A stretch of 64,000 bases of DNA, taken from contig CAMOPX010000006.1 in NCBI GenBank assembly GCA_946622415.1, positions 3,693 through 67,692 on the forward strand, written 5' to 3'. This stretch comes from an uncultured bacterium (GTDB taxonomy: Bacteria; Cyanobacteriota; Vampirovibrionia; Gastranaerophilales; Gastranaerophilaceae). The notes under the pieces were generated by a model. That model was not told the DNA's origin, did no database searches, and saw only the letters and a program-made list of their open reading frames with translations. The first letter of the stretch is position 1, and every line of letters begins with the position of its first letter. Shown piece after piece: positions 1 to 64,000 of this stretch. Position numbers and translations under genes: made by a program.

Positions 1-281
1 TTATCCCCGAATTAACACAGGATAACTTGTGTTTAAATAAAGACGAATTAAAATTAAAAGAAAATACAAAATTCATTCAAAAAATAAAAAAACATCCAAA
101 AACCGAAGAAGAATTAAAAAGAGAAATAACGGAAGAAAATTTCAGACTTATTTATGTCGGAATAACAAGGGCAAAGAAAAAACTGTATTTAACAACATCT
201 GACAGTTATAAATTTTATTCAAAATTAAAAGAATACAAAAATTCGGAGATTTTTGAAGCAATTAATTATTACGATAAATAA
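1..281 (+). CDS. UvrD/PcrA/AddA-type superfamily-1 helicase, C-terminal fragment (5' end outside window)
   Basis: The reading frame is open from the window edge to the stop at 279-281. The tail carries RLIYVGITRAKKKLYL, typical of UvrD-like helicase C-terminal domains. Confidence 0.6.
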   Translation, partial: IPELTQDNLCLNKDELKLKENTKFIQKIKKHPKTEEELKREITEENFRLIYVGITRAKKKLYLTTSDSYKFYSKLKEYKNSEIFEAINYYDK

Positions 282-403
282 ACTTTAAATTTTGTAAAAT
301 ATAATAAAATAAATTATTTTTTTATATTATAATTAAGTCAACAAATGGTAAACATTATGACTGCAATAAAAAATAAAAAATCAAATAATTACACATAAAC
401 CAA

Positions 404-433
404 AAAAGAAGGCGATTTTGCCTTCTTTTTTTT
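404..433 (+). terminator. Rho-independent terminator-like hairpin abutting the pyrK RBS (possible attenuator)
   Basis: Stem agaaggc (407-413) pairs with gccttct (420-426) around loop gatttt, followed by a T-run at 427-433. The RBS aggaaaa and the pyrK ATG (442) follow directly. Confidence 0.6.
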
Positions 434-441
434 AGGAAAAT

Positions 442-1179
442 ATGAAAGAATACACAGGAAAAATTTATAACATAGAAAAACTTACCCATGACACAACTAA
501 AGTTGTCATAGAATCTGCTCTTGATTCTGCACATTCAGGGCAATTTATTTCTGTATTATGCGAAAACAGAACCCTAAGACGTCCTTTTAGTATCAGTGAC
601 TTTGAAAAAATCGAAAACAATAAAAGTTTATTGACTATACTTGTCAAAATAAAAGGTAAAGGAACCGAATTTTTAAGCAATTTAAAAATTAACGATGAAA
701 TCAGTATCTTAGCACCTTTGGGCAACGGTTTTAGTATAAAAGAAGAAGCTTCACTTCTTGTCGGTGCAGGAATCGGTATTGCACCGATGTTATTTTTAAA
801 AAAAGAGCTCAATAAGCAAAATATCAATAATTACCTTATTGCAGGTTTTAGAGATGATAAAGAAATAATCAAAGGCTATGATGAAGTAACAATAGGCGGA
901 AGTGTTGTCGATAGATTGGAAGATTTAATAAAAGAAAAAAACATAAAAATTGTTTATGCCTGCGGACCCGAAATAGTTTTAAAATTAATCGGCAAATTAT
1001 GCAAAAAATTAAACATTAAATCTCAACTTGCAATGGAAAAAGTAATGGCATGCGGAATCGGGGTATGCAGAGGGTGCGTTATAAAAATCAAAAAAAACGA
1101 AACCATATCAACCGCCTCAATATGTAAAGACGGTCCCGTATTTTCGGGTAATGAAATAATTTGGGAAGAAAATGAATAA
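442..1179 (+). CDS. pyrK: Dihydroorotate dehydrogenase B electron-transfer (FAD/2Fe-2S) subunit
   Basis: 245 aa. Has RPFSI and GAGIGIAP flavin/NAD-binding patterns and the C-terminal Cys cluster CGIGVCRGC...C. Overlaps pyrD by 8 nt. Confidence 0.9.
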   Translation: MKEYTGKIYNIEKLTHDTTKVVIESALDSAHSGQFISVLCENRTLRRPFSISDFEKIENNKSLLTILVKIKGKGTEFLSNLKINDEISILAPLGNGFSIKEEASLLVGAGIGIAPMLFLKKELNKQNINNYLIAGFRDDKEIIKGYDEVTIGGSVVDRLEDLIKEKNIKIVYACGPEIVLKLIGKLCKKLNIKSQLAMEKVMACGIGVCRGCVIKIKKNETISTASICKDGPVFSGNEIIWEENE

Positions 1180-2101
1180 ATTAAAAACAGTAATAAAAAA
1201 CAATAAAAGAGAATTAATCCTCAAATCTCCGCTGATAGGCGCGAGCGGGACCTATGGTTATACGGATGAATTTGAAGACTTTATTGACCTGAATTGTTTG
1301 GGTGCAATTTCAACTAAAGGAATAACTTTAGAAGCAAGATCGGGAAACGAAGGAGATAGAATTTTTGAAACCGAATGCGGATTGATAAACAGAATCGGGC
1401 TTGAAAATGTAGGAATAAAAAAATTTATCTCGGACAAACTACCGATTTTAAAACAAAAAAATATAGATTTTCTTCTTAATATCGCGGGTTCATCAATTGA
1501 AGATTATGAAAGATTAGCAGATATTGCACAACAAAACAGTATAAAAGCAATAGAGGTTAATGTTTCCTGTCCGAATGTAAAATCAGGATGTATTGAATTT
1601 GGGTTGAATCCTGATAGTCTCTTTAATTTAACTTCTAAAATCAGAAAAAATTATAAAGGATTCTTAATTGTTAAATTATCACCGAATACCTCTGATATTA
1701 CTTCTCTTGCAAATGCGGTTGAATCAGCCGGTGCTGATTGTATCAGTGCAATAAATACCTTGAGAGGACTCGGGGTTGATATAAAAAGAATCGGAAACAA
1801 GTTTATCAAAAAAACAGTGCAAGGCGGTTTGTCAGGAAAATGCGTCAAACCTGTTGCACTATATATGGTAAATGCAATTAAAAAAAGCGTAAATATTCCC
1901 GTTATTGCAATGGGTGGGATTTCATCTTTGGGTGACTTACTTGAATTTTTGGCTGTTGGAGCTGATGCATTTCAAATCGGAACGGCAAATTTTATTAACC
2001 CGAAAATATGCACCACGCTTGCAATGGAGTTAAAAAAATACATAGAAGAAAACAATTTTCAGGATTTTGAAGATTTAAAAACAAAAATCAAAGGAGCATA
2101 A
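1172..2101 (+). CDS. pyrD: Dihydroorotate dehydrogenase, class 1B catalytic subunit
   Basis: 309 aa. Carries GLENVG, the active-site loop VNVSCPNV, GGLSG and GGI..G.D..E motifs, and lies next to pyrK. Confidence 0.93.
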   Translation: MNKLKTVIKNNKRELILKSPLIGASGTYGYTDEFEDFIDLNCLGAISTKGITLEARSGNEGDRIFETECGLINRIGLENVGIKKFISDKLPILKQKNIDFLLNIAGSSIEDYERLADIAQQNSIKAIEVNVSCPNVKSGCIEFGLNPDSLFNLTSKIRKNYKGFLIVKLSPNTSDITSLANAVESAGADCISAINTLRGLGVDIKRIGNKFIKKTVQGGLSGKCVKPVALYMVNAIKKSVNIPVIAMGGISSLGDLLEFLAVGADAFQIGTANFINPKICTTLAMELKKYIEENNFQDFEDLKTKIKGA

Positions 2102-2102
2102 T

Positions 2103-2684
2103 ATGATAACAGAAAATACAAACGTAAAAGATTTACTTATAAAAGCGGAAGGACTCTTAAAAGGTCACTTTTGTCTGACTTCCGGACTTCATTCCGATAC
2201 CTATTTTCAATGTGCAAAATTATATCAATACCCCGATATTGTAGAAACCTTAGCTCGTGAACTGGCACAAAAATTATCTTCAATTGATTTTGATACAATT
2301 GTTGCACCCGCAATCGGAGCCGTTATTTTCGGATACGAAGTTGCACGTCAAACCAAAAAGAGAAACCTTTTTGTCGAAAGAAAAGATGGGGTAATGCAAC
2401 TAAGAAGAGGGTATTCTCTAAAAAAAGGTGAAAAAATAGTAATCATAGAAGACGTTATTACAACGGCAAGAACTATTTTTGAAACTAAAGAAGCTCTAAA
2501 AGAATTTGAAGTTGATGTTCAAGGTGTCGGCTGTATTGTAGACAGAACCCAAGGCAAACTCGAAAACGAATTTAAAATATATTCGCTTTTACAATCTTCA
2601 CCCGTAACATACAAACCCGAAGAATGTCCTTTGTGCAAACAAGGCATTGAATTGGTTAAACCGGGAAGCAGAGCAGGAAAATAA
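2103..2684 (+). CDS. pyrE: Orotate phosphoribosyltransferase
   Basis: 193 aa with the PRPP-binding loop IVIIEDVITTA, in pyr operon context. Confidence 0.9.
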   Translation: MITENTNVKDLLIKAEGLLKGHFCLTSGLHSDTYFQCAKLYQYPDIVETLARELAQKLSSIDFDTIVAPAIGAVIFGYEVARQTKKRNLFVERKDGVMQLRRGYSLKKGEKIVIIEDVITTARTIFETKEALKEFEVDVQGVGCIVDRTQGKLENEFKIYSLLQSSPVTYKPEECPLCKQGIELVKPGSRAGK

Positions 2685-2686
2685 GA

Positions 2687-3577
2687 ATGGAACATTTAAT
2701 TAATATAAAATCACTTTCAACAGATGATATTAATAAAATTTGCAACAGAGCCTCCGAATTTGAAAAGGGAATAAGACGCTCTAACCATATAAACAGACAT
2801 ATTGCAAATATGTTTTTTGAAAATTCAACAAGAACAAAACTCTCTTTTGAAATGGCAGAAAACAGAATATCCGCAAATAAATATAACTTTGATGCAGGTA
2901 CTTCCTCCATTAATAAAGGCGAAGATATTTATGACACAATAAATAACTTATCCGCAATAGGAATAAATGCTGTTGTTTTAAGACATGAAAGCAATACGTT
3001 GATTAATGAATTAAAAGAAAAAACATATTACAATACCATTTCTTTTGTTAATGCAGGAAGCGGAAGTTCTGCTCATCCGACTCAAGCCTTATTGGATTAT
3101 TACACAATTAAAAAACATTTTCTTGACTTAAAAGATAAAATAATTGCAATAACGGGTGATATAGTCCATTCCAGAGTTGCAAAATCAAATATTGAATTGT
3201 TGAAAAAATTTAACGCAAAAATAAGATGTATAGCGCCGATTCAATTTCAAGACGAAACATTGGAAGGAATTGATTATTACGAAGATATAAACAAAGGTTT
3301 TGAAAATGCAGATATCGTAATGGCACTGAGAATCCAAAGAGAAAGAATTGCGGAAAAAATAGATTTTGATGAATACATAAATAACTATCAAATTACAAAA
3401 GATAATCTGCCCTATAATGCATTATTAATGCACCCCGGACCGGTTAACAAGGATATTGAAATAAAAAGTGATGTATTATCAATGCAAAATGCAAAAACAA
3501 TTCTAAAACAGGCAGAAAACGGTGTATACATAAGAATGGCAATTTTAGATATGATACTTTCGAGTTATGGGATATAA
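2687..3577 (+). CDS. pyrB: Aspartate carbamoyltransferase catalytic chain
   Basis: 296 aa. Has the carbamoyl-phosphate motif ENSTRTKLSFE, plus HPTQALLD and HPGP. Confidence 0.93.
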   Translation: MEHLINIKSLSTDDINKICNRASEFEKGIRRSNHINRHIANMFFENSTRTKLSFEMAENRISANKYNFDAGTSSINKGEDIYDTINNLSAIGINAVVLRHESNTLINELKEKTYYNTISFVNAGSGSSAHPTQALLDYYTIKKHFLDLKDKIIAITGDIVHSRVAKSNIELLKKFNAKIRCIAPIQFQDETLEGIDYYEDINKGFENADIVMALRIQRERIAEKIDFDEYINNYQITKDNLPYNALLMHPGPVNKDIEIKSDVLSMQNAKTILKQAENGVYIRMAILDMILSSYGI

Positions 3578-4572
3578 TGAATAAAAAAAATCAAAACATT
3601 AAACAAATACCTTCTTTGATAGATATGCATGTGCATTTCAGAGAACCTGGATTTGAATATAAAGAAACAATACAAACAGGTATCGAAGCAGCCAAAAAAG
3701 GCGGTTTTGGCGGTGTTTGTACAATGCCGAATACACAGCCCGTTACGGATAACCCCGATACAATTAAATATATTCTATCCAAAGCAAAAAAATACAATTT
3801 TAAAATTTATCCTATTGCAGCAATCACAAAAAATCTTAATACACTTGAACTTGTCAATTTTAAAGAATTGAAAGCTGCAGGTGCAGTGGGATTTTCTAAT
3901 GACGGATTACCGCTTTTAGATAAAGATGTATTTTACGAAGCGCTAAAATCGGGTGAATTAATCCTTTCACACTGCGAAAACGAAACGGAAGAAATAAGAT
4001 GGCAAATAGAAGTATTTAAAAAAGTAGTTTTAGACGGATACTCTCCAAGATTGCATTTTTGCCACATTTCAAAAAAAGAAAGTGTCGATTTAATAAGAGA
4101 AGCTAAAAAACAAGGATTAAAAAATTTAACAGCCGAAACAGCACCCCACTATTTTACTTTTACAAAAGATGATACAGATTCAACAGGCAGATTTAAAATG
4201 AATCCGCCTTTAGGTACACAAACGGATAAACGCGCAATTATGGATGCACTCATAGATGGAACAATAGACGTTATTGCAACAGACCACGCACCGCACTCCG
4301 ATGAAGAAAAATTAAAACCCTATTCTGAAGCACCAAACGGAATAACAGGATTAGAGACCGCATTTAGTTTAGCGTATGAACTTTTGGGATTAGATAAAAC
4401 ACTCGAAAAAATGGCATACAATCCGAGAAAAATTTTGAGAATCGAAAACAAGAAGTTTATAAAAATAGCACCCGACGAAGAATGGGTTGTTTTTCCCACA
4501 CATTTCAAAACAAAATGCAAAATATCTCCTTATAAAGGAATGAGATTAAAAGGAGTAGTCATAGATGAATAA
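3577..4572 (+). CDS. pyrC: Dihydroorotase (compact class-I-like form)
   Basis: 331 aa. Has the metal-ligand motifs DMHVHFREPG, MPNT.P and ATDHAPH. It is shorter than typical class I enzymes at the N-terminus and in the central loops. Confidence 0.85.
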   Translation: MNKKNQNIKQIPSLIDMHVHFREPGFEYKETIQTGIEAAKKGGFGGVCTMPNTQPVTDNPDTIKYILSKAKKYNFKIYPIAAITKNLNTLELVNFKELKAAGAVGFSNDGLPLLDKDVFYEALKSGELILSHCENETEEIRWQIEVFKKVVLDGYSPRLHFCHISKKESVDLIREAKKQGLKNLTAETAPHYFTFTKDDTDSTGRFKMNPPLGTQTDKRAIMDALIDGTIDVIATDHAPHSDEEKLKPYSEAPNGITGLETAFSLAYELLGLDKTLEKMAYNPRKILRIENKKFIKIAPDEEWVVFPTHFKTKCKISPYKGMRLKGVVIDE

Positions 4573-5302
4573 ATTAACCAAAGAACAAATTAAAGAAAAA
4601 CTCGTTTTAGCACTGGATGTTGAAACAATAGAAGAAGCAAAAAATCTCGTAGATGAATTGAGCCCTTATATCGGAACTTTTAAGGTAGGACTGCAATTAT
4701 TTTGCGGATACGGATTAGAAATCGTTAATTATATAAAAGAAAAAAATTCAAATTTCTTTTTGGATGTAAAACTCCACGATATCCCGAATACCGTTGAAAA
4801 AGCATCATATAACGTTATAAAAAACGGTGCAAACTTCTTTAATGTCCATGCAACGGGCGGAATCGATATGATGAAAGCCGCAAGAAAAGGGGCAGACGAA
4901 GCAAGTGAAAAATATAATACAAAAAAACCGATTATTCTTGCTGTCACTGTTTTAACAAGTATTTCCGATGAAATATTAAAACAAGAACTTGCGAACAATT
5001 TAACAAGTGAAGAATTTGTTATAAAACTTGCAAAAAACGCAAAAGAAGCAGGAATGAACGGTGTTGTTGCATCAGCTAAAGAATTAAAACTGATAAAAAA
5101 AGAGTTAGGAGACGATTTTATTGTACTAACCCCCGGAATCAGACCAAAATGGTCTTGTAAAGACGACCAAAAAAGAATCGTTACACCATCGGATGCAATA
5201 AAAGACGGAAGCGACTATATAGTTTTAGGCAGAGCCGTAACAAAAGCCGACAATAGAATCAATGCAACAGAAAGAATTTATCAGGAAATTTTAGAAAGTT
5301 AA
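4565..5302 (+). CDS. pyrF: Orotidine 5'-phosphate decarboxylase
   Basis: 245 aa. Has LALD, the DVKLHDIPNT active-site motif and a C-terminal GR..T pattern. Confidence 0.92.
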   Translation: MNKLTKEQIKEKLVLALDVETIEEAKNLVDELSPYIGTFKVGLQLFCGYGLEIVNYIKEKNSNFFLDVKLHDIPNTVEKASYNVIKNGANFFNVHATGGIDMMKAARKGADEASEKYNTKKPIILAVTVLTSISDEILKQELANNLTSEEFVIKLAKNAKEAGMNGVVASAKELKLIKKELGDDFIVLTPGIRPKWSCKDDQKRIVTPSDAIKDGSDYIVLGRAVTKADNRINATERIYQEILES

Positions 5303-5319
5303 ATTGAAAAGGAAATAAA

Positions 5320-6426
5320 ATGGGTACATTAATACTGCAAGACGGAAGTGTAATAAAAGGAAAATCGTATGGCGCAATAGGCGGCTATATGGGTGAAATT
5401 GTTTTTAATACTTCTATAACAGGATATCAAGAGATAATCACAGACCCTTCATACGCAAGACAAATAGTGGTTATGACATATCCCGAAATAGGAAACTATG
5501 GCATAAATGAAAGCGATTTTGAATCGGCAAACCCCGCACTCGTCGGTTTTATTTCGAAAAACTGTTGCAATCAGGAAAGCCACTACCAAGCAAGATACAG
5601 TATCAGCGAGTACTTAATTCAAAAAGGAATAGTTGCTCTTTATGATATAGATACAAGAAGCCTTGTTAAAAAAATAAGAGAATACGGCACTATGAATGCT
5701 TTTATTACATCGGCGGATGTTGATGATTTGTTTATAAAAAAGAAAATAGAAGAAATACAAAATTTTAAAATAGATGCTTCAATACTGGATACAGTCACAA
5801 CAAGCGAAAAAATAGTGTACAATCCGAACGGAAAAATAAACCTTGCATTTATTGATTACGGTGCAAAAAAGAATATTGTTCTTTCTCTGATAAAAAGAGG
5901 GTGCAAAGTAACTGTATTTCCTTCGCACACTGATGCGGATGAAATCCTTAAAGGAAAATTTGATGCCGTATTTTTATCCAACGGCCCGGGTGACCCTGCT
6001 GAATATACCTATCAAATTGAACAAATAAAGAAACTTACGGGCAATCTCCCAATATTTGGCATTTGTTTAGGCTATCAACTTTTAGCCCTTGCCGCAGGCG
6101 CTAAAACATACAAACTAAAATACGGACACAGAGGCGGAAATCATCCCGTTATTAATCTTGAAAACAATAAAGTAATGATGACATCACAAAACCACGGCTA
6201 TGCCGTTGATATGATGTCAATAGAAAGCTGTATGCGTCCGACATATAAAAACTTAAACGATAATACCCTTGAAGGCTTTGAAATTACAAGTTTGGGCATA
6301 TATGCAGTTCAATTCCACCCCGAAGCAAAACCGGGGCCCGAAGAAGGCGAATCTATTTTTGATGAATGGATTAACATTATAAAAAGAAATTTAAAATTGG
6401 TTAACGAGGTAAAAAATGAAAAATAA
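5320..6426 (+). CDS. carA: Carbamoyl-phosphate synthase small (glutaminase) subunit
   Basis: 368 aa. Has the GATase class-I nucleophile elbow GICLGYQLL and HPE. Overlaps carB. Confidence 0.95.
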   Translation: MGTLILQDGSVIKGKSYGAIGGYMGEIVFNTSITGYQEIITDPSYARQIVVMTYPEIGNYGINESDFESANPALVGFISKNCCNQESHYQARYSISEYLIQKGIVALYDIDTRSLVKKIREYGTMNAFITSADVDDLFIKKKIEEIQNFKIDASILDTVTTSEKIVYNPNGKINLAFIDYGAKKNIVLSLIKRGCKVTVFPSHTDADEILKGKFDAVFLSNGPGDPAEYTYQIEQIKKLTGNLPIFGICLGYQLLALAAGAKTYKLKYGHRGGNHPVINLENNKVMMTSQNHGYAVDMMSIESCMRPTYKNLNDNTLEGFEITSLGIYAVQFHPEAKPGPEEGESIFDEWINIIKRNLKLVNEVKNEK

Positions 6427-9400
6427 ATCTTTGAAAAAAATTCTTGTAATCGGTTCAGGCCCTATTGTCATCGGACAAGCTGCAGAATTTGATTACGCGG
6501 GAGTGCAAGCGTGCAGGGCCTTAAAAGAAGAACACATTGAAATTGTCCTTGTTAATTCAAATCCCGCAACAATAATGACGGATGAAGAAATTGCGGATAA
6601 AGTTTACATTGAACCTTTAACCGTCGAAAGTCTTTCAAAAATAATCGAACAAGAACGTCCGCAAGGTTTAATTGCAACATTAGGCGGACAAACAGCACTT
6701 AATTTAGCCTGTGCTCTGGATAAAGAAGGGGTTCTTAAAAAATTCAACGTTGAAATTTTGGGTACAAATATTGAAAGCATAAATAAAGCAGAAGATAGAG
6801 AACAGTTTAAAAAACTAATGCAGGAAATAAAAGAACCGGTACCCGACAGTGCAATAGTTTCTAATATCGAAGAAGCAAAAGCCTTTGCTCTCAAAATCGG
6901 ATATCCTATAATAATCAGACCCGCATTTACTTTAGGCGGCGCAGGGGGCGGTATTGCAAAAAACGAAACCGAATACGAAGAAATTGTTCATCAAGGATTA
7001 AACCAATCCCCGATTAGCCAGGTGCTTGTTGAAAAATCTATTGCAGGCTTTAAAGAAATAGAATACGAAGTAATCAGGGATGCAAACGATACCTGCATTA
7101 TTATTTGTAATATGGAAAATATTGACCCCATCGGAATACACACAGGGGACAGTTTTGTAGTTGCGCCGAGCCAAACACTGACAAACAATGAATTTCAAAT
7201 GCTCAGAACAAGTGCAATTAAAATTATTCGCGCCTTAAAAATAGAGGGCGGATGCAACGTACAATTTGCACTTGATACAAAATCAAAACAATATTATGTA
7301 ATAGAAGTAAATCCGAGAGTATCACGTTCATCTGCTCTGGCTTCAAAAGCAACAGGATATCCTATTGCAAAAATAGCAACAAAAATTGCAATCGGCTACA
7401 ATCTCCATGAAATCAAAAATTCAATAACAAACGAAACAACAGCAGCGTTTGAGCCGACTCTTGATTATGTTGTTGTTAAAATTCCAAAATGGCCTTTTGA
7501 TAAATTCGCCTCAGGAGATAGAATTTTAGGAACAAAAATGAAAGCAACGGGCGAAATTATGGCTATCGGAAGAACATTCACTTCCGCCTTTAAAAAAGCT
7601 GTCACATCATTAGAAGAAAAGAGTGTCGGACTTTTAAACAGAGAATTTAAAGACTACTCGAACGAACAATTAAAACAGGATTTATCCATACAGGATGACA
7701 GAAGAATCTTCAGAGTGGCACAAGCAATATATAACAATATTGATATAGAAACAATTTGCCAAATTACAAAAATAGATAAATGGTTTATTGCAAAAATAAA
7801 AGAGCTTGTTGATTTTGAAAAGGATTTAAAAGAAAAACAAATCTCTAAAGCACTCTATCTTGAAGCAAAAAAATACAACTTCCTTGATTCGGAAATAAAA
7901 GAATTATGCAATTGCAGACAGGATTTGTTAAATGCATTCAAAATAGATTCATCTTTCAGGCTTGTTGACACATGTTCTGCCGAATTTAATGCAACAACAC
8001 CATATTTTTATTCAACATATGATGAAGAAGATGAAGTATTGGAATACAAAGAAAAGTCTCAAGAAGCTTCTAAAAAACCAAAAGAAAATATAATTGTATT
8101 AGGTTCAGGCCCAATCAGAATAGGTCAAGGGATAGAATTTGATTATTGTTCATGTCATGCGGCTTTTGAAATCAAAAAAAGAGGATATGAATCCGTAATG
8201 GTAAATTCAAACCCCGAAACATTATCAACGGATTTTGACGTTGCCACAAGACTGTATTTTGAACCAATGAACGTTGAATACATAATGAACATCATCAAAA
8301 AAGAAAATCCGAAAGGCGTTATGGTGCAATTCGGCGGACAAACAGCAATAAATCTCGCTGAAAAGCTCAATAAAGAAGGGGTTAAAATCCTGGGAACCTC
8401 TATTGAAAGCATTAACGCAGCAGAAGACAGAAATATATTTGAAAAATTATTAAAAGAATTGAATATACCGCAGCCAAAAGGTTATGCTGTTACATCGGTA
8501 ACAGAAGCCTTAAATGCGGTTAAAAATTTAGGCTATCCCGTTCTTGTGCGTCCGAGTTATGTAATAGGCGGACGCGGAATGCAGGTTGTATATAATGATG
8601 AAGAATTAATCACATATATAACGGAAGCCTTTAAATTTTCAAACGAACACCCCGTCTTAATTGACCAGTATTTAGAGGGAATGGAAGTAGAACTCGATGC
8701 CATATCTGACGGCAGAGATGTATTAATCCCCGGCATTTGTGAACACATAGAAAAAGCCGGTGTTCATAGTGGAGATTCAATGTCTATCTATCCTTCACAA
8801 AATATTTCCCGCAAAAACGAAAAAATTCTTGTTAAATATACGACCCAAATAGCAAGAAAATTAAATATTAAAGGACTTTTAAACATTCAATTTATTATTA
8901 AAGATGATAAAGTTTATGTTATAGAAGTAAACCCGAGAGCCTCTCGTACAGTACCCATTATGAGTAAAGTGACGGGTATTCCGATGGTAAATATTGCAGT
9001 AAGTGCAATTTTGGGAAAATCAATCAAGCGTGGCGGATTCGGCACGGGGTTATACAAAAAAACCAATCTTGTTTGCGTAAAAATGCCTGTTTTCTCTTGG
9101 CAAAAATTAAACAGAATCGACCCCGCTTTAGCTCCCGAAATGAAATCCACAGGAGAAGTTTTAGGTGTCGATACAACTTTCAAAAGAGCGTTATATAAGG
9201 CATTTTTGGCAGGCGGTTTTAAATTCAGCAAGGCAAAACAAAGGGTGCTTGTGTCATTAAATGATCACTGCAAAAAATCAGCCCTGCCAATGGTAAAAAG
9301 ATTATTCAAACATGGTTTCTTTATTATGGCAACTTGGGGAACACATAAATTTTTGGAACAAAACGGAATACCGTCTAAAATGATTCAAAAATTCATGATA

Positions 9401-9664
9401 GACAAACTCCAAAAACGTATGAAAGACGGAAGATTGAGTTTCATCATCAACACTCCGACAACAGGAAAAAATTCACAACATTCAGGCTTCCAAATAAGAA
9501 CAATAGCACAAATGTACGGAGTGCCAAGTTTTACATCTATTGATACAGCAAACGCATTTTTAACGGCATATAAAATGTTCGATAAAAATACCGTTTTAAC
9601 GTACGATACCATAACAAACTACAGGAAAAAGAATCTTTTGGATATGTTTAATTTAACAAAATAA
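6416..9664 (+). CDS. carB: Carbamoyl-phosphate synthase large subunit
   Basis: 1082 aa. Has duplicated ATP-grasp halves (twice GSGP..IGQ..EFDY and VIEVNPR.SR) and an MGS-like C-terminal domain. Confidence 0.97.
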   Translation: MKNKSLKKILVIGSGPIVIGQAAEFDYAGVQACRALKEEHIEIVLVNSNPATIMTDEEIADKVYIEPLTVESLSKIIEQERPQGLIATLGGQTALNLACALDKEGVLKKFNVEILGTNIESINKAEDREQFKKLMQEIKEPVPDSAIVSNIEEAKAFALKIGYPIIIRPAFTLGGAGGGIAKNETEYEEIVHQGLNQSPISQVLVEKSIAGFKEIEYEVIRDANDTCIIICNMENIDPIGIHTGDSFVVAPSQTLTNNEFQMLRTSAIKIIRALKIEGGCNVQFALDTKSKQYYVIEVNPRVSRSSALASKATGYPIAKIATKIAIGYNLHEIKNSITNETTAAFEPTLDYVVVKIPKWPFDKFASGDRILGTKMKATGEIMAIGRTFTSAFKKAVTSLEEKSVGLLNREFKDYSNEQLKQDLSIQDDRRIFRVAQAIYNNIDIETICQITKIDKWFIAKIKELVDFEKDLKEKQISKALYLEAKKYNFLDSEIKELCNCRQDLLNAFKIDSSFRLVDTCSAEFNATTPYFYSTYDEEDEVLEYKEKSQEASKKPKENIIVLGSGPIRIGQGIEFDYCSCHAAFEIKKRGYESVMVNSNPETLSTDFDVATRLYFEPMNVEYIMNIIKKENPKGVMVQFGGQTAINLAEKLNKEGVKILGTSIESINAAEDRNIFEKLLKELNIPQPKGYAVTSVTEALNAVKNLGYPVLVRPSYVIGGRGMQVVYNDEELITYITEAFKFSNEHPVLIDQYLEGMEVELDAISDGRDVLIPGICEHIEKAGVHSGDSMSIYPSQNISRKNEKILVKYTTQIARKLNIKGLLNIQFIIKDDKVYVIEVNPRASRTVPIMSKVTGIPMVNIAVSAILGKSIKRGGFGTGLYKKTNLVCVKMPVFSWQKLNRIDPALAPEMKSTGEVLGVDTTFKRALYKAFLAGGFKFSKAKQRVLVSLNDHCKKSALPMVKRLFKHGFFIMATWGTHKFLEQNGIPSKMIQKFMIDKLQKRMKDGRLSFIINTPTTGKNSQHSGFQIRTIAQMYGVPSFTSIDTANAFLTAYKMFDKNTVLTYDTITNYRKKNLLDMFNLTK

Positions 9665-9682
9665 AGAACAATAAACATTTTA

Positions 9683-9707
9683 TTTGCCTGTCAATTAGAC
9701 AGGCAAA
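9683..9707. terminator. Bidirectional hairpin between convergent carB and the hydE-like gene
   Basis: Perfect 10-bp stem tttgcctgtc / gacaggcaaa with loop aatta. The flanks are AT-rich. Confidence 0.55.
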
Positions 9708-9718
9708 TTAATTATAAA

Positions 9719-10750
9719 TTAAATATTCTTTTTCCTAAATCCGTATGAATCAGAAATTGTTCTTCCTATGGATTTTATTTTATTTCTTATACAACTGTTG
9801 CACCGGGTCGGATCTTCATTTGTACAAATTTTATTTGGGTAAATTTCATATTTTTTTCTGTATTCTTTTGATGTCACATTCGGCATAACAACATTTGCGC
9901 CTGAATTTAGCGCAATAATTCTTCCATTAGGATTCAAGGTCTCCATTGCTGTTGTTGCGGGGATATTTATATCGGGAAGTATTATGCGAGTCAGTGCCAT
10001 AACTTTTAAGGATAAAACAAAATTGTCCGAAAATGCATCTTTTAAAGGTGTATCGGGATGAGGAATAAAAGGGCCGATTCCTATCATATCGGCATCTATT
10101 TCTTTAAAAAATAAAATATCATCCGCTAAAGATTCAATACTCTGTTCGGGTAAACCAACAAGACAACCTGTTCCTACTTCGTAATTTAATTTTTTTAAAT
10201 CGTCAAGACATCTTTTTCTGTTATCAAGACTCATATTAGGATGCATTTTTTTGTATAAATTTTCGTCCGTTGTTTCAATCCTCAACAGATATCTATCTGC
10301 ACCCGCTTTTTTATATTCTGAATATTCATCATACGTTTTTTCACCGATACTGAGGGTCAAGGCTACATCCAGTTTTTTTATTTCTTTTATAATTTCTGTC
10401 ATTCTATCGACATCATAATATTCATCCTCGCCGCTTTGCAAAACTATGGTTTTAAAACCCATATCGACTGCAGATTTTGCATATTCAAGTATTTCATCTT
10501 TTAAAATTCTGTATCTTTGAATATTTTTATTTGGAGAACGGAGTCCGCAATATTTGCATTGTTGTTTACAAATATTTGAAAATTCAATCAATCCTCTCAA
10601 ATGGACCTCATCGCCAACGTTTTCTTTTCTTAATTTATCGGCCTTTTTAAAGAGTTCTTCGTTTTTGGAATCATCGTATAAAATATCTGTTATTTCTTGT
10701 TTTAAAATAGTGTTTTCCTTTATTAATCTTATAAAATATTTTAAATGCAA
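9719..10750 (-). CDS. hydE: Radical SAM protein, [FeFe]-hydrogenase maturase HydE-like (BioB/ThiH/HydE family)
   Basis: 343 aa. Has EFSNICKQQCKYCGLRSPN (CxxxCxxC followed by GLR, as in HydE) and LQSGED. The start is a TTG and is uncertain. Confidence 0.6.
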   Translation of the reverse strand: MHLKYFIRLIKENTILKQEITDILYDDSKNEELFKKADKLRKENVGDEVHLRGLIEFSNICKQQCKYCGLRSPNKNIQRYRILKDEILEYAKSAVDMGFKTIVLQSGEDEYYDVDRMTEIIKEIKKLDVALTLSIGEKTYDEYSEYKKAGADRYLLRIETTDENLYKKMHPNMSLDNRKRCLDDLKKLNYEVGTGCLVGLPEQSIESLADDILFFKEIDADMIGIGPFIPHPDTPLKDAFSDNFVLSLKVMALTRIILPDINIPATTAMETLNPNGRIIALNSGANVVMPNVTSKEYRKKYEIYPNKICTNEDPTRCNSCIRNKIKSIGRTISDSYGFRKKNI

Positions 10751-10779
10751 ATAATTTCGTTTGCAAATTAATGAAAATC

Positions 10780-11865
10780 TTAAATATACAATTCGACAAT
10801 CTTTTTTATTTCGCTATAATACTCATTTATAACTTTTTCTTCGGTTAAATTTTTTACTGTTTCAATTGCATTGTTAGAAATTTCTTCTTTTGATGAATTT
10901 TGAATTCTGTATAATGTATCAACGATATTATTTGCATTTGGTTCGGTCAAAAAACCATTCATACCGTCTTCAATTATCCCATCTATTCCCGTGTTTTTGC
11001 ACCCCGCAACAACCAGCCCCCTCGCCATTGCCTCTATATATGAAATTCCAAATGTTTCTTTTATTGAAGGCAGAATAAAAACATCACTTTTATCCAACAT
11101 AAAATTTATGTTTTTATGAGGAATAAAAGGGTGAATTTTGATTTTATTTGAAAGATTTAATTTATTGATTAATTTTTGAAGATTATTTTTTTCTTTTCCT
11201 TCTCCAAAAATATCGTATCTGAAATCAAAATCAATTTTTGACAGGGCTTCTATAACAAGATTAATATTCTTTCTCTTTATAAATTTAGAAAGAGTGATAA
11301 ATTTTATCTTTTTTGATTGAAATTCTTTATATTCTAAAATGTTTTCTTCTTTAACAAATGAAGGCAAAATTTTTTGTGCGTTAAATGCTTCTTTTAAAAA
11401 TTTGTTTCTTGCGTATTTGTAGGTTGAATTTTTAATAGCATTTTTTAATAATTTTCTAAAATAAAATTTATAAAAAGGATTATTTATAACTTCCCAATCG
11501 CTCTGATGAAGAACAACAATATGCGGAAGATTGAGTTTTTTATTGATTAAATAAGAATAAATATGCCCCGACGGCATGTGAGAAATAATGACATCAAATT
11601 TATCTTTTAAATATGAAACATCGTTATTTAAAAAAGGAAGAAAGAAGTTTTTATTAATTACAACAATCCCTCGGGAATAATATTCACCGTTTTTTATAAT
11701 TCTATGACCTCTGATTAAAGAATTAAAAACAAAGTTCGGTCTTACAACTTTTATTTCACAGCCGATTTTTTTCAATCCGAAGGCAAAATCTTCAATTGTT
11801 GAAGGTATTGTTTTATCCGGATATAAAGAAATAGGATATAAATCTGTAATTAATAATATTTTCAC
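10780..11865 (-). CDS. Glycosyltransferase family 4 (GT-B, RfaG-like)
   Basis: 361 aa with the C-terminal signature PSIKETFGISYIEAMARGLVVAG..TGI..II.DG.NGFL. GTG start. Confidence 0.8.
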   Translation of the reverse strand: MKILLITDLYPISLYPDKTIPSTIEDFAFGLKKIGCEIKVVRPNFVFNSLIRGHRIIKNGEYYSRGIVVINKNFFLPFLNNDVSYLKDKFDVIISHMPSGHIYSYLINKKLNLPHIVVLHQSDWEVINNPFYKFYFRKLLKNAIKNSTYKYARNKFLKEAFNAQKILPSFVKEENILEYKEFQSKKIKFITLSKFIKRKNINLVIEALSKIDFDFRYDIFGEGKEKNNLQKLINKLNLSNKIKIHPFIPHKNINFMLDKSDVFILPSIKETFGISYIEAMARGLVVAGCKNTGIDGIIEDGMNGFLTEPNANNIVDTLYRIQNSSKEEISNNAIETVKNLTEEKVINEYYSEIKKIVELYI

Positions 11866-11880
11866 TATTTAATATTAGCA
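11866..11880 (-). promoter_or_regulatory. Extended -10 element placed for a leaderless transcript of the GT4 gene
   Basis: The minus strand reads TGcTAATAT + taaata (6 nt) + GTG start. There is no SD. Confidence 0.45.
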
Positions 11881-11944
11881 TAATTTGTCATTTTTTGATT
11901 TTTTTGAGATAATTAAGAAAAGACTGTTAATAAAGGAGTAATAC

Positions 11945-12739
11945 ATGTCAGGTCACTCTAAATGGGCAAATATTAAACACAAAAAAGCAAAAGCAGACGC
12001 AGCTCGTGGTGTCAATTTTGCTAAATTTTCAAGAGAAATCATTATAGCTGCAAAAATCGGCGGCGGTGATTTAAACGGAAACTTTAGACTAAGAACTGCT
12101 GTTGAAAAGGCAAAAGCAGGCGGTTTGCCCAATGATACCATTAAACGTGCAATCGATAAAGGTTGCGGAAACGGTGCTTCTGACAATTATGAAGAAATCA
12201 CATATGAAGGCTACGGCGCAGGCGGTGTTGCAGTATTCATAGAAGCTGCAACAGATAACAGAAATCGTACCGCAGGCGATATAAGAAGCTACTTTACAAA
12301 ATTCGGCGGAAATTTGGGCGAGACAGGTTGCGTTGGCTGGATTTTTGAACCATGCGGATTAATTGCAATAGATAAACCTGTAGAAGCAGGTAAACGCTCT
12401 AAAGAAGAAGTAAAAATGTTCGATTTTGATAAACTTCTTGAAGATTCAATGGAATTTGACCCTATGGATGTTTATGAAGATGAAGATGATGACGATTACA
12501 AAATAAAGACTACAACCGAACAACTGGAAGCAACAGCAAAAGGACTTGAGGCTTTAGGGTACACAATAAAAAGCGCCTCATTCACAAGAATCCCATCAAA
12601 TTCAAATGAAATTACAGATCCTGCCGTTGCAAAAAAGATTCTTCTTTTGCTTGAGAAATTGGATGAACACGATGATGTACAAAATGTTTATTCTAATTTT
12701 GAAGCAAGCGATGAAGTAATGAATTCTGTCGATATATAA
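11945..12739 (+). CDS. yebC: YebC/PmpR family transcriptional regulatory protein
   Basis: 264 aa with the N-terminus MSGHSKWANIKHKKAKADAARG. The SD aaaggag lies upstream, and the protein has an acidic insertion EDEDDDD. Confidence 0.9.
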   Translation: MSGHSKWANIKHKKAKADAARGVNFAKFSREIIIAAKIGGGDLNGNFRLRTAVEKAKAGGLPNDTIKRAIDKGCGNGASDNYEEITYEGYGAGGVAVFIEAATDNRNRTAGDIRSYFTKFGGNLGETGCVGWIFEPCGLIAIDKPVEAGKRSKEEVKMFDFDKLLEDSMEFDPMDVYEDEDDDDYKIKTTTEQLEATAKGLEALGYTIKSASFTRIPSNSNEITDPAVAKKILLLLEKLDEHDDVQNVYSNFEASDEVMNSVDI

Positions 12740-12754
12740 TTGGTTAAATAATAT

Positions 12755-13750
12755 ATGATAAATCTGAATACAAGCAATATTTTTATGATAATAGGGTTTT
12801 TGCTTTCCCTATATGCTTGTGTTTCTAATGACGTAATACAAACACTCGGAACGTTTTTGAATACAACAAAGCACCGTCCCGTGTGGCAGGTTTGGTTATT
12901 TACGGGAACAATACTTGTTTTAACCTTTGTTACAGGCTGGCTTGTTAACGACGGAGATATGGCATTCGGATTGTTGGATAGAATTCCGCACCCTGATGTT
13001 TTTTATTGGTGGCACATTTTACCGCCAATAATTCTTTTATATTTAACCAAAAAAGGTATCCCCGTTGCAACCGCATTTTTGATTATAAGTGTCTTTTCAA
13101 CAGGGCAAATTATCGGAATGATGGTTCTAAAATCCTTTGTCGGATACGTCAGCGCTCTGTTGGTATCTTTGATTTTATATTTCTTTATTGCAAGAAAAGT
13201 TGAAAAACGTTTCATGTACAAAAAATATAAAGAAATCTCAACCCCATGGGTAATAGCAAAATGGACATCAACCGCAATTTTATGGACAGCATGGCTATTA
13301 CAGGACGGAGCTAAATTGTTTGTATTTTTACCAAGAAAGCTCACACTCTTACAAATGGTTTTAAGCCTTATCATATTTCTCATTTTATTGTATGTAATTT
13401 GTTATAAAAGAGGCGGAGAAATTCAGAACATCATAAAATTAAAAACAAATACACAAGATGTCCGCTCTGCAACGATAATAGATATAGTTTATGCCTGTAT
13501 ATTAATTTATTTTCTTAAACTAAACAATATCCCGATGTCTACAACGTGGGTATTCTTGGGAGTCTTAGCAGGAAGAGAAATAGCTTTATATAACAGACTT
13601 CGTTTTATTACGGAAAAGAAAGTTTATAAGCATATAATAAAGGACTTCACAAAAGCAATCATAGGGCTTGTTGTTTCAATTGTTGTTGTTATGATTTTAA
13701 ATCAGTATGATAAAATTATTGTTTTAATAAAACATTATTTGAGTTTGTAA
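12755..13750 (+). CDS. Polytopic membrane protein, distantly PiT (PHO4) phosphate/sulfate permease-like
   Basis: 331 aa with multiple hydrophobic spans. SNDVIQTLGTF and PMSTTWVFLGVLAG resemble the duplicated GANDVAN.FGT / PVSTTH..VGA motifs of PiT carriers. Confidence 0.4.
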   Translation: MINLNTSNIFMIIGFLLSLYACVSNDVIQTLGTFLNTTKHRPVWQVWLFTGTILVLTFVTGWLVNDGDMAFGLLDRIPHPDVFYWWHILPPIILLYLTKKGIPVATAFLIISVFSTGQIIGMMVLKSFVGYVSALLVSLILYFFIARKVEKRFMYKKYKEISTPWVIAKWTSTAILWTAWLLQDGAKLFVFLPRKLTLLQMVLSLIIFLILLYVICYKRGGEIQNIIKLKTNTQDVRSATIIDIVYACILIYFLKLNNIPMSTTWVFLGVLAGREIALYNRLRFITEKKVYKHIIKDFTKAIIGLVVSIVVVMILNQYDKIIVLIKHYLSL

Positions 13751-13801
13751 AATGTTAAAAAATAGTATAATATAATACAATACAAAGGAAGGGTTAGTGT
13801 T

Positions 13802-15685
13802 ATGGCAAAAACAAAAAAGATTTCGGGCGAATTGGAATATATAATCTCACCAAAAAGTGTTAATACAGTTTTTGTTCATAAAGATAGCAATCCCGCAACA
13901 ATCAAGTTGAAGTATAATGATACAAATACAAAATACAACTATATTCCTTTTGTAACAAGAAAAGGCAATAATCTTGTTGTTAAAACATACGTTATAAAAA
14001 TGTACAGTTCAAATATGTATAAAAAAACAATCACAACAACATTTAAAGATTATTTTTCGGATGAAAATTTTAACAGCATATATAATGATAAATCGTTAGA
14101 GGAAAGATGCGCACAAAAAAATGTTACCCTAACGGAAAACAAGGAATATATTTTAGCATCAAGCGATAAAAATGCATCTCTTGTTCTATCTGAAGGCGGC
14201 AGTGATTGGATTTATGATACCAAGGGCAATGATAATTATACTCTTGAATATAACTATTATAATGAAGAAGAAAATGCGTATACAGGTACAGACGTAATCA
14301 TCGAAGCTTCAGGTAATGACATATACAATCTTAAAGATGGAAACCGTGCATACGTAGTAGATATTAAAGGTTCCGATAAATATTTCGCATCAGAAAATAA
14401 AGCTATTATCACGGTTCAGGACTGTGCTGGAAATGATAAATATAAAGCCGGCAATCAAGGGGTTTTATCTATTGATGACGGCAAGGGAAATGATAAATAT
14501 TACTTAAATAATAAATCAAGAGGTATTATCAGTGATAGTTCAGGCAAAGATTATTACGAAATAACAGATTCCTTTATATATCTTAATGATTTAAACGGCA
14601 AGGATGAATATATTATCAAAGATTGTACCGAATTAGAATATATTGATTTATTCATACAGGATTCGGGTAAATATAACGATACATATAATTTCAATAATAT
14701 AAAATACAAATCGTTTACCGAAAATGAAGAAACAGGCGAAGATTATTGTAATATTATTGATACCTCGGGCAACGATAAATTTTATTTGGCTTCAGTTGAA
14801 AATATGGTTATCGGAAATAACTACGGAGATGATAAATATACAATCAATAATTCTGAAAGCATAACAGTAAAAGATATAAAAGGAAAAGATAAATATACAA
14901 TAACAGATTCAAACAATATCTTAATAGCAGACGGCCACGGAAACGATAAGTACAAAGCATACGTAACATCATCCGAAAAGACCTCATCAGATATTGATAT
15001 TATAGATTACAAAGGAAAAGATAGTTACACTTTTTCTAATTGTACAAATATCGGCATAAAAGATTATGGCGGAAAAGAAGATAAGTATAATCTGGCTAAT
15101 TGCAGTTTTTCTATAGAAGACGGATACTACGTAAATTCTACTCATGGCATTTTCAGTCCGGATGAATACAAAAAATGCAGCAAAGATACCTATATTATAA
15201 AAAATTGTGACACATACGGTTACATTAGAGACGAAGGTGGAAATGACAAATATAAAATTGACGGAATAAATGCTGAGATACAAATTTATGACTATGGAGC
15301 AGGAAAAAAAGATACCTTAGAAATTACAGGAGTAAATAAGAATGACATTATATATATGACAAATATAGATGAAGATGGCTTTGATTGTGATTTAATTTTG
15401 TACAACAAAAGTACCGGCGGTTATATATCAATTGATCTTTTTTATGAAACAGATGAAGATGAAGAAAATATTATTGGATATTCGAAAGGAAGAATTGAGA
15501 CTATAAAAATAAATAACAAAAGTATCAAAACCGGCAAAAGCCTATATACTAATTTTAACAATATAAAAGAAGAAGTTATCACTTGGCTAAAAGATACAGT
15601 TCACGAAAGTGTAGAAGATATATTAACAAGTGACGATACCACAGCAAAAGAACAACTTATTGCATATTTTACGGGAAATAATTAG
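13802..15685 (+). CDS. Degenerate RTX-like (hemolysin-type calcium-binding) repeat protein
   Basis: 627 aa with at least 14 G-N/K/S-D-K-Y units at an ~18-20 aa period. The C-terminal module follows the pattern that trails RTX repeats. SD aaggaaggg; no signal peptide. Confidence 0.55.
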   Translation: MAKTKKISGELEYIISPKSVNTVFVHKDSNPATIKLKYNDTNTKYNYIPFVTRKGNNLVVKTYVIKMYSSNMYKKTITTTFKDYFSDENFNSIYNDKSLEERCAQKNVTLTENKEYILASSDKNASLVLSEGGSDWIYDTKGNDNYTLEYNYYNEEENAYTGTDVIIEASGNDIYNLKDGNRAYVVDIKGSDKYFASENKAIITVQDCAGNDKYKAGNQGVLSIDDGKGNDKYYLNNKSRGIISDSSGKDYYEITDSFIYLNDLNGKDEYIIKDCTELEYIDLFIQDSGKYNDTYNFNNIKYKSFTENEETGEDYCNIIDTSGNDKFYLASVENMVIGNNYGDDKYTINNSESITVKDIKGKDKYTITDSNNILIADGHGNDKYKAYVTSSEKTSSDIDIIDYKGKDSYTFSNCTNIGIKDYGGKEDKYNLANCSFSIEDGYYVNSTHGIFSPDEYKKCSKDTYIIKNCDTYGYIRDEGGNDKYKIDGINAEIQIYDYGAGKKDTLEITGVNKNDIIYMTNIDEDGFDCDLILYNKSTGGYISIDLFYETDEDEENIIGYSKGRIETIKINNKSIKTGKSLYTNFNNIKEEVITWLKDTVHESVEDILTSDDTTAKEQLIAYFTGNN

Positions 15686-15693
15686 GCATTAAT

Positions 15694-15725
15694 AAAAGAG
15701 GCTGACATTTTGTACAGCCTCTTTT
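15694..15725. terminator. Bidirectional terminator between the repeat-protein gene and gyrB
   Basis: aaaagaggctg (15694-15704) pairs with cagcctctttt (15715-15725). An A-run lies on one side and a T-run on the other. Confidence 0.7.
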
Positions 15726-15745
15726 ATATTTATACATTACTGTGT

Positions 15746-18238
<2,493 letters not shown>

Positions 18239-18255
18239 TTATAGTATAAACAAAG

Positions 18256-19575
18256 TTAAATTTGCAAAGTTTTAATATATTCTAAAGCCTCTTTTTTTGT
18301 TGTTATTTCTTTTGCAATTTGCATTTCTTTTAAATTTTCCAAAATCTCACCAACCTTTTTGGAAGGCTTTATATTTAAAATATTCATTATATCCTCACCA
18401 TTTAATAAAGGTGTCATAACGAACGTATTTTTTATTTCCGCATAATATTCAAGCAAGTTTTCAAGATGATTTAAAGTTAAATCAATCATATCTTTTGTTA
18501 TTGCTTCGCCTTGAGCAGATAGCCTGTCTGCTCTTGCAAGTTCGATTACATCAGGTACTTCATCCCCCAATTTTCTTATAAATCTTGCTTTTGCTTTTTT
18601 ATTATCTTCACCCGCATTTATTAATGAACAAGGGTAAATATGGTATCTTACGAGTTTTGATATGTAATTTATTTGTTTATTTGAAAAACCGAGTTTTTTT
18701 AATTCTTCTTTTACAAGCTCACCCCCAACCGTATCATGACCAATAAATCTGTGTCTGCCTGATTCTTCTATTGTCCAGGTAGAAGGTTTTCCTATGTCAT
18801 GGTAAAAAGCTGCAAGTTTTAATAAAGGTTTGTCAAGTCTTATGTTATTAACCGTTTCGATTAAGTGATGAATTAAATCAAGATGATGATGAGAATTTGG
18901 AGGTATTTTTTTAACCTCTTTAACAAACGGAAAAATATATTCCAGTACATTATCCTCAAGCATTTTTAATAATGTATCCGTCAAATATTTTGATGAAAAA
19001 ATCTGCATAATTTCATAATTGATTCTTTCTTTTGCAACGGAATTAATTTTTTCTATATTATTTTTTACAAATTCACACAGTTCTTCTTCAATATCAAAAC
19101 TTGTAATTGAATAAAATCTGTATAATCTTAGTAATCTCAAGGGGTCATCTAAAATATTACTTAAATTTGTTGTTCTTATAATTTTATTTTTTATATCTTC
19201 TATACCATTTGCATAATCAAGTATTTTATCATTTTTTATATCATAATAGATGGAATTTATTGTAAAATCACGACGAAAAGCATCTTGCTCTATATTATTA
19301 TTTAGTGCTTGTGATATATCTATATAATTTGTTTTATCTTCCAAAACAACTCTATAAATTTTATTTTCGTTATCCAATTCTATAAAAGTAGCGTTTAATT
19401 TATCCGCCAGTTTTTTGGCAAATAAATAAGAATCTCTGATACAAACTATATCTCTATCGGAAGAAATTGTTTTGTTGATAAAATAATTTCTTAAATATCC
19501 TCCGACAAGATAGATTTCATCATCCGTATTATATTCTTTTATTTTTTCTATTAAACAGTCATTAAACAAATTCAT
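18256..19575 (-). CDS. cca: CCA-adding tRNA nucleotidyltransferase / poly(A) polymerase family with HD domain
   Basis: 439 aa. Has the head-domain motif GGYLRN....DRDIV, RRDFTIN, and the HD motif FYHDIGKP. Confidence 0.85.
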   Translation of the reverse strand: MNLFNDCLIEKIKEYNTDDEIYLVGGYLRNYFINKTISSDRDIVCIRDSYLFAKKLADKLNATFIELDNENKIYRVVLEDKTNYIDISQALNNNIEQDAFRRDFTINSIYYDIKNDKILDYANGIEDIKNKIIRTTNLSNILDDPLRLLRLYRFYSITSFDIEEELCEFVKNNIEKINSVAKERINYEIMQIFSSKYLTDTLLKMLEDNVLEYIFPFVKEVKKIPPNSHHHLDLIHHLIETVNNIRLDKPLLKLAAFYHDIGKPSTWTIEESGRHRFIGHDTVGGELVKEELKKLGFSNKQINYISKLVRYHIYPCSLINAGEDNKKAKARFIRKLGDEVPDVIELARADRLSAQGEAITKDMIDLTLNHLENLLEYYAEIKNTFVMTPLLNGEDIMNILNIKPSKKVGEILENLKEMQIAKEITTKKEALEYIKTLQI

Positions 19576-19578
19576 AAC

Positions 19579-20310
19579 TTAAAAATTTTCTAACATATAT
19601 ATGGTACTATGCACACCTGCAACAACCGCATTAGGTGCTTTATATATCATTGAACCCAAAGATACAAGTTTAAATTTTTCTTCTTTGAAGTAATTAAATT
19701 CTTCTTCCGAAAATCCGCCCTCAGGACCAATCACAACTGCGATTTTTTCATTTTTATCAATATTTTTAATTGCATCTTGAAGCAAAATTGCAGAATATTT
19801 TTCCGCAAATATTATTATATTTTCTTTTTTAAAATTGTTTATTGCTTCTTTTAATTTTATTACGGGATGAATTTTTGGCATATCAGCTCTTTCGCACTGT
19901 TTAAAATTTTCGTATGCAATTTTTTCCCATTTTTCTTTTTTATTAATTAAAGAATTATAAGGTGCTGATGTGTTATCGGATATTACGGGATAAATTTCTT
20001 TGACACCTGTTTGTGTAGCATTAGCAATCAAAAGGTTTTGAGCATCATTCATCAAAACACTCTGAATAAGACAGACGTTATTTTTTATGATTCTTACACT
20101 TTTTTCTGTTTTAAGTATTTGAGCTTGCAGGTTTTTTTTATCTGCTTTTATTATTTTTGAATAATAAATGTTACCGTCAGAATCAATAAATTTAACCTTT
20201 TCGTTTGTTTTGACACGCAAAACCTTCGTCAAGTGATAAAAATTGTCATCACTATCTAAAGTTATTATATTGTTTTTTATTTGTTCATTGCTTATCAAAA
20301 AATGCGGCAT
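19579..20310 (-). CDS. rsmE: 16S rRNA (uracil1498-N3)-methyltransferase
   Basis: 243 aa with HL.KVLR near the N-terminus and the C-terminal SPOUT knot motif VIGPEGGFSEEE...LG..I.... Confidence 0.85.
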   Translation of the reverse strand: MPHFLISNEQIKNNIITLDSDDNFYHLTKVLRVKTNEKVKFIDSDGNIYYSKIIKADKKNLQAQILKTEKSVRIIKNNVCLIQSVLMNDAQNLLIANATQTGVKEIYPVISDNTSAPYNSLINKKEKWEKIAYENFKQCERADMPKIHPVIKLKEAINNFKKENIIIFAEKYSAILLQDAIKNIDKNEKIAVVIGPEGGFSEEEFNYFKEEKFKLVSLGSMIYKAPNAVVAGVHSTIYMLENF

Positions 20311-20447
20311 AATACCGTTATTTTAACACAAATCTTTAATTTGTACTACATATGGAGGATATTTTAAAATATTCCTAAAGTTGGTTAAATGCAACAGCAA
20401 TAAGGCTTTTTAAGGATTTCTCATACTAAAGTATAAAAATTTACAAC

Positions 20448-20474
20448 TAAAGTATAAAAAAAACTATCCGATAG
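20448..20474 (+). promoter_or_regulatory. Sigma-28 (FliA)-type promoter of the flagellin gene
   Basis: TAAA (20448-20451) + 15 nt + tCCGATAg (20467-20474), against the consensus TAAA-N15-GCCGATAA. It lies 25 nt upstream of the flagellin ATG and its SD aaaggag. Confidence 0.6.
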
Positions 20475-20498
20475 AAAAAATATAAAGGAGAGAAAAAA

Positions 20499-21647
20499 AT
20501 GTCTATCACATTAGGTACAAATGTGCCATCACTTATTGCAAATGCAAATCTTAGTGCCAAAACCACAGATTTACAAAGAGTAATGGAAAGATTATCCAGC
20601 GGACTAAGAATTAATCGTGCCGGTGATGACGCAGCAGGACTCGTAATTTCTGAGAATATGGAAGCTCAGATAGGAAGTTCTAAACAGGCACAACATAACA
20701 TTCAAACAGCAAAGAGTTTTCTTACTGTTGCAGAAAAAGGTATGGTATCAATTTCAGACCATATGCAAAGGATTAACGACCTTTTAACAAATATGGCAAA
20801 TGATACTAATGACATTAAATCAAGAACGGCATCAGTAAACGAAATTATTGAACGTCTTGATGAAATCAACAGACTTGCTGAAACAACAAATTTTAACGGA
20901 AGAAAAATGCTTGACGGTTCCGAAAAATCAATCATTGTTCAAATGGGTTCCGATGCAACCGAAGATTCAATTATTGAAATCGGATCAGCATTATCCGACT
21001 GTCACACTTACGAAGAAAAAACCGTGGATGGCGTCGTTAGATACGGTATGAATATAGAATTACCGGACGTATTAAATCCGTACAAATTTACATCAATTAA
21101 ATTTAAAGTTGACGATGAGGATTCAAGCCTTTCAGGACCTTTATTTCAAGGAACAGACGGCGGAAGAACGGTATATTATACAGAAGATCCAAATGAAAAC
21201 GAAAACCCTAACTATTACACACTAACAACTGATTCAACAACGGGTAAGGTTACCATCCAAGAGTACGCATACGATGAAGGAACGGATTCATACACAGCAA
21301 CAGGTACAGCACAAGTTGCAGATAAAGATTCCGTTCAAATGAAACAAGACTACGAACCCAACAACGAAAACTGCAGAAACTATCTTGCAAAAATTCAAGA
21401 TGCAATCGGTTCAATAGCAGAAAAAAGAGGTTTGTTGGGTGCATACGAAAACAGAATAGATAGTTCATACGATGCTATGACAACTCGTATAGAAAGTCTT
21501 GAAGAAGCTAAAATCACGTACACCGATACGGATATAGCAGAAGCATCAACTAAATTCTCAAGCGCACAAATATTCCAACAAATCAATGTCGCTATGTTAA
21601 GCTCAGCTAACGGCTTACAACAACTGGCCCTTTCCCTTTTAGGCTAA
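20499..21647 (+). CDS. fliC: Flagellin
   Basis: 382 aa. Has a conserved N-terminal D0/D1 region (LSSGLRINRAGDDAAGL), a C-terminal D1/D0 region (ending LSLLG) and a variable middle. Confidence 0.92.
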   Translation: MSITLGTNVPSLIANANLSAKTTDLQRVMERLSSGLRINRAGDDAAGLVISENMEAQIGSSKQAQHNIQTAKSFLTVAEKGMVSISDHMQRINDLLTNMANDTNDIKSRTASVNEIIERLDEINRLAETTNFNGRKMLDGSEKSIIVQMGSDATEDSIIEIGSALSDCHTYEEKTVDGVVRYGMNIELPDVLNPYKFTSIKFKVDDEDSSLSGPLFQGTDGGRTVYYTEDPNENENPNYYTLTTDSTTGKVTIQEYAYDEGTDSYTATGTAQVADKDSVQMKQDYEPNNENCRNYLAKIQDAIGSIAEKRGLLGAYENRIDSSYDAMTTRIESLEEAKITYTDTDIAEASTKFSSAQIFQQINVAMLSSANGLQQLALSLLG

Positions 21648-21680
21648 TTTAAGCCAAACCAAATTTTTTCTCTCCCGTAG

Positions 21681-21715
21681 AAAGCACTCCGGAGATACTT
21701 CGGAGTGCTTTTTTT
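21681..21715 (+). terminator. Rho-independent terminator of the flagellin gene
   Basis: 11-bp stem aaagcactccg / cggagtgcttt followed by a T-run to 21715. Confidence 0.8.
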
Positions 21716-21736
21716 GCCATTAAATTTTAATTTTTC

Positions 21737-23005
<1,269 letters not shown>

Positions 23006-23119
23006 TTAAGTAACTCCTTATTAGAACATAAAACAATATAGCACAAATATTTTTTTTAAACTTTTAAATTGCACAAAAAGCTAATTAAAAAATACAAATC
23101 TTAATAATATTATTTTTTT

Positions 23120-24127
23120 ATGAAGATAATATTTTACGAAATAAAAGATTCGGAATTTGATTATTTATCTGAAAGAATTCCGAACACGATTGAACCTGTA
23201 TTCATAAAACATACGTTAAACGAATCAACTTATATAGACGAAAAACAAAAAAATATTGACGCAATCAGTATTTTTGTTGCAAGCAGATTGACAAAAAATG
23301 TACTCGAAAAATTTCCGAATTTGAAATATATTTTTTTAAGATGTTCGGGATATTCTAATGTTGATTCAGATTATTGCAAAGAAAAAAATATAACAATATT
23401 TAATACACCAAACTACGGAAGTTCTACTGTTGCGGAATATGTATTTACTTTAATTTTAGCGGTTTCTAAGAAATTAAATAAGACCGTGCGGGAATTAAAA
23501 AACGGTACAACAGATTCATCCGAACTCACGGGTATAGAACTATACAATAAAACAATAGGTGTAATCGGAACGGGAAACATCGGAAGAAAGGTTATTAATA
23601 TTGCCCATGGGTTTAATATGTCCGTATTAGCTTACGACATCAAAAAACAAGGTGCATATAATTATGTATCAATGGAAGAATTACTTTCAAAATCCGACTT
23701 TGTCAGCATAAACTGTCCTTTAACAAAAGAAACAAAAGGACTTATTAATAAATATACGCTATCTCTTATGAAACCAAATGCAATATTAATCAATACATCA
23801 AGAGGAGAAATAGTTTCAACAAAAGATTTATACACAGCACTCGTAAATAAAAAATTAAAAGGTGCGGGGCTGGATGTAATAGAATGTGAAGAACTTTTAT
23901 GTATGCAAAGAAAAGAATGCGAGAATTTTGATAATTTGAGAAATTACTGTCTTAAAAAATATTTTTTCATTCATAAACTTATGCAACTGGAAAATGTTGT
24001 TATAACACCGCACAATGCATACAATACAAAAGAAGCAAACCGAAGAATTTTAAATATTACATTGAATAATATAAATTCATGCAGTGATATAGAATTTTGC
24101 AATAAAAATCAAGTATTAATAAGTTAA
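23120..24127 (+). CDS. D-isomer-specific 2-hydroxyacid dehydrogenase (D-lactate dehydrogenase-like)
   Basis: 335 aa. Has the NAD-binding motif GVIGTGNIGRKV, an R/E/H catalytic pattern (NTSRG...D.....E....TPH). Confidence 0.8.
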   Translation: MKIIFYEIKDSEFDYLSERIPNTIEPVFIKHTLNESTYIDEKQKNIDAISIFVASRLTKNVLEKFPNLKYIFLRCSGYSNVDSDYCKEKNITIFNTPNYGSSTVAEYVFTLILAVSKKLNKTVRELKNGTTDSSELTGIELYNKTIGVIGTGNIGRKVINIAHGFNMSVLAYDIKKQGAYNYVSMEELLSKSDFVSINCPLTKETKGLINKYTLSLMKPNAILINTSRGEIVSTKDLYTALVNKKLKGAGLDVIECEELLCMQRKECENFDNLRNYCLKKYFFIHKLMQLENVVITPHNAYNTKEANRRILNITLNNINSCSDIEFCNKNQVLIS

Positions 24128-24153
24128 TATTTAAGACAATTTATTTTATTTTT

Positions 24154-24168
24154 TGATATAATTATCGT
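24154..24168 (+). promoter_or_regulatory. Extended -10 element placed for a leaderless deoC transcript
   Basis: TGaTATAAT + tatcgt (6 nt) + ATG at 24169. No SD. Confidence 0.5.
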
Positions 24169-24825
24169 ATGGAAAAAATTAATAATTATATTGAACACAC
24201 TTTATTAAGTCCTCAAGCATCAAAAGACCAAATCGAAAAACTTATTCAAGAGGCAATAGAGTACAATTTCTTAGGTGTTTGTGTTAATCCCAATTATGTT
24301 GATTTTGCAAAAAAACTTTTGGAAGGTAAAAGTACAAAAATTGTTACGGTTGTAAATTTTCCGCTTGCAAACAATAAAATAGAAACTGTTTTATATCAAA
24401 CAGAACATGCTCTAAAAGACGGAGTGGATGAAATTGATACCGTGATTAATCTTTCTGAATTAAAAAACAAAAACTACAAAAAAGTGGAAGATGACATCAA
24501 AAAAACAAAAGAAATATGTAAGGATAACAACTTAAAAGTTATTATAGAAACCGATGTTTTAACAAAAGAAGAAATTGTTATTGCATCAAACTGTGCCGTA
24601 TCGGGCGGAGCTAATTTTGTAAAAACTTCAACCGGATTCGTTAAAAACGGAGTCGGCGCAACTGTTGAAAATGTAAAATTAATGTATAAAACTGTTTCTC
24701 CGCACGGATTAGAAGTAAAAGCAAGCGGCGGAATAAAAACATATTCGCAAGCAATTGATTTAATAAATGCAGGTGCGGTAAGACTCGGAACTTCAAGTGG
24801 TGTTCAAATAATTAGCGGCAACTAA
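24169..24825 (+). CDS. deoC: Deoxyribose-phosphate aldolase
   Basis: 218 aa. Has IDHT.L-type N-terminus IEHTLL, VCVNP, FVKTSTGF (Schiff-base Lys) and KASGGI. Confidence 0.9.
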   Translation: MEKINNYIEHTLLSPQASKDQIEKLIQEAIEYNFLGVCVNPNYVDFAKKLLEGKSTKIVTVVNFPLANNKIETVLYQTEHALKDGVDEIDTVINLSELKNKNYKKVEDDIKKTKEICKDNNLKVIIETDVLTKEEIVIASNCAVSGGANFVKTSTGFVKNGVGATVENVKLMYKTVSPHGLEVKASGGIKTYSQAIDLINAGAVRLGTSSGVQIISGN

Positions 24826-24838
24826 AAAGGAAAGAAAA

Positions 24839-25036
24839 ATGACAAAAGAAGAAAACAAAATAACAATCAGATCAGACAGAGATACAGACTATACTTTTAT
24901 GTATAAAGGTGAAGAAGTTACACTCAAAGCAGGCAGTGTTGTTTCTATTGCCGACGGACTTAAAAACGTTGTCTTTCCGACTGTTGCAATGAAGATAATG
25001 AACAATCTTATTGTTATTAAAAAGGATGTTAAATAA
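24839..25036 (+). CDS. Small hypothetical protein (65 aa)
   Basis: SD aaaaaggaaag lies upstream. Its stop overlaps the ATG of the next gene (TAATG), indicating translational coupling. No recognisable motif. Confidence 0.4.
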   Translation: MTKEENKITIRSDRDTDYTFMYKGEEVTLKAGSVVSIADGLKNVVFPTVAMKIMNNLIVIKKDVK

Positions 25037-25344
25037 TGGCGCAAACAAAAACAAAAGGAAATACCGATATTGAAAACCAAGTCATAATAACGGTTGCAGG
25101 AAAAGACAAGGTTGGAATTGTAGCGGGAGTTTCAAATTGTCTTGCAAAACACAATGTTAATATTGAAGATATTAAACAAACAATCATGCAGGATAATTTT
25201 GTAATGATGATGTTATGCGATATCGGAAACTTAAAAATTACCTTTAAAAATTTCAAAGATGCCATGGCTCTGCTCGGCAAAGAATTAGGCATGGAAATTT
25301 GGGTACAAAAAAAAGATATTTTTGATAAAATGCATACAATTTAA
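25036..25344 (+). CDS. ACT domain protein (UPF0237 family)
   Basis: 102 aa. [27 protein letters not shown] fits the ACT fold pattern, and the gene shows the usual pairing with a UPF0210 gene. Confidence 0.8.
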
Positions 25345-25361
25345 CTTTTTTAGGAAAAATT

Positions 25362-26729
25362 ATGACAACCTTTAATCAACAAAACATTCTTGAAACAATA
25401 AGAATGATTAAAATACATCATCTTGATATAAGGACAACCACCTTAGCAATAAGTCTAAGGGACTGTTGCACGAGTGATACGAAAAGAACAGCAAACAAAA
25501 TCTACGATAAAATTTTAAAATACGCAAAAAATCTTGTTAAATATGCCAACACTCTGGAAGATGACTATTCTATCCCTATAGTAAACAAAAGAATTGCACT
25601 TACTCCAATTTCTTTAATAGGCGAAAGCTGCGATAATGTTGATTATGTTTATATTGCACAAATGATAGATAAAGCAGGCAAAGAAGTAGGGGTGGATTTT
25701 ATCGGCGGATTTTCCGCACTTGTTGATAAAGGTTTTACAAAAGGCGATATCAGATTTTTTGAACAAATACCCGAAGCATTGGCTTCTACAAAGAAACTCT
25801 GTTCTTCGGTGAATTTAGGAACATCAAAAGCGGGAATCAATATGGATGCCGTGCTTAAAACAGCAGATGTAATAAAGAAAACCGCAGAATTAACAAAAAA
25901 AGAAGATTCAATCGGTGCCGCTAAGTTTGTTTGTTTTTGCAATGCAGTAACAGATAATCCTTTTATGGCAGGTGCATTTTGCGGAATCAATGAACCCGAA
26001 TGCTCACTTAATATCGGAGTTTCAGGCCCCGGTGTTGTTGCAAGTGCAATTGATGAACTTGATAAATCCGCTGATTTTGGCACCGTTGCGGAATTAATCA
26101 AAAAAATGGCATTTAAAATAACGGTTGCAGGCGAACTAATCGGAAATAAACTTGCAAAAAAACTCAATGTACCTTTCGGAATTATTGATTTATCACTTGC
26201 TCCTACACCCGCAAAAGGTGATAGCGTAGCAGAAATATTCAAAGCAATGGGATTGGAGCATGCAGGTGCACATGGTACAACGCTTGCTCTTGCAATGTTA
26301 AATGATGCCGTTAAAAAAGGCGGAATTATGGCCTCAGGTTTTGTCGGCGGTTTATCCGGTGCTTTTATTCCGGTTTCTGAGGATGCGGGAATGATAGAAG
26401 CAGCAAGAAAAGGCTCGCTAACGATAGATAAATTGGAAGCTATGACAAGTGTATGTTCTGTCGGTTTAGATATGATAGCAATTGCCGGTGATACGCCAAA
26501 TTCCACAATTGCAGGCATTATTGCGGATGAAATGGCAATCGGAATGATAAATAAAAAAACAACCGCAGTTCGTATAATCCCCGTAATCGGGAAAAAAGTA
26601 GGCGAAGAAGCAGAATTTGGCGGATTATTAGGAACCGCACCGATTATGAAAGTAAACCCGTATTCCTCGGAAATTTTTGTAAAAAGAGGCGGGAGAGTGC
26701 CCGCACCTTTGCACAGTTTAAATAATTAG
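25362..26729 (+). CDS. UPF0210 (DUF711, PFL-like) family protein
   Basis: 455 aa with N-terminus [22 protein letters not shown]. Conserved partner of the preceding ACT protein. Confidence 0.85.
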
Positions 26730-26753
26730 GATTGCGTTTTAGTGCGGATTATA

Positions 26754-26960
26754 TGCAAAGAAAAGCGCAAGCACCATAAATCGTTTTATTTCCACGCATT
26801 ACGTAGCGAATATTTGTTGTTTCTTTTAATTTTCGTTAAAAAACCGTATTGTCTGAGAACCGAAGGTTCGAGTTTACGATTTTAGAAAATTAAAAGATTA
26901 CAAACAAATAATGAGCGAAGTGTAGCGTGGGGAGTTTCTTTTCCGCCTCTTTTCTTTGCA
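26754..26960. repeat. ~207-nt imperfect palindrome folding into a rod with a large central bubble (candidate 6S-like RNA or MITE-like element; strand unknown)
   Basis: Helices found by hand folding: 26754-26765/26949-26960 (12 bp), 26792-26797/26925-26930 (6 bp) and 26811-26834/26885-26910 (23 bp). There is an internal loop 26798-26810 vs 26911-26924 and an apical gaacc-gaa-ggttc. Confidence 0.5.
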
Positions 26961-26978
26961 GGCTCAAAGAAAAGAGGC
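26945..26978. repeat. Perfect 13-bp hairpin with purine-rich arm
   Basis: gcctcttttcttt pairs with aaagaaaagaggc around loop gcaggctc. It competes with the closing helix of the long hairpin. Confidence 0.6.
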
Positions 26979-27004
26979 AAATATAAAAAGACTTTCTTTG
27001 GTTC

Positions 27005-27048
27005 ATTTCTTTCTTTTTCTTGCGGCTATTGAGCAAAAAGAAAGAAAT
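27005..27048. repeat. Perfect 14-bp hairpin related to the preceding one
   Basis: atttctttcttttt pairs with aaaaagaaagaaat with a 16-nt loop ctt gcggct att gagc. It lies 60 nt past the OMF gene stop, and no clean U-tract follows. Confidence 0.6.
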
Positions 27049-27107
27049 AAACGTTAGAAAAATAAAAAATAACTTAATTACAAATTAAAATAAATGTAAT
27101 TCCACAA

Positions 27108-28505
27108 TTAAATCTTAGCACCTGTTGCTTTATACAAACTGATTTTGTCTATAAAACAATCCATCTTCGCTGTAGTGGTCAACTGTTTTACATACAAAAG
27201 CGTTTCTTCATGCTGCAACAAGTCGAGCTTTGATATTACGCCTTTGTTAAATTTCGACTGAGTTAATTCATAGTCTTTATTTTGTATCTCAAGCGCCTTT
27301 TTATTGTTTATATATTTGTCATTATCACTTTTTAAATTATATAAAGAATCATTTATTTCTTGAATTGCCGTCAGATTTGTTTTTTCATATTTTTGCAAAA
27401 GTTGTTGATATTTAGCTTTACTTATTTTTAGATTTGCTACCCTTTTAAACCCTGTAAATATAGGTAAGCTCGCACCGGCACCTAAAGCAGCGACTGCCGT
27501 ATTCCATCCCATATCAACACCTGATTGAGCAATAAAAGTTACAAGTCCCAAAATATCAATAGTCGGTAAAAATTCTTTCTTTGCTACTCTAATATCAATC
27601 CCTGCAGCTTCAAGCTGTTTTTCAGCCGCTTTATAATCGGGACGATTTACGATTATTTCCGATGAAATTTCACTTGGTATATTAAAATTGTCATTTAAAC
27701 CGTTATAAGAAATTCTTTCATAATTTTTTGAATTTTCAGCACTGTCTCCGATTAAAACTGCCAAAGCATTAAGTGCATTTTGGCGGTACTTTTTATAATC
27801 AAGGAGATCATTTTGAGCAAGAACATAGTTTTTTTCAGCCAAAATCAAATCAGAGGTTGATGTGATGCCTTCTTTATTTGATATTTTCATTAGTCTGAAA
27901 ATTTCGCCACGCTCTTCGACAAGTTTTTCTTGATTTTTTATCAATTCATCAAATTTTACGATATTATAATAAGTTGCGCCGACCATTGAAACCACTGCAA
28001 TATCAGAGGTTTGCGTATTAAATTTTGTGCTTTCCAATAGTTTTTTGGAAGATTTTGTTTTATCCCAATTTTTTCCGAATAAATCCAATTCGTACGAAGC
28101 TATAATCGGCAGCGAAAAGGAACCTTGACTTTTTGTTTGATAAGGCATTTTCATTAATACGGGCGAAGGACTGATTGATAAACTCGGCAATTGATCTGCG
28201 CGGGCAATAGTAACAGAATTTTTTGCAATTTCAATATTTAATGCGGCAATTTTGATATCGTTATTTTTTTCAAGCGCCAATTCAATATATTTTTCCAACA
28301 ACGAATCGTTTTGCTTTCGCCACCAATCATAATTTATATAATCAAGAATCCTTGTTTCTTCCTCTACTTTATTTTTATTTTTAAACAGTTTAGATTCTTT
28401 TTTAAAATTTTGTCCGCTGTTTGTATCCGTAATTGCATAACTATATGGCAAAGATAAGCTGAGTAAAATTGATGTAAATATTGATAGTGTTAAAAATTTT
28501 TTCAA
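27108..28505 (-). CDS. Outer-membrane efflux protein (TolC/OprM-type OMF)
   Basis: Has the duplicated OEP repeat pattern. The ORF runs to a TTG at 28517. However, the TTG at 28505 has SD GGAG 6 nt upstream and gives a classic signal peptide, MKKFLTLSIFTSILLSLSLPYSYA. Confidence 0.8.
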   Translation of the reverse strand: MKKFLTLSIFTSILLSLSLPYSYAITDTNSGQNFKKESKLFKNKNKVEEETRILDYINYDWWRKQNDSLLEKYIELALEKNNDIKIAALNIEIAKNSVTIARADQLPSLSISPSPVLMKMPYQTKSQGSFSLPIIASYELDLFGKNWDKTKSSKKLLESTKFNTQTSDIAVVSMVGATYYNIVKFDELIKNQEKLVEERGEIFRLMKISNKEGITSTSDLILAEKNYVLAQNDLLDYKKYRQNALNALAVLIGDSAENSKNYERISYNGLNDNFNIPSEISSEIIVNRPDYKAAEKQLEAAGIDIRVAKKEFLPTIDILGLVTFIAQSGVDMGWNTAVAALGAGASLPIFTGFKRVANLKISKAKYQQLLQKYEKTNLTAIQEINDSLYNLKSDNDKYINNKKALEIQNKDYELTQSKFNKGVISKLDLLQHEETLLYVKQLTTTAKMDCFIDKISLYKATGAKI

Positions 28506-28576
28506 AGTATTCTCCAAGTCCCAATTAATTTATAATTTTATTATTGCATTTTTTTCAATATAATGCTAGCATATTA

Positions 28577-28610
28577 ATGTTGCAAATGCAACATGTTATT
28601 AATGCAACAT
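28577..28610. promoter_or_regulatory. Putative MarR operator in the divergent OMF / marR-emrAB control region
   Basis: Perfect palindrome atgttgca-aa-tgcaacat (28577-28594) plus a third half-site tgcaacat (28603-28610), 15 nt upstream of the marR ATG. Confidence 0.5.
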
Positions 28611-28624
28611 ATTAGAAAGACATA

Positions 28625-29077
28625 ATGGGGAAGTACGAAGACAGCTTATTTTATCAGCTAAATTCAAATGCTAAATACTTTAATTTATTGTTTGATAATT
28701 TTGTTAAAGGTTTAAATTTGGGTTTAAATGCTCATGAACATCTTGCGCTGATTATTATTTCCGATAAAAAAGATTGCTGTCAAAGAGATTTAGCAAAAAT
28801 ACTCGTAAAAGACAGAGCCAACACGGGAAAAATTGCATCAACATTAGAAGCCAAAGGGCTTATTAAAATAGAGTTAAAAACAAAAAACAACAGACCCGTA
28901 AAAATACTTTCTCTGACTCAAAACGGGAAAAAAATTTGTAAAACAATAGACGAAAAAGTAAAACCGTTAATAAACAAAATTAATAACGAAATTTCAAAGG
29001 AAAAAATAGAACAAATAAAAAATAGCCTAAAAGAATTCAGACAAATTGTGGAAAAAGTAGCCAAAACTAATATCTAG
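28625..29077 (+). CDS. MarR family transcriptional regulator
   Basis: 150 aa with a winged-helix region (QRDLAKIL.KDRANTGKI...LE.KGLI). Confidence 0.85.
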   Translation: MGKYEDSLFYQLNSNAKYFNLLFDNFVKGLNLGLNAHEHLALIIISDKKDCCQRDLAKILVKDRANTGKIASTLEAKGLIKIELKTKNNRPVKILSLTQNGKKICKTIDEKVKPLINKINNEISKEKIEQIKNSLKEFRQIVEKVAKTNI

Positions 29078-29086
29078 GAGAAAAAT

Positions 29087-30076
29087 ATGCCGGAAGAAAA
29101 TAAAGAAACAAGTCAAGAAAACACTGAAACAAAAGGAAAAAAGAGAAAAATATTTTTACCGTTATTAATAATAAGTATATTAATTGCAGCTTTATATTTT
29201 TATCACCAAAGCTTCTATGAATCTACAGACGATGCATACATTGAAGCTGATATAATCCAAGTAACACCTAAAGTATCCGGACATATTACAGAAAATTACA
29301 TTAAAGATAATATGGAAGTAAAACAAGGTGATTTGGTTGCAAAAATAGATGATGAAATATATTTAGCAAAATATAATCAAGCAAAAGCAAACTATGAAAA
29401 AGCTATTTTAAACCAAAAAAATGCAAAAGCCGTTCTTAGTGCTTCAGATTCCGAAATAAGACTTGCAAAAGCGGATTTGGAAAGATATTCGGCTTTATAT
29501 AAAGAAGGTGCCGTTTCAAAACAAACTTTAGATAACGCGCAAACAAAATATGACAGTGCTCTTGCCCGCCAAATCCAAGCGAAAGAAAATATATTTTCAA
29601 ACGGAAACAATGTGGCGGATGCCGATTTAAAATCACTTGAAGCAGCGTTAAAACAAGCAAAATTAAATCTTGAATACACTAATGTATTAGCACCAAACAG
29701 CGGTACAATCACTAACAGAAGAATAGAAAAAGGTTCTTATGTTTCAACAGGAGGACCTTTGTTTGCTATAGTTCCTGATGAAGTTTGGATTGTTGCTAAT
29801 TTTAAAGAAAATCAAGTAGGCAGAATGAAAAAAGGACAAAAAGTTACCATAAAGGTAGATGCATACAGAAACAAAACTTTTGAAGGACATGTCGATTCAA
29901 TACAAAGAGCTTCAGGTGCAAAATCCAGCCTGTTCCCGCCTGAAAATGCAGTCGGTTCTTTTGTTAAAATCGTACAAAGAATCCCCGTCAAAATCGTATT
30001 TGATGAAAAAATAGACAAAGAAAAATACAATATAGTTTCGGGTATGAGCGTCGTGCCAAAGGTAAAAGTAAAATAG
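29087..30076 (+). CDS. emrA: HlyD/EmrA-type membrane fusion protein
   Basis: 329 aa. Has a single N-terminal TM segment, a lipoyl-like motif (TDDAYIEADIIQVTPKVSG), a coiled coil and a beta-barrel C-terminus. Confidence 0.85.
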   Translation: MPEENKETSQENTETKGKKRKIFLPLLIISILIAALYFYHQSFYESTDDAYIEADIIQVTPKVSGHITENYIKDNMEVKQGDLVAKIDDEIYLAKYNQAKANYEKAILNQKNAKAVLSASDSEIRLAKADLERYSALYKEGAVSKQTLDNAQTKYDSALARQIQAKENIFSNGNNVADADLKSLEAALKQAKLNLEYTNVLAPNSGTITNRRIEKGSYVSTGGPLFAIVPDEVWIVANFKENQVGRMKKGQKVTIKVDAYRNKTFEGHVDSIQRASGAKSSLFPPENAVGSFVKIVQRIPVKIVFDEKIDKEKYNIVSGMSVVPKVKVK

Positions 30077-30083
30077 GTAAATT

Positions 30084-31640
30084 ATGTCGGAGCAAACCGT
30101 AAATCAAGAATGGAAGCCTAAATTCAATCCATGGCTTGTTTGTGTACCTTTGATGGTATCTGCTTTTATGTTTGTTTTGGATGAAACAATAGCAAACGTT
30201 GCCCTGCCATATATGGCGGGAAGTTTTTCCGTTTCTTATAAAGAAAGCACATGGATATTAACAAGCTACTTAATTGCATCAGGTATAATAATTCCTTCCG
30301 TAGATTTCTTTTCAAAATTAATGGGAAGAAAAAATTTCTTGATTCTATCAATAATTATTTTTACAATATCTTCGTTTTTGTGCGGGATTGCAACTTCTCT
30401 GCCTATGATGATTTTAACAAGAATACTTCAAGGCTTCGGGGGCGGCGCAATACTACCGTTGTGTCAATCAATGATGTTAGAATTATTTCCTGTTGAAAAA
30501 CGTGCACAATCAATGGCAATGTTCGGACTTGTTGTGGTTCTTGCACCAATATTAGGCCCTGTTGTTGGCGGTTGGATAACAAGCAACTGGTCATGGCCTT
30601 ATATTTATTACATCAATATTCCATTTGGAATATTAGCAATATACCTTGCGCAAAAATTTATAGAAGATCCGCCTTATGCCAAAAAACAAAAAAATGTCTA
30701 TATTGATAAATTAGGCTTTTTTACTCTTACTATGTGGCTTTCCTGTATGCAGGTTACATTAGATAAGGGTAATGATATGGATTGGTTCGGTTCAACCCTA
30801 ATATGCTGGTTAACGTTTTTCACGGTATTTTTTGCCATTTGGTTTTTTATTGTACAGTTCACAAAAAAAGATTCTCTCATTGATTTAAAAGTATTTAAAG
30901 ATGCAAACTTTTTCTTGGGTACAATGGTACAAATAATAATGCAAGGGGTTTTGCTTGCATCAATTACAATTCTGCCTCAGTTTCTACAGAGCTTAATGGG
31001 ATATGATGCGTTTTTATCAGGGTTAGCCGTAATGCCTCGCGGTGTTGGTGCTTTGAGTGTTTCAATAATAATAGGAACAGTAGGAAGCTCTATAAATCCT
31101 AAAGTTCTTGTAGTTTCAGGTATGGTTTTATTAAGCATTTCAAGTTTTATGTTATCAGGGTTAAATCTTGAAATTTCAACAATAAATATTGCAATACCGA
31201 ATTTTATTATGGGTGGCGCAATGGCAATGAGTATGATTCCGATTATTACTCTATCTACAATGACTCTAACCAATGAACAAATGACAAATGCATCAGGCGT
31301 GCAAAATCTTTTGAAAAATCTCGGCGGTGCAATCGGTACATCCGTTATTACAACAATAATTTCAAGACGCGCACAAGTTCATCAGCATTATCTTGTTGAT
31401 AATTTAACGGCAACAAATAATGTCTTTTTAGAAAGATTGCAAAGCTACATAGGCGCTTTTATGGGAAATACGGACATAAACCATGCAACAGAACTTGCAA
31501 ACAGTGTTTTATATAAACAAATGCTTTTGCAGGCAAATATGTGCGCATTTAAAGACGCTTTTGAATTATCCGCAATAGCTTGTCTTGCTTTAATTCCTCT
31601 GCTCTTGTTATTAAAAGGTATACCAAAAAAACAAAAATAA
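30084..31640 (+). CDS. emrB: EmrB/QacA (DHA2, 14-TMS) MFS drug efflux transporter
   Basis: 518 aa. Has LDETIANVALPYM and the motif-A-like LMGRKNFL, with about 14 hydrophobic spans. Confidence 0.88.
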   Translation: MSEQTVNQEWKPKFNPWLVCVPLMVSAFMFVLDETIANVALPYMAGSFSVSYKESTWILTSYLIASGIIIPSVDFFSKLMGRKNFLILSIIIFTISSFLCGIATSLPMMILTRILQGFGGGAILPLCQSMMLELFPVEKRAQSMAMFGLVVVLAPILGPVVGGWITSNWSWPYIYYINIPFGILAIYLAQKFIEDPPYAKKQKNVYIDKLGFFTLTMWLSCMQVTLDKGNDMDWFGSTLICWLTFFTVFFAIWFFIVQFTKKDSLIDLKVFKDANFFLGTMVQIIMQGVLLASITILPQFLQSLMGYDAFLSGLAVMPRGVGALSVSIIIGTVGSSINPKVLVVSGMVLLSISSFMLSGLNLEISTINIAIPNFIMGGAMAMSMIPIITLSTMTLTNEQMTNASGVQNLLKNLGGAIGTSVITTIISRRAQVHQHYLVDNLTATNNVFLERLQSYIGAFMGNTDINHATELANSVLYKQMLLQANMCAFKDAFELSAIACLALIPLLLLLKGIPKKQK

Positions 31641-31728
31641 CTGTACCGATTTAGAATAAATTATTTGTTTATAATATTCCGATTTTTTAATATAATTTAT
31701 TTGACAGAAGTAAATATGGTTAAGAGTT

Positions 31729-34119
31729 TTGGATTTTGATGAAATATATGAAAAAATAAAAACCGCTGCTACGTTGGAAATTAAATACCAATACATAAAT
31801 TTTGACGGAAGAAAAATGAATTTTTCAAAATTTATGATTAGTATATTAAAAGAAGTGTTAAATAAGATAAACAGAGTTGAAAAACCGGCAATAAACGAAC
31901 TTATTGTCTTGTTTGAAAGCTATCATCTTGATTCCGTCGGCAGCAGAAAATATACAATAGAAAAAACTCTTGAAGTTTTTGCAAGATTGAGAAAACTAAT
32001 CAAACCAAAAAACCAAAGAACCGAAAAAGAAAAAACGGAATTTAAAGAAGAAATTGAAGATATAGATGTCAGTTTTGTTAAAGGTGTCGGGCCTGTTGTT
32101 GCAAAATTATTCAATAAAATCGGCATTTTTAAAGTAAAAGATTTAATCGAATATTATCCGAAAAAATATATAGAATACAGTTTCCAAAACAAAATTAAGG
32201 ATTTAAAACTTGGCGAACAGGTTACAATATTCGGAAATATTTATAAAGTAACTCATTTTACAACAAGAAGCAAATTAACTGTTCTAACCGTCACGATAAA
32301 AGATTCAACGGGGTTTTTGCCCATTAATTTCTTTATCAAGACAACAAACAGAAAATTAATTGAACATTATAAAAAAGAATACCCGCTCAATTCTTTTGTT
32401 ATGGTAATCGGTAAAGTAAAATTTGATGATTATAATTCAAGAATTACTTTAGACAAAGCACAAATCCAAGTAATAGGAACAAATACGGATGTTGAATTAA
32501 GTAAAAATACTATTGTTCCGGTTTATTCTCTTTGTGAAGGATTAAGCCCCAAAACCCTCACAAATGCAATTAATAATGCTATATCAAAATTTCATGATAA
32601 AATATATGACCCCATTCCTGCTCCGATTTTAAATAAATTAAAATATACAGGAAAAAAATCTGCAATTTCTCTTATCCATAATCCAAACTCAATGGAAGAA
32701 GTACAAATGGCAAGAAGCAGGCTTGTTTTTGAAGAATTTTTTTCAATGCAATTGAATCTTGCAATATTAAGAAACGAGGTTTCAAAAAGTGATTCCATTA
32801 AACTCGAAATTAAAAAAGGCGGTTTAGCGGATAAATTTATTAACGGATTACCGTTTAAATTAACCTCTGCACAAAATAGAGCCCTGGCTGAAATTTTTAA
32901 AGATTTAAATTCCACAACACCTATGCAAAGGCTTCTTCAGGGCGATGTAGGTTCCGGCAAAACCGTTGTTGCGTGTGCCATGCTTCTTTGTGCAATAGAA
33001 AACGGCTATCAGGGTGCAATTATGGCGCCAACAGAAATTCTTGCATCTCAACATTTTAAAAATTTTTCCGCTTGGCTCACACCTTTAGGGATTAGTGTCG
33101 GATTATTTACGGGCAAAAACAGCACAAAGCTTAAAAAAGAACTGTGCGCTAATCTTAAAAACGGTCAAATCCACGTTGCCGTCGGAACCCACGCTTTAAT
33201 TCAAGAGGGAATCGAGTTTAATAATTTAGGCGCAATAGTAATAGATGAACAACACAGATTCGGTGTAAAACAAAGAAATGCACTGTTAAACAAAGGCAAA
33301 ATGCCTCAAATGCTCAATATGACAGCAACTCCTATTCCAAGAACTCTCGCTTTGACTCTCCATGGGGATTTAGAGGTTTCTGTTATAGATGAATTGCCTG
33401 CAAACAGAAAGCCGATTATAACTACATTAGGCTCTAATTTGGAAAGAAAAAAAGCCTATGAGCTTATAAAACGTGAAATATTTTTTAAACATCAAGCCTA
33501 TATTGTATATCCTTTGATAGAAGAATCGGAAACACTATCCGCAAAAGCTGCAACAAAAGAAGCTCAAAAATTACAGGAAGGCGAATTTTCACAATACAAA
33601 ATAGGGCTTCTTCACGGAAAAATGACCTCTGACGAAAAAGAAAAAGTTATGGAGGATTTTAAAAACCAAAAATTTGATATTCTTGTTTCAACAACCGTTG
33701 TTGAAGTAGGGGTAGATAACCCGAATGCTACCGTAATTGTAATAGAAAATGCGGAACGCTTTGGTTTGTCGCAGCTTCATCAATTAAGAGGAAGAGTCGG
33801 AAGAAGCGAGCTTCAATCATATTGTGCTCTGATTACACAGAGTGCAAGCGCGGAAGTTAGAAACAAATTAAATATAATGACAAAAACAAATAACGGCTTT
33901 ATAATTTCTCAAAAAGACCTTGAATTAAGAGGTCCGGGGGAATTTTTGGGTACAAGACAGTCGGGACTTCCTGATTTTAAAATCGGTGATATTGTAGAAG
34001 ATGCCGAAATATTGGAGCTTGCAAGAAAAGAGGCGATTGAATTTATTTCAAACAATAATATAGAAGATTACCCTCTGTTGAAAAAAGAAGCCGAAAGTTA
34101 TAATCTTTTTAGAGGTTAA
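31729..34119 (+). CDS. recG: ATP-dependent DNA helicase RecG
   Basis: 796 aa. Has GVGPVVAKLF..GI..V.DL..YYP, a wedge/OB region, helicase motifs GDVGSGKT, DEQHRFG and QLHQLRGRVGR, and the TRG motif. The start is uncertain (TTG at 31729, or ATG at 31816 with GGAAG upstream). About 110 aa precede the usual RecG N-terminus. Confidence 0.9.
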   Translation: MDFDEIYEKIKTAATLEIKYQYINFDGRKMNFSKFMISILKEVLNKINRVEKPAINELIVLFESYHLDSVGSRKYTIEKTLEVFARLRKLIKPKNQRTEKEKTEFKEEIEDIDVSFVKGVGPVVAKLFNKIGIFKVKDLIEYYPKKYIEYSFQNKIKDLKLGEQVTIFGNIYKVTHFTTRSKLTVLTVTIKDSTGFLPINFFIKTTNRKLIEHYKKEYPLNSFVMVIGKVKFDDYNSRITLDKAQIQVIGTNTDVELSKNTIVPVYSLCEGLSPKTLTNAINNAISKFHDKIYDPIPAPILNKLKYTGKKSAISLIHNPNSMEEVQMARSRLVFEEFFSMQLNLAILRNEVSKSDSIKLEIKKGGLADKFINGLPFKLTSAQNRALAEIFKDLNSTTPMQRLLQGDVGSGKTVVACAMLLCAIENGYQGAIMAPTEILASQHFKNFSAWLTPLGISVGLFTGKNSTKLKKELCANLKNGQIHVAVGTHALIQEGIEFNNLGAIVIDEQHRFGVKQRNALLNKGKMPQMLNMTATPIPRTLALTLHGDLEVSVIDELPANRKPIITTLGSNLERKKAYELIKREIFFKHQAYIVYPLIEESETLSAKAATKEAQKLQEGEFSQYKIGLLHGKMTSDEKEKVMEDFKNQKFDILVSTTVVEVGVDNPNATVIVIENAERFGLSQLHQLRGRVGRSELQSYCALITQSASAEVRNKLNIMTKTNNGFIISQKDLELRGPGEFLGTRQSGLPDFKIGDIVEDAEILELARKEAIEFISNNNIEDYPLLKKEAESYNLFRG

Positions 34120-34185
34120 TTATTTTTTAGCAATTTTTTTACTATTTTGTTTTTATAAAACAGTAAAGTTTAAAAAAAGGAAAAA

Positions 34186-34857
34186 ATGATGCAAGAACTC
34201 AAAATTGGTCCGAATACCGGACACATAATCAAAAGAGCTGTTAACTGTAAGACTCTCGGGACTTTAGGACGAGAAGAAGATGCAGCGCAAGTTTTGATGG
34301 AAAATCCGATAAAACCGTATGTTGATACAAGAACTTTGGGTCAAAAGTTTTTATTTTATTCAAAAGAAAATCTTGCAAGTGTTAAAAAAGCAACAGAAGG
34401 TAAAAAACCGGAAGAAATACTTGAACTTATAGGGATAAAAACATCTACGCTTCCTGACGGAAGTAAATCCATCAGTGCTTTTCATGCACCAACACAATGG
34501 TGCACTTTTAAAACTCTCGGAATAAACGAAGAACAATTACTTGCAGATGTCAAAGTTATAAAAGGCAGTTGTGATTTAACAGGCAGCTATTTAAAAAATT
34601 TATCCGGTGTTGAACGTATTGACGGAACTCTGATTATACCTATTTTTTCAAAACTTGAAGATTTGAGTTCACTGAAACAAGTAAACTTTATTTCTTGCGA
34701 CGCAGCAGATTCAAAAACCGTACAAGATACATTGTCAAAATTATCACTCAATTGTATAACTTTTGGAATAAACCGCGTTTTTAACCCTGGATTTAAAAAA
34801 TTGCCCTTTCAGGATACTCTAAAATCTTTCATGGCATCAGGTTTATATAAGTCTTAA
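34186..34857 (+). CDS. Hypothetical protein (223 aa), C-terminal half weakly leucine-rich-repeat-like
   Basis: Good SD (aaaggaaaaa). No recognised catalytic motif. The stop overlaps the radA stop through TTAA. Confidence 0.4.
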   Translation: MMQELKIGPNTGHIIKRAVNCKTLGTLGREEDAAQVLMENPIKPYVDTRTLGQKFLFYSKENLASVKKATEGKKPEEILELIGIKTSTLPDGSKSISAFHAPTQWCTFKTLGINEEQLLADVKVIKGSCDLTGSYLKNLSGVERIDGTLIIPIFSKLEDLSSLKQVNFISCDAADSKTVQDTLSKLSLNCITFGINRVFNPGFKKLPFQDTLKSFMASGLYKS

Positions 34858-36251
34858 TCCTGTTTTAAACCTTGTATTATAGCTTCTGTTATCTTATTTA
34901 CCTGTTTTATTTCCATACCTAGTTTTGAAATTTTAGAATATATTTTATCGGAAACCTTAGGAATAATTGCCCTTGTAAAACCTAATTTTTGAGCTTCTTT
35001 TAATCTGCGCTCGATGTTATCAACATATCTTATTTCGCCTAAAAGTCCGAGTTCACCTATTATTATTGTTGTATTCTTAATTGGTATATCTCTGATTGAG
35101 CTTATTATTGCAAGCGCAAGCGCAAGGTCATAGCTCGGCTCAATTATATCTATGCCGCCTGCAACATTAACATATACGTCCTGTTTTGATAAATTTAAAC
35201 CGACTTTCTTTTCTAAAACCGCAAGAATCTGCAATAACCTGCTATAATCCAATCCGACCGCGACACGTCTCGGATTTGTGTAGTTGGTTGAGCCGACAAG
35301 AGCCTGAATCTCATGGAGAAAAATCCTGCTTCCTTCTAATGTTGCAACAACGGCAGACCCAGAAGCATCAGTATTTTGTTCAAGAAGCATTTGGGAAGGA
35401 GAATTAACCTCGATTAAGCCATCATCCTCCATTTTAAATACACCGACTTCCGAAATTGCGCCGAAACGATTTTTAATACATCTTAAAATTCTATACTGTT
35501 TATATTTATCGCCTTCAAAATTAATAACACAATCCACCATATGTTCAAGCACCTTTGGACCTGCGATATTGCCTTCTTTTGTAACATGCCCGATAACAAC
35601 CGTTGTTATATTTTTTTGTTTAGCTATTCGCATAATTACGTTCGTGCATTCTCTGATTTGAGAAACAGACCCCGAGGAAGATGCTATATTTGCACAATAC
35701 ACGCTTTGAATACTATCTACAATTAAAAAATCAGGCTTTATTGAATCGATTTGGTTAATAACTTCATCAATACAGGTTTCATTGGTTAAGTACAATGTTT
35801 CGGGTTCAATATTTAGTCTTTTTGCTCTCAATTTTACCTGTGTCGGGGATTCTTCAGCACAAACATAAAGAATCTTGAGTTTCTCATCATTAAAGCTTAT
35901 ATTGCAGATATTCTTGGTCGTTTGCAAAACGAGGGTAGATTTTCCAATCCCCGGATCCCCAGCAAGTAATGTCAATGAACCCTGAACAAATCCGCCTCCG
36001 AGGACTCTGTCGAGTTCTTCTATTCCTGTTTTAAATCTTGTTTTTTCATCCAGTTTTATTTCTTTAATTTTAGATATCTGTCCGCCTTCCGATATTAAAA
36101 CAGAAGGTTTTGCGGATTCATTTTTTTTAACAACAGAAGTAACTTCTTCAACAAAAGTTCCGAATTGATTACATTCGGGACATCTTCCCAAATATGCCGC
36201 CGTTTCGTAACCGCAATTTTGACAAACCCATTTTGATTTAATTTTAGCCAT
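34854..36251 (-). CDS. radA: DNA repair protein RadA/Sms
   Basis: 465 aa. Has the N-terminal zinc ribbon CQNCGY...CPEC, the Walker A motif GDPGIGKST, KNRFG, and a Lon-like C-terminal domain. Confidence 0.95.
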   Translation of the reverse strand: MAKIKSKWVCQNCGYETAAYLGRCPECNQFGTFVEEVTSVVKKNESAKPSVLISEGGQISKIKEIKLDEKTRFKTGIEELDRVLGGGFVQGSLTLLAGDPGIGKSTLVLQTTKNICNISFNDEKLKILYVCAEESPTQVKLRAKRLNIEPETLYLTNETCIDEVINQIDSIKPDFLIVDSIQSVYCANIASSSGSVSQIRECTNVIMRIAKQKNITTVVIGHVTKEGNIAGPKVLEHMVDCVINFEGDKYKQYRILRCIKNRFGAISEVGVFKMEDDGLIEVNSPSQMLLEQNTDASGSAVVATLEGSRIFLHEIQALVGSTNYTNPRRVAVGLDYSRLLQILAVLEKKVGLNLSKQDVYVNVAGGIDIIEPSYDLALALAIISSIRDIPIKNTTIIIGELGLLGEIRYVDNIERRLKEAQKLGFTRAIIPKVSDKIYSKISKLGMEIKQVNKITEAIIQGLKQD

Positions 36252-36266
36252 AAAAAAATTTTATCA
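36252..36266 (-). promoter_or_regulatory. Extended -10 element placed for a leaderless radA transcript
   Basis: The minus strand reads TGaTAAAAT + tttttt (6 nt) + ATG. Confidence 0.45.
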
Positions 36267-36403
36267 CGAGTTTGCGGAAAAATTATCATTTTTCGACGTT
36301 TCCTGTATCCTTTTTTAATTTTTGTAACAATATACATTTTTTATAGTTCAAAAAAAATATTTACAATCGTTGTAATCAAAAAACCATTAAAAAAGGAAAT
36401 ATA

Positions 36404-39400
36404 ATGAGAGTAGATTCGCCATCATTCAATTTGTTGAATAATCAACAAAACGTTGCATTTTCAAAATTAAGAAAAGAAAAACCAAGAACCACAGAACAAA
36501 AACAACAAAGACCACAAAATTATAAGCCTATAGGACTGCCTTCTGTTTTTTCCATTCCTGCAGCAATTGCTTCAACTTTAGAAATAAACGGTTTTAAAAA
36601 AATATTCACACAAGAAGCGGAAACAACGTACAATAATGCGGTAAAATTGGCCCGCAGGTACAAATCACCAACAGTTGAAGCAAGACATTTGTGGCTTTCT
36701 TCTCTATTGGAAATGGAAAAATATTTAGAAGAAATTAATGACGGTACAGCAAAATTTGACGATTATACACGTCAAAAATTTACTCAAATGATTGCAACCA
36801 GTGTTGTTAACGGTCATACTTTGGATTTAAACGAAGATGAAACAAGAGAAAAACTCCAAGGAGTAGTTAAAAAACATATTGAAGTCGTGAAAAGTGATTT
36901 TGAAAAAGAAGCACTTTCAAGACCTGCTTTTTCTTCTATTCCCGTACCCTCAAAAAGTTTATTAAAACAATTAAATGAAGTATACAACTTAATGTATCAA
37001 AATTCTAACTTTGAAACATTTTATGATAGTTACTATTATCTTATGGCTGCAAACTCTCGAGATAAAAAATTAAAAGAATATTTTGAAGATTTTATGTTTG
37101 ATACCCAAAATGCAATTATGGTAGAAGATAAATCAAAAGAAAGTAAATTTCACTTGAGTTTCTTTGATGAAAAAGCCAACACCCTGTGGGAATCAGTTGA
37201 TATGGGTAATGATACAATTGTTCTTTGCGATAGCGAAAATAAATCAGCAGCAGGCTATTTAAAAAGCAGTTTTGAAAATCTTATCAAAAAACCTAATGCA
37301 AAATATAGAAGTATAAATAAAGATAATGTAGAAATTATAAACTTGAATAATTTTGCCAATCTGGATTTTCTTTCGGATCTTATGGCAGAAATAAACAAAA
37401 AGAGTAAAAAAACAGGAAAAACCACTGTTATTGTCGGCAATATTATGTCAATAATGGGAGGCAACAGTATAGGTCAGCAAGACGAAAACAGCTTTGTTGT
37501 TGATACAAAAAAGATAATGGCTCTTGCAAATAAAGACTCAAAGGGCAACAAAAATCCTAATATAAGATTTATATTCACGATGGATCCTTCTTCTTATTAT
37601 GGAAATCTGCAAGGAGGTATTCTGACGGACATAATAAAAGAATACGCTGTTCAAACCCTGCCTGCAATCACAGCCGAAGATGCAAGAAAATATTTAACGG
37701 ATGAAAAGGGCGTAAGCTACATAAAAAATGAATTAGGTAAAGATATCGACGTAAAAACAATAAAAAAGGCTATTTATCTGACAAATGACGATAAAGGAAA
37801 TTATCCCGATAAAGTATTGGATTTGTTAAAGAGAGTTTCAATGTATTTTGTTGACAGTGATTCTATTACAACAGAACAGTTGGATAAATATATCAGGCAA
37901 ATAGAAAGTCTGTCCGAAGCAAGTGATAGCGAAGAAGAAATAAATATTACATACAACACGGGAAAAACCTTAAATGATATTGTGGGTTCTCAAATGACAA
38001 AAGAAGCCGCAAAATCGGTAGTAGATGAAATTAAAAACTGTCCAAAAACAAAGGGGTATTTAATATATCAATCAAACTATACAAGTGACGGCGGCGGAAG
38101 AAGAAACACTGCAGAAGCAATAGCAGGGGAATTAAAAATTCCTATGATTACAATTGATGCTAAGGAATTTTTAATGAAGGATTTATCTGCCCTGTATCAA
38201 AATCCGAATTTTGCTGAATTAAAGATAAAAACCCTGATTACAAAAGCAAAAGCCCAAGCAAGAACTAATCAATATAAAACCGCTATGCTGTATATAGAAA
38301 ATTTTGATAATTTTGCAACCGACCCATATAAAGGCTATAGCGTAGATAGTTATGAACAAAAAGCCTTTTCGCAATTGCTTTTGGAAATGGGAAAAGCAAG
38401 AAAAGAAGATGGCGCAAATCTCGTTGTAATGGGTTCTGTTAATAACAGGGGTGTAATTGATGATAATATCAGAAAACCCGGCAAATTCATGGATGAAATC
38501 GTTGTATATCCGCCTATGGATGATAACGAGATAAAAGATATCATAAAATACTATGTTAAAAAAATGAAGCTTAATATAGAAGGTGATAAACAAAAGCAGA
38601 ATGAAATTATAGAACATACAGCAATAACAGCAGATGGCTTTAGCGTTGTTGATATTATGTATTTATTGGAAACAGCAAGAAGTGTTTCATTAGAGCGAAA
38701 CAAAAAAGCAATAGATAAAGCCGATATGACAGAGGCATATTTAAGAACTATATATGGAAGAACAAATAAATACAAAACCTCGGACCACAGCAAAAAAATA
38801 GTAACATCCCATGAAGCAGGACACGCTTTGACGCTTCAAATTATGTATAATGTTGCGGCAAAACAAAGCGATATGCCATGGAAATTACCCGATAAAGTAG
38901 ATTTTATAACATTAGACCCCAGAGGATATTATGGCGGCGCTATGTTCCACAAAGACGGCGAAAACAAAGAAAACACATTTGAAAAAATAATGGCTGATTT
39001 GGTTTGCAGCTATGGCGGCCATTCGGCAGAAAAAATACTCTACGATTATTCCGGTTCTTATGGCATAACAAGCGACATGGAAAAAGCAAGATATTTAGCA
39101 GAAGCTGCAGTTACCGATATGGGTATGGGCGCAAAAACAGGTGTTCGTCATATAAAAAGAAATTATTTTGGCGAACTTGATGTTTCCGGCAAACAGAAAG
39201 AAATAATTGAAGAAGATGAAGAAGCCATTTTATCTGCGGCAGAAAAAATTTCTAATAAAATTCTTGAAGAATACAAAGATTTTATTGAACAGTTTACACA
39301 AAAATATTGGCAAAGAGTCGGAAGCGGTGAGTGTATTATTACATCGGATGAATTTAATCAAGATTTACAAGATTGGCTCAGCAAACAAACAAGAGACAAA

Positions 39401-39484
39401 AGATACAATTTAGAAGCACTGGAAGATAAAATTGCCAAGTGTATTAATGATGTTAAACACGGCAAAGACTTCCATCTGCAATAA
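36404..39484 (+). CDS. Clp-N-like / degenerate Clp-D1 AAA+ / degenerate FtsH AAA+ / M41 zinc-protease chimera
   Basis: 1026 aa, SD aaggaaa. Colinear with ClpB D1 (aa ~268-480) and FtsH (aa ~520-1000). The Walker A/B and Arg-finger boxes are replaced, while HEAGH (38810-38824) is retained. Confidence 0.6.
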   Translation: MRVDSPSFNLLNNQQNVAFSKLRKEKPRTTEQKQQRPQNYKPIGLPSVFSIPAAIASTLEINGFKKIFTQEAETTYNNAVKLARRYKSPTVEARHLWLSSLLEMEKYLEEINDGTAKFDDYTRQKFTQMIATSVVNGHTLDLNEDETREKLQGVVKKHIEVVKSDFEKEALSRPAFSSIPVPSKSLLKQLNEVYNLMYQNSNFETFYDSYYYLMAANSRDKKLKEYFEDFMFDTQNAIMVEDKSKESKFHLSFFDEKANTLWESVDMGNDTIVLCDSENKSAAGYLKSSFENLIKKPNAKYRSINKDNVEIINLNNFANLDFLSDLMAEINKKSKKTGKTTVIVGNIMSIMGGNSIGQQDENSFVVDTKKIMALANKDSKGNKNPNIRFIFTMDPSSYYGNLQGGILTDIIKEYAVQTLPAITAEDARKYLTDEKGVSYIKNELGKDIDVKTIKKAIYLTNDDKGNYPDKVLDLLKRVSMYFVDSDSITTEQLDKYIRQIESLSEASDSEEEINITYNTGKTLNDIVGSQMTKEAAKSVVDEIKNCPKTKGYLIYQSNYTSDGGGRRNTAEAIAGELKIPMITIDAKEFLMKDLSALYQNPNFAELKIKTLITKAKAQARTNQYKTAMLYIENFDNFATDPYKGYSVDSYEQKAFSQLLLEMGKARKEDGANLVVMGSVNNRGVIDDNIRKPGKFMDEIVVYPPMDDNEIKDIIKYYVKKMKLNIEGDKQKQNEIIEHTAITADGFSVVDIMYLLETARSVSLERNKKAIDKADMTEAYLRTIYGRTNKYKTSDHSKKIVTSHEAGHALTLQIMYNVAAKQSDMPWKLPDKVDFITLDPRGYYGGAMFHKDGENKENTFEKIMADLVCSYGGHSAEKILYDYSGSYGITSDMEKARYLAEAAVTDMGMGAKTGVRHIKRNYFGELDVSGKQKEIIEEDEEAILSAAEKISNKILEEYKDFIEQFTQKYWQRVGSGECIITSDEFNQDLQDWLSKQTRDKRYNLEALEDKIAKCINDVKHGKDFHLQ

Positions 39485-39502
39485 TAAATAAAAAATATTA
39501 GC

Positions 39503-39535
39503 AAAAAAGACGGATTATAAAAATCCGTCTTTTTA
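39503..39535 (+). terminator. Rho-independent terminator
   Basis: agacggat (39508-39515) pairs with atccgtct (39523-39530), followed by a T-run. Confidence 0.75.
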
Positions 39536-39556
39536 TTATGCAAAAAATTTTGTTTT

Positions 39557-39571
39557 TGTTATGATTTATTT
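39557..39571 (+). promoter_or_regulatory. Extended -10 element placed for a leaderless birA-oad transcript
   Basis: TGtTATGAT + ttattt (6 nt) + ATG at 39572. Confidence 0.45.
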
Positions 39572-40147
39572 ATGCATAATATTATTCATTTTGAGGAGCT
39601 TAATTCAACCAGTGTGTATTCGCACGAACATCTATCGGAATTAAAGAATTTTGATATAGTTTCATGTGATATACAAAATTCAGGACATGGGCAATTCAAT
39701 CGTATTTGGTTTTCATCAAACAAAAACGGTGGAAATGTTTATATTTCAATAATATTAAAACCTGATAACATTACTCATCTTAATGAATTAACAAGATATG
39801 TTGCTTCTATCGGTGCCGAAACATTAAAAGAATATTCTCTTAAACCGACATTTAAATACCCGAATGATATTTTAATCGAAGGTAAAAAGATAGCAGGCTT
39901 TTTAGCTGAAAGTGAATTTATAGGGCAAAAATTAAAAGGCGTTATTGTAGGGTGCGGAATAAATTTAAATTTAGACGAAAATGAATTAAAAAATATTGAT
40001 ATTCCCGCAACCTCAGTATTCAATGAAACAAAAACACCGATTAATAAAGATGAATTTATAAACAAATTTTTAGATAATTTTAAAAACAATTATGAAGATT
40101 TTTTAGTTAACGGAATAAAAGGAGAAATACTATGTGCCAAGAAATAA
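39572..40147 (+). CDS. birA: Biotin--protein ligase, catalytic domain only (group I, short)
   Basis: 191 aa. Has KYPNDILIEGKKIAGFLAE (the KWPND..GKK..GIL.E box). The biotin loop is GHGQFNRIW rather than GRGRxGRxW. There is no HTH and no C-terminal cap domain. Confidence 0.75.
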   Translation: MHNIIHFEELNSTSVYSHEHLSELKNFDIVSCDIQNSGHGQFNRIWFSSNKNGGNVYISIILKPDNITHLNELTRYVASIGAETLKEYSLKPTFKYPNDILIEGKKIAGFLAESEFIGQKLKGVIVGCGINLNLDENELKNIDIPATSVFNETKTPINKDEFINKFLDNFKNNYEDFLVNGIKGEILCAKK

Positions 40148-40389
40148 TGCAAAACATTATTCAAAGCTCAACGGAAGGCGCTGTAGTTATGGTAGTTGGA
40201 ATGGGAATTGTGTTTTCTTTTTTAACAATTCTTGTTTTTGCAATTATGATTATGGCTCGCTGCGTCGCTTGTATTGAAAAAATTTGGCCATCACCCGTTG
40301 AAGAAGTTAAAACTTCAACCAAAAACAAAAAAACAACGGATGATACCGAAGTTGCAATTGCGATTGCCGTTGCAAACGCAGCTTTATAA
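40132..40389 (+). CDS. oadG: Oxaloacetate decarboxylase gamma subunit
   Basis: 85 aa with a single N-terminal TM segment (VVMVVGMGIVFSFLTILVFAIMIM) and a polar tail. Located immediately upstream of oadA. Confidence 0.7.
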   Translation: MCQEIMQNIIQSSTEGAVVMVVGMGIVFSFLTILVFAIMIMARCVACIEKIWPSPVEEVKTSTKNKKTTDDTEVAIAIAVANAAL

Positions 40390-40423
40390 TTAATTGATAC
40401 TATTTTACGAAGAGGAAATAAAA

Positions 40424-42229
40424 ATGACAAAAAAACAAATTAAAGTTATGGATACATCGTTTCGTGACGGTTTTCAGTCCATATACGGAGCAAAAGTTCT
40501 TGTTGAAGATTTCATACCCGCCCTGCAAGCCGCAGTTGATGCAGGTTTAAAACATTTTGAAACAGCAGGCGGCGCAAGATTTCAAGCTCCGATATTTTTC
40601 TGCAACGAAAACAGTTTTGAAACAATGGATAAAATCAGAGCCGCTGTAGGACCTGATGTTACATTACAATCTTTAGCACGTGGCGTTAACGTTGTAGGTC
40701 TAAACTCTCAACCCCGTGATATCATTGACCTTCACGCTAAAATGTTTGCAAAACACGGAGTTAATGTTATAAGAAACTTCGACGCATTGAACGATGTTAA
40801 TAACTTAATTGATTCCGCTAATTCAATCAAAAAACATGGACTAAACCATGAAGTTACAATAACTATGATGGAATTACCCTATGGCTGCGAAGGAGCACAC
40901 GATGTTGCATTTTATGAAAGAGTTTTAAGAAACATTTTAGATTCAGGGCTTCCCTTTGATTCACTTGCATTTAAAGATGCTTCAGGAACTTCAAATCCGA
41001 GAAAAGTATATGCAACAGTAAAAATGGCGCGTGAAATATTGGGCGAAAACGCACACATTCGCTTCCACTCTCATGAAACCGCAGGAACAGGTTTAGCTGC
41101 TTATTTAGCAGCACTCGAAGGCGGTGCAGACGGAATTGACTTGGCTATGAAACCGGTTTCAGGCGGAACGGGTCAACCGGATATTATTTCCATGTGGCAT
41201 GCTCTGAAAGGTACAGATTATGACCTTGGTTTAGATATTAAAAAGATTATGGAAACCGAAGAAATATTCAAAGAATGTATGAAAGATTATCCTATTTCTC
41301 CGATTTCTTTAGCAGTTAACCCGATACTTATCCAAGCACCCCTTCCGGGTGGTGCAACAGCAACAACCGTTAACCAATTAAAAGATATGGGTATGTTGGA
41401 TAAATTCCCGAAATTAATTGCCAATATGAAAGAAGTGGTTGAACGTGGCGGTTATGCAACATCTGTTACTCCTGTTTCACAATTCTATGCTCAACAATCC
41501 TTCTTAAATGCAATTTCAGAAAAACCATGGGACCAAGCAAACCCCGGATATGCAAAAATGTTACTCGGTTACTTTGGAAAAACTCCTTGCGAACCCGATC
41601 CGGAACTTGTTAAATGGGCTTCTGAAAAATTAGGAATGGAACCCACAACAGAACATGTTGTTGATATCAACGAAAAAGACCCAGATAAAGGTATAGAAGC
41701 TGCTAAGAAGAGATTAGAAGAAGCAGGACTTCCCGTGACAGACGAAAATATCTTTATATCTGCCGCTTGTAAAGATGGAAATGTGGATAAAGGTATTGAA
41801 TTTTTACTCGGAAAAGGTGTTGTTTCCGTTAATAAATCATCAGGAGCAGTTCAAAAATCAACTTCTGCCACCTCTAAAGACGGCTGTACCGTAACGGTTA
41901 ACGGCAAGAAATATGCGGTTAAATTAAATGGTTCTAAAGCTGTTGTAAACGGAAAAGAATACGATATTGCCGTAAAAGACGGAATCGAAGAAACAAAATC
42001 TTTATCAGCAGGTGAAGGTACTGAAGTTAAAGCCGCACTCCCCGGTAATATTTTAAGAATTGAAGTTGCGGAAGGCGACGAAGTTACGGAAGGCGACGTA
42101 CTTTTGGTCGTTGAAGCAATGAAAATGGAAACAGAAATTAAATCTCCGGTTTCAGGAAAAGTTATTTCCATAGAAGTTTCTCAAGGCGATGCCGTACAAA
42201 ACGGTCAAACAATGGTAGTTATAGGTTAA
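40424..42229 (+). CDS. oadA: Oxaloacetate decarboxylase alpha subunit (carboxyltransferase + biotinyl carrier domain)
   Basis: Has VMDTSFRDGFQS, HSHETAG and the C-terminal biotinylation motif EAMKMETEI. The ATG at 40424 with SD gaggaaa is preferred over the upstream TTG at 40394. Confidence 0.9.
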   Translation: MTKKQIKVMDTSFRDGFQSIYGAKVLVEDFIPALQAAVDAGLKHFETAGGARFQAPIFFCNENSFETMDKIRAAVGPDVTLQSLARGVNVVGLNSQPRDIIDLHAKMFAKHGVNVIRNFDALNDVNNLIDSANSIKKHGLNHEVTITMMELPYGCEGAHDVAFYERVLRNILDSGLPFDSLAFKDASGTSNPRKVYATVKMAREILGENAHIRFHSHETAGTGLAAYLAALEGGADGIDLAMKPVSGGTGQPDIISMWHALKGTDYDLGLDIKKIMETEEIFKECMKDYPISPISLAVNPILIQAPLPGGATATTVNQLKDMGMLDKFPKLIANMKEVVERGGYATSVTPVSQFYAQQSFLNAISEKPWDQANPGYAKMLLGYFGKTPCEPDPELVKWASEKLGMEPTTEHVVDINEKDPDKGIEAAKKRLEEAGLPVTDENIFISAACKDGNVDKGIEFLLGKGVVSVNKSSGAVQKSTSATSKDGCTVTVNGKKYAVKLNGSKAVVNGKEYDIAVKDGIEETKSLSAGEGTEVKAALPGNILRIEVAEGDEVTEGDVLLVVEAMKMETEIKSPVSGKVISIEVSQGDAVQNGQTMVVIG

Positions 42230-42255
42230 TTATTCAGCGGAAAGGTTAATAAATT

Positions 42256-43425
42256 ATGACAGTAAATATTCAAGATGCTCTATCTAACCTTTGGAATTCT
42301 ACGGGAATAGTTAATTTTATACTTCCTGCAGATCCGAATATAGAAAATTGTGTTGAACAATTTATGCATATGTACGGTCAAATAATAATGGTATTTATAT
42401 GCCTGTTTTTATTGTGGCTCGGCATTAAAAAACAATTTGAACCTTTACTTTTGGTTCCTATTGCATTTGGCGGTTTGATTGCAAATTTCCCTTGCGACCA
42501 TTCGTTCCAACAATTCATATATTTAGTCGGAATTGACCCAAAAATCGGTATATTTCCTTTGATTATATTCATGGGTGTAGGTGCAATGACGGATTTCGGT
42601 CCTCTTATTGCAAACCCTAAGACTGCTCTTTTGGGTGGCGCTGCTCAATTCGGTATATTTGGCGCATTACTTCTTGCGCTTTGTCTTGGTTTCACATTGC
42701 CTCAAGCAGGTGCAATCGGTATCATAGGCGGTGCTGATGGCCCGACTTCAATATTTGTTACATCAAGACTCGCACCTGATTTATTGGGTGCAATTGCGGT
42801 TGCTGCTTATTCTTATATGGCATTGGTTCCTTTGATTCAACCGCCTATTATGAAAGCATTAACCACAAAAAAAGAACGTCAAATACAAATGACACAATTA
42901 AGAACAGTATCAAAAAGAGAAAAAATCACCTTCCCGCTTGTTGTTCTTATACTTTGTGCAATATTTTTACCCGATGCATGCCCGTTAGTCGGAATGTTGA
43001 CCTTCGGTAATTTATGCAGAGAATGCGGAGTTGTTGAAAGATTATCCAACACTATGCAAAACGCATTAATCAATATTGTTACGATTTTCTTGGGTCTTGC
43101 AGTCGGATTAAAACTTCAATTTGACCATTTCTTAACACTTGAAACATTGAAAATTCTTGTACTTGGTATTTTAGCATTCTCACTTGCAACAGCAGCAGGC
43201 GTAATTATGGCAAAAATATTAAATCTGTTTTCAAAAACAAAAATCAATCCGCTCATTGGTTCTGCAGGTGTTTCTGCAGTGCCTATGGCAGCCAGAGTAG
43301 CAAACAAAGTCGGTTTAGAAGAAAATCCTCAAAACTTCCTTTTAATGCACGCTATGGGACCTAATGTTGCAGGTGTAATCGGTTCTGCGGTTGCAGCAGG
43401 CGTATTATTATCAATATGCAAATAA
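42256..43425 (+). CDS. oadB: Oxaloacetate decarboxylase beta subunit (Na+ pump)
   Basis: 389 aa polytopic protein. Has [25 protein letters not shown] and [15 protein letters not shown]. Confidence 0.92.
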
Positions 43426-43443
43426 AAATATGATAAAACAATA

Positions 43444-43477
43444 AAAAAACCGATACTTTTGAGTATCGGTTTTTTTA
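43444..43477. terminator. Bidirectional terminator between oadB and the 461-aa gene
   Basis: A-run, then ccgatact / agtatcgg (43450-43469), then a T-run. The T-run overlaps the stop codon of the minus-strand gene. Confidence 0.75.
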
Positions 43478-44860
43478 TTCTAAAGCCATTTTTTGCGCAT
43501 TTGAAACACACAAAAGCAAATCCACCATTTTATATATATCTTCCTGTTTTAAATCTTTATCGCAATCGGATTCATCTATCATTACTTTTAATTTAAGCTC
43601 TTTTTCTATCCTATCCAATGCAACGGAAGGTCTGGAGGAAGTTTCAATAATTTCGCGCATTTTATCAATATCATAGCTCAAGGGTTTATCGGGCGGAGTT
43701 TGTTTTTTTATTTCGTCAATTACCGTTAAAAATTCTTTTTGATAATCAATTTCGGCTGCCGAATCTTCATCTTCTTCGTTTTGACTATTTATTAGTCCTA
43801 TCAATTCGGATAATTTATCATCATCAAGCACCGGATAATCTTTGTCCTCCGGTTCGTAACTTTCAGCTTTCCAATTGTATATCCAGCTATCGTCGTACAA
43901 CCCTACTAATTTTATACATTCAATCAGTGCCTCACTTCTTCCCCAAGGAGAAGTGGCATGGGTTCGATTTGTATAATTATATTTTTCACAAAAATTCGCC
44001 CAAGATTTTGCAATACGTTTATTGTATTCTAAAATCCTTTGATGATTCAAAGTAGAAGAAATTTCAGCAAACTTATTAACATCTTTATCAAACAATTCGA
44101 GTTGTTTTTTTGCATCAAGCATTATATGCGCATATTGGCTATCTATTCCCATTCCCTTACTTATAATATCATCAAGATTAGAATATCCTGCTTTTCTTAT
44201 GACGGTATTAACTGTTTCATTAAGGTTGGGATTTGAACTTTCGACTAATTTAACACCTTCTGTATTTTTAAATTCAGCCGAAGTTGATAAATCGCTTACT
44301 CTTAATTTTCCTTTTTGAATATCAGGGTTATATTTCACTATATAGCTGCCTTCGGGTATTTTTATATTTCCTCTTAAATAAAAATCATCCCACTTTCCGC
44401 CCAAAATATCTTCATTTTGGACACCATCCATTGTTTTATTAAAAGGAAGAATTATTCCGTATTTCATTTGATGCCAACCTTCACCATACATATGTTCATG
44501 GACAACATGATTCAGGGCAAAGTGAACGGTTGAACGATATTTTCCCGCACCGCTTTCATCTTTTGTGGCATTTTTTGTTGAAATAATTTTACCATCTATA
44601 GGTACATAATTTGTCATATGAACAAGCGCTAAATTATCAGGATTCATATCCTTAAATTTTTTCATGGGTTTTACTTCGCACCCATCGAATAAATCATTAT
44701 TGCAATCGTAGTACTTAACATCCGGATTGGCGGAAAATGAAACCGTATCATTTTTTATATAATTATTTTTTAACGACGGATTTAAAACTCGATTATATTT
44801 AATATTTTGTATATTGTTTAATGAGGAAATTTTCATATATAAATTAAAGCAATAAGACAT
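43475..44860 (-). CDS. Hypothetical protein (orphan, 461 aa in the long ORF)
   Basis: No recognised family; acidic C-terminal half. The probable true start is the ATG at 44836 (MKISSLNN...), see the promoter feature. Confidence 0.45.
   Translation of the reverse strand: MSYCFNLYMKISSLNNIQNIKYNRVLNPSLKNNYIKNDTVSFSANPDVKYYDCNNDLFDGCEVKPMKKFKDMNPDNLALVHMTNYVPIDGKIISTKNATKDESGAGKYRSTVHFALNHVVHEHMYGEGWHQMKYGIILPFNKTMDGVQNEDILGGKWDDFYLRGNIKIPEGSYIVKYNPDIQKGKLRVSDLSTSAEFKNTEGVKLVESSNPNLNETVNTVIRKAGYSNLDDIISKGMGIDSQYAHIMLDAKKQLELFDKDVNKFAEISSTLNHQRILEYNKRIAKSWANFCEKYNYTNRTHATSPWGRSEALIECIKLVGLYDDSWIYNWKAESYEPEDKDYPVLDDDKLSELIGLINSQNEEDEDSAAEIDYQKEFLTVIDEIKKQTPPDKPLSYDIDKMREIIETSSRPSVALDRIEKELKLKVMIDESDCDKDLKQEDIYKMVDLLLCVSNAQKMALE
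44837..44851 (-). promoter_or_regulatory. Extended -10 element placed for a leaderless transcript of the 461-aa gene
   Basis: The minus strand reads TGcTTTAAT + ttatat (6 nt) + ATG (44836). Confidence 0.45.
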
Positions 44861-44898
44861 TATGAATTGTCAGTAATTTAATTAATATTAAATTTTTT

Positions 44899-46647
44899 TT
44901 ACAATTCTTCTTTTAAAAGATATTCAGCGAGTTTTTGTTCGGTTGTTCCGTTTAATCTTTTTGAAATTTTCTTTAGTTTTTGACTAATAAGCTCCATTTC
45001 ATCAGTCCAAACAAAGTAATCATTAACGTATTTTTCACCTGCTGAAAAATCCTTACTCAGTTGAACCTTGATAATTTCCGAGAGCATTTTTTGCGCCGTC
45101 GGCACCATTTTTTCTATATCTATTGATAAAAAACCATCCGATGAAATTGAAATAGCTTTATTTAAAATAAAATAGTAATTTTGCATAACCGAGCGAACTC
45201 TGTGTGCTTGCGATAATTCCGGTTTTGATTTTAACATATTATCTGCCGCGTATGTTACTATTATTTTATTTCTTTCTTCTTTTGTGTATAATCCGGCATC
45301 AGTCAAAACATCAAGCATAGAAAGAGAAACCATATCAGCTTTATTTTCTTCAATAATTGATTTATATTTACCGAGTGCTTCCGTTCCTTCTTTTGGTCCT
45401 AAAGAATGCCCGTTTTCATGACCAATCGTAAACGGGTGATCCATTTTATCGTCATAAAATTTGTGAAAATTTTTATCTAAAATATTATCGAGTCTTTCTT
45501 GCAGTTTTTGTTTTGCATCTTCTGACGTTATAAATCTTATTTGTCTGTGGTAAACGTTTCTTCTTCCGCCACCTATGGTTAAAGACAATTTGTCATTGTT
45601 GGGTAAATTTTCAGCCAAAGTTATCCCTGCTCTAAATGCACCCACATCACCCGCAACATCAACCAAATCCACATCCACCATGGTTTGTGATATTTCATTC
45701 TTATCGGAAATTACTTGTTGATATTCGTCATTATAGGGCATATTTTTTGCCATTAGAGGCAAGTATTCTTTAACTTTTAAAATATAATCAGTACCTTCTT
45801 TATTGACTATACCTACTCTTGCACCCAGATAATCTTTTGAAATTACTTCTATATTGTTTTTATCGAGTAGATTTTTTAATTCTTCATTTTCAAGAACCGT
45901 TTCCGTCATTGTATCAGAGTAATTTTCTCTGGTTATTGTAAATTCAAGAGGAGTATCCTGCATTTTTGCCCATTTTCTATCCGCATAAGCATCCAGCATA
46001 GGATCCGCAACCAAAAATGCCTGTGCTTGAAGTCTTAAATATTCGTTAAAATCTATATTTGTCGAAAGACAGCTCGCTCTCAACAATAATTCCGCAGCAT
46101 TTTTAAAATCCTCTGAGAATTTATCCACATAATCAATTGCGACAAGTTCTTCTTTGCTTTCTTTATCCCATTCAATAACACTTCTTTGGTTTAATATTTT
46201 CCTTACGAGTTCAATCTTTCCATCTTTTATATATTTTATTAAAATATTATGAAATTTTTCTACGGTTAAATCCTCCGGATAGAAACCTCTGCCGCCCTTA
46301 AATTCCAATTCTTTTGCAAGGATTACCATATTAGATTCACAATCAAGAGAAAAAATTCCTTTTTGCGCATCAAACAATATTTTTGTTAATTTTGCCCTTT
46401 CATCGCCTTTTTTAATTTCATCTTCCAAGTATTTTTTAAAAGGTAAATTGTGACAAGAATCAAGCTCCATATTTATTTTTTCTATAATTCTTGCTGCTTT
46501 AACAAGATAAGAAAGAGCGTTTTTATCTCCGTCTGCAAGGTTATTAAATTCAGGCGAATCAACATCAAGCATTTTTTTGGTGACCAAACAGTCTTTTGAA
46601 GTTCTTTTCTTTAATTCATCTAAATCGAGATTGCATTCGTATTTCAT
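44899..46647 (-). CDS. Zinc metallopeptidase, dipeptidyl-peptidase III (M49)-like with pentapeptide HEXXH
   Basis: 582 aa. Has FTIGHENGHSLGP followed ~25 aa later by IIEENKADMV (compare the M49 motifs HEXXGH / EECRAE). SD aagaggaaa / taggat upstream. Confidence 0.5.
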   Translation of the reverse strand: MKYECNLDLDELKKRTSKDCLVTKKMLDVDSPEFNNLADGDKNALSYLVKAARIIEKINMELDSCHNLPFKKYLEDEIKKGDERAKLTKILFDAQKGIFSLDCESNMVILAKELEFKGGRGFYPEDLTVEKFHNILIKYIKDGKIELVRKILNQRSVIEWDKESKEELVAIDYVDKFSEDFKNAAELLLRASCLSTNIDFNEYLRLQAQAFLVADPMLDAYADRKWAKMQDTPLEFTITRENYSDTMTETVLENEELKNLLDKNNIEVISKDYLGARVGIVNKEGTDYILKVKEYLPLMAKNMPYNDEYQQVISDKNEISQTMVDVDLVDVAGDVGAFRAGITLAENLPNNDKLSLTIGGGRRNVYHRQIRFITSEDAKQKLQERLDNILDKNFHKFYDDKMDHPFTIGHENGHSLGPKEGTEALGKYKSIIEENKADMVSLSMLDVLTDAGLYTKEERNKIIVTYAADNMLKSKPELSQAHRVRSVMQNYYFILNKAISISSDGFLSIDIEKMVPTAQKMLSEIIKVQLSKDFSAGEKYVNDYFVWTDEMELISQKLKKISKRLNGTTEQKLAEYLLKEEL

Positions 46648-46722
46648 TTTCTATCCTAATTTCCTCTTAATTTTTCAACATATTATATCATTATATTTAA
46701 AATATTTCACTATAAATCAAAA

Positions 46723-47565
46723 TTAATTATAGTTAAAAACAAATGTTCTCTTGCATTTAAAACCGTCAGGATAAGAATTTTGGGTTGAATATGAAACCAT
46801 ATTGTCTTTTTTATTCATATCTATCGATATTCCCTGCTTTCCTTCCATATCACCGTCGTGAATTTCTTCAGGCGACATAAATAAAATTTGCATTTTTCCT
46901 TTGCCGTCTTTTTCTTTGGACATAATTAAAATGCCATCATCAGAAACAGTGGTCTTGTTTTGGAGTTTTGAATCTTTGTTATTCTTATAAAATTCTTCCA
47001 TTAATTCGGCACAAGTATCATTTTCTCCATCGAAAAACTCCCTCTTTACAGCCTTTATTAAATCGTATGCTAAAAAGTTTTTTTCTTTATAGGTTTTTTC
47101 CGAATCATTTGATAAATTAATTTCAACTACGTTATCGCCTTTTCTGTACGCAAGAAAGTATTTGCTTATTAATAAATCGGAATCTTCTCCCGTAGGATAT
47201 TTGTATAAGTACCTTTTCCCACCGGAATATATTGCGGTAGTTTGCATATTTTCTTCTATATTATCAAAAAATCTTCCTTTGCCTTGATTTTGTTGATAAA
47301 GACTTCTCAAGATTTTTATCGCTTTTTTATGGTCGTTACTGTCAATTGCTTTATTAATACCCAAGCTTGCTCTTGATATATTTTTTCCGTAATTTTGTTC
47401 AAAATTTATCTTGTTATATGAGCCTGAAAGTTCCAATGCAGAATAATCAAAACCTCTTTCTGTATTTGTTTTTAAGGATTGCAAACTGTTTTTATTCTGA
47501 TTTGTTCTTAAAACCAAACTGTGTGACGTTATTCCGTTTATTTTCATATACAGATTGTAACACAT
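46723..47565 (-). CDS. Hypothetical protein (orphan, 280 aa in the long ORF)
   Basis: No recognised family. The probable true start is the ATG at 47547 (MKINGITS...). Confidence 0.45.
   Translation of the reverse strand: MCYNLYMKINGITSHSLVLRTNQNKNSLQSLKTNTERGFDYSALELSGSYNKINFEQNYGKNISRASLGINKAIDSNDHKKAIKILRSLYQQNQGKGRFFDNIEENMQTTAIYSGGKRYLYKYPTGEDSDLLISKYFLAYRKGDNVVEINLSNDSEKTYKEKNFLAYDLIKAVKREFFDGENDTCAELMEEFYKNNKDSKLQNKTTVSDDGILIMSKEKDGKGKMQILFMSPEEIHDGDMEGKQGISIDMNKKDNMVSYSTQNSYPDGFKCKRTFVFNYN
47548..47562 (-). promoter_or_regulatory. Extended -10 element placed for a leaderless transcript of the 280-aa gene
   Basis: The minus strand reads TGtTACAAT + ctgtat (6 nt) + ATG (47547). Confidence 0.45.
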
Positions 47566-47631
47566 TATGTCCGCTTTATAATAAAATATTTAAATATATT
47601 AAGCTATCATATAAATCAATTTTCAAGTTTT

Positions 47632-47646
47632 TGGTATAATAAGATA
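47632..47646 (+). promoter_or_regulatory. Extended -10 element placed for a leaderless MFS transcript
   Basis: TGgTATAAT + aagata (6 nt) + GTG at 47647. Confidence 0.45.
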
Positions 47647-48903
47647 GTGAATAATATTACACTCCACAAAAAACACTACTTAAGATTATCATTAATTATT
47701 ATAGCAACAGTATTTTACTTTTTAGCCAATATACAAAGAGTTGCTATTCCGGGAGCAATTTTTGATTTATTACAGAATGATTTAGCCGCCTGTGCATCTA
47801 AAATAACCTTGTTAGGTGCAATTTTTTGCTATATTTATGCAATAACGCAACTTGTTGTCGGATTAATGGTGGATAAAATAGGAGGGTTTAGGGTAATTGC
47901 AATTGGCGCTGTTGCTTTTGCTTTGGGCGCAATATTATTCCCACACAGTCAATCATTTTTCGGATTGTATATTTCAAGAGCGCTTGTCGGATTTGGTTCT
48001 GCAACCTTTTATTTAAGCGCCGTGAGAGAAGTTAAAAAATACGTTCACGATAAGAATTTCACTCTTGCAATTTCTTATATTTTGTTTTTTGGTTACAGCG
48101 GAGGTATAATCGCAAATGCACCTTTGGTTTCCGTAATAAATAAAACAAGCTGGCAAGCCGTATTTTATTTTATAGGATTTTTCAGTTTATTTTTATGTGT
48201 TTTATATTTAATTCTTTTATTTATTTTTAAACCCGTTCATTCGGAAAAAGAAACAAGGTTTTCTTTTGCACCGTTTAAAGAAATTTTAACCAACAAGGAT
48301 AACATAATCCTTTACTTGTTCGGAAGCACAAATTATGGACTGTATTATGTTTTGCAGAGTGTTATAGGAAAAAAATTCTTACAGGATTTTTGTTATTATA
48401 ATGTATCTGATAGTGCGATTGTATTATCAATTATGGCTTTGATTTCAGCGATTGCAGGCACAATAACCGCATATATTTCAAGATGTATGAACAATAAACG
48501 TACAGGAATATTCAGAACGTATGCAATACTTTCTTTTTTATCTTCTCTTTCGGTTTGTTTATTTTTGATACTTGATATTCATACAAAAATTATTGCATTT
48601 ATATTTTTAATCCCTTCTTTTATCGGGAGTATCTCACCTATTCTTATTTTGACGTTGCATATAATAAACAGATACGAAGTTTCAGCAACCGCCGTTGCAA
48701 TTCAAAATTTCGGATTTTTTATGATGGTAGGGATTTTAGGTACACTATCAGGGGTTTTGATGAATTTGTTTGAACCCGTAAAAACAGGTAATGCCTTAAT
48801 TTATCCGAACAATTCATATTTATTGGTTTTTGGAGTGTTTTTAGTACTTAGTATTGTAGAAGTTATTTGCGCTTTTAAAACTAAAGACAACTACGGAAAA
48901 TAA
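47647..48903 (+). CDS. MFS transporter (12-TMS type)
   Basis: 418 aa with about 12 hydrophobic spans and the motif-A-like GLMVDKIGGFRV. GTG start. Confidence 0.75.
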   Translation: MNNITLHKKHYLRLSLIIIATVFYFLANIQRVAIPGAIFDLLQNDLAACASKITLLGAIFCYIYAITQLVVGLMVDKIGGFRVIAIGAVAFALGAILFPHSQSFFGLYISRALVGFGSATFYLSAVREVKKYVHDKNFTLAISYILFFGYSGGIIANAPLVSVINKTSWQAVFYFIGFFSLFLCVLYLILLFIFKPVHSEKETRFSFAPFKEILTNKDNIILYLFGSTNYGLYYVLQSVIGKKFLQDFCYYNVSDSAIVLSIMALISAIAGTITAYISRCMNNKRTGIFRTYAILSFLSSLSVCLFLILDIHTKIIAFIFLIPSFIGSISPILILTLHIINRYEVSATAVAIQNFGFFMMVGILGTLSGVLMNLFEPVKTGNALIYPNNSYLLVFGVFLVLSIVEVICAFKTKDNYGK

Positions 48904-48940
48904 AGTTTTTGATTAACGATTTTTATAATAAAATATTTTT

Positions 48941-49501
48941 ATGAATATCATTTTAGCAAGCGCTTCTCCGAGAAGAAAAGAAATACTTAAATCTAAAGGG
49001 TACGATTTTAAAATAATCCCTTCCTCTTATGATGAAAACATTACATCAAAAAAATATTCAAAAGAGCTTGTTGAATTTTGCGCATACAATAAGGCACTTG
49101 ATGTATTAAAAAACAATAACGACTCTGTCATTGTATCGGCAGATACAGTCGTTGTAATTGATGATATAATTTTAGGAAAACCAAAAGATAAACTTGATGC
49201 TTTTAACACTTTAAAAAAATTATCCGACAGAACTCATTTTGTTTCTACTTCGATATGCATTTTATCTTCATCAAAAAAAATTACTGCAACGGATACAACT
49301 TATGTAACCTTTAGAACATTAAGCGATGAAGACATAACAAAATATATTGAAACCAAAAACCCGTTAGATAAAGCAGGAAGCTATGGAATACAAGATGACG
49401 GATTTGATTTTTGTATAAAAACCGAAGGTGAAATCGATAATATTATCGGTTTTCCTCTAAAATTATTTGAAGAAAAATTGAAAGAATTTAATAAGGAATA
49501 A
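48941..49501 (+). CDS. maf: Maf-like nucleoside triphosphate pyrophosphatase
   Basis: 186 aa. Has ILASASPRRKEIL, SADTVV, GKP and KAGSYGIQ. Confidence 0.88.
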   Translation: MNIILASASPRRKEILKSKGYDFKIIPSSYDENITSKKYSKELVEFCAYNKALDVLKNNNDSVIVSADTVVVIDDIILGKPKDKLDAFNTLKKLSDRTHFVSTSICILSSSKKITATDTTYVTFRTLSDEDITKYIETKNPLDKAGSYGIQDDGFDFCIKTEGEIDNIIGFPLKLFEEKLKEFNKE

Positions 49502-49504
49502 AAT

Positions 49505-49993
49505 ATGGAACAAGATATAGAACAATCAGAAAGCCAAGAAATCTCGAGAGTAGAATATATAAGAGAACTAATTGCGGATTCAAGATATGATGACGCAATG
49601 GAAATGTTGCAAATAGCAATGGATGAAGAACCTGACAACATAGACTATAATTACGAATTAGCCAGAATATTTATGGAGATGGGTAATTACGCTTCAGCAA
49701 TTTCTAATTTAGAATTGGTAGCAGATGGGGTCAGAAATCATTTGATATATTATATGCTTGCAGAAGCCTATCAAGCAGATGACCAGATAGATAGAGCAAT
49801 AGGTTCATACTTAAAAGCTCTAATGCTCAACGAAAAATTTGCACCTGCATATAAAAAACTAGGTACACTGTTTTTAGGCAGAAACGATAAAGAATCCGCA
49901 ATAGAATACTTTGAAGACTATATCAAGCTTGATATCCCCCAAGAAGAAAAAGAACAAACAAAAAAAATTCTATCAAGAATTAAAGGAGGATAA
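49505..49993 (+). CDS. TPR repeat protein
   Basis: 162 aa with about 3 TPR-like units (A..Y...A..Y......A...Y.KAL.L...). Confidence 0.65.
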   Translation: MEQDIEQSESQEISRVEYIRELIADSRYDDAMEMLQIAMDEEPDNIDYNYELARIFMEMGNYASAISNLELVADGVRNHLIYYMLAEAYQADDQIDRAIGSYLKALMLNEKFAPAYKKLGTLFLGRNDKESAIEYFEDYIKLDIPQEEKEQTKKILSRIKGG

Positions 49994-49995
49994 AA

Positions 49996-50259
49996 ATGCA
50001 AGAAGCAAAAAATGTTGAAATTTACACTCTCGATTATTGCCCTTATTGTATGAAAGCAAAGATTTTTCTTGACGAGCATAATGTAGAATATAAAGAAATA
50101 TCCTGCGAAGATGATGAAGAAAATTTCAGAAAAAAATTAACTGAAAAATACAACCTGCCCAACCTTGCAACTTTTCCGCAAATCATTATAAACGGAGAAA
50201 ACATAGGCGGTTATAGCGATTTAATAGATAAATTCGGCAGAGGCGAAATAAGTTTTTAA
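49996..50259 (+). CDS. grxC: Glutaredoxin
   Basis: 87 aa. Has the CPYC active site, TFPQIIING..IGGYSDL. Confidence 0.88.
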   Translation: MQEAKNVEIYTLDYCPYCMKAKIFLDEHNVEYKEISCEDDEENFRKKLTEKYNLPNLATFPQIIINGENIGGYSDLIDKFGRGEISF

Positions 50260-51083
50260 GCACCCGACATTTCTTTTAAAAAGATGTTGGCCTTTGCAAG
50301 TATCGTTTCTCTTAATGCAATAGGGTCTTGAATCGTAAACTCAATTTTACTCATTATCTTCGGGTTCAATATAGGATTAGGTATAATATTTTGAACAAGT
50401 CTGTCAGCACAATAAACGACACCGCACAATGTAGGAAGTGAGCTTTGAACAGGGTCGTGGTGATATCTGATACAATTTGTTAAAATAACGGGTAATTGCC
50501 ATTTTTTGGATATCAATGCACCTAAAATACAGTGGTTTGTTCCGAACTGCGCATCTTCAACCTCAACAAGATCAACGTTGCTTTGTTGTGCGAGATATCT
50601 TACTTTTGAATATTTAAGCGGGTTTTTTGTGTTTAAAAGAATCTTGCCTATATCATGCAAAAAACCTATAACGAAAGCGTCATCAGGGTTTATTACTCTA
50701 TATTCTTTTGCAAGTACTTCTGCTGCAATTGCACATTTAATTGAATGCTCCCATAATTCACGGCTTCCTTGGGCAGTCATCATTTTCTTTAGAGCAAGAC
50801 TCATTATGATGTTTTTCGCCTTCATCATACCCAAAACAACAAGGGCTTTATTAATTGATGTAATTTGTTGACGAAAACCATAGAATGCCGAATTAACCAA
50901 CATTAATGTTTTTGTAGCTATTGCCTGATCCATTTGCATAATTTTGCCGAGCTCAGCTATACCCGTTGCCGGATTTTTTATTACATTCAACGCTTTAACC
51001 ATAACATTAGGCATAGGCGGAATGTCTTTGAACTCTGCAACCACCTGTTGAGGATCTAATTTATTTGAACCGTTATTCATCAT
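50256..51083 (-). CDS. HDOD domain signalling protein
   Basis: 275 aa. Has LPPMP-type N-terminus IPPMPNV and GFLHDIGKILL. It is the last gene of the ftsEX-containing operon. Confidence 0.75.
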   Translation of the reverse strand: MMNNGSNKLDPQQVVAEFKDIPPMPNVMVKALNVIKNPATGIAELGKIMQMDQAIATKTLMLVNSAFYGFRQQITSINKALVVLGMMKAKNIIMSLALKKMMTAQGSRELWEHSIKCAIAAEVLAKEYRVINPDDAFVIGFLHDIGKILLNTKNPLKYSKVRYLAQQSNVDLVEVEDAQFGTNHCILGALISKKWQLPVILTNCIRYHHDPVQSSLPTLCGVVYCADRLVQNIIPNPILNPKIMSKIEFTIQDPIALRETILAKANIFLKEMSGA

Positions 51084-51087
51084 AATC

Positions 51088-52005
51088 TTATACCTGCAAA
51101 TGTTTCTTTATACTTAAAAAACTACCCACTGAAGAAAAAGTAACACCCAGTGTTAATACACTAAATAATACGGTAAACTGTGCCAACGGGTCAATCGGTA
51201 TCATAAAAAATTCATGTATTTTTATGATATATTCCTGAACAATTTTTATCGGAACAATGGCAACCAATGCTCCAAAGAATCCGTATATGGCACCTTGCAA
51301 TATTAAAGGTGTTTTAATATACCAATTTGAAACCCCCATCAATCTCATTATTTCTATTTCTTCTTTTCTGGATTGAATAACGAGCTCTATGGTATTATTA
51401 ATTATTGCGATTGTTAATATACAAACAATAGCAAGGAAAATTAGTGTTGCAGTATTAATAACCGCATTAATCATTTCAAATTTTTCCACTAAATCCTTTG
51501 CGTAACTTGTATCACTGATTCCGTTTACGGTTTTTAATTCCTGCATCACGGCAACCAGATTCTTTGTATTGTCAATTTTAACATGAAGCGTATCAGGCAA
51601 TGGATTTTGTATATCCGGAACATCTATTTCCGTTTTTAATTGCTTCCACGATGCATCCTTTGACACAAAAGAAACCTTCTGTACATGGTCAAGGTTTTTT
51701 ATTGCCGTAATTGTTTGATTTACGTCCGCATTTTGATTAAGATATGCGCTTATTTCCAATGCAGAACCCATTGAATTAGCAAAAGAGTTGAGTGTCAATG
51801 TAACTCTGAATATAGAACCAAAGATTGTTAATATTGCAGCAATTGTTGTTATAATTGCGATATTAACAAGCCCTGTTCTAACCACTCCTTTTACGGTTTC
51901 AATGATTATTCTGTAGGCAATTCTAATCTCACTCATCCAATCCTTTGGAATGTGCGATTTCACTCTTTGTTTTATATTTTGATTTCTGTTATTTCTTCTA
52001 GTCAT
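51088..52005 (-). CDS. ftsX: Cell division ABC transporter permease FtsX
   Basis: Has 4 TM segments with a large first periplasmic loop, plus the motif MRLMGVSNWYI. The ORF extends to a TTG at 52032. The ATG at 52005 overlaps the ftsE stop (ATGACTAG) and is preferred. Confidence 0.85.
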   Translation of the reverse strand: MTRRNNRNQNIKQRVKSHIPKDWMSEIRIAYRIIIETVKGVVRTGLVNIAIITTIAAILTIFGSIFRVTLTLNSFANSMGSALEISAYLNQNADVNQTITAIKNLDHVQKVSFVSKDASWKQLKTEIDVPDIQNPLPDTLHVKIDNTKNLVAVMQELKTVNGISDTSYAKDLVEKFEMINAVINTATLIFLAIVCILTIAIINNTIELVIQSRKEEIEIMRLMGVSNWYIKTPLILQGAIYGFFGALVAIVPIKIVQEYIIKIHEFFMIPIDPLAQFTVLFSVLTLGVTFSSVGSFLSIKKHLQV

Positions 52006-52672
52006 ATGTTCCGGCTTCTCTATCACTGACAACTTGTCCGTGGTTAAGTGTAACTACTCTTTTTCTGAAGTAATTAACCATATTTTGGTCATGTGTTGAA
52101 ACAAGTATGGTAATTCCTCTTTGGTTAACCTGTTCGAGTATCTGCATAACTTCAAGCGAATTTTTCGGATCGAGATTACCTGTAGGTTCATCCGCTATCA
52201 ATAACGGAGGCCCGTTCACAATTGCACGTGCGATGGAAACTCTTTGTTGTTCACCGCCTGATAATTCACTGGGTTTTGATTTGTATTTATCCTCTAAACC
52301 GACAACCTTCAAGGCGCCCATTACTCTTGTTTCAATTTCTTTTGATGAAATACCCATTGTTCTTATTACATATGCGATATTATCATATACTGTATGGTTT
52401 TGAAGCAATTTATAATCCTGAAAAACAATTCCCATACATCTTCTTAAACTCGGAATTTTGCTCGGTGGGAGATTTCCTATGTCTATACCTGCAACATACA
52501 CGCTGCCCCTTGTCGGTCGCTCTTCCAGGTATAGCATTTTCATCAATGTAGATTTTCCCGCACCTGATGACCCTACAAGAAACACAAATTCACCGGGTCG
52601 AATATCCAAATCAATTCCCCTGAGCGCGTATTTATTTTTATATTGTTTAACTAAATCTCTTATTACAATCAT
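51998..52672 (-). CDS. ftsE: Cell division ATP-binding protein FtsE
   Basis: 224 aa. Has Walker A GSSGAGKST, the signature LSGGEQQR and Walker B LLIADEPTGNLD. Confidence 0.93.
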   Translation of the reverse strand: MIVIRDLVKQYKNKYALRGIDLDIRPGEFVFLVGSSGAGKSTLMKMLYLEERPTRGSVYVAGIDIGNLPPSKIPSLRRCMGIVFQDYKLLQNHTVYDNIAYVIRTMGISSKEIETRVMGALKVVGLEDKYKSKPSELSGGEQQRVSIARAIVNGPPLLIADEPTGNLDPKNSLEVMQILEQVNQRGITILVSTHDQNMVNYFRKRVVTLNHGQVVSDREAGTYD

Positions 52673-53631
52673 CTTACATCCATAAATTTAATTATTTTTT
52701 CATATATTTTCTTGTCGGTTAAACCGTAAAATTCCATTAGTTGTCTTTGTTCACCGGATTGACCGAAGGTATCTTTTGTGCCGATTCTGTACACTTTAGA
52801 AGGTGCATAATGACACAACGATTCACAAACCGCACTGCCTAATCCGCCTATCACACTGTGATTTTCAACAACAACAACTTTTTTGGTTTTTTGCGCACTT
52901 GCTTTAAGTGCTAAGTGGTGGAACGGTTTAACAACCGGATAATGCAATACATCGGCTTCAATTCCAACTTCATGGAGCTTTTGTGCAGTTGATAACACTT
53001 CGTACAATGTTTCACCGTTTGTAACAATAGTCAAATCCTTTCCGTCACGGAGTTTTATTCCCGCATTCGGATTAAATTTGTAATCTTTATCAAAAATGTT
53101 TTTGAGATTTGTTCTCGGTATTCTGATATACATCGGAAGCGGTGTTCTTGCAGCATATTCTATAACCTGACGTACTTCATTACAATCCGCAGGAACAATA
53201 ACACGCATATCAGGAATTGAACGCATATACGAAACATCCTCTAATGCCTGATGAGAAGCACCATCTTCACCCACCGTAATTCCCCCGTGGGTAGCAACAA
53301 TTTTAACGTCCAATTTTGAATAACAAACCGTATTCCTTATTTGGTCAAGACATCTCGTTGTTGCAAACATTGCAAACGTACTTGCAAAAACAGTTTTTCC
53401 GCCATAAGCAAGACCTGCAGCCGTTGTAATCATATCTTGTTCTGCTATACCGCAATTAAAAAATCTTTCGGGATATGCTTTTTTAAACATGGCAGTTTGG
53501 GTAGAACATGACAAATCTGCGTCTAATACAACAATATTGAGATTTTTTCCGCCTAATTCAACAAGCGTTTCACCGTATGTTTTTCTCGGGGATTTTGTTT
53601 CAGGCTTTTCTAAGAGATTTTTTACTAGCAT
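52669..53631 (-). CDS. Transketolase, C-terminal (pyrimidine-binding) subunit
   Basis: 320 aa. Has GIAEQDMITTAAGLA and HGGITVGEDGASHQ. Overlaps the N-terminal subunit gene. Confidence 0.88.
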   Translation of the reverse strand: MLVKNLLEKPETKSPRKTYGETLVELGGKNLNIVVLDADLSCSTQTAMFKKAYPERFFNCGIAEQDMITTAAGLAYGGKTVFASTFAMFATTRCLDQIRNTVCYSKLDVKIVATHGGITVGEDGASHQALEDVSYMRSIPDMRVIVPADCNEVRQVIEYAARTPLPMYIRIPRTNLKNIFDKDYKFNPNAGIKLRDGKDLTIVTNGETLYEVLSTAQKLHEVGIEADVLHYPVVKPFHHLALKASAQKTKKVVVVENHSVIGGLGSAVCESLCHYAPSKVYRIGTKDTFGQSGEQRQLMEFYGLTDKKIYEKIIKFMDVR

Positions 53632-54428
53632 AATTCCTCCAGCGCTTTTTTAAGTTCTTCATCGTTCGGTGCTTTTCCATGCCATGAAACATTGTTTTCC
53701 ATAAATGAAACACCCTTGCCTTTTATAGTATTCGCAATTATTGCAGTAAGTTCGTTTGATTTTTTCGCATCAAGCAAAACTTTTTCCAATTCTTCAAAAT
53801 TATGTCCGTCAACTGTTTTTACATTAAATCCGAAAGCTTCTAATTTTTTATCAAGAGGCTCTAACGTTTTAACATCATTTGTCGAACCGTCGATTTGCAG
53901 GTTGTTTTTGTCTATTATTACAACAAGATTTTTAAGCTTTTGATTATTTGCATTCATTAATGCTTCCCAAACGCTTCCTTCCTGCATTTCACCATCGCCC
54001 ATTAAAACAAAAACTTTTGATTTAATGTTATCTAATCTCATTGCAAGAGCCATACCGACACCGATAGAAAGTCCTTGTCCTAAAGAACCTGTTGAAACCT
54101 CAATTCCCGGTAGTCCTACTCTTGATGAAGGGTGTCCTTGAAGTTTTGAACCCAGTATTCTAAAACCCATTAACAAGTCTTTTGAAAAATAACCGCAATG
54201 CGCAAGAACAGCATACAGAGCGGGGCTTGCATGTCCTTTTGAAAGAATAAATCTGTCCCTGTTTTTAAAATCTACGGCATTTGCCCATTCAACAGGTACA
54301 TTTAAAACTTTCTTATATAATACCGATAAAATATCAACGCATGAACACGCACCACCGGGGTGACCTGATTTTGCGTTGTGAATCATTTTTAGTATGTCTT
54401 TTCTAACCGCATTCGTAAACGTTTTCAA
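53625..54428 (-). CDS. Transketolase, N-terminal (TPP-binding) subunit
   Basis: 267 aa. Has SGHPGG, SKGHASPALYA and the TPP motif GDGEMQEGSVWEA...NL. Confidence 0.9.
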   Translation of the reverse strand: MKTFTNAVRKDILKMIHNAKSGHPGGACSCVDILSVLYKKVLNVPVEWANAVDFKNRDRFILSKGHASPALYAVLAHCGYFSKDLLMGFRILGSKLQGHPSSRVGLPGIEVSTGSLGQGLSIGVGMALAMRLDNIKSKVFVLMGDGEMQEGSVWEALMNANNQKLKNLVVIIDKNNLQIDGSTNDVKTLEPLDKKLEAFGFNVKTVDGHNFEELEKVLLDAKKSNELTAIIANTIKGKGVSFMENNVSWHGKAPNDEELKKALEELC

Positions 54429-54432
54429 AATA

Positions 54433-55164
54433 TCAATCCTTATTCATTACAGTACTTATTATACACTTTATCAAAAATATTGGCAAAAGCGGGAATATTC
54501 TTTTGAATCTTTCGGGCTGCAAGATTGTTCTATAAAGCCACTCCAGACCTAATTTCCGGTATATTAAAGGTGCTTCTTTAACAATTCCCGAAAATACGTC
54601 AAAACTTCCACCGACACCAATCATAGCAGTACCTTTTAATTCGCTTTTTAATTTATAAATTAATTCTTCTTGTTTGGGAGAACCTAAACCAACAAGCAGA
54701 ATTTTAAGGTCTGCATTTTTAATTTGTTCAATTATTTCATTATCATCCGAAAAATAGCCGTTTCTGATATATGCAATATCAAGCGCCGGAAATTCTTTTA
54801 AAATATTTTCTTTTGCCTTTTGAATAACTTCTTCTTTTGCACCCAAAAGACCTATTTTATAACCTTTTTGTGAGGCTGTTTTTATGAGCAATCTTGAAAA
54901 ATCTATCCCTCTGATTTGATTTATTTTTATTCCTTTTAGTTTCAGTGCAATCTTTACACCAACACCGTCAGGTATAACCAAATCCGCAGAATTTACTATA
55001 TCAAAAAAAGTCTTGTTTTTTTGAGCATTTATAATCATTTCGGGATTAATTGTTACTATTTGAAAATTAATATTTTCATTGATGGCTGAAAGAACTCTTT
55101 CCAGTGCGTCCTCAACCCCGCATAAATCAACATGACAATTCAGAATAGAAACTTTTTCATTCAT
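54433..55164 (-). CDS. WecG/TagA/CpsF family glycosyltransferase
   Basis: 243 aa. Has PDGVGV, VGLGSPKQE, GVGGSFDVFSG and GLEWLYR. Confidence 0.85.
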   Translation of the reverse strand: MNEKVSILNCHVDLCGVEDALERVLSAINENINFQIVTINPEMIINAQKNKTFFDIVNSADLVIPDGVGVKIALKLKGIKINQIRGIDFSRLLIKTASQKGYKIGLLGAKEEVIQKAKENILKEFPALDIAYIRNGYFSDDNEIIEQIKNADLKILLVGLGSPKQEELIYKLKSELKGTAMIGVGGSFDVFSGIVKEAPLIYRKLGLEWLYRTILQPERFKRIFPLLPIFLIKCIISTVMNKD

Positions 55165-55199
55165 ACTGATATAGTATCATAAAATATATTTTTTAAAAA

Positions 55200-56735
55200 C
55201 TATTGTTCGTCTTCTTCTGTGTCATTGTAATTATAAAAATACTGACATCCGTTCCATATACATATTTCTACCTGAGAAACATTACATTTTCCGACAACAC
55301 AATCAAGAGTACCGTCGGGACTTATTGAAAAATGTTCACAATTTTGACAAACTTTTAAAGTTAAGTCTTTTGATTTTAATTTGTATGTCATATCAGCCAT
55401 GGCATCATACATTCTTAAACATAAATCAGTTGAAATAAAACGATTTCCTTCTCTGAATACGACTTTTTTCATGCCGTCTTCCGATACTAAATCCAATTTA
55501 CAATTTATATCTTTTTTTCCATGTCTTACAACAGCACTTACGGTAGCAGAATTAATGTTTTCTTCTTCATATTTACTGTTTTTAATTGACCTCATGGTCA
55601 AATTGTTAATATAGAGTTTTGTTTTTTGCCAAGTAAGACAAAAAGGATAAAATATCAAAAAGAACACTTCAGATGCAGTCATTTTTGAAATAAATATTGA
55701 AAATAAAAAGTTAGCAAACAAAAAAGCACCCAATACAATAACAAAATTAGAAGCAACATGCTGCGGAAAAGATACCGACAACGATAAAAGTCCTATGTAT
55801 GCTGCAATAACCAAGATTGAATTAGGTTTTAAGCAAAAGAGTATAAACTCTTTGAAAGTTAAATCCTTGAAAAACAAAAATTTAAAATAGTATGAAAAAA
55901 GATGTATCTTATTTTTCAACGAGGGTGAAGCAAAATTATAATTTTTAATATCAACACCCGTGATAATGTATGGAGAATAAATTGATTTTATACCGTTAGA
56001 AGCCAAATCCAGAGTATATTCAAGCTCTATATCTTTATCTTCTACGCTTATGTATCCTATTTGGTTTAAAACATCAGAAGTTATAACAAAATTTTCTCCG
56101 TCAATCAAGAAAGGTAAATTAAACATAGAACGAACAAGGTTGTAGGTTCTGTTTGAATATTTTAAATATGATGAAATAACAGCCTGCTTTAATCTTTTTG
56201 CAAACTGTTTGTTTTTATTCATCGTAATTTTTGTACCTACATAAACCCCGGGTTCTGTAATTGTTTTATTGATATTATAAAGATATTTTTCGCCTATTAT
56301 TCTCTTTGCACCTAAAAATATAAATGCATCAAAGTTTTTTTCGGGAAGTAATTTTTGAATTAATAAATTAAGCGCTTTATCTTTTGAAAAGAAATCCGGA
56401 TTTTGAATATTATGAATTCTTGCGCCCAGCGCAAAATCTCTTTCCGCGTTTGTATCGTTCATATCTTTCTGAAATGCGACATGGACTTCGTAATTATCTT
56501 TTGAATAATCCTGATTATTCAAAGAAGCAAGAAGTTTATCAAGATTTTTATCTCTGCTTGTAGCGTATATTAAAACACAGAGTCTTTTATTTTCCGTAAC
56601 TTTACTTCTGTTAATTTCCTGTTCGTATGCAAAGTTGTCTAAATTTCTGGCTTTTATATAAAAGAAAAGTTGGTATATGCAATAAATAAACAGATAAATT
56701 ATTATTATAGCGAATAATACATCAAATAATATCAT
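55200..56735 (-). CDS. Membrane-anchored GT2-like protein with C-terminal Cys-rich (zinc-ribbon-like) tail
   Basis: 511 aa. Has an N-terminal TM segment and a GT-A start (LCVLIYATSRDKNLDKLLASLNNQDY), but the expected DxD position reads FLGAK. Mid-protein TM segments are present. The tail is CQNCEH...C..GKC......C..NGC. Confidence 0.5.
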   Translation of the reverse strand: MILFDVLFAIIIIYLFIYCIYQLFFYIKARNLDNFAYEQEINRSKVTENKRLCVLIYATSRDKNLDKLLASLNNQDYSKDNYEVHVAFQKDMNDTNAERDFALGARIHNIQNPDFFSKDKALNLLIQKLLPEKNFDAFIFLGAKRIIGEKYLYNINKTITEPGVYVGTKITMNKNKQFAKRLKQAVISSYLKYSNRTYNLVRSMFNLPFLIDGENFVITSDVLNQIGYISVEDKDIELEYTLDLASNGIKSIYSPYIITGVDIKNYNFASPSLKNKIHLFSYYFKFLFFKDLTFKEFILFCLKPNSILVIAAYIGLLSLSVSFPQHVASNFVIVLGAFLFANFLFSIFISKMTASEVFFLIFYPFCLTWQKTKLYINNLTMRSIKNSKYEEENINSATVSAVVRHGKKDINCKLDLVSEDGMKKVVFREGNRFISTDLCLRMYDAMADMTYKLKSKDLTLKVCQNCEHFSISPDGTLDCVVGKCNVSQVEICIWNGCQYFYNYNDTEEDEQ

Positions 56736-56787
56736 AGTTGTATTTTAAATAAAAAAAAATTAAAAATCTAGTTTTTTTATTATTAAC

Positions 56788-56802
56788 TGATATAATCAAT
56801 TT
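56788..56802 (+). promoter_or_regulatory. Extended -10 element placed for a leaderless mlaE transcript
   Basis: TGaTATAAT + caattt (6 nt) + ATG at 56803. Confidence 0.5.
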
Positions 56803-57546
56803 ATGATAAAATTTCTCGGTCAGTGCGTTCAAAACTTATTCTCGGCAATTAAATATACTCTGAAGGGGAACCTCAGATTCAGCTCGGTAATTGCTCAAAC
56901 AGCATCAATCGGATTTGATTCACTGGGAATATGTATTTCGATTGTGTTTATTGCTGCCTGTGTTATTGCACTTCAAGTTGCACACCAATTTTTAATGTCC
57001 GGCGGAGATAGCTATATCGGCGGTTTTCTTGCCGTAGCTTTAATTAGGGAAATCGCACCGGGGTTTGCGGCATTTGCACTGGCTGCAAGAGCAGGTACCG
57101 CAATAACGGCACAAGTTGCAAATATGCAAATAACAGACCAAATCGATGCAATAGAAGTATTAAAAGTTGATTCTGTCGGATATTACTTTGCGCCGAGAAT
57201 TATTGCAGGAGCTTTATCTTGTTTTTGTATAGTTATGCTTGCGGAATTAATAGGAATAGCAGGCGGAGCTTTGGTTTCATATTTTTCTATTGATTTACAC
57301 CCCATCAGATACTTTAATTCCGTATGGTTAATGCTTGTTTTAAAAGATGTTTATATCAGCCTTTTGAAAGCAGTTATCTTTGGCGGTATTATTGCTTTAA
57401 TTTGTTCAACAGCAGGCTACAATACAAGAGGCGGCGCCATTAATGTCGGAAAATCAACAACAATGTCTGCAATACTTTGTACCGTATATATTCTTGTTGC
57501 GGATATGGTTATAGACATTTTGTTTTATATGGGTAATGTCAGATAG
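56803..57546 (+). CDS. mlaE: MlaE/YrbE/TGD1-type ABC transporter permease
   Basis: 247 aa. Has GGFLAVALIREIAPGFAAFALAARAG and about 5 TM segments. No adjacent ATPase or MCE genes. Confidence 0.85.
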   Translation: MIKFLGQCVQNLFSAIKYTLKGNLRFSSVIAQTASIGFDSLGICISIVFIAACVIALQVAHQFLMSGGDSYIGGFLAVALIREIAPGFAAFALAARAGTAITAQVANMQITDQIDAIEVLKVDSVGYYFAPRIIAGALSCFCIVMLAELIGIAGGALVSYFSIDLHPIRYFNSVWLMLVLKDVYISLLKAVIFGGIIALICSTAGYNTRGGAINVGKSTTMSAILCTVYILVADMVIDILFYMGNVR

Positions 57547-57659
57547 AAATTTATAATTTGTTAACACATGTTAAACAATTTAAAATAAGAGGCAATTTTT
57601 TTCACTAAAAATACTTTATATATACGTAAAGGTAAAGGTAGTGTTTTAAACTTTAGTGG

Positions 57660-58439
57660 GTGAATATGGGTTTATTTGACCGCATAAGTGCGAGCCGCAA
57701 AAAACAGCATAGCAATTTTGATATTAAGGAAAAGTTGTTTTATTCCGTAGGCTTAAATAATGCGCTAAGAACAAATACAAATACATATACAAAAACACAG
57801 ATTCCGCAAGTCTATGATAACGAGCTGGCTCTGAATTTTCCCGCACAGTTTATATACAGATACTTAAACCGCGCAACAATAGAAAATGCAATAAAAATAA
57901 ATCCTAATATAGAGAAAATATTGTATCAAAGCGAACTTGAGTGCAGATATTATCCCGAAAATGTTAATTCTATCATTATGTCTCATCTTATTCCGACAGC
58001 AAGAAAAGCGAAAGAGACATATCTGAATATGGGACATACGAAAAGTGAATCCAATTATCTCTATTTAGTAGAGGCATCACTTCTGCATGATATAGGAAAA
58101 GTATTTATTCCTCCTGATATCCTTAACAAAAAAGGAAAATTGAGTCGCAAAGAAAGAAAAATTATAGAGCTTCATAACAGATTAAGCTATGAAATTCTTA
58201 TAACAACAAGCTTGAATCCTAAAGTAGCTCAGCTTGCATATGAACATCATAATTACGATAAAAAAGTTAAACCTAATGATGAAAATCAGGTTTTAACCAT
58301 GGCAGATATTTATAGTGCCTTAAAAGAAGAAAGGTCTTACAAAAAGGCTCTCGATAACTTTATGACAAGAACTATTTTATACGATATGGCGGCAAAAGGA
58401 GCCTTTGATATAAAATATATGACTTACTTAAAATTTTAA
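57660..58439 (+). CDS. HD-domain protein of the HD-GYP type with degenerate GYP motif
   Basis: 259 aa. Has LLHDIGKVFIP, ELHN and EHHNYDKKVKP where HHE..DG.GYP is expected, plus DIYSAL...RSYKKAL. The start is GTG at 57660 or ATG at 57666. Confidence 0.65.
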   Translation: MNMGLFDRISASRKKQHSNFDIKEKLFYSVGLNNALRTNTNTYTKTQIPQVYDNELALNFPAQFIYRYLNRATIENAIKINPNIEKILYQSELECRYYPENVNSIIMSHLIPTARKAKETYLNMGHTKSESNYLYLVEASLLHDIGKVFIPPDILNKKGKLSRKERKIIELHNRLSYEILITTSLNPKVAQLAYEHHNYDKKVKPNDENQVLTMADIYSALKEERSYKKALDNFMTRTILYDMAAKGAFDIKYMTYLKF

Positions 58440-58472
58440 TACCTACATTGACTAACCAAAAAAACTAACAAA

Positions 58473-58499
58473 ACCTTGCATTATATGCAGGGCTTTTTA
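58473..58499 (+). terminator. Terminator of the HD-GYP-like gene
   Basis: ccttgca / tgcaggg stem (one G-U pair) followed by ctttttatttt. Confidence 0.6.
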
Positions 58500-58533
58500 T
58501 TTTGATTTAAGTCGTTAAAAAGCAAATAAAAAA

Positions 58534-58557
58534 CCCCTCTAAAATTAATTAGAGGGG
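58534..58557 (-). terminator. Terminator closing the prophage lysis cassette
   Basis: cccctct / agagggg stem. On the minus strand it is followed by tttttattt. A second perfect 9-bp hairpin gttttagac/gtctaaaac lies at 58581-58604. Confidence 0.65.
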
Positions 58558-58617
58558 TAAATTAATATTTAACAAAGGAGGTTTTAGACAATATAGTCTA
58601 AAACGGGACGAATAAGT

Positions 58618-59016
58618 TTATATGACGGCAAAAACCTCTTTTCTGTTTTTGCCTTTTTTGTATGAGATATGCACCCATTTATCGTATTCATTAATTAATT
58701 GATCAAATTCAATTCCGGATTCCAAAATAAAATCAATAATCTGTTGAACCTTCAAACCTTGAACCTTAAAATCCGCAGCCTGACCTTTCAGGTGCTGTGA
58801 ATTCGCCTTTCCGCCCGCCAAAAAATTAACCTTCATATTGCGGTATCCGGATGTTATAATCATAGGTTTTTTTAATTTATCCCTTATGGGTTGCAGACAA
58901 TAGAAGATAAGATTCAGTAAATTATCTATTTCTTTAATCGTCGGTGTATTATCAATACCCGCTTTAATTGCATTATCGGAATGAATCAATTCCGAAACAG
59001 AAAAATTTAAATTCAT
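58618..59016 (-). CDS. Peptidase M15 family endolysin (D-Ala-D-Ala carboxypeptidase-like zinc hydrolase)
   Basis: 132 aa. Has SGYR, SQHLKGQAADF and WVHIS, which form the H..D...H zinc ligand pattern of the Peptidase_M15_3 type. Confidence 0.8.
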   Translation of the reverse strand: MNLNFSVSELIHSDNAIKAGIDNTPTIKEIDNLLNLIFYCLQPIRDKLKKPMIITSGYRNMKVNFLAGGKANSQHLKGQAADFKVQGLKVQQIIDFILESGIEFDQLINEYDKWVHISYKKGKNRKEVFAVI

Positions 59017-59019
59017 GGT

Positions 59020-59268
59020 TTATCCTTTTTTAATTAATATTTCTTTTAAATCATCGATTGAACCCGTCAATTCATCGAGTTTTGAATATATATGATTCTG
59101 AAATTCTTTATAGGCATTAATTTCAACGTACTTTTCTTTTATATTTTCTAAAATTTCTCTATGTTTTTTCTCTAATTCTTCCGGTCTAACAAAAATATTA
59201 TTCTGCCAAATAAACATCAAAAGAATCACAATATACGGAGCAAAATTTTCTATTTGTTCAATATTCAT
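59020..59268 (-). CDS. Holin-like small membrane protein
   Basis: 82 aa with one N-terminal TM segment (FAPYIVILLMFIWQNNIFV) and a charged coiled-coil tail. Adjacent to the endolysin gene. Confidence 0.35.
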   Translation of the reverse strand: MNIEQIENFAPYIVILLMFIWQNNIFVRPEELEKKHREILENIKEKYVEINAYKEFQNHIYSKLDELTGSIDDLKEILIKKG

Positions 59269-59537
59269 TATTCTGTTATACCTGCTATGTTTGTTTTGAT
59301 TAAATCAAAAATCGCCTGAGTAATGTAAGAAATATTTGGGATAACGAATTTTTTTAAAAGATATTTAAAAAAGAAATTTAAAGATGAATTTAATAAAGCA
59401 TTGTCACAATAAGATAAAATAATTTCATCCAATCTTTTTTTCTTATCCAAACCGTTTAATTCCGAGTAATTTTCAAACTTTTTTATATATAATTTAGAAG
59501 TTTCAATAAATCCTTGAATAAAGTCTTTAAAACTCAT
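59268..59537 (-). CDS. Phage hypothetical protein (89 aa), possible lysis accessory
   Basis: Its stop overlaps the next gene's ATG (ATGA-type). Has an amphipathic/hydrophobic C-terminal half. Confidence 0.3.
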   Translation of the reverse strand: MSFKDFIQGFIETSKLYIKKFENYSELNGLDKKKRLDEIILSYCDNALLNSSLNFFFKYLLKKFVIPNISYITQAIFDLIKTNIAGITE

Positions 59538-59557
59538 TTTTTATTTTCCTTTCTTTT

Positions 59558-59905
59558 TTAAGATATTTCTGACAACAATGTATTTATTTCATTTCTGTAG
59601 TTTTGTACTTCTGTTTCTATTGATGAAATTCTGTCTGTTTCTCCCGCTCTGATTGCTCTGATTGATTTTAAATCCAATTCATCTAATTTTTCTTTAATTT
59701 CTTGTATTCGTGCCTGTTTTTGTTTTATTAATTGTTCTTGTGCATAATTCGGGTTTAAAATAACACTTTCACCATTCCATATATAGCGTTCTACATTGTT
59801 ATAAATTTCTTCTGTTATTTCAACACAGGTCAAACCTTCCGCACTACATGGGCATTGACCCTTGCCATCTATTTTTCCGTTTATAATAAATACGTAATAA
59901 TTCAT
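59558..59905 (-). CDS. Phage hypothetical protein (115 aa), tail-fibre-associated coiled-coil protein
   Basis: Follows the tail fibre gene. The C-terminal half is coiled coil (IQEIKEKLDELDLKSIRAIRAG...), as in small tail-fibre assembly or accessory proteins. Confidence 0.3.
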   Translation of the reverse strand: MNYYVFIINGKIDGKGQCPCSAEGLTCVEITEEIYNNVERYIWNGESVILNPNYAQEQLIKQKQARIQEIKEKLDELDLKSIRAIRAGETDRISSIETEVQNYRNEINTLLSEIS

Positions 59906-59919
59906 TTTTTTCTCTCCTT

Positions 59920-61014
59920 TTAGTTATTAGTGCCTATTCTGCGATATCCATAGATATAAATATTCGTCGCTAACAATTGGGCTCCCGTAATTTGGCTATA
60001 AATTGTTCTTTTTGCATTTGTACCCACTCCGACAGGTAAAATTCCAACAGAGCATCCTACTTTTGAATAGCTTGTTACACGATTGTATAGTTGAAAATTG
60101 CCACTGCCCACAAAATGGTTTGTAACAGGATTTGGAGTCGTACCAATCGCAAATTCAGCATTTCCTGATTCGTACACGCCATCTAAATATACAAAAATTT
60201 CATAAGCCTGATTGTCATTAGGCAAATAGCTGCTTAAATCATGGGTATAAGAATTTACCAGTACTGTTGTAGATAAATTTGCAAATTTTGGCTTCCATTG
60301 ACCGTCTAAAACATATTTTCCATCAGCAGAAATATTTGACAGGGATGTATTAGCCTTATTTTGAGAAACAGATTCAATGCTTTCTGCCAGCGTATCTATG
60401 GAATTAAATTTTTGGACAATTGTATCAAATCTTCCGTTTATAGTGGCTATGCTTTCGTAATAATCTTCTATATTATTGAAATAATCCGAAACATCATTTA
60501 AAATCCCGTTTGTCTGTAAGGCAATTTCATTTATTCTCTCTATCAATTCATTTGGTGTATATTCGGAACATTCTTCCGCCTTCACACACAACGACATTTG
60601 CCTTGATAAAATTTGGATTAATCTGGTTAAATAATCAAAAGAATATTCTAAAGCTTCAAGATTCAATAACGAGCTGTTATTGTATTGTGTTTCTTGAGCA
60701 ATAGGCAAAGATAATTCAATAGATAAACTTTCATCCTCTGCAAGAACCGAATAACTTGAACCTTGCAAAGGAAAAGTAATAAAGCTGCCGTTTTTGTTTT
60801 TCACTTCATTAATGGAATAATCAATATTTAAAGAAAGAAGTGTTTTAATATTGTTTGAATCATAATGATAGACTTTTAATTGAGATATCGTATCTATATA
60901 AAAATCAAAATCAAACGTTGTTGAACTGTTGTTCCCTTTGTAATTATTTACGGGTAATATATCGTGTATCAAAGCTGTTTCCTTTCGTATAATAAAATAA
61001 TTTAAAATCTTCAC
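59920..61014 (-). CDS. Phage tail fibre / receptor-binding protein
   Basis: 364 aa. The N-terminus follows the common tail-fibre anchor pattern (Y.G.....F.F.F........V). It also has a central coiled coil and a C-terminal beta-rich knob. The GTG start overlaps the upstream gene by 71 nt; an alternative TTG at 60972 has SD aaggaaa. Confidence 0.6.
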   Translation of the reverse strand: MKILNYFIIRKETALIHDILPVNNYKGNNSSTTFDFDFYIDTISQLKVYHYDSNNIKTLLSLNIDYSINEVKNKNGSFITFPLQGSSYSVLAEDESLSIELSLPIAQETQYNNSSLLNLEALEYSFDYLTRLIQILSRQMSLCVKAEECSEYTPNELIERINEIALQTNGILNDVSDYFNNIEDYYESIATINGRFDTIVQKFNSIDTLAESIESVSQNKANTSLSNISADGKYVLDGQWKPKFANLSTTVLVNSYTHDLSSYLPNDNQAYEIFVYLDGVYESGNAEFAIGTTPNPVTNHFVGSGNFQLYNRVTSYSKVGCSVGILPVGVGTNAKRTIYSQITGAQLLATNIYIYGYRRIGTNN

Positions 61015-61417
61015 AAGTTAAATCAACTATTCTGAACCCCAAAGCCGATAGCAGCTTCAGGGAATCATAGTTTGATTTATAAATATAATTGAACATAGAT
61101 GAGCATTTTTCTTTGTATTTATCAACTTTTGCTTTTATGTATTTATAAAGCTCATATTTATTGTTTTTCACTTCATTTGTGCAAAGAAGCCACACTAAAA
61201 AAATATTGTTATCGTTATATTTATGAAAACCACCCAATGCTAAGGGTTTGCCGCTATCGCTTCCGATAAAATATGTGTTTTTAGTGTTTTTAACAGTTTG
61301 AATAAATTTTTTTCTCAATTTTTTTCCAAAATGATAAAAAAGTTCGTCTCTATCGGATTTTCTGATGTCGTTTAAAAATTTATTCAAATTTTTCCTGTTT
61401 ATTAATAATTCAATCAT
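60944..61417 (-). CDS. Phage protein, GNAT-fold-like; occupies the T7 gp13 position after tail tubular B
   Basis: 157 aa. The C-terminal pattern N.....S..LL..LGF resembles small acetyltransferase-fold phage proteins. The assignment is by weak pattern match and synteny only. Confidence 0.3.
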   Translation of the reverse strand: MIELLINRKNLNKFLNDIRKSDRDELFYHFGKKLRKKFIQTVKNTKNTYFIGSDSGKPLALGGFHKYNDNNIFLVWLLCTNEVKNNKYELYKYIKAKVDKYKEKCSSMFNYIYKSNYDSLKLLSALGFRIVDLTCEDFKLFYYTKGNSFDTRYITRK

Positions 61418-63483
61418 GTATTCTCCGCCTCTTCTAAAGATACGGTTGATGTGATTGCGCTGACGGTTAAAGGCAGAGGGAATTTTTGAAATATGGTAAT
61501 ATTTTTTTCTGTTTTAGGTGTATTTAAAAGCGTAAATTCAACGCTTTTTGAAAAAAGTTTCGATGGAATATTAATGCTTTCATGGCTTCTTGCATTTTGA
61601 CAAACTGTTCCGTCATCATTTTTTATGAAAAAGTCCTCTCTTGAATTAATAATCTTGACATCTACTTTATTTACAATTTTTTTGATTCCGAGCGTTGAAA
61701 TATTTTCTATATTTAAGGTTTGCAATTCAAAAGTATAAGGGAGTCCGATTACAATATTTTGCGCAGGATAGGGAAAATTTATCGTGCCATCGTTGTTAAC
61801 TTCCATACCCTCAACAACCCCAAAATCCAAAAGACCGCAAACCGTTTCTCCTGCTAAATGTTCAAAACCGCTCACGTTTGAAACCTTATCCTCAAACACT
61901 CTTGATAGTGCAGAATCCAAGAAAAACGCGTTTTCAAGAGTTTTTATCGTTCTTGATTTCAATCTCTCTATATATCGAACTGTTTGGTTATTTATTTTTC
62001 TTTTAACCGTAAAATAGACAACATCTTCATTACCTTCTCTTATAGTCGCAACACTTTCAAATTCACCTTTTGTTATATGTGTATGCCATGCTGAAATTTT
62101 TTGACTCGGATTATAAGTAAGAGCGTTTACGGAACCGTCCGACATAACACACCATATAATCCTATTGGGTTCTTTTGAATATGCCATATCAACAATCTGC
62201 TTACCTTCAAATAAATGATTTGCAAGGATAGTTAATTCCTGCCCGTCATAAGAATCGGATAAGTAATTGTACCCCAAGTCCCTAACAATACTTCCGCCTA
62301 ATTGCACAAATACTACCATAGAACCGGAAACCACAGGTTTAATTTTAGAAGAACCGTAATAGGATTGAAGACTTGCTTTTGGTGCAGGATTTGCGCTGAA
62401 TACTTCATCTTTACCGTTTACCGCCCATTCCGCATTCGTCGACATAACAATCAAATCATCAAGAGGTAATAAGTGTTGAATTGAATTTGCAACATTATCA
62501 TATAATGACATACTTATTGAATCCGTTGCATTTAACGGCCTTGAAACGTTAAAATTATTATTCGTACCTGTTTGGCTCGCCCAAAGAGTCTGCGGATAGT
62601 TTTGTGATGAAGCATAAACTTTTCTTTGTTGATAATAACAAACACAAGAGGGATATTCGTTGTTCGTAAACGGATTAGAATAAACAGGTGCGCAAGAAGT
62701 TAAATCGGGTTCTATATTGTTATCAACAAAACTCGTGTTGCTTGTTGTCCCGACGTAACCATATATGCCATTTACCGCCCTATATACATTATATTCCTGT
62801 GCATTTTGAACGGCACCCCATCTTACTGTTATATATTCAGACGTTGTCCAATAGGCCTCTAAATGCCCCTTTACTTTTGCCTTTTCACTTCTTGTACTTT
62901 CTTCGTTTGTTGCAGTATCTACCGCCGTTACAACGTAATAGTAGTAAGTAGTATTTGAAGAAGTTGAGCCTGTATAAGAAGCTGTGACGTTGAGAGGCGC
63001 TGTTATTGCCGATCTAAAATCAATTGCGCTCAATTGCCATTGATTATGCTGTATTCTTGAAAGTTCATAAGGAGTATAGTTTTTATGCACAAGCGTGATT
63101 GTGTCTGCCTGTTGAACGTAATCAATTTCAAATAAATCAGCTTCTTGGTAAGGGGTTGTGATTTCATAAATTGTATTGTTGTTATTTAACACATATCCAC
63201 CATCTTTAATCACTCTTATATAATTTTCGCCGAATTCTAAAATATAATTTTGTTCCAAATTAAAAATAAAAGGTATAAGACGACATTTTTTGTTGTTAAA
63301 TTTAGTGTTTACCAAAAATTCAAGACCTGAACGATTTTGTACACATCCTTCCTGTAAAACCATTCCGTTTGTCAGATTTTTAACACCTAAAGAATACTGC
63401 TCCAAATCAACTCTGCCATCTAAAGACGGCGATAATATACCTTTTGAAAATGAATTTTGACACACTCTTACGCTCATCAGCAC
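61414..63483 (-). CDS. Podovirus tail tubular protein B-like structural protein
   Basis: 689 aa. The N-terminus QNSFSKGILSPSLDGRVDLEQY..G...L.N......G....R.G..F parallels T7 gp12 (QSIKNLKGGISQQPD...). Follows a gp11-like gene. Confidence 0.45.
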   Translation of the reverse strand: MLMSVRVCQNSFSKGILSPSLDGRVDLEQYSLGVKNLTNGMVLQEGCVQNRSGLEFLVNTKFNNKKCRLIPFIFNLEQNYILEFGENYIRVIKDGGYVLNNNNTIYEITTPYQEADLFEIDYVQQADTITLVHKNYTPYELSRIQHNQWQLSAIDFRSAITAPLNVTASYTGSTSSNTTYYYYVVTAVDTATNEESTRSEKAKVKGHLEAYWTTSEYITVRWGAVQNAQEYNVYRAVNGIYGYVGTTSNTSFVDNNIEPDLTSCAPVYSNPFTNNEYPSCVCYYQQRKVYASSQNYPQTLWASQTGTNNNFNVSRPLNATDSISMSLYDNVANSIQHLLPLDDLIVMSTNAEWAVNGKDEVFSANPAPKASLQSYYGSSKIKPVVSGSMVVFVQLGGSIVRDLGYNYLSDSYDGQELTILANHLFEGKQIVDMAYSKEPNRIIWCVMSDGSVNALTYNPSQKISAWHTHITKGEFESVATIREGNEDVVYFTVKRKINNQTVRYIERLKSRTIKTLENAFFLDSALSRVFEDKVSNVSGFEHLAGETVCGLLDFGVVEGMEVNNDGTINFPYPAQNIVIGLPYTFELQTLNIENISTLGIKKIVNKVDVKIINSREDFFIKNDDGTVCQNARSHESINIPSKLFSKSVEFTLLNTPKTEKNITIFQKFPLPLTVSAITSTVSLEEAENT

Positions 63484-64000
63484 CTCGAATCTATATATGT
63501 GGTATCGTCAACAAGATTTTCAGCACCCTCTGATGCGTTAATTAATTTTGCGTGTTTTAAAATCTGTCTGTATTTTTCATAAGCAAGCTCGCCTTTTTGC
63601 AGACTGCCGGATATAACATTAGATGTTAAAGACGCAAGATAGTAAGAAAGCGCCATTGTATATTCCGCCGAATAAAAAACTTCCTTATCTATTCTTTTTG
63701 TATATCTCAATACCGCATCTTCAGCATCGGTTAAAATTATTTTTGAACCATTTTCTAAAGCGTTAATTGAGAATTTTTTTAATACAAAATCATCTTTTGA
63801 AAAAACATCTCTTGCGCAAATACAATCATTCGGATAGTCATAACAGTATTTGTAACAGCTTTCTTCTATTCCTTCTCCGCAAAGAGAGAGCTTTTTAAAG
63901 CAGGAAGCAAAATTCCAATCAAAATCCTTCAAGACATAATCTCTTGCAAGTTCATAGTAATTATTCAAAAGAATTGCTCTATTGTCATCAAAGTCAGAAT
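63477..64000 (-). CDS. Podovirus tail tubular protein A-like protein (5' end outside window)
   Basis: The frame stays open upstream of the TTG at 63968 to the window edge. NRAILLNNYYELARDYVLKDFDWNFA parallels the T7 gp11 region [20 protein letters not shown]. Confidence 0.4.
   Translation of the reverse strand, partial: SDFDDNRAILLNNYYELARDYVLKDFDWNFASCFKKLSLCGEGIEESCYKYCYDYPNDCICARDVFSKDDFVLKKFSINALENGSKIILTDAEDAVLRYTKRIDKEVFYSAEYTMALSYYLASLTSNVISGSLQKGELAYEKYRQILKHAKLINASEGAENLVDDTTYIDSRC

Follow-up and report, generated by a model that had tools for sequence, protein, structure and literature searches.

Extended -10 motifs six nucleotides before start codons in a gut Gastranaerophilales genome: candidate promoters of leaderless genes

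Extended -10 (TGn) promoters, among them those with the TRTG "-16 region" known from low-G+C Gram-positive bacteria, are defined without regard to the start codon. The motifs described here, from the genome of a non-photosynthetic cyanobacterium of the ruminant gut (Gastranaerophilales, Melainabacteria), resemble them in the TG one base upstream of the hexamer, in a T-rich stretch just upstream and in a -35 element that is weak or dispensable. Unlike extended -10 promoters generally, however, this subset is locked 6 nt from the start codon. The DNA analyzed, called the window throughout, is a 64-kb stretch of this genome, which has 33% G+C.

The closest computational descriptions are the "TA-led" leaderless genes (Zheng et al., 2011, PMC3160421) and group C of GeneMarkS-2 (Lomsadze et al., 2018, PMC6028130), in which operon-first genes have a TANNNT Pribnow box running from about 12 nt to 6-8 nt ahead of the start codon and the rest of the genes are led by Shine-Dalgarno (SD) sites. 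By its sequence, the pattern with six intervening nucleotides (N6) is this published signature of bacterial leaderless genes, as defined for group C. The leaderless share is of the same order, comprising 25-50% of operons in group C and, if the arrangement is taken as its measure, about 16-27% of non-coupled gene starts here, with a figure of roughly 16% for Gastranaerophilales as a whole. By contrast, group C is found mainly in Actinobacteria and Deinococcus-Thermus, which are high in G+C (PMC6028130), whereas the sites described here lie in DNA of low G+C and combine a full TAnAAT hexamer, a frequent TG extension and a spacing that is almost invariably 6.

Cyanobacteria have been assigned to group X or described as using neither mode (PMC6028130, PMC3160421). 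Differential RNA sequencing (dRNA-seq) identified 51 leaderless mRNAs in Synechocystis 6803 (PMC4195498) and 19 in Synechococcus elongatus UTEX 2973 (PMC6091082). These oxygenic relatives belong to the same phylum and the working would be the same, with transcription starting on or beside the AUG, but there leaderless mRNAs are rare and their 5' ends experimental, while here about 10% of genes are predicted to be leaderless from sequence. A literature search, which did not extend to the supplementary genome tables of GeneMarkS-2, returned no report joining "leaderless" with Melainabacteria, Vampirovibrionia or Gastranaerophilales.

Sites in the Window

A first-pass annotation of the window had proposed that eight operon-leading genes share TGn-TAnnAT ending exactly 6 nt before the start codon, had added three sites without TG, and had read the arrangement as evidence for leaderless mRNAs. 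The letters and coordinates of these 11 sites all match the sequence. The geometry holds at all eight TGn sites, but the hexamer of the 461-aa orphan is TTTAAT, which has no A at position 2 and falls outside TGnTAnnAT. The term "operon-leading" is an assumption for deoC, birA, maf and the 461-aa orphan, each of which lies 37-87 nt behind a same-strand gene. A ninth TGn site, absent from that annotation, reads TGATACTAT atcagt ATG (55179-55162, minus), and TG is present at 9 of the 12 window sites:

11863..11880, minus: TGCTAATAT-N6-GTG, GT4 glycosyltransferase (10780-11865), divergent from yebC; A at -1
23108..23122, plus: TATTAT-N6-ATG without TG, D-2-hydroxyacid dehydrogenase (23120-24127), divergent from ahcY; no SD, T at -1
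24154..24171, plus: TGATATAAT-N6-ATG, deoC aldolase (24169-24825), 41 nt behind a same-strand gene
36249..36266, minus: TGATAAAAT-N6-ATG, radA (34854-36251)
39557..39574, plus: TGTTATGAT-N6-ATG, birA biotin-protein ligase (39572-40147); same arrangement in a related locus (L030)
44834..44851, minus: TGCTTTAAT-N6-ATG with a non-canonical hexamer, 461-aa orphan
47545..47562, minus: TGTTACAAT-N6-ATG, 280-aa orphan; proposed start 47547 (274 aa instead of 280)
47632..47649, plus: TGGTATAAT-N6-GTG, MFS transporter (47647-48903)
48929..48943, plus: TAAAAT-N6-ATG without TG, maf (48941-49501), 37 nt behind the MFS gene; no SD, T at -1
55162..55179, minus: TGATACTAT-N6-ATG, WecG/TagA glycosyltransferase (54433-55164)
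56733..56747, minus: TAAAAT-N6-ATG without TG, 511-aa membrane protein with a weak GT2 match (55200-56735)
56788..56805, plus: TGATATAAT-N6-ATG, mlaE permease (56803-57546)

The window contains 10 copies of the pattern TGNTANNAT-N6-RTG, where 100 dinucleotide-preserving shuffles led to an expectation of 1.5 (sd 1.2, largest 5). Eight of the 10 matches fall on the starts of called genes, the ninth TGn site among them. The tenth, at 27103-27120 (minus), has no ORF after it and was taken as a chance match. Raw ATG counts at each offset after every motif were swamped by the 3-nt coding periodicity, and were replaced by counts conditioned on gene starts. In these, 7 of the 57 window genes have TGnTAnnAT ending exactly 6 nt ahead of their first start codon, and no other spacing between 0 and 40 accounts for more than one gene. 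The motif-spacing observation is confirmed as real and far beyond chance. The arrangement is found before about 12 of 59 window genes; when translationally coupled genes are left aside, the proportion is 12 of about 34.

Taken over the whole window, plain TANNNT-N6-ATG is no more frequent than expected (56 matches, 67 expected), so that within the window alone the three TG-less sites are indistinguishable from chance. A generic sigma-70 scan (-35 plus -10) returned 86 sites, with 92 in shuffles, and missed most of the candidate sites, which fits a -35 that is weak or dispensable; in this AT-rich genome such a scan is uninformative. Individually, the TG-less sites (23108, 48929, 56747) and the TTTAAT site are uncertain.

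Pfam coordinates give canonical N-termini for RadA, Maf, DeoC and MlaE; the Maf match spans residues 2-183, and that of DeoC begins at residue 13, which is profile position 12. Distant deoC orthologues carry AAGG SD-like sites in place of the motif. The MFS gene of a related locus (L085) keeps TATAAT-N6-GTG and has lost the TG. In the window the promoters of the MFS gene and the 280-aa orphan are arranged back to back, as are the site of the 511-aa gene and the mlaE promoter, the latter two in an intergenic region of 67 nt. Both window GTG starts (GT4, MFS) have A at -1 and a 1-nt leader is possible; at the GT4 gene the transcript could accordingly begin at -1 or +1.

Spacing and Promoter Features Across the Order

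The count of motif distances upstream of gene starts that had been suggested with the first-pass annotation was applied to the window and to 1.3 Mb of sequence drawn from 80 related species, and it produced a sharp spike at exactly 6 nt. TGnTAnnAT stands at this distance before 40 genes in the 80 loci, and before 0-8 at other distances. Counted by gene family, TGnTAnnnT at 6 nt is found in 20 families, compared with 0-4 at the other distances between 0 and 20; mononucleotide shuffles gave 1.9 against 64 observed, and the spike is found in three clades. The TGn cases number 67 at N6, 2 at N5 and 7 at N7, meaning that N6 accounts for about 88%. With or without TG, TAnnnT stands at N6 169 times order-wide (67 with TG, 102 without), whereas neighboring distances hold roughly 25-45. 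It is this order-wide excess of TG-less hexamers that speaks for the three TG-less sites of the window, and it is their sole support. The comparison loci are homologous neighborhoods of one gene, radA, with genes called by an ORF-based caller. The resulting bias is partly met by the family-level counts and by public gene calls, and independent public calls in one related locus (L084) contain three more cases. The HigB toxin gene of L084 has TTGACA-17-TATAAT-N6-ATG.

An artefact of in-frame stops, in which the TGA or TAA of the motif makes the ATG the "first start", was considered and rejected; it predicts peaks at 0, 3, 9 and 12 nt too, and only 6 is enriched. Among radA orthologues, TAnnnT stands at N6 before 41 of 81 MAK... 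starts (32 with TG) and at N7 before 5, the geometry being kept though the flanking DNA is unalignable.

The distance histograms also contain a small secondary count at N9 and a broad second peak at 20-35 nt, and the window provides one related promoter for each:

20308..20328, minus: TGTTAAAAT-N9-ATG, rsmE-like methyltransferase (19579-20310)
46645..46690, minus: TGATATAAT, then 34 nt with an AGGA SD, then ATG; 582-aa gene, the reference case with a leader

The rsmE-like gene is a candidate for a near-leaderless transcript, with a predicted leader of about 3 nt, and the promoter of the 582-aa gene falls in the broad peak.

Several features support the motif acting as a promoter and not as a ribosome site. 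Translationally coupled genes inside operons, which start within 10 nt of the end of a same-strand gene, carry the motif only at the background rate (16 of 387, 4.1%), while in divergent or spaced contexts its rate is 18-32%. TG precedes 40% of the hexamers at N6, a share that is 0-23% where the hexamer stands at another of the tested distances, and in most cases about 5%. In a start-aligned matrix, from which radA was excluded and in which families were weighted, a T-rich stretch at -19 to -17 is followed by TG (-15/-14) and TAnAAT; T is found at -35 in 60% and at -34 in 51%, and G at -33 in 28%, which corresponds to a weak -35 element at a spacer of exactly 17 bp. T occupies -1 in 42 of 53 family representatives, compared with 124 of 304 among the remaining genes (Fisher p = 2e-7). 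Such a T(-1)/A(+1) junction matches the pyrimidine(-1)/purine(+1) step seen where transcription begins. The start codons of the TGn class are 64 ATG, 3 GTG and 0 TTG.

GGAG, GAGG or AGGA stands upstream of 2 of the 169 motif genes and of 405 of the 1016 others, a contrast that is partly forced, as the hexamer fills part of the SD search window. The co-existence of two initiation modes is borne out, with SD sites on 35-41% of starts alongside the motif genes, and about 45% of the genes in these genomes have neither. About 26-30 window genes are SD-led. The first-pass annotation had named SD sites for fliC, yebC, ahcY, gyrB and three further genes (13802, 34186, 36404); all of them are there, several with AAGGA in place of GGAG. 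SD-led initiation is found on abundant proteins such as flagellin, gyrase B, AdoHcy hydrolase and, in a related locus, GroES/EL.

Leaderless Transcription and Alternative Readings

The reading favored here takes the motifs as extended -10 promoters (TGn-TAnnAT) served by the primary sigma factor and accompanied in most cases by no more than a weak -35. RNA polymerase would begin 7 nt past the hexamer, at the A (or G) that opens the start codon, producing an mRNA that would have neither a 5' untranslated region nor an SD site and would be translated by direct binding of the ribosome and the initiator tRNA to the 5'-terminal AUG. The remaining genes would use SD sites or no recognizable signal. 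The geometry, its enrichment, its restriction to non-coupled genes, the exclusion of SD sites, the promoter features and the conservation belong to the DNA itself; where the transcripts begin and how they are translated is predicted from it. The leaderless-mRNA proposal of the first-pass annotation thereby gains support from the spike, the promoter features, the SD exclusion and the radA geometry, and transcription starting on the start codon at the N6 sites is considered quite probable. Public runs containing the organism are DNA metagenomes and a few metatranscriptomes, the latter consisting of assembled contigs and covering 5-9% of the sampled words; the RNA contigs on 22900-25100 and 37500-57400 are scattered, 30-400 nt long, and yielded no usable ends. 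Read-through (leadered) transcripts may also exist, since several candidates follow a same-strand gene by 35-87 nt and no terminator was detected in between.

TAnnAT-like hexamers are common in an AT-rich genome, and the pattern might be its chance product, as the unenriched plain hexamer and the generic promoter scan in the window could suggest. The counts with TG, mostly on gene starts, and the peak at exactly 6 nt but not at neighboring distances, in many families and several clades, refute this for the class as a whole, where it is hardly credible; for individual TG-less sites chance is a possible source. It is also very unlikely that the A/T-rich motif is a non-SD translation signal on leadered mRNA, as in Bacteroidetes (GeneMarkS-2 group B). 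The motif does sit where a ribosome site would, and the large class of genes without SD or motif indicates that non-SD initiation exists here. A ribosome site of the group B type would be expected before all genes, however, those inside operons included, whereas the motif described here is at background before coupled internal genes; TG at -15/-14, TTG at -35 with its 17-bp spacer and T(-1)A(+1) are features of RNA polymerase, and the same TGnTAnnAT recurs 20-35 nt upstream of SD-led genes.

Real promoters might instead produce leaders of 1-5 nt, or be secondary internal promoters of genes translated mostly from longer transcripts, whether these arise by read-through or from starts further upstream. 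In favor of this, five of the genes (deoC, birA, maf, the 461-aa orphan and the WecG gene) lie 35-87 nt behind same-strand genes with no terminator seen between. The deoC promoter is also crossed by an RNA contig (23929-24170), the spacing is N7 or N9 at some genes, and the GTG starts have A at -1. The concentration of TGn cases at N6 is a precision that is hard to explain unless the 5' end has to fall on the AUG, and there is no SD at these genes to serve a longer transcript, so that this arrangement is judged unlikely. Transcription starting on the start codon is the preferred reading.

If the preferred reading is true, about a tenth of gut Melainabacteria genes are predicted to be translated without a ribosome-binding site, in contrast to the sister group of oxygenic cyanobacteria, in which mapping has revealed no more than 19-51 leaderless mRNAs per genome. 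The balance leans slightly toward Gastranaerophilales, and perhaps all Vampirovibrionia, being an unrecognized low-G+C lineage with substantial leaderless use inside Cyanobacteriota. Leaderless initiation could in that case date back to the ancestor of the phylum, with the phototrophs having since lost most of it, or have expanded in the gut lineage, and the unusually strict TGn-TAnAAT-N6-AUG register would provide a clean natural system for the co-evolution of promoter and start codon.

Gene Starts and the Two Orphan Genes

Leaderless genes are already well known, and the value of these sites to the specialist is useful but not surprising, consisting mainly in correct gene-start calling: callers that expect an SD site or take the longest ORF extend such proteins into the promoter. 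For both orphans of the window the first-pass annotation had proposed true starts at MKI. At the 461-aa orphan this holds, as 29 of 29 homologues begin at the residue equivalent to MKISSLNN, placing the start at 44836 (453 aa) and not at 44860 (461 aa). These homologues came from a protein search, the metagenome scan having given only two C-terminal fragments, and the MSYCFNLY extension of the window's ORF is in none of them. The 86% relative in L085 lacks an upstream ATG and retains TGCTTTAAT-N6-ATG. As a promoter the site is less secure at this gene, because the hexamer has no A at position 2, the most conserved -10 base. A conserved CATAAT that stands another 21 nt upstream offers an alternative -10.

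For the 280-aa orphan the only homologue has identical DNA at this place, so the start proposed at MKI (47547) is read from the geometry of the site. The public copy of this protein carries the MCYNLY extension. Paralogy of the two orphans was rejected as the source of their similar N-terminal peptides (BLASTP E = 3); CFNLYM and CYNLYM are TGY-TWY-AAT-YTR-TAT-ATG read in frame.

Extended -10 elements ahead of start codons in the window

The window contains twelve candidate leaderless genes, in which a -10 hexamer, with or without a preceding TG extension (TGn), ends six nucleotides before the start codon (N6).

Candidate leaderless genes in the window (position of start codon, strand, gene)
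11865, minus: GT4 glycosyltransferase, GTG start; TG extension
23120, plus: 2-hydroxyacid dehydrogenase; no TG extension
24169, plus: deoC; TG extension
36251, minus: radA; TG extension
39572, plus: biotin ligase; TG extension
44836, minus: 453-aa orphan, hexamer TTTAAT; TG extension
47547, minus: 274-aa orphan; TG extension
47647, plus: MFS transporter, GTG start; TG extension
48941, plus: maf; no TG extension
55164, minus: WecG/TagA glycosyltransferase; TG extension
56735, minus: 511-aa membrane protein; no TG extension
56803, plus: mlaE; TG extension

Of the window's roughly 34 non-coupled starts, these account for twelve. About 26-30 window genes are led by a Shine-Dalgarno (SD) site, among them flagellin, yebC, ahcY and gyrB, in agreement with the first-pass annotation, and about 17 have neither signal. 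The eleven sites quoted in that annotation all match the window in letters and coordinates. Seven of its eight TGn sites fit the pattern, whereas that of the 461-aa orphan (453 aa from its proposed start) reads TTTAAT, not TAnnAT.

The window has a G+C content of 32.8%. Its two strands together contain 102 copies of TGNTANNAT, and in eight of them a long ORF begins, with its start codon, exactly six bases on. Seven of these were already listed; the additional one (55179-55162, minus) lies ahead of the WecG/TagA glycosyltransferase. The full arrangement TGNTANNAT-N6-RTG has 10 matches, eight of them with gene starts, vs 1.5 ± 1.2 (maximum 5) in 100 dinucleotide-preserving shuffles of the window. 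The plain hexamer pattern without TG shows no window-wide enrichment (56 vs 67 expected), so that, taken one by one, the three sites lacking TG do not reach significance.

Two candidate pairs lie back to back, each within one short intergenic region: 47547/47647 (47548-47646, 99 nt) and 56735/56803 (56736-56802, 67 nt). Both genes of each pair are apparently leaderless, so that each of these very compact regions would accommodate a complete promoter for either gene but no untranslated sequence. The GTG-start candidates (11863-11868 and 47644-47649) share the context ATAGTGAA(A/T)AATATTA, with A instead of T at -1; transcription from this A might give a 1-nt leader, and the likeness of the two contexts may be a coincidence. 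An rsmE-like gene (20308-20328, minus) has TGTTAAAAT at N9, with a predicted leader of about 3 nt, and this spacing has a small secondary count across related loci too. At 27103-27120 (minus), an extended -10 with GTG is not followed by an ORF. Two long hairpins with A/T flanks, at about 26940-26985 and about 27000-27055, lie in the adjoining 378-nt region without genes (26730-27107), between convergent genes; they matched no Rfam family at threshold and are probably bidirectional terminators.

Spacing at gene starts across Gastranaerophilales

A radA protein search of species-representative genomes yielded 80 loci at 58-90% identity (1.32 Mb of related sequence), nearly all labeled Candidatus Gastranaerophilales, Melainabacteria or Vampirovibrio. 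Three MAG contigs (L031, L054, L078) are titled Gammaproteobacteria or Muribaculaceae; their radA is 59-66% identical to the window's and has neighbors typical of Gastranaerophilales, and these labels are probably wrong. DNA runs matching the window came from sheep, bovine and other gut metagenomes. The radA matches and these runs together assign the window to a gut-dwelling member of the non-photosynthetic class of cyanobacteria. Genes were called with an ORF selector scored by codon usage (59 in the window, 1245 in all) and clustered into 517 families. For genes not truncated by a sequence end, distance was taken between the end of the -10-like motif and the earliest start codon possible.

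Genes with a -10-like motif, by distance from the start codon
TGnTAnnAT, window (57 genes): 7 at 6 nt; 0-1 at other distances
TGnTAnnAT, 80 loci (1130 genes): 40 at 6 nt; 0-8 at other distances
TAnnnT, 80 loci: 159 at 6 nt; about 25-75 at other distances

The count by distance, proposed earlier as a check, thus peaks at 6 nt in the window and in the 80 loci. The peak holds without radA in three clades (set by radA identity), and TGnTAnnnT lies at 6 nt in 20 families vs 0-4 at each other distance from 0 to 20. The excess amounts to 16% of non-coupled starts order-wide, and within the clade to which the window belongs it is 21%. An artefact of in-frame stops (TGA, TAA) would enrich all multiples of three, whereas six alone is enriched. 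A second, broad hump at 20-35 nt is the same promoter type with a short, SD-containing leader.

At the conserved radA start, MAK(V/I)K.KW.CQ.CG, TAnnnT is found at N6 in 41 of 81 species (32 with TG) and at N7 in five; 28 have no element, and 25 of these carry a purine-rich, SD-like stretch instead. Both flanks of the element are unalignable between species, so that the geometry is what is maintained. The birA promoter is also present in the related locus L030. The deoC gene, leaderless-type in the window, is AAGG-led in distant species. Public gene calls, independent of our own caller, gave three further N6 cases in L084, including a HigB-like toxin gene (7220-7260) with the perfect consensus TTGACA-17-TATAAT-N6-ATG, and none in the SD-rich L083.

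Promoter or ribosome site

Translationally coupled genes (same-strand gap ≤10 nt) carry the 6-nt signal at background level (16/387, 4.1%), as against 18% in divergent contexts and 20-32% at gaps of 11-150 nt. TG precedes the hexamer in 40% of cases at 6 nt vs 0-23%, mostly about 5%, at the other distances tested. A start-codon-aligned position matrix (without radA, equal family weights) shows a weak -35 at -35 to -33, T(60%) T(51%) G(28%), with a spacer of exactly 17 bp, followed in order by a T-rich stretch (-19 to -17), TG and TAnAAT. Position -1 is T in 42/53 family representatives vs 124/304 other genes (Fisher p = 2e-7); a pyrimidine at -1 and a purine at +1 form the established bacterial transcription-start context. 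Start codons of the TGn class are ATG (64) or GTG (3), never TTG. An SD motif occurs in 2/169 genes with a hexamer at 6 nt vs 405/1016 others, a contrast that is partly forced because the hexamer takes up some of the stretch scanned for SD. A generic -35/-10 scan gave no enrichment and missed most N6 sites, which is consistent with promoters relying on the extended -10.

The 6-nt peak, the absence at coupled genes, the promoter features and the near-exclusion of SD support the leaderless interpretation of the first-pass annotation: as a class, the N6 sites are likely to be promoters of leaderless genes, with transcription start positions predicted from sequence. Metatranscriptomes contained 5-9% of sampled words, and their assembled contigs match the window in scattered short pieces. 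One 242-nt contig (run X23, depth 2; 23929-24170) extends from inside the upstream dehydrogenase gene over the deoC promoter as far as base two of the ATG, and may reflect read-through or a 3' end at this point.

Known leaderless systems and the two orphans

In published computational work, bacterial leaderless genes are recognized by TANNNT about 12 nt before the start codon (PMC3160421). In GeneMarkS-2 group C, chiefly Actinobacteria and Deinococcus-Thermus, a Pribnow box lies 6-8 nt from the start of operon-first genes and 25-50% of operons are affected (PMC6028130). The sequence-level marks of bacterial leaderless genes are all present here. Cyanobacteria fall mostly into group X or are said to use neither mode (PMC6028130, PMC3160421); by dRNA-seq, Synechocystis 6803 has 51 leaderless mRNAs (PMC4195498) and S. 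elongatus UTEX 2973 has 19 (PMC6091082). Our literature search found no paper tying leaderless genes to Melainabacteria, Vampirovibrionia or Gastranaerophilales. Leaderless genes are a well-known kind, to which the window would add a new lineage with an unusually strict, low-G+C extended -10 form. The pattern offers a contrast to oxygenic cyanobacteria and, in practice, correct gene starts in Gastranaerophilales MAGs.

The similar N-terminal peptides of the 461-aa and 280-aa orphans are promoter translated in frame; paralogy of the two was ruled out. The proposed start of the 461-aa orphan at MKI is confirmed by its homologues, 29/29 of which begin at the MKISSLNN position; the two nearest, at 93% and 86% identity, each have 453 aa, and the 86% relative retains TGCTTTAAT-N6-ATG and lacks the upstream ATG. 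The absence of A at position 2 of the hexamer TTTAAT makes the assignment of a promoter to this orphan less secure. The 280-aa orphan has a single homologue (94% identity) among 5.8 billion proteins, with identical DNA at the start, and its corrected start (274 aa) is suggested by the geometry. Its gene (46723-47565, minus) is missing from the 86%-related locus L085 (2214-2320), where the MFS gene and a 582-aa gene are direct divergent neighbors; it looks very young or recently acquired.

Follow-up and report, generated by a model that had tools for sequence, protein, structure and literature searches.

The convergent genes encoding a DUF711/UPF0210 protein and a TolC-like outer membrane factor (OMF) are separated, in the window studied here (i.e. 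the whole 64-kb stretch of DNA that was analysed, which relatives of its DUF711 protein assign to a Gastranaerophilales (Melainabacteria) species and which occurs in sheep and cattle gut metagenomes), by a 378-bp spacer (26730-27107) whose pronounced self-complementarity raises the question of whether it harbours an RNA gene, a mobile repeat or the transcription terminators of its neighbours. The original prediction had read it as a 6S-RNA-like rod or a MITE/REP-like palindrome, and had described it as richer in G+C than the other spacers and almost entirely self-complementary. Both of these descriptive points were confirmed: the spacer, which is the longest true non-coding one of this very compact window outside a prophage and also the one richest in G+C, has a G+C content of 31% (vs 24% in the window's other spacers, pooled), contains all the helices that had been listed, and as a 378-nt sequence reaches fold z-scores of -5.45 (plus strand) and -8.25 (minus strand), with 0 of 100 shuffled sequences being equally stable. 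The parts into which we divided the locus are the following (depths refer to the metagenome run X7 unless stated otherwise; no strand is given for parts that were assigned none):

25362-26729, plus strand: DUF711/UPF0210 gene, left neighbour (Pfam PF05167, E = 2.4e-181)
26724-26728: AATTA, left copy of the 5-bp direct repeat flanking a 382-bp indel; it includes the first two bases of the DUF711 stop codon
26729-26788: single-copy left part, outside the multi-copy core (depth 1x, i.e. 93.9; 0 in the runs X10, X11 and X17)
26789-26933: core rod, a 145-nt imperfect hairpin (delimited from MFE folds, covariation, flank joins and depth)
26934-26944: linker rich in pyrimidines (GAGTTTCTTTTCC region) that joins the rod to hairpin b; no other part of the family is as abundant (depth 1365-1446 vs 94 in the flank)
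26945-26983: hairpin b (perfect 14-bp stem, 6-nt loop) and its conserved (C)AAATA tail, which together form the core's 3' end
26993-27079: hairpin c module with A-rich tail, the terminal-hairpin module of a sister subfamily, itself repeated
27080-27105: right end of the block, rich in A/T and, close to the junction, present in single copy (depth back to 95 from 27095)
27106-27110: AATTA, right copy of the direct repeat; it includes the TolC-like stop codon (TTA on the plus strand)
27108-28517, minus strand: TolC-like OMF gene, right neighbour (Pfam PF02321, E = 3.3e-52)

The central structure is shorter than the rod of ~207 nt that had been proposed. The 12-bp closing helix on which that length depended (26754-26765 with 26949-26960) is indeed complementary at 12 of 12 positions, but the MFE fold forms hairpin b in its place, and the left arm of the helix belongs to single-copy DNA of the flank, which other copies of the element do not have; we therefore place the conserved rod at ~145 nt (26789-26933). 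This rod is an inverted doublet forming one long hairpin with 41 modelled pairs, as REPINs do. From its base to its tip it comprises a closing helix CCACGC/GCGTGG (26792-26797 with 26925-26930), an internal loop carrying AGCGAA on both strands, a 23-bp A/U-rich helix (26811-26834 with 26885-26910), a further helix (26844-26848 with 26875-26879) and an apical stem of 5-6 bp with a GAA/AGA triloop (here GAACC-GAA-GGTTC, 26857-26869). The 6-bp and the 23-pair helices had been foreseen by hand folding and recur in the MFE folds, as does the apical element in the sequence, and the two strands of the internal loop do resemble each other in the same orientation (TAGCGAA at 26805-26811 and GAGCGAAG at 26913-26920, on opposite sides); the MFE fold, for its part, breaks up the large internal loop with helices of 2-3 bp. 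Downstream of the rod, hairpin b has the perfect stem ascribed to it, with 14 bp (26945-26958 with 26965-26978) rather than 13 (fold z-scores of -5.3 and -5.0 on the plus and minus strands, respectively), and hairpin c (27005-27018 with 27035-27048) was recovered as described and extends to 26-nt arms that are 85% complementary. The left part of the block holds a modest hairpin (26732-26770, z of only -1.4), and the weak A/T hairpin at its right end (27080-27105) is not significant (z = 0.28).

We sought copies of these parts in public metagenome unitigs. In X7, where the unique flank has a depth of 94-95x, the values rise to 352x over 26805-26831, to 1059-1122x over 26895-26912 and to 1327-1446x over 26931-26957, and the rod as a whole ranges from 3.7x to 12x the flank; the core is likewise deep in X10, X11 and X17, in which the left part (26729-26788) has no coverage. 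Four long contigs from X7, with lengths of 49,969, 5,221, 21,363 and 41,507 nt and depths of 94-103x, terminate within the element. In all runs combined, the left flanks are of at least eight kinds, every one of which joins at TCYCRCGC (~26790-26794), and the right flanks, which follow hairpin b and its AAATA tail, are of at least six kinds. The shared left joint and the varied right flanks delimit a core of ~195 bp (26789-26983) that consists of the rod, the pyrimidine-rich linker, hairpin b and AAATA, and that is present ~12-15 times per genome at unrelated sites (a figure obtained from summed unitig depths, which may include other strains). Many dispersed copies (with target-site duplications) had been named in the original prediction among the observations that would speak against an RNA gene, and many dispersed copies are what the unitigs contain; dispersed copies with different flanks are also what characterizes a classical MITE. 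A pattern scan of metagenomes for the element recovered nothing beyond this locus in a further strain (L081).

The element also coincides with breaks in assembled sequences. A contig of the same species (L087) stops inside it, at ~27059, and the window's own contig (73.7 kb) begins in a copy of a c-type hairpin (L090:1-77, 78% identical to hairpin c) and ends in a prophage. This copy sits 3.7 kb before window position 1, upstream of a gene for a UvrD-like helicase (1265 aa), and forms a perfect 18-bp hairpin in which three arm pairs are changed on both sides relative to hairpin c. Separately, one of the X7 contigs (21,363 nt), which has its start in the element, terminates within an MFS transporter gene (47647-48903), at ~48295, where no repeat is visible in the window; this end probably reflects strain variation.

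The depth profile and the variants indicate a modular composition. Hairpin b has variants that keep a hairpin with other sequences (e.g. CCCCTTTCTTTT-CGGC-AAAAGAAAGGGG), and the DNA after AAATA differs between them. Hairpin c is itself repeated in X7 (~5.6x for its left arm, ~3x for the whole hairpin), and its other copies come after GCCGAGTTTTCTTCTT, a variant form of the linker found ahead of hairpin b, with related linkers GAGTTTTCTTCTT being found before c-type hairpins in further copies. Given this arrangement and the copy at L090:1-77, we regard hairpin c as the terminal module of a sister subfamily and the spacer as a mosaic, i.e. one full ~195-bp core copy followed by the sister-subfamily module, both within ~100 bp of single-copy DNA.

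Within the species, the block is present in some strains and absent from others. In four runs (X11, X12, X13 and X14) we found an empty allele, in which a contig joins 26723 directly to 27106 and skips 382 bp (26724-27105); three of them (X12, X13 and X14) hold filled and empty forms, and X11 the empty form only. Filled and empty sites, as expected of a classical MITE, are both found inside one species. The empty allele reads AATAATTAAATC, with the DUF711 stop codon (TAA) and that of the TolC-like gene (TTA on the plus strand) overlapping in TTAA, and at the joint five letters (AATTA) fit either side. The AATTA repeat could have arisen as a target duplication of 5 bp, or it could be microhomology at which a deletion took place. 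As ~100 bp of the block is single-copy DNA and the block has no terminal inverted repeats, both readings stand: we lean, if only just, towards an origin of the 382-bp block by insertion, and a history in which repeats entered an older spacer that was later deleted in some strains via the AATTA microhomology fits as well. The whole spacer is dispensable in nature, so that a 6S gene, or an essential RNA gene of any other kind, is excluded at this site.

More distant relatives differ at the same place. In a Logan contig whose TolC-like gene is 75% identical (L082), the whole gene order is kept and the convergent genes abut with a spacer of 0 bp. In the closest species of the genome collection (L001-L003, 83-87% protein identity) a different gene lies downstream of DUF711, with no spacer in between, and a relative with a 74%-identical TolC-like gene (L084) carries a pilin-like (N_methyl) gene and a small HTH gene at the OMF/DUF711 junction (L084:5432-6553). 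A further OMF fragment (L094, 95% identical) ends short of the junction. From the differences between the junctions of L001-L003, L082 and L084 it follows that the junction is variable and the spacer no ancient conserved locus; the OMF/DUF711 junction is a hot spot for gain and loss.

A second presence/absence polymorphism lies ~7 kb from the spacer. There, the strain represented by L081 is without ~720 bp that the window has at 34130-34853 (compare L081:8560-8600). The extra DNA encodes a 223-aa orphan ORF (34186-34857) that is possibly LRR-like and has no match in Pfam, NCBIfam or PHROG. In L081 the genes recG and radA share a TTAA stop overlap, and the window's extra DNA at this point is flanked by the 5-bp direct repeat TTAAT.

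Taken together, these observations point to the spacer being, most likely, a patchwork of non-coding, hairpin-forming dispersed repeats of this Gastranaerophilales species and not a 6S RNA gene. With similar confidence, we consider the repeat to be a new family of a familiar kind, namely an ordinary selfish-type hairpin repeat resembling MITEs, REPINs and ERIC elements. The MITE/REP-like option of the original prediction is borne out insofar as the element is multi-copy, polymorphic in presence and flanked by a 5-bp direct repeat, but not as regards terminal inverted repeats: the local alignment of the ends of the block scores 12 (vs a shuffled mean of 12.2), and the ends of the core (TCCACGC... 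and ...GGCAAATA) are not complementary.

To follow the fold across copies, we compared five reconstructed variants of 26805-26922, two of which are direct (the window and L081), one a single 124-nt contig (carrying 12 substitutions together and a 2-nt insert) and two joined from overlapping unitigs (the left-right linkage of X11_C being deduced from depth). Standard pairs fill 99% of the pair cells of this alignment, and at six pairs both partners have changed, whereas slid controls show at most one such pair; the compensatory base changes that had been suggested as a check are therefore present (e.g. C26845-G26878 to T-A and A26848-T26875 to G-C). Moreover, A26879G in L081 repairs a C-A mismatch, and the apical stem GAACC/GGTTC is replaced by GAGGTT/AACCTC or GGGAT/ATCCC, with the GAA/AGA triloop always kept. 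Judging from these five sequences, the fold is kept through compensatory substitutions. As Watson-Crick pairs make up nearly all of the helices on either strand, with 1-3 G-U pairs each way, the constraint could act on single-stranded DNA or on RNA, and a single U-G pair slightly favours the plus strand.

The best surviving alternative is built on this conservation, and we consider it unlikely: the copies would be paralogous members of a multi-copy family of small structured RNA genes instead of selfish DNA, the core being transcribed as a ~190-nt rod RNA that would have hairpin b as its 3' end and whose AGCGAA loop would bind a protein or RNA. Such a family would account for the compensatory changes that preserve every helix, for the internal loop and linker being both the most conserved and the most abundant parts, for the stable hairpin at one end, and for a spacer that in L081 is 99% identical (vs 97.2% across the surrounding 8.6 kb); furthermore, the U-G pair on the plus strand (column 49-70, type B) corresponds to a C-A mismatch on the other. 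DNA palindromes, however, typically show such a near-absence of G-U pairs on either strand, sister strains do not have the locus, and the copies break assemblies as young repeats do. Nor does the spacer hold a promoter signal above shuffled expectation or, on either strand, a U-tract after hairpin b or c, in agreement with the lack of a convincing promoter and of proper U-tracts that the original prediction had remarked upon. The element was found in no RNA run: in six metatranscriptomes the organism was barely covered (a handful, at most, of low-depth contigs from its flagellin and other genes), with no interpretable signal from the spacer, and two candidate RNA runs (X22 and X23) yielded only short DNA-like pieces.

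A more far-reaching reading, which we hold to be a long shot, sees in the core a structure-defined mobile rod that would be recognised in single-stranded form (ssDNA or RNA) through its invariant AGCGAA/GTAGCG loop and terminal hairpin, that may double as a Melainabacteria small RNA family and that perhaps belongs to a wider, uncatalogued class of rods.

That the hairpins evolved locally as stacked bidirectional terminators of the two convergent genes is highly improbable. Their position between convergent genes, the read-through transcripts that must meet them and a weak terminator-like alternative fold on the plus strand (26927-26946, the sole call) are what such terminators would offer; yet these sequences turn up at many further loci, some strains have no spacer at all, neither hairpin b nor hairpin c has a U-tract, and the canonical terminators of this genome look different (a G+C-rich stem followed by a T-run, as at L090:78-105 and 58475-58560). 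In addition, the OMF gene already has a terminator-like hairpin on the minus strand inside the 3' end of the DUF711 coding sequence (26689-26704, GCGGGCACTCTCCCGC and CTCTTTTT), which would lie ~20 nt past the TolC-like stop in the empty allele and may be that gene's real terminator. Two further structured regions came to light in this context: the canonical terminator at L090:78-105 (GTCGGGTT-AAAA-CCCGAC and a T-run) directly follows the c-type hairpin copy, and a strongly structured spacer at the prophage border (58440-58617, z = -6.15), unrelated to the repeat, folds into three hairpins that are distinct from one another, of which two are canonical terminators with a tract of U or A.

The 6S RNA gene (ssrS), or a 6S-like RNA polymerase-binding RNA, can for practical purposes be dismissed: 6S RNA is a single-copy housekeeping gene in all strains (its product binds the sigma-70 RNA polymerase holoenzyme and templates pRNA), and the element shares with it only the overall shape (a rod of ~150-200 nt, similar in length, with an internal loop), while being multi-copy, missing as a whole spacer from conspecific strains and from the syntenic relative L082, dependent for its proposed 12-bp closing helix on flank DNA lacking in other copies, and unmatched by the 6S covariance model (RF00013), both at gathering score in the whole 64-kb window (where no Rfam family was matched) and in a permissive scan (E<=10) of 26600-27250 (which gave 48 hairpin matches, all below threshold and with no 6S among them). 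An IS110-type bridge RNA was also considered and rejected, the loop segments showing no match of >=6 nt to the empty site or the element ends, self-matches aside.

The preferred reading, i.e. a dispersed hairpin repeat, invites a comparison with the known classes, and the repeat resembles both ERIC/Correia-type and REPIN/PATE-type elements in behaviour, while answering to neither the classical MITE nor the REP definition. ERIC/IRU, YPAL and Correia/NEMIS are long palindromic, MITE-like intergenic repeats of proteobacteria. Like them, the element is a non-coding imperfect palindrome of 100-200 bp that folds into a long hairpin, is dispersed in at least a dozen copies through intergenic DNA that is probably transcribed, and differs between strains in presence and absence. 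Unlike them, it belongs to a Melainabacteria lineage, consists of an asymmetric unit (a rod plus a separate terminal hairpin) without terminal inverted repeats at its ends, and has no sequence similarity to any of these families; nor could a TA or other target duplication be made out for its core. REPINs and REP-BIMEs are mobilised by RAYT (Y1 HUH) transposases, and their REP arms are palindromes of 20-40 nt with a conserved GTAG end. With these and with the IS200/IS605-derived PATEs, the element has in common that hairpins (and not terminal inverted repeats) define it, that compensatory change keeps the fold, that hairpin units (b and c in tandem) form a modular mosaic, that it is located between convergent genes and that GTAGCG occurs in both arms (26804-26809 and 26922-26927). 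Its GTAG motifs are, however, direct rather than inverted and lie inside the internal loop, its arms of ~60 nt are not REP-like palindromes, and its copies number ~12-15 instead of hundreds.

With regard to distribution, nhmmer and a covariance model of the rod were run on the remainder of the window and on loci of ~40 related genomes that add up to 0.55-1 Mb, and neither found a further copy; none was found in plasmid and phage collections, and two pattern scans of viral contigs returned chance matches or nothing. A homologue search with a 48-aa frame, aimed at recovering other copies through mis-called small ORFs, gave no candidates, and for the window's own two small ORFs no record was found. 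The repeat family seems to be confined to this species or its close kin. One region in a related genome (L007:8030-8165) was rejected as a copy (17.9 bits, E = 0.63 with the covariance model); it is a direct-repeat region without relation to the element, in which TTATCCTTTTT recurs several times in the same orientation, and is situated ~670 nt downstream of DUF711.

We propose that the core is a non-autonomous mobile element that is spreading now or did so in the past, and that the enzyme mobilising it would recognise hairpins instead of terminal inverted repeats, in the manner of REPIN/RAYT or IS200/IS605-derived elements. Its survival at this site may be owed to the junction between convergent genes, which, in so compact a genome, would be among the few places where an insertion does no harm. 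As the convergent transcripts must read into the block, it would probably act as a passive insulator or as a hairpin cluster that stabilises 3' ends, a role that we take to be a side effect and not the reason for its existence.

The identification of the spacer as a dispersed repeat removes a false candidate for a 6S RNA or other small RNA from an uncultured lineage and explains why assemblies of this organism break at this spacer. Furthermore, it adds to the Melainabacteria a structured and covarying repeat family of a kind that the literature we searched does not describe for them. Lastly, the gain or loss of a block at a TTAA stop overlap, mirrored 7 kb away, provides a natural example of how convergent gene junctions open and close in a compact genome.

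Follow-up and report, generated by a model that had tools for sequence, protein, structure and literature searches.

AAA+ proteases are defined by an ATP-driven unfoldase coupled to a sequestered protease. A gene in a 64,000-nucleotide stretch of DNA from an uncultured member of the Gastranaerophilales (the window) raises the question of what a protease of this kind could do when the motifs of its motors are missing and its zinc site is kept.

The gene is an open reading frame with an ATG start and 1026 codons plus a stop, and in its five-part product of 1026 aa a disordered tail is followed by a Clp-N-like double repeat, a D1-type AAA+ module, an FtsH-type AAA+ module and an M41 peptidase domain (Table 1). 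The terminator hairpin downstream had a folding energy of -17.6 kcal/mol (z = -7.2), and none of 200 shuffled sequences was equally stable. The promoter-like sequence TTTATA-16-TACAAT at 36340-36367 is of a kind found just as often in shuffled sequence. The gene looks monocistronic, with its own ribosome-binding site and terminator. No Rfam elements were found in the 64-kb window, and a PADLOC search for an anti-phage defence system gave no match. The order recG-radA-gene-birA-oadGAB is kept in close relatives only (3-4 of 83 loci). Clustering of all flanking ORFs revealed no conserved neighbour, the commonest occurring at 11 of the 83 loci, which suggests that no dedicated partner is encoded beside the Clp–FtsH fusion gene.

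Table 1. Features of the fusion gene and its product (positions are those of the window)
Feature	Residues	Positions	Strand	Basis
Shine-Dalgarno-like AAGGAA		36393..36398	+	5 nt 5' of the ATG, from sequence
Whole gene	1-1026	36404..39484	+	ORF read; identical protein in databases; dN/dS
N-terminal tail, disordered, short form of the lineage-specific leader motif MRVDSPSFNLLNNQQNVAFSK	1-65	36404..36598	+	pLDDT 21-36
Clp-N-like double-repeat helical domain, insertion between repeats	66-245	36599..37138	+	profile, model, Foldseek
Clp-N repeat region AVKLARRYKSPTVEARHLWLSSLLE	79-103
Clp/Hsp100 D1-type AAA+, alpha/beta large subdomain and helical lid	248-510	37145..37933	+	profile, model, Foldseek, hhalign
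CDSENKSA, D1 P-loop position	275-282	37226-37249
TVIVGNIM, D1 Walker B box position	341-348
TVIVGN, D1 Walker B strand		37424-37441
D1 landmark IRFIFTMDPSSY	387-398
D1 landmark YPDKVLDLLKRVS	467-479
YPDKVLDL, D1 hallmark		37802-37825
FtsH-type (classical clade) AAA+ with lid, motifs conserved but non-canonical	520-790	37961..38773	+	Pfam, NCBIfam, phmmer, Foldseek
TLNDIVG..., within FtsH-type AAA	522-545
Second P-loop region SNYTSDGGGRRNT	557-569	38072-38110
GGGRR, second P-loop	563-567	38090-38104
IENFD, Walker B of FtsH-type module	631-635	38294-38308
GKA in place of DGF, ISS motif		38384-38398
KPGKFMD in place of RPGRFD	691-697	38474-38494
Peptidase M41 domain, zinc site intact	791-970	38774..39313	+	Pfam PF01434, Foldseek
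HEAGH	803-807	38810-38824
GITSDMEKAR	887-896
Asp891, third zinc ligand	891	39074-39076
C-terminal helical extension, family-specific VG[ST]GECII	971-1026	39314..39481	+	model and alignment
Intrinsic terminator hairpin, then T-run		39501..39541	+	RNA fold

Domain organization of the fusion protein

The relationship of the N-terminal half to Clp proteins was visible only with a 33-member family profile and a structure model. As a single sequence this half gave no match in Pfam, NCBIfam or a phmmer search of the PDB, and a five-sequence profile likewise gave none. The 33-member profile (aa 60-520) matched ClpC in the PDB (E 8e-7), and its positions 8-44 aligned both to ClpC 5-41 and to ClpC 79-115 (E 8e-7 to 1e-5), indicating that the Clp_N double repeat is present. 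The AlphaFold model of this half (pLDDT 88.8, pTM 0.84) contained helices at aa 70-239 with pLDDT above 87. Foldseek matched it to ClpC, ClpA, Hsp104 and ClpB (E 1.8e-10 to 1e-5, probability 1.00) over approximately 480-500 aligned columns spanning their N domain and D1, and Clp/Hsp100 proteins made up the top 48 of the 50 PDB neighbours listed. The D1 lid relationship was also backed by hhalign.

When Bacillus subtilis ClpC was added to the alignment, its GEPGVGKT stood opposite CDSENKSA, FIDE opposite IVG-N, ATT opposite TMD, ERRF opposite IKEY and LPDKAIDL opposite YPDKVLDL, and the KYRG pore loop of ClpC D1 was deleted in the fusion protein. Walker A, the Walker B Glu, the arginine finger and the pore loop are all absent from the D1 module, and across 33 family representatives every D1 catalytic motif is missing, with neither a glycine-rich loop nor the Walker B Glu in any of them.

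In the C-terminal half, Pfam identified AAA (E 1.7e-8) and Peptidase_M41 (E 2.6e-17) domains. The M41 model PF01434 scored 63.7 bits over aa 792-967, above its cut-off of 29.9, and the FtsH equivalog model TIGR01241 scored 120.7 bits, under its 600-bit cut-off. A phmmer search of the PDB retrieved FtsH 6gcn (E 1.6e-20, aa 522-970), and Foldseek matched FtsH 3kds (E 2.7e-18, TM 0.68). His803, Glu804, His807 and Asp891 align to the zinc ligands and catalytic Glu of FtsH, and Glu876 is also present. The AAA motifs of FtsH proper (Walker A GxxGxGK[ST], Walker B hhhhDE and the SRH arginines) are lacking in the window protein and family-wide, and the FtsH-type module of the window protein has no arginine fingers.

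In the polypeptide, a Clp/Hsp100 N domain and D1 run straight into the AAA and M41 portions that make up the cytosolic part of FtsH; a membrane anchor, an M-domain and a Clp D2 are missing. This organization had been proposed in the original prediction, which read a Clp-N repeat at aa ~79-103, a D1 module devoid of its Walker motifs at aa ~268-480, an FtsH-type AAA module with altered Walker A, Walker B and arginine box at aa ~520-760, and a C-terminal domain keeping HEAGH and the box downstream of it. All its ORF, peptide and nucleotide coordinates were exact; the profile and Foldseek matches to Clp and FtsH bear out both AAA+ folds, and the match to 3kds bears out the M41 fold around HEAGH. 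The FtsH-type N-terminal transmembrane pair was missing as predicted: no transmembrane segment was found, the best 19-residue Kyte-Doolittle window reaching 1.46 at aa 43-61, a stretch not conserved among orthologues, and a Pfam search of the 1026-aa protein gave no match to FtsH_ext. Nor was a classical signal peptide found.

Conservation of the family and of its altered motifs

At least 80 Gastranaerophilales genomes, counted at species level, contain an orthologue. Full-length copies (median 1015 aa) come from 80 different assemblies, among them the complete genome CP017245.1, and a protein identical to that of the window (P0001) is encoded on independent contigs in NCBI, ENA and Logan. Compared with an orthologue of 94% identity, dN/dS was 0.17 overall and 0.14-0.31 across the domains (0.20 in D1, 0.14 in the FtsH-type AAA module, AAA2), and invariant residues are spread across all domains. 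The gene is under purifying selection, and it is a genuine, conserved, single-copy gene of housekeeping type found throughout the Gastranaerophilales, which are non-photosynthetic Cyanobacteria also called Melainabacteria. These bacteria are common in the human and animal gut flora and have hardly been studied.

When the N-terminal profile was run against 1.84 billion representative proteins, the 70 matches all belonged to the family, with no intact-motif intermediates and no outside relatives. A word-indexed search repeated with the 33-sequence alignment gave nothing beyond the earlier word-indexed one. The family gene was also present in several metagenome-assembled genomes labelled Gammaproteobacteria, Clostridium or Muribaculaceae.

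Motifs were counted in 33 representatives sharing at most 50% identity, at 83 genomic loci and in 121 family proteins. HExxH, Glu876 and Asp891 were each present in all 33 representatives; at the 83 loci, HExxH was found 83 times, the Walker B pair E-N 69 times and a canonical Walker A never. In the second P-loop of the representatives the two glycines are kept (32/33 and 33/33) and are followed by R (28/33; K in 4) and then by R or K (28/33), and the FtsH-type Walker B has E in 25/33 followed by N in 29/33. The arginine-finger positions of this module are mostly Lys, and the sensor-1 Asn is retained in 11/33. An aromatic-Gly pore-1 loop (LFG), a hint of remaining substrate contact, is kept in one large subclade. 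In the C-terminal extension, Cys977 of VG[ST]GECII is nearly invariant. The FtsH-type AAA module is the best conserved module of the protein (46% mean pairwise identity), and its large subdomain is the most conserved region.

Judging from these alignments, the second P-loop is not decayed: a conserved G-x-G-R-[R/K] has taken its place, and since it lies in the best conserved module the site probably still binds something. Neither AAA+ module retains the residues on which ATP hydrolysis or power strokes depend, and we infer that the fusion protein is 'ATPase-dead'. The same had been predicted for both rings from the window protein, and it stands in so far as the motifs are absent throughout the family; the description of the second P-loop as simply ablated has to be replaced by one of conversion. 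The expectation that the motif changes would recur in orthologues was borne out: none of the 121 family proteins has intact motifs or an intact P-loop elsewhere, and the window gene is not a decaying copy among intact orthologues.

Proposed function and alternatives

We consider it somewhat probable that the family comprises soluble, hexameric, AAA+-derived zinc metalloproteases that would work without ATP hydrolysis, as the FtsH counterpart of LonC. The ring would be assembled through the M41 and AAA tiers, probably as an FtsH-like hexamer; soluble FtsH domains hexamerise on their own (PMC9020784). The model of the full-length protein was poor (pLDDT 66, pTM 0.41), so the tier arrangement and the oligomeric state are only putative. 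Unfolded or loosely structured polypeptides might diffuse into the chamber and be degraded, as in LonC. That enzyme, with its degenerate AAA motifs, shows no ATPase activity; its hexamer takes up six nucleotides, and it needs no ATP to degrade unfolded proteins (PMC3391209, PMC13069640). The two pseudo-ATPase tiers would form a static scaffold or gate, and the Clp-N-like domain could be a docking platform for substrates or for an adaptor. The G-x-G-R-[R/K] loop and the Walker B E-N probably bind a nucleotide or another phosphate ligand with no metal ion and no turnover, a ligand that would play a part in assembly or in allosteric control. A role of the Clp-N domain as a phospho-arginine receptor was considered and set aside, if only weakly: the Glu of the ClpC GTEH motif, which binds phospho-arginine, is not conserved.

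The ATP-independent reading is weakened by the strong conservation of the altered P-loop, which could point to catalysis of an unconventional kind. Substrates of canonical FtsH get to the proteolytic sites by way of the ATPase pore, and those of the fusion protein would have to pass two static rings. To judge from the N-terminal leader described below, there may also be a step of localisation or export, for which the model of an ATP-independent protease does not account.

The fusion protein could instead depend on a partner, either as a protease or regulatory subunit in mixed rings with canonical FtsH or ClpC or by receiving substrates unfolded beforehand by a separate active unfoldase, and would then contribute only a protease chamber and a Clp-N receptor. 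Hetero-hexamers are common in the FtsH family and pseudo-members (FtsHi) act in mixed complexes (PMC8197885, PMC9020784), and the retained D1 fold with its YPDKA lid motif could preserve Clp-type ring contacts. We nevertheless regard this as unlikely: no partner gene is conserved nearby (commonest neighbour at 11 of 83 loci), mixing with FtsH in one ring would meet steric difficulty since the protein has no anchor and carries an extra N domain and D1 tier on what is the membrane-facing side of canonical FtsH, and mixed Clp rings are improbable because a module of another AAA clade takes the place of the Clp D2.

The N-terminal tail opens a further alternative. Its leader, with the pattern M-[K/I]-I-x-x-I, an N/K-rich stretch and [V/I]-S-F-[G/T], is also seen at the start of unrelated proteins, including neighbouring ones. 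An HMM built from family tails only was run on 435 ORFs; with a threshold of 7 bits it matched 13 windows at N-termini, 2 internal ones and none in reversed sequences, and N-terminal recurrence was also significant in a regex test (Fisher p = 4e-7). The leader could be an export, injection or sorting signal, in which case the protease would act with the other leader-bearing proteins outside the normal cytoplasmic setting (in the periplasm, outside the cell or inside another cell), where ATP-driven unfolding became dispensable. Leader-bearing proteins reminiscent of effectors (with ankyrin repeats, ART-like or kinase-like, and an adenylate kinase extended by 57 aa) fit such a role, as do the leader starts MKINxI, MIINKI and MRIN, which we take to resemble flagellin N-termini. 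Gut Melainabacteria are flagellated diderms, yet MEL.A1, reported to be without a complete flagellum (PMC3787301), has the family gene with a leader-like tail (L082). Relocation of this kind seems doubtful, since the protein has neither a classical signal peptide nor a transmembrane segment, the window protein's own subclade has a short and divergent form of the leader, and the function of the leader is purely putative. Among the leader-bearing proteins there are also kinases and a helicase whose GTGKT/DEAH is intact, so that their destination is not obviously free of ATP; an extracellular ATP-free site as the cause of the dead ATPases is weakened by these apparently functional enzymes.

More speculatively, and with little confidence, the family could be the protease member of an unrecognised leader-sharing set of Gastranaerophilales proteins with a common destination, be it a flagellar-type or unknown export or injection route or a subcellular structure. 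It would form an energy-free gated chamber with two ligand-binding, non-hydrolysing AAA+ rings, in which the G-x-G-R-[R/K]/E-N site would be a metal-free nucleotide or phosphate sensor, not a motor.

That the protein is still an active ATPase of unconventional chemistry, whose FtsH-type ring translocates substrates, is very unlikely. Arg566 would have to stand in for the Walker A Lys and a basic residue for the role of Mg2+, with Glu632 as catalytic base. The conservation of the AAA2 large subdomain, the retained P-loop glycines and acidic Walker B residue, and the LFG pore-loop-like motif of one subclade are compatible with this. On the other hand, what hydrolysis and inter-subunit coupling require is absent at several points simultaneously: the Walker A Thr is now R/K and the Walker B Glu is Asn in 29/33, both SRH arginines are mostly Lys, the ISS DGF is GKA in the window protein, and two-thirds of the representatives lack the sensor-1 Asn (retained in 11/33). 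Changes of the Walker A K-to-R and Walker B E-to-Q type are classic ones that allow binding and abolish hydrolysis, and the substitutions found here resemble them.

Finally, a decaying pseudogene or an assembly chimera of a clp and an ftsH gene was rejected as having next to no probability: a close relative (L084/P0002) is frameshifted after approximately codon 66, in an A-run, but the full-length orthologues, the identical protein on independent contigs, the motif counts with invariant residues across all domains, and the low dN/dS in every domain argue against it.

If the ATP-independent protease is the correct reading, two inert AAA+ tiers of Clp and FtsH origin on an M41 chamber would be a natural experiment on what non-hydrolysing rings can do, as scaffold, gate, ligand sensor or receptor. 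The G-x-G-R-[R/K] and E-N site would be a natural version of the laboratory 'bind but do not hydrolyse' mutations and a tractable structural target. The gene is in addition a clean marker of Gastranaerophilales, and the shared leader may be a sign of a protein-sorting system not described so far in these bacteria.

Comparison with known systems

A literature search found no description of a Clp_N and Peptidase_M41 combination or of an ATPase-dead FtsH, nor an earlier description of two motors without catalytic residues together with a conserved zinc site in a Clp–FtsH fusion. FtsH itself (MEROPS M41; TIGR01241) is a membrane-bound ATP-dependent zinc protease. The C-terminal 500 residues of the fusion protein follow the cytosolic part of FtsH colinearly over its whole length, and the strand motif FITLDPRG corresponds to FtsH xIIPRG. 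Unlike FtsH, the fusion protein has no transmembrane helices or periplasmic domain, has GxGR[R/K] for GxxGxGKT, EN for DE and KPxKF for RPGRFD, has lost the ISS DGF, and carries an additional Clp-type N-terminal half of 520 residues.

With class I Clp/Hsp100 proteins it shares a two-repeat helical N domain followed by a D1 with a PDKAIDL-type lid motif, and the structures that best match aa 60-520 are those of ClpC, ClpA, ClpB and Hsp104. It differs from them in that its D1 has none of the catalytic or pore-loop motifs of a functional D1, the M-domain, D2 and ClpP-docking loop are missing, and the GTEH Glu of ClpC is not conserved. Its second module is of the FtsH-type classical clade and not an HCLR-clade D2 with a ClpB_D2-small lid, and the protein is fused to its protease instead of docking onto ClpP.

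The chloroplast FtsHi/Ycf2 proteins, which were among the Foldseek matches, are also of the FtsH family and have given up one of its two activities while remaining essential. FtsHi keeps the ATPase and has lost HExxH, whereas the fusion family keeps HExxH and has lost the ATPase motifs (PMC8197885), an inverse relationship that the original prediction had recognized and that the counts in the 33 representatives confirm. FtsHi proteins are, in addition, membrane-bound and act in hetero-hexamers.

LonC of Meiothermus and Thermus, in which an intact protease domain is likewise fused to a degenerate AAA-like module, appears to be the closest functional analogue; in experiments it assembled into rings and degraded only unfolded substrates (PMC3391209, PMC13069640). 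LonC is a Ser-Lys enzyme (S16) with one pseudo-AAA tier and no Clp-N domain, whereas the fusion protein is a zinc M41 enzyme with two such tiers and no Lon_C match, and the two share no homology beyond the AAA+ fold. The fusion would be a parallel case that arose independently of LonC, and this independence, together with the mirror image offered by FtsHi, suggests that AAA+ proteases have evolved repeatedly towards energy-free work.

Domain architecture of the fusion protein

In the C-terminal half of the 1026-aa Clp–FtsH fusion protein, Pfam assigned aa 562-699 to AAA (E 1.7e-8) and aa 792-967 to Peptidase_M41 (63.7 bits, cut-off 29.9), and aa 520-967 aligned to the NCBIfam model FtsH_fam with 120.7 bits, below its cut-off of 600. 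In a phmmer search of PDB, aa 522-970 were colinear end to end with the FtsH proteins of Aquifex, Thermus and Thermotoga (E 1.6e-20), and a full-length model of moderate confidence superposed on apo-FtsH 3kds (E 2.7e-18, TM 0.68) and also on AFG3L2, YME1 and FtsHi. The FtsH-type AAA module (AAA2) and the zinc site were compared residue by residue with FtsH. The hydropathy scan detected no transmembrane segment and Pfam no FtsH_ext domain; the fusion protein is soluble. A near-invariant Cys977 lies in the C-terminal motif VG[ST]GECII, which is not matched in any of the FtsH structures aligned.

Single-sequence (Pfam, NCBIfam) and 5-sequence profile searches gave no match for aa 1-515, and an N-terminal profile run with HMMER against 1.84 billion representative proteins returned 70 matches, all of them family members and about 35 full length (~1000 aa). 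A 33-member alignment (aa 60-520) was then used for a PDB profile search and an AlphaFold model. The profile matched ClpC (3pxg, E 8e-7; 6em9, E 1e-5, profile positions 308-432 against ClpC 303-428), covering both Clp-N repeats and the stretch of the first AAA+ module (D1) that ends in LPDKAIDLIDE (= yPeKAlkLmk). Alignment by hhalign with Bacillus subtilis ClpC, in a sequence identical to PDB 3j3s, was concordant at the D1 strand-4-to-lid region (probability 57%, E 1e-4). The AlphaFold model was confident (pLDDT 88.8, pTM 0.84) and ran from a helical double repeat through a β-α-β five-stranded core to a helical lid; in Foldseek the first 48 of the 50 PDB neighbours listed were ClpC, ClpA, Hsp104 and ClpB (best E 1.8e-10), with 450-500 aligned columns spanning the N domain and D1.

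Adding ClpC to the family alignment gave the D1 correspondences below. None of the 33 representatives has the D1 glycine-rich loop or Walker B glutamate, and the KYRG pore-loop segment is about 10 residues shorter in the family than in ClpC. No M-domain is present, the D1 lid passing straight to the FtsH-type start FDTGKxLxDIxG. Both AAA+ modules lack every residue class required for hydrolysis or inter-subunit coupling, D1 lacks its pore loop, and the domain order and the intact zinc site are established. The original prediction, of Clp-N and D1 colinearity with lost motifs followed by an FtsH-type AAA module with altered motifs and an intact M41 site, is borne out by profile, structure and alignment evidence for both halves, and its peptide and nucleotide coordinates were all exact on re-checking.

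Motif correspondences of the window protein with FtsH and ClpC
Module	Element	Reference	Window protein
AAA2	P-loop	FtsH GEPGVGKT	TSDGGGRR
AAA2	Walker B	FtsH IDEID	IENFD
AAA2	inter-subunit signalling motif	FtsH EMDGF	EMGKA
AAA2	SRH arginines	FtsH RPGRFD	KPGKFMD
M41	zinc motif	FtsH HEAGH	HEAGH
M41	third zinc ligand	FtsH GAENDL	GITSDM (Asp891)
D1		ClpC VIGRxxE	FYDxKA
D1		ClpC GEPGVGKT	CDSENKSA
D1		ClpC FIDE	IVG-N
D1		ClpC ATT	TMD
D1		ClpC ERRF	IKEY
D1		ClpC LPDKAIDL	YPDKVLDL

Conservation of the family

Relatives were scanned in one genome per GTDB species. We found 194 relatives confirmed by tblastn; the best 80 of these came from 80 different assemblies, nearly all labelled Gastranaerophilales, Melainabacteria or Cyanobacteria and including the complete genome CP017245.1 (MEL.A1). 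The sole annotation of an NCBI cluster member was 'hypothetical protein [Candidatus Gastranaerophilales bacterium]'. Other labels were carried by loci L007, L010 and L023 (Gammaproteobacteria), L051 and L063 (Clostridium) and L068 (Muribaculaceae). These MAG contigs, bearing a gene otherwise confined to Gastranaerophilales, have 30-38% GC, low like that of the family, and are probably mislabelled bins.

In 83 loci the median length was 1015 aa; HExxH was present in 83/83, the canonical GxxGxGK[ST] in none, and the Walker B 'EN' in 69. A loose [AG]xxxxGK[ST] pattern gave 7 matches in 121 proteins, sporadic and at non-homologous positions. Among 33 representatives at most 50% identical to one another, H803, E804, H807, E876 and D891 were invariant (33/33), the AAA2 P-loop retained G (32/33), x, G (33/33), R (28/33; K in 4/33) and R/K (28/33), and the Walker B pair was E in 25/33 and N in 29/33. 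Mean pairwise identity in this set was 0.20 for both the tail and Clp-N, 0.27 for D1, 0.46 for the AAA2 large subdomain, 0.36 for its lid, 0.42 for M41 and 0.40 for the C-terminal helices. Against the 94%-identical orthologue dN/dS was 0.17 overall (D1 0.20, AAA2 0.14, M41 0.16); purifying selection acts on all domains. Taken together, identities and dN/dS show constraint to be strongest in AAA2, despite the loss of its canonical ATPase residues. A pseudogene or chimeric assembly is refuted by the occurrence of the identical protein on independent contigs, the 80 assemblies and dN/dS, and the orthologues show a conserved family that is not decaying.

The 922-aa gene call for the 94%-identical orthologue (P0002, locus L084, 193-3269) is spurious and stems from a frameshift located after roughly codon 66. 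Its N-terminal tail lies in an upstream 79-aa ORF and is carried on in another frame, as the result of either misassembly or a lesion confined to that strain.

Gene context and N-terminal leader

The window is ordinary chromosome of low GC (~33%), with no match in PADLOC or Rfam. The fusion gene, 1026 codons without interruption, is stand-alone, apparently monocistronic and lineage-wide, and the recG-radA-gene-birA order is retained in close relatives only.

Features of the window
Feature	Coordinates	Strand	Remark
pyrimidine biosynthesis operon, then gyrB	442-9664 (operon)		first in window order
TolC/MarR/HlyD/MFS efflux set			after gyrB
627-aa ORF	13802-15685	+	
recG and radA			precede fusion gene, divergent from it
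223-aa ORF	34186-34857	+	between recG and radA
ribosome-binding site AAGGAA		+	5 nt 5' of fusion gene; from sequence
fusion gene	36404-39484	+	
leader, short form MRVDSPSFNLLNNQQNVAFSK	36404-36598	+	form of the window protein's subclade
VG[ST]GECII motif	39326-39340	+	aa 975-979
terminator hairpin, strong	39501-39541	+	3' of gene; ΔG -17.6 kcal/mol, z = -7.2
birA and oadGAB			after fusion gene
leader-bearing ORF	43475-44860	-	no family match
DPP III-like peptidase, 582 aa	44899-46647	-	
leader-bearing ORF	46723-47565	-	no family match
split transketolase	52669-54428	-	after oadGAB; two ORFs, N-terminal TPP-binding and C-terminal Pyr/C halves
ftsE, ftsX		-	directly downstream of transketolase
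511-aa ORF	55200-56735	-	
689-aa ORF	61414-63483	-	

The 627-, 511-, 689- and 223-aa ORFs had no Pfam match at E < 1e-5 and no significant NCBIfam match; for the 511-aa ORF the one NCBIfam match, to EpsU, was non-significant (E 0.0072; 15.4 bits, cut-off 700), and the 223-aa ORF is missing at the orthologous locus L001. The 582-aa ORF had no Pfam or NCBIfam match. It aligned to PDB 6eom (E 3.6e-17) and 5zum (E 1.9e-12) and carries the motifs HENGH and EENKAD, and is thus identified as a DPP III-like (M49) peptidase; leader-bearing ORFs flank it on both sides.

The leader lies within the 50-70 disordered residues ahead of the Clp-N domain, with the recurring pattern M-[K/I]-I-x-x-I, an N/K/S-rich stretch, often with NP[I/L], and [Y/F]-[Y/V]-[V/I]-[S/T]-F-[G/K/T]. 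An HMM built from the family tails alone and scanned on ORFs of the fetched loci picked up this leader in unrelated ORFs too, right at their N-termini. With a threshold of 7 bits, the 435 ORFs gave 13 hits in N-terminal windows, 2 in internal windows and none in reversed ones. A regular expression matched 14/1039 N-terminal Met positions against 2/2950 internal ones (Fisher p = 4e-7). Besides the two window ORFs, carriers include an adenylate kinase that is extended by 57 aa and occurs in three species, a Ski2/DEAD-type helicase whose motifs are intact, and ankyrin-repeat, ART-like, kinase-like and DHH-like proteins; the leader-linked loci are L006, L008, L009, L011, L012, L023, L030, L035, L040, L049, L064 and L081. 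The leader is lineage-specific and common to the protease family and unrelated proteins, the shared pattern being M-[K/I]-I-x-x-I, an N/K-rich stretch and [V/I]-S-F-[G/T].

Proposed mode of action

The fusion protein would assemble into a ring; the soluble domains of FtsH hexamerise on their own (PMC9020784). Once assembled, it would break down substrates that are unfolded or flexible, and would do so without hydrolysing ATP.

Walker A K-to-R and Walker B E-to-N/Q are classic changes that allow binding and not hydrolysis. In AAA2 the Mg-coordinating Thr is also replaced by Arg/Lys and the Walker B Asp by Glu. These substitutions are not random, and they suggest a pocket that binds phosphate without metal or is occupied by side chains of the protein itself. 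With such a pocket AAA2 would be expected to serve in assembly or allosteric control; D1 would be a spacer or gate, and the Clp-N-like domain would have the role of a receptor. Recognition of phospho-arginine by the latter is unlikely, since the GTEH-motif glutamate of ClpC, which we take to be the phospho-arginine binder, is unconserved in the family alignment with ClpC.

The leader could conceivably relocate the protease as an export or injection signal, since its starts resemble flagellin N-termini. Gut Melainabacteria have been described as flagellated diderms (PMC3787301), which would fit such a signal. The ATP-using leader cargo, however, speaks against an ATP-free destination. A partner-dependent role, in mixed rings or with feeding by a separate unfoldase, is improbable and lacks genomic support: clustering of flanking ORFs over the 83 loci placed even the commonest neighbour in no more than 11. 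An ATPase with unconventional chemistry is unlikely, given the simultaneous loss of five independent classes of motif.

Comparison with known systems

The window protein is a member of Pfam M41 without being an FtsH equivalog, since membrane anchor, ATPase motifs and score cut-off all fail; nor is it Clp/Hsp100 despite its Clp N-D1 module, since D2 and the active motifs are absent. In literature searches neither a Clp_N-M41 fusion nor an FtsH with a dead ATPase turned up, in agreement with the original reading, which recognised no described family of this architecture, and comparison with FtsHi (PMC8197885) upholds the claim that the fusion protein is its inverse. In its working the protein would be most like LonC, whose AAA motifs are also degenerate, although the protease domains are unrelated. 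LonC, which has been characterised experimentally, lacks ATPase activity, binds ATPγS (six per hexamer) and in the absence of ATP degrades substrates only when they are unfolded (PMC3391209), and closure of its ring is ligand-dependent (PMC13069640). We rate the fusion protein as an AAA+-derived self-compartmentalising protease.
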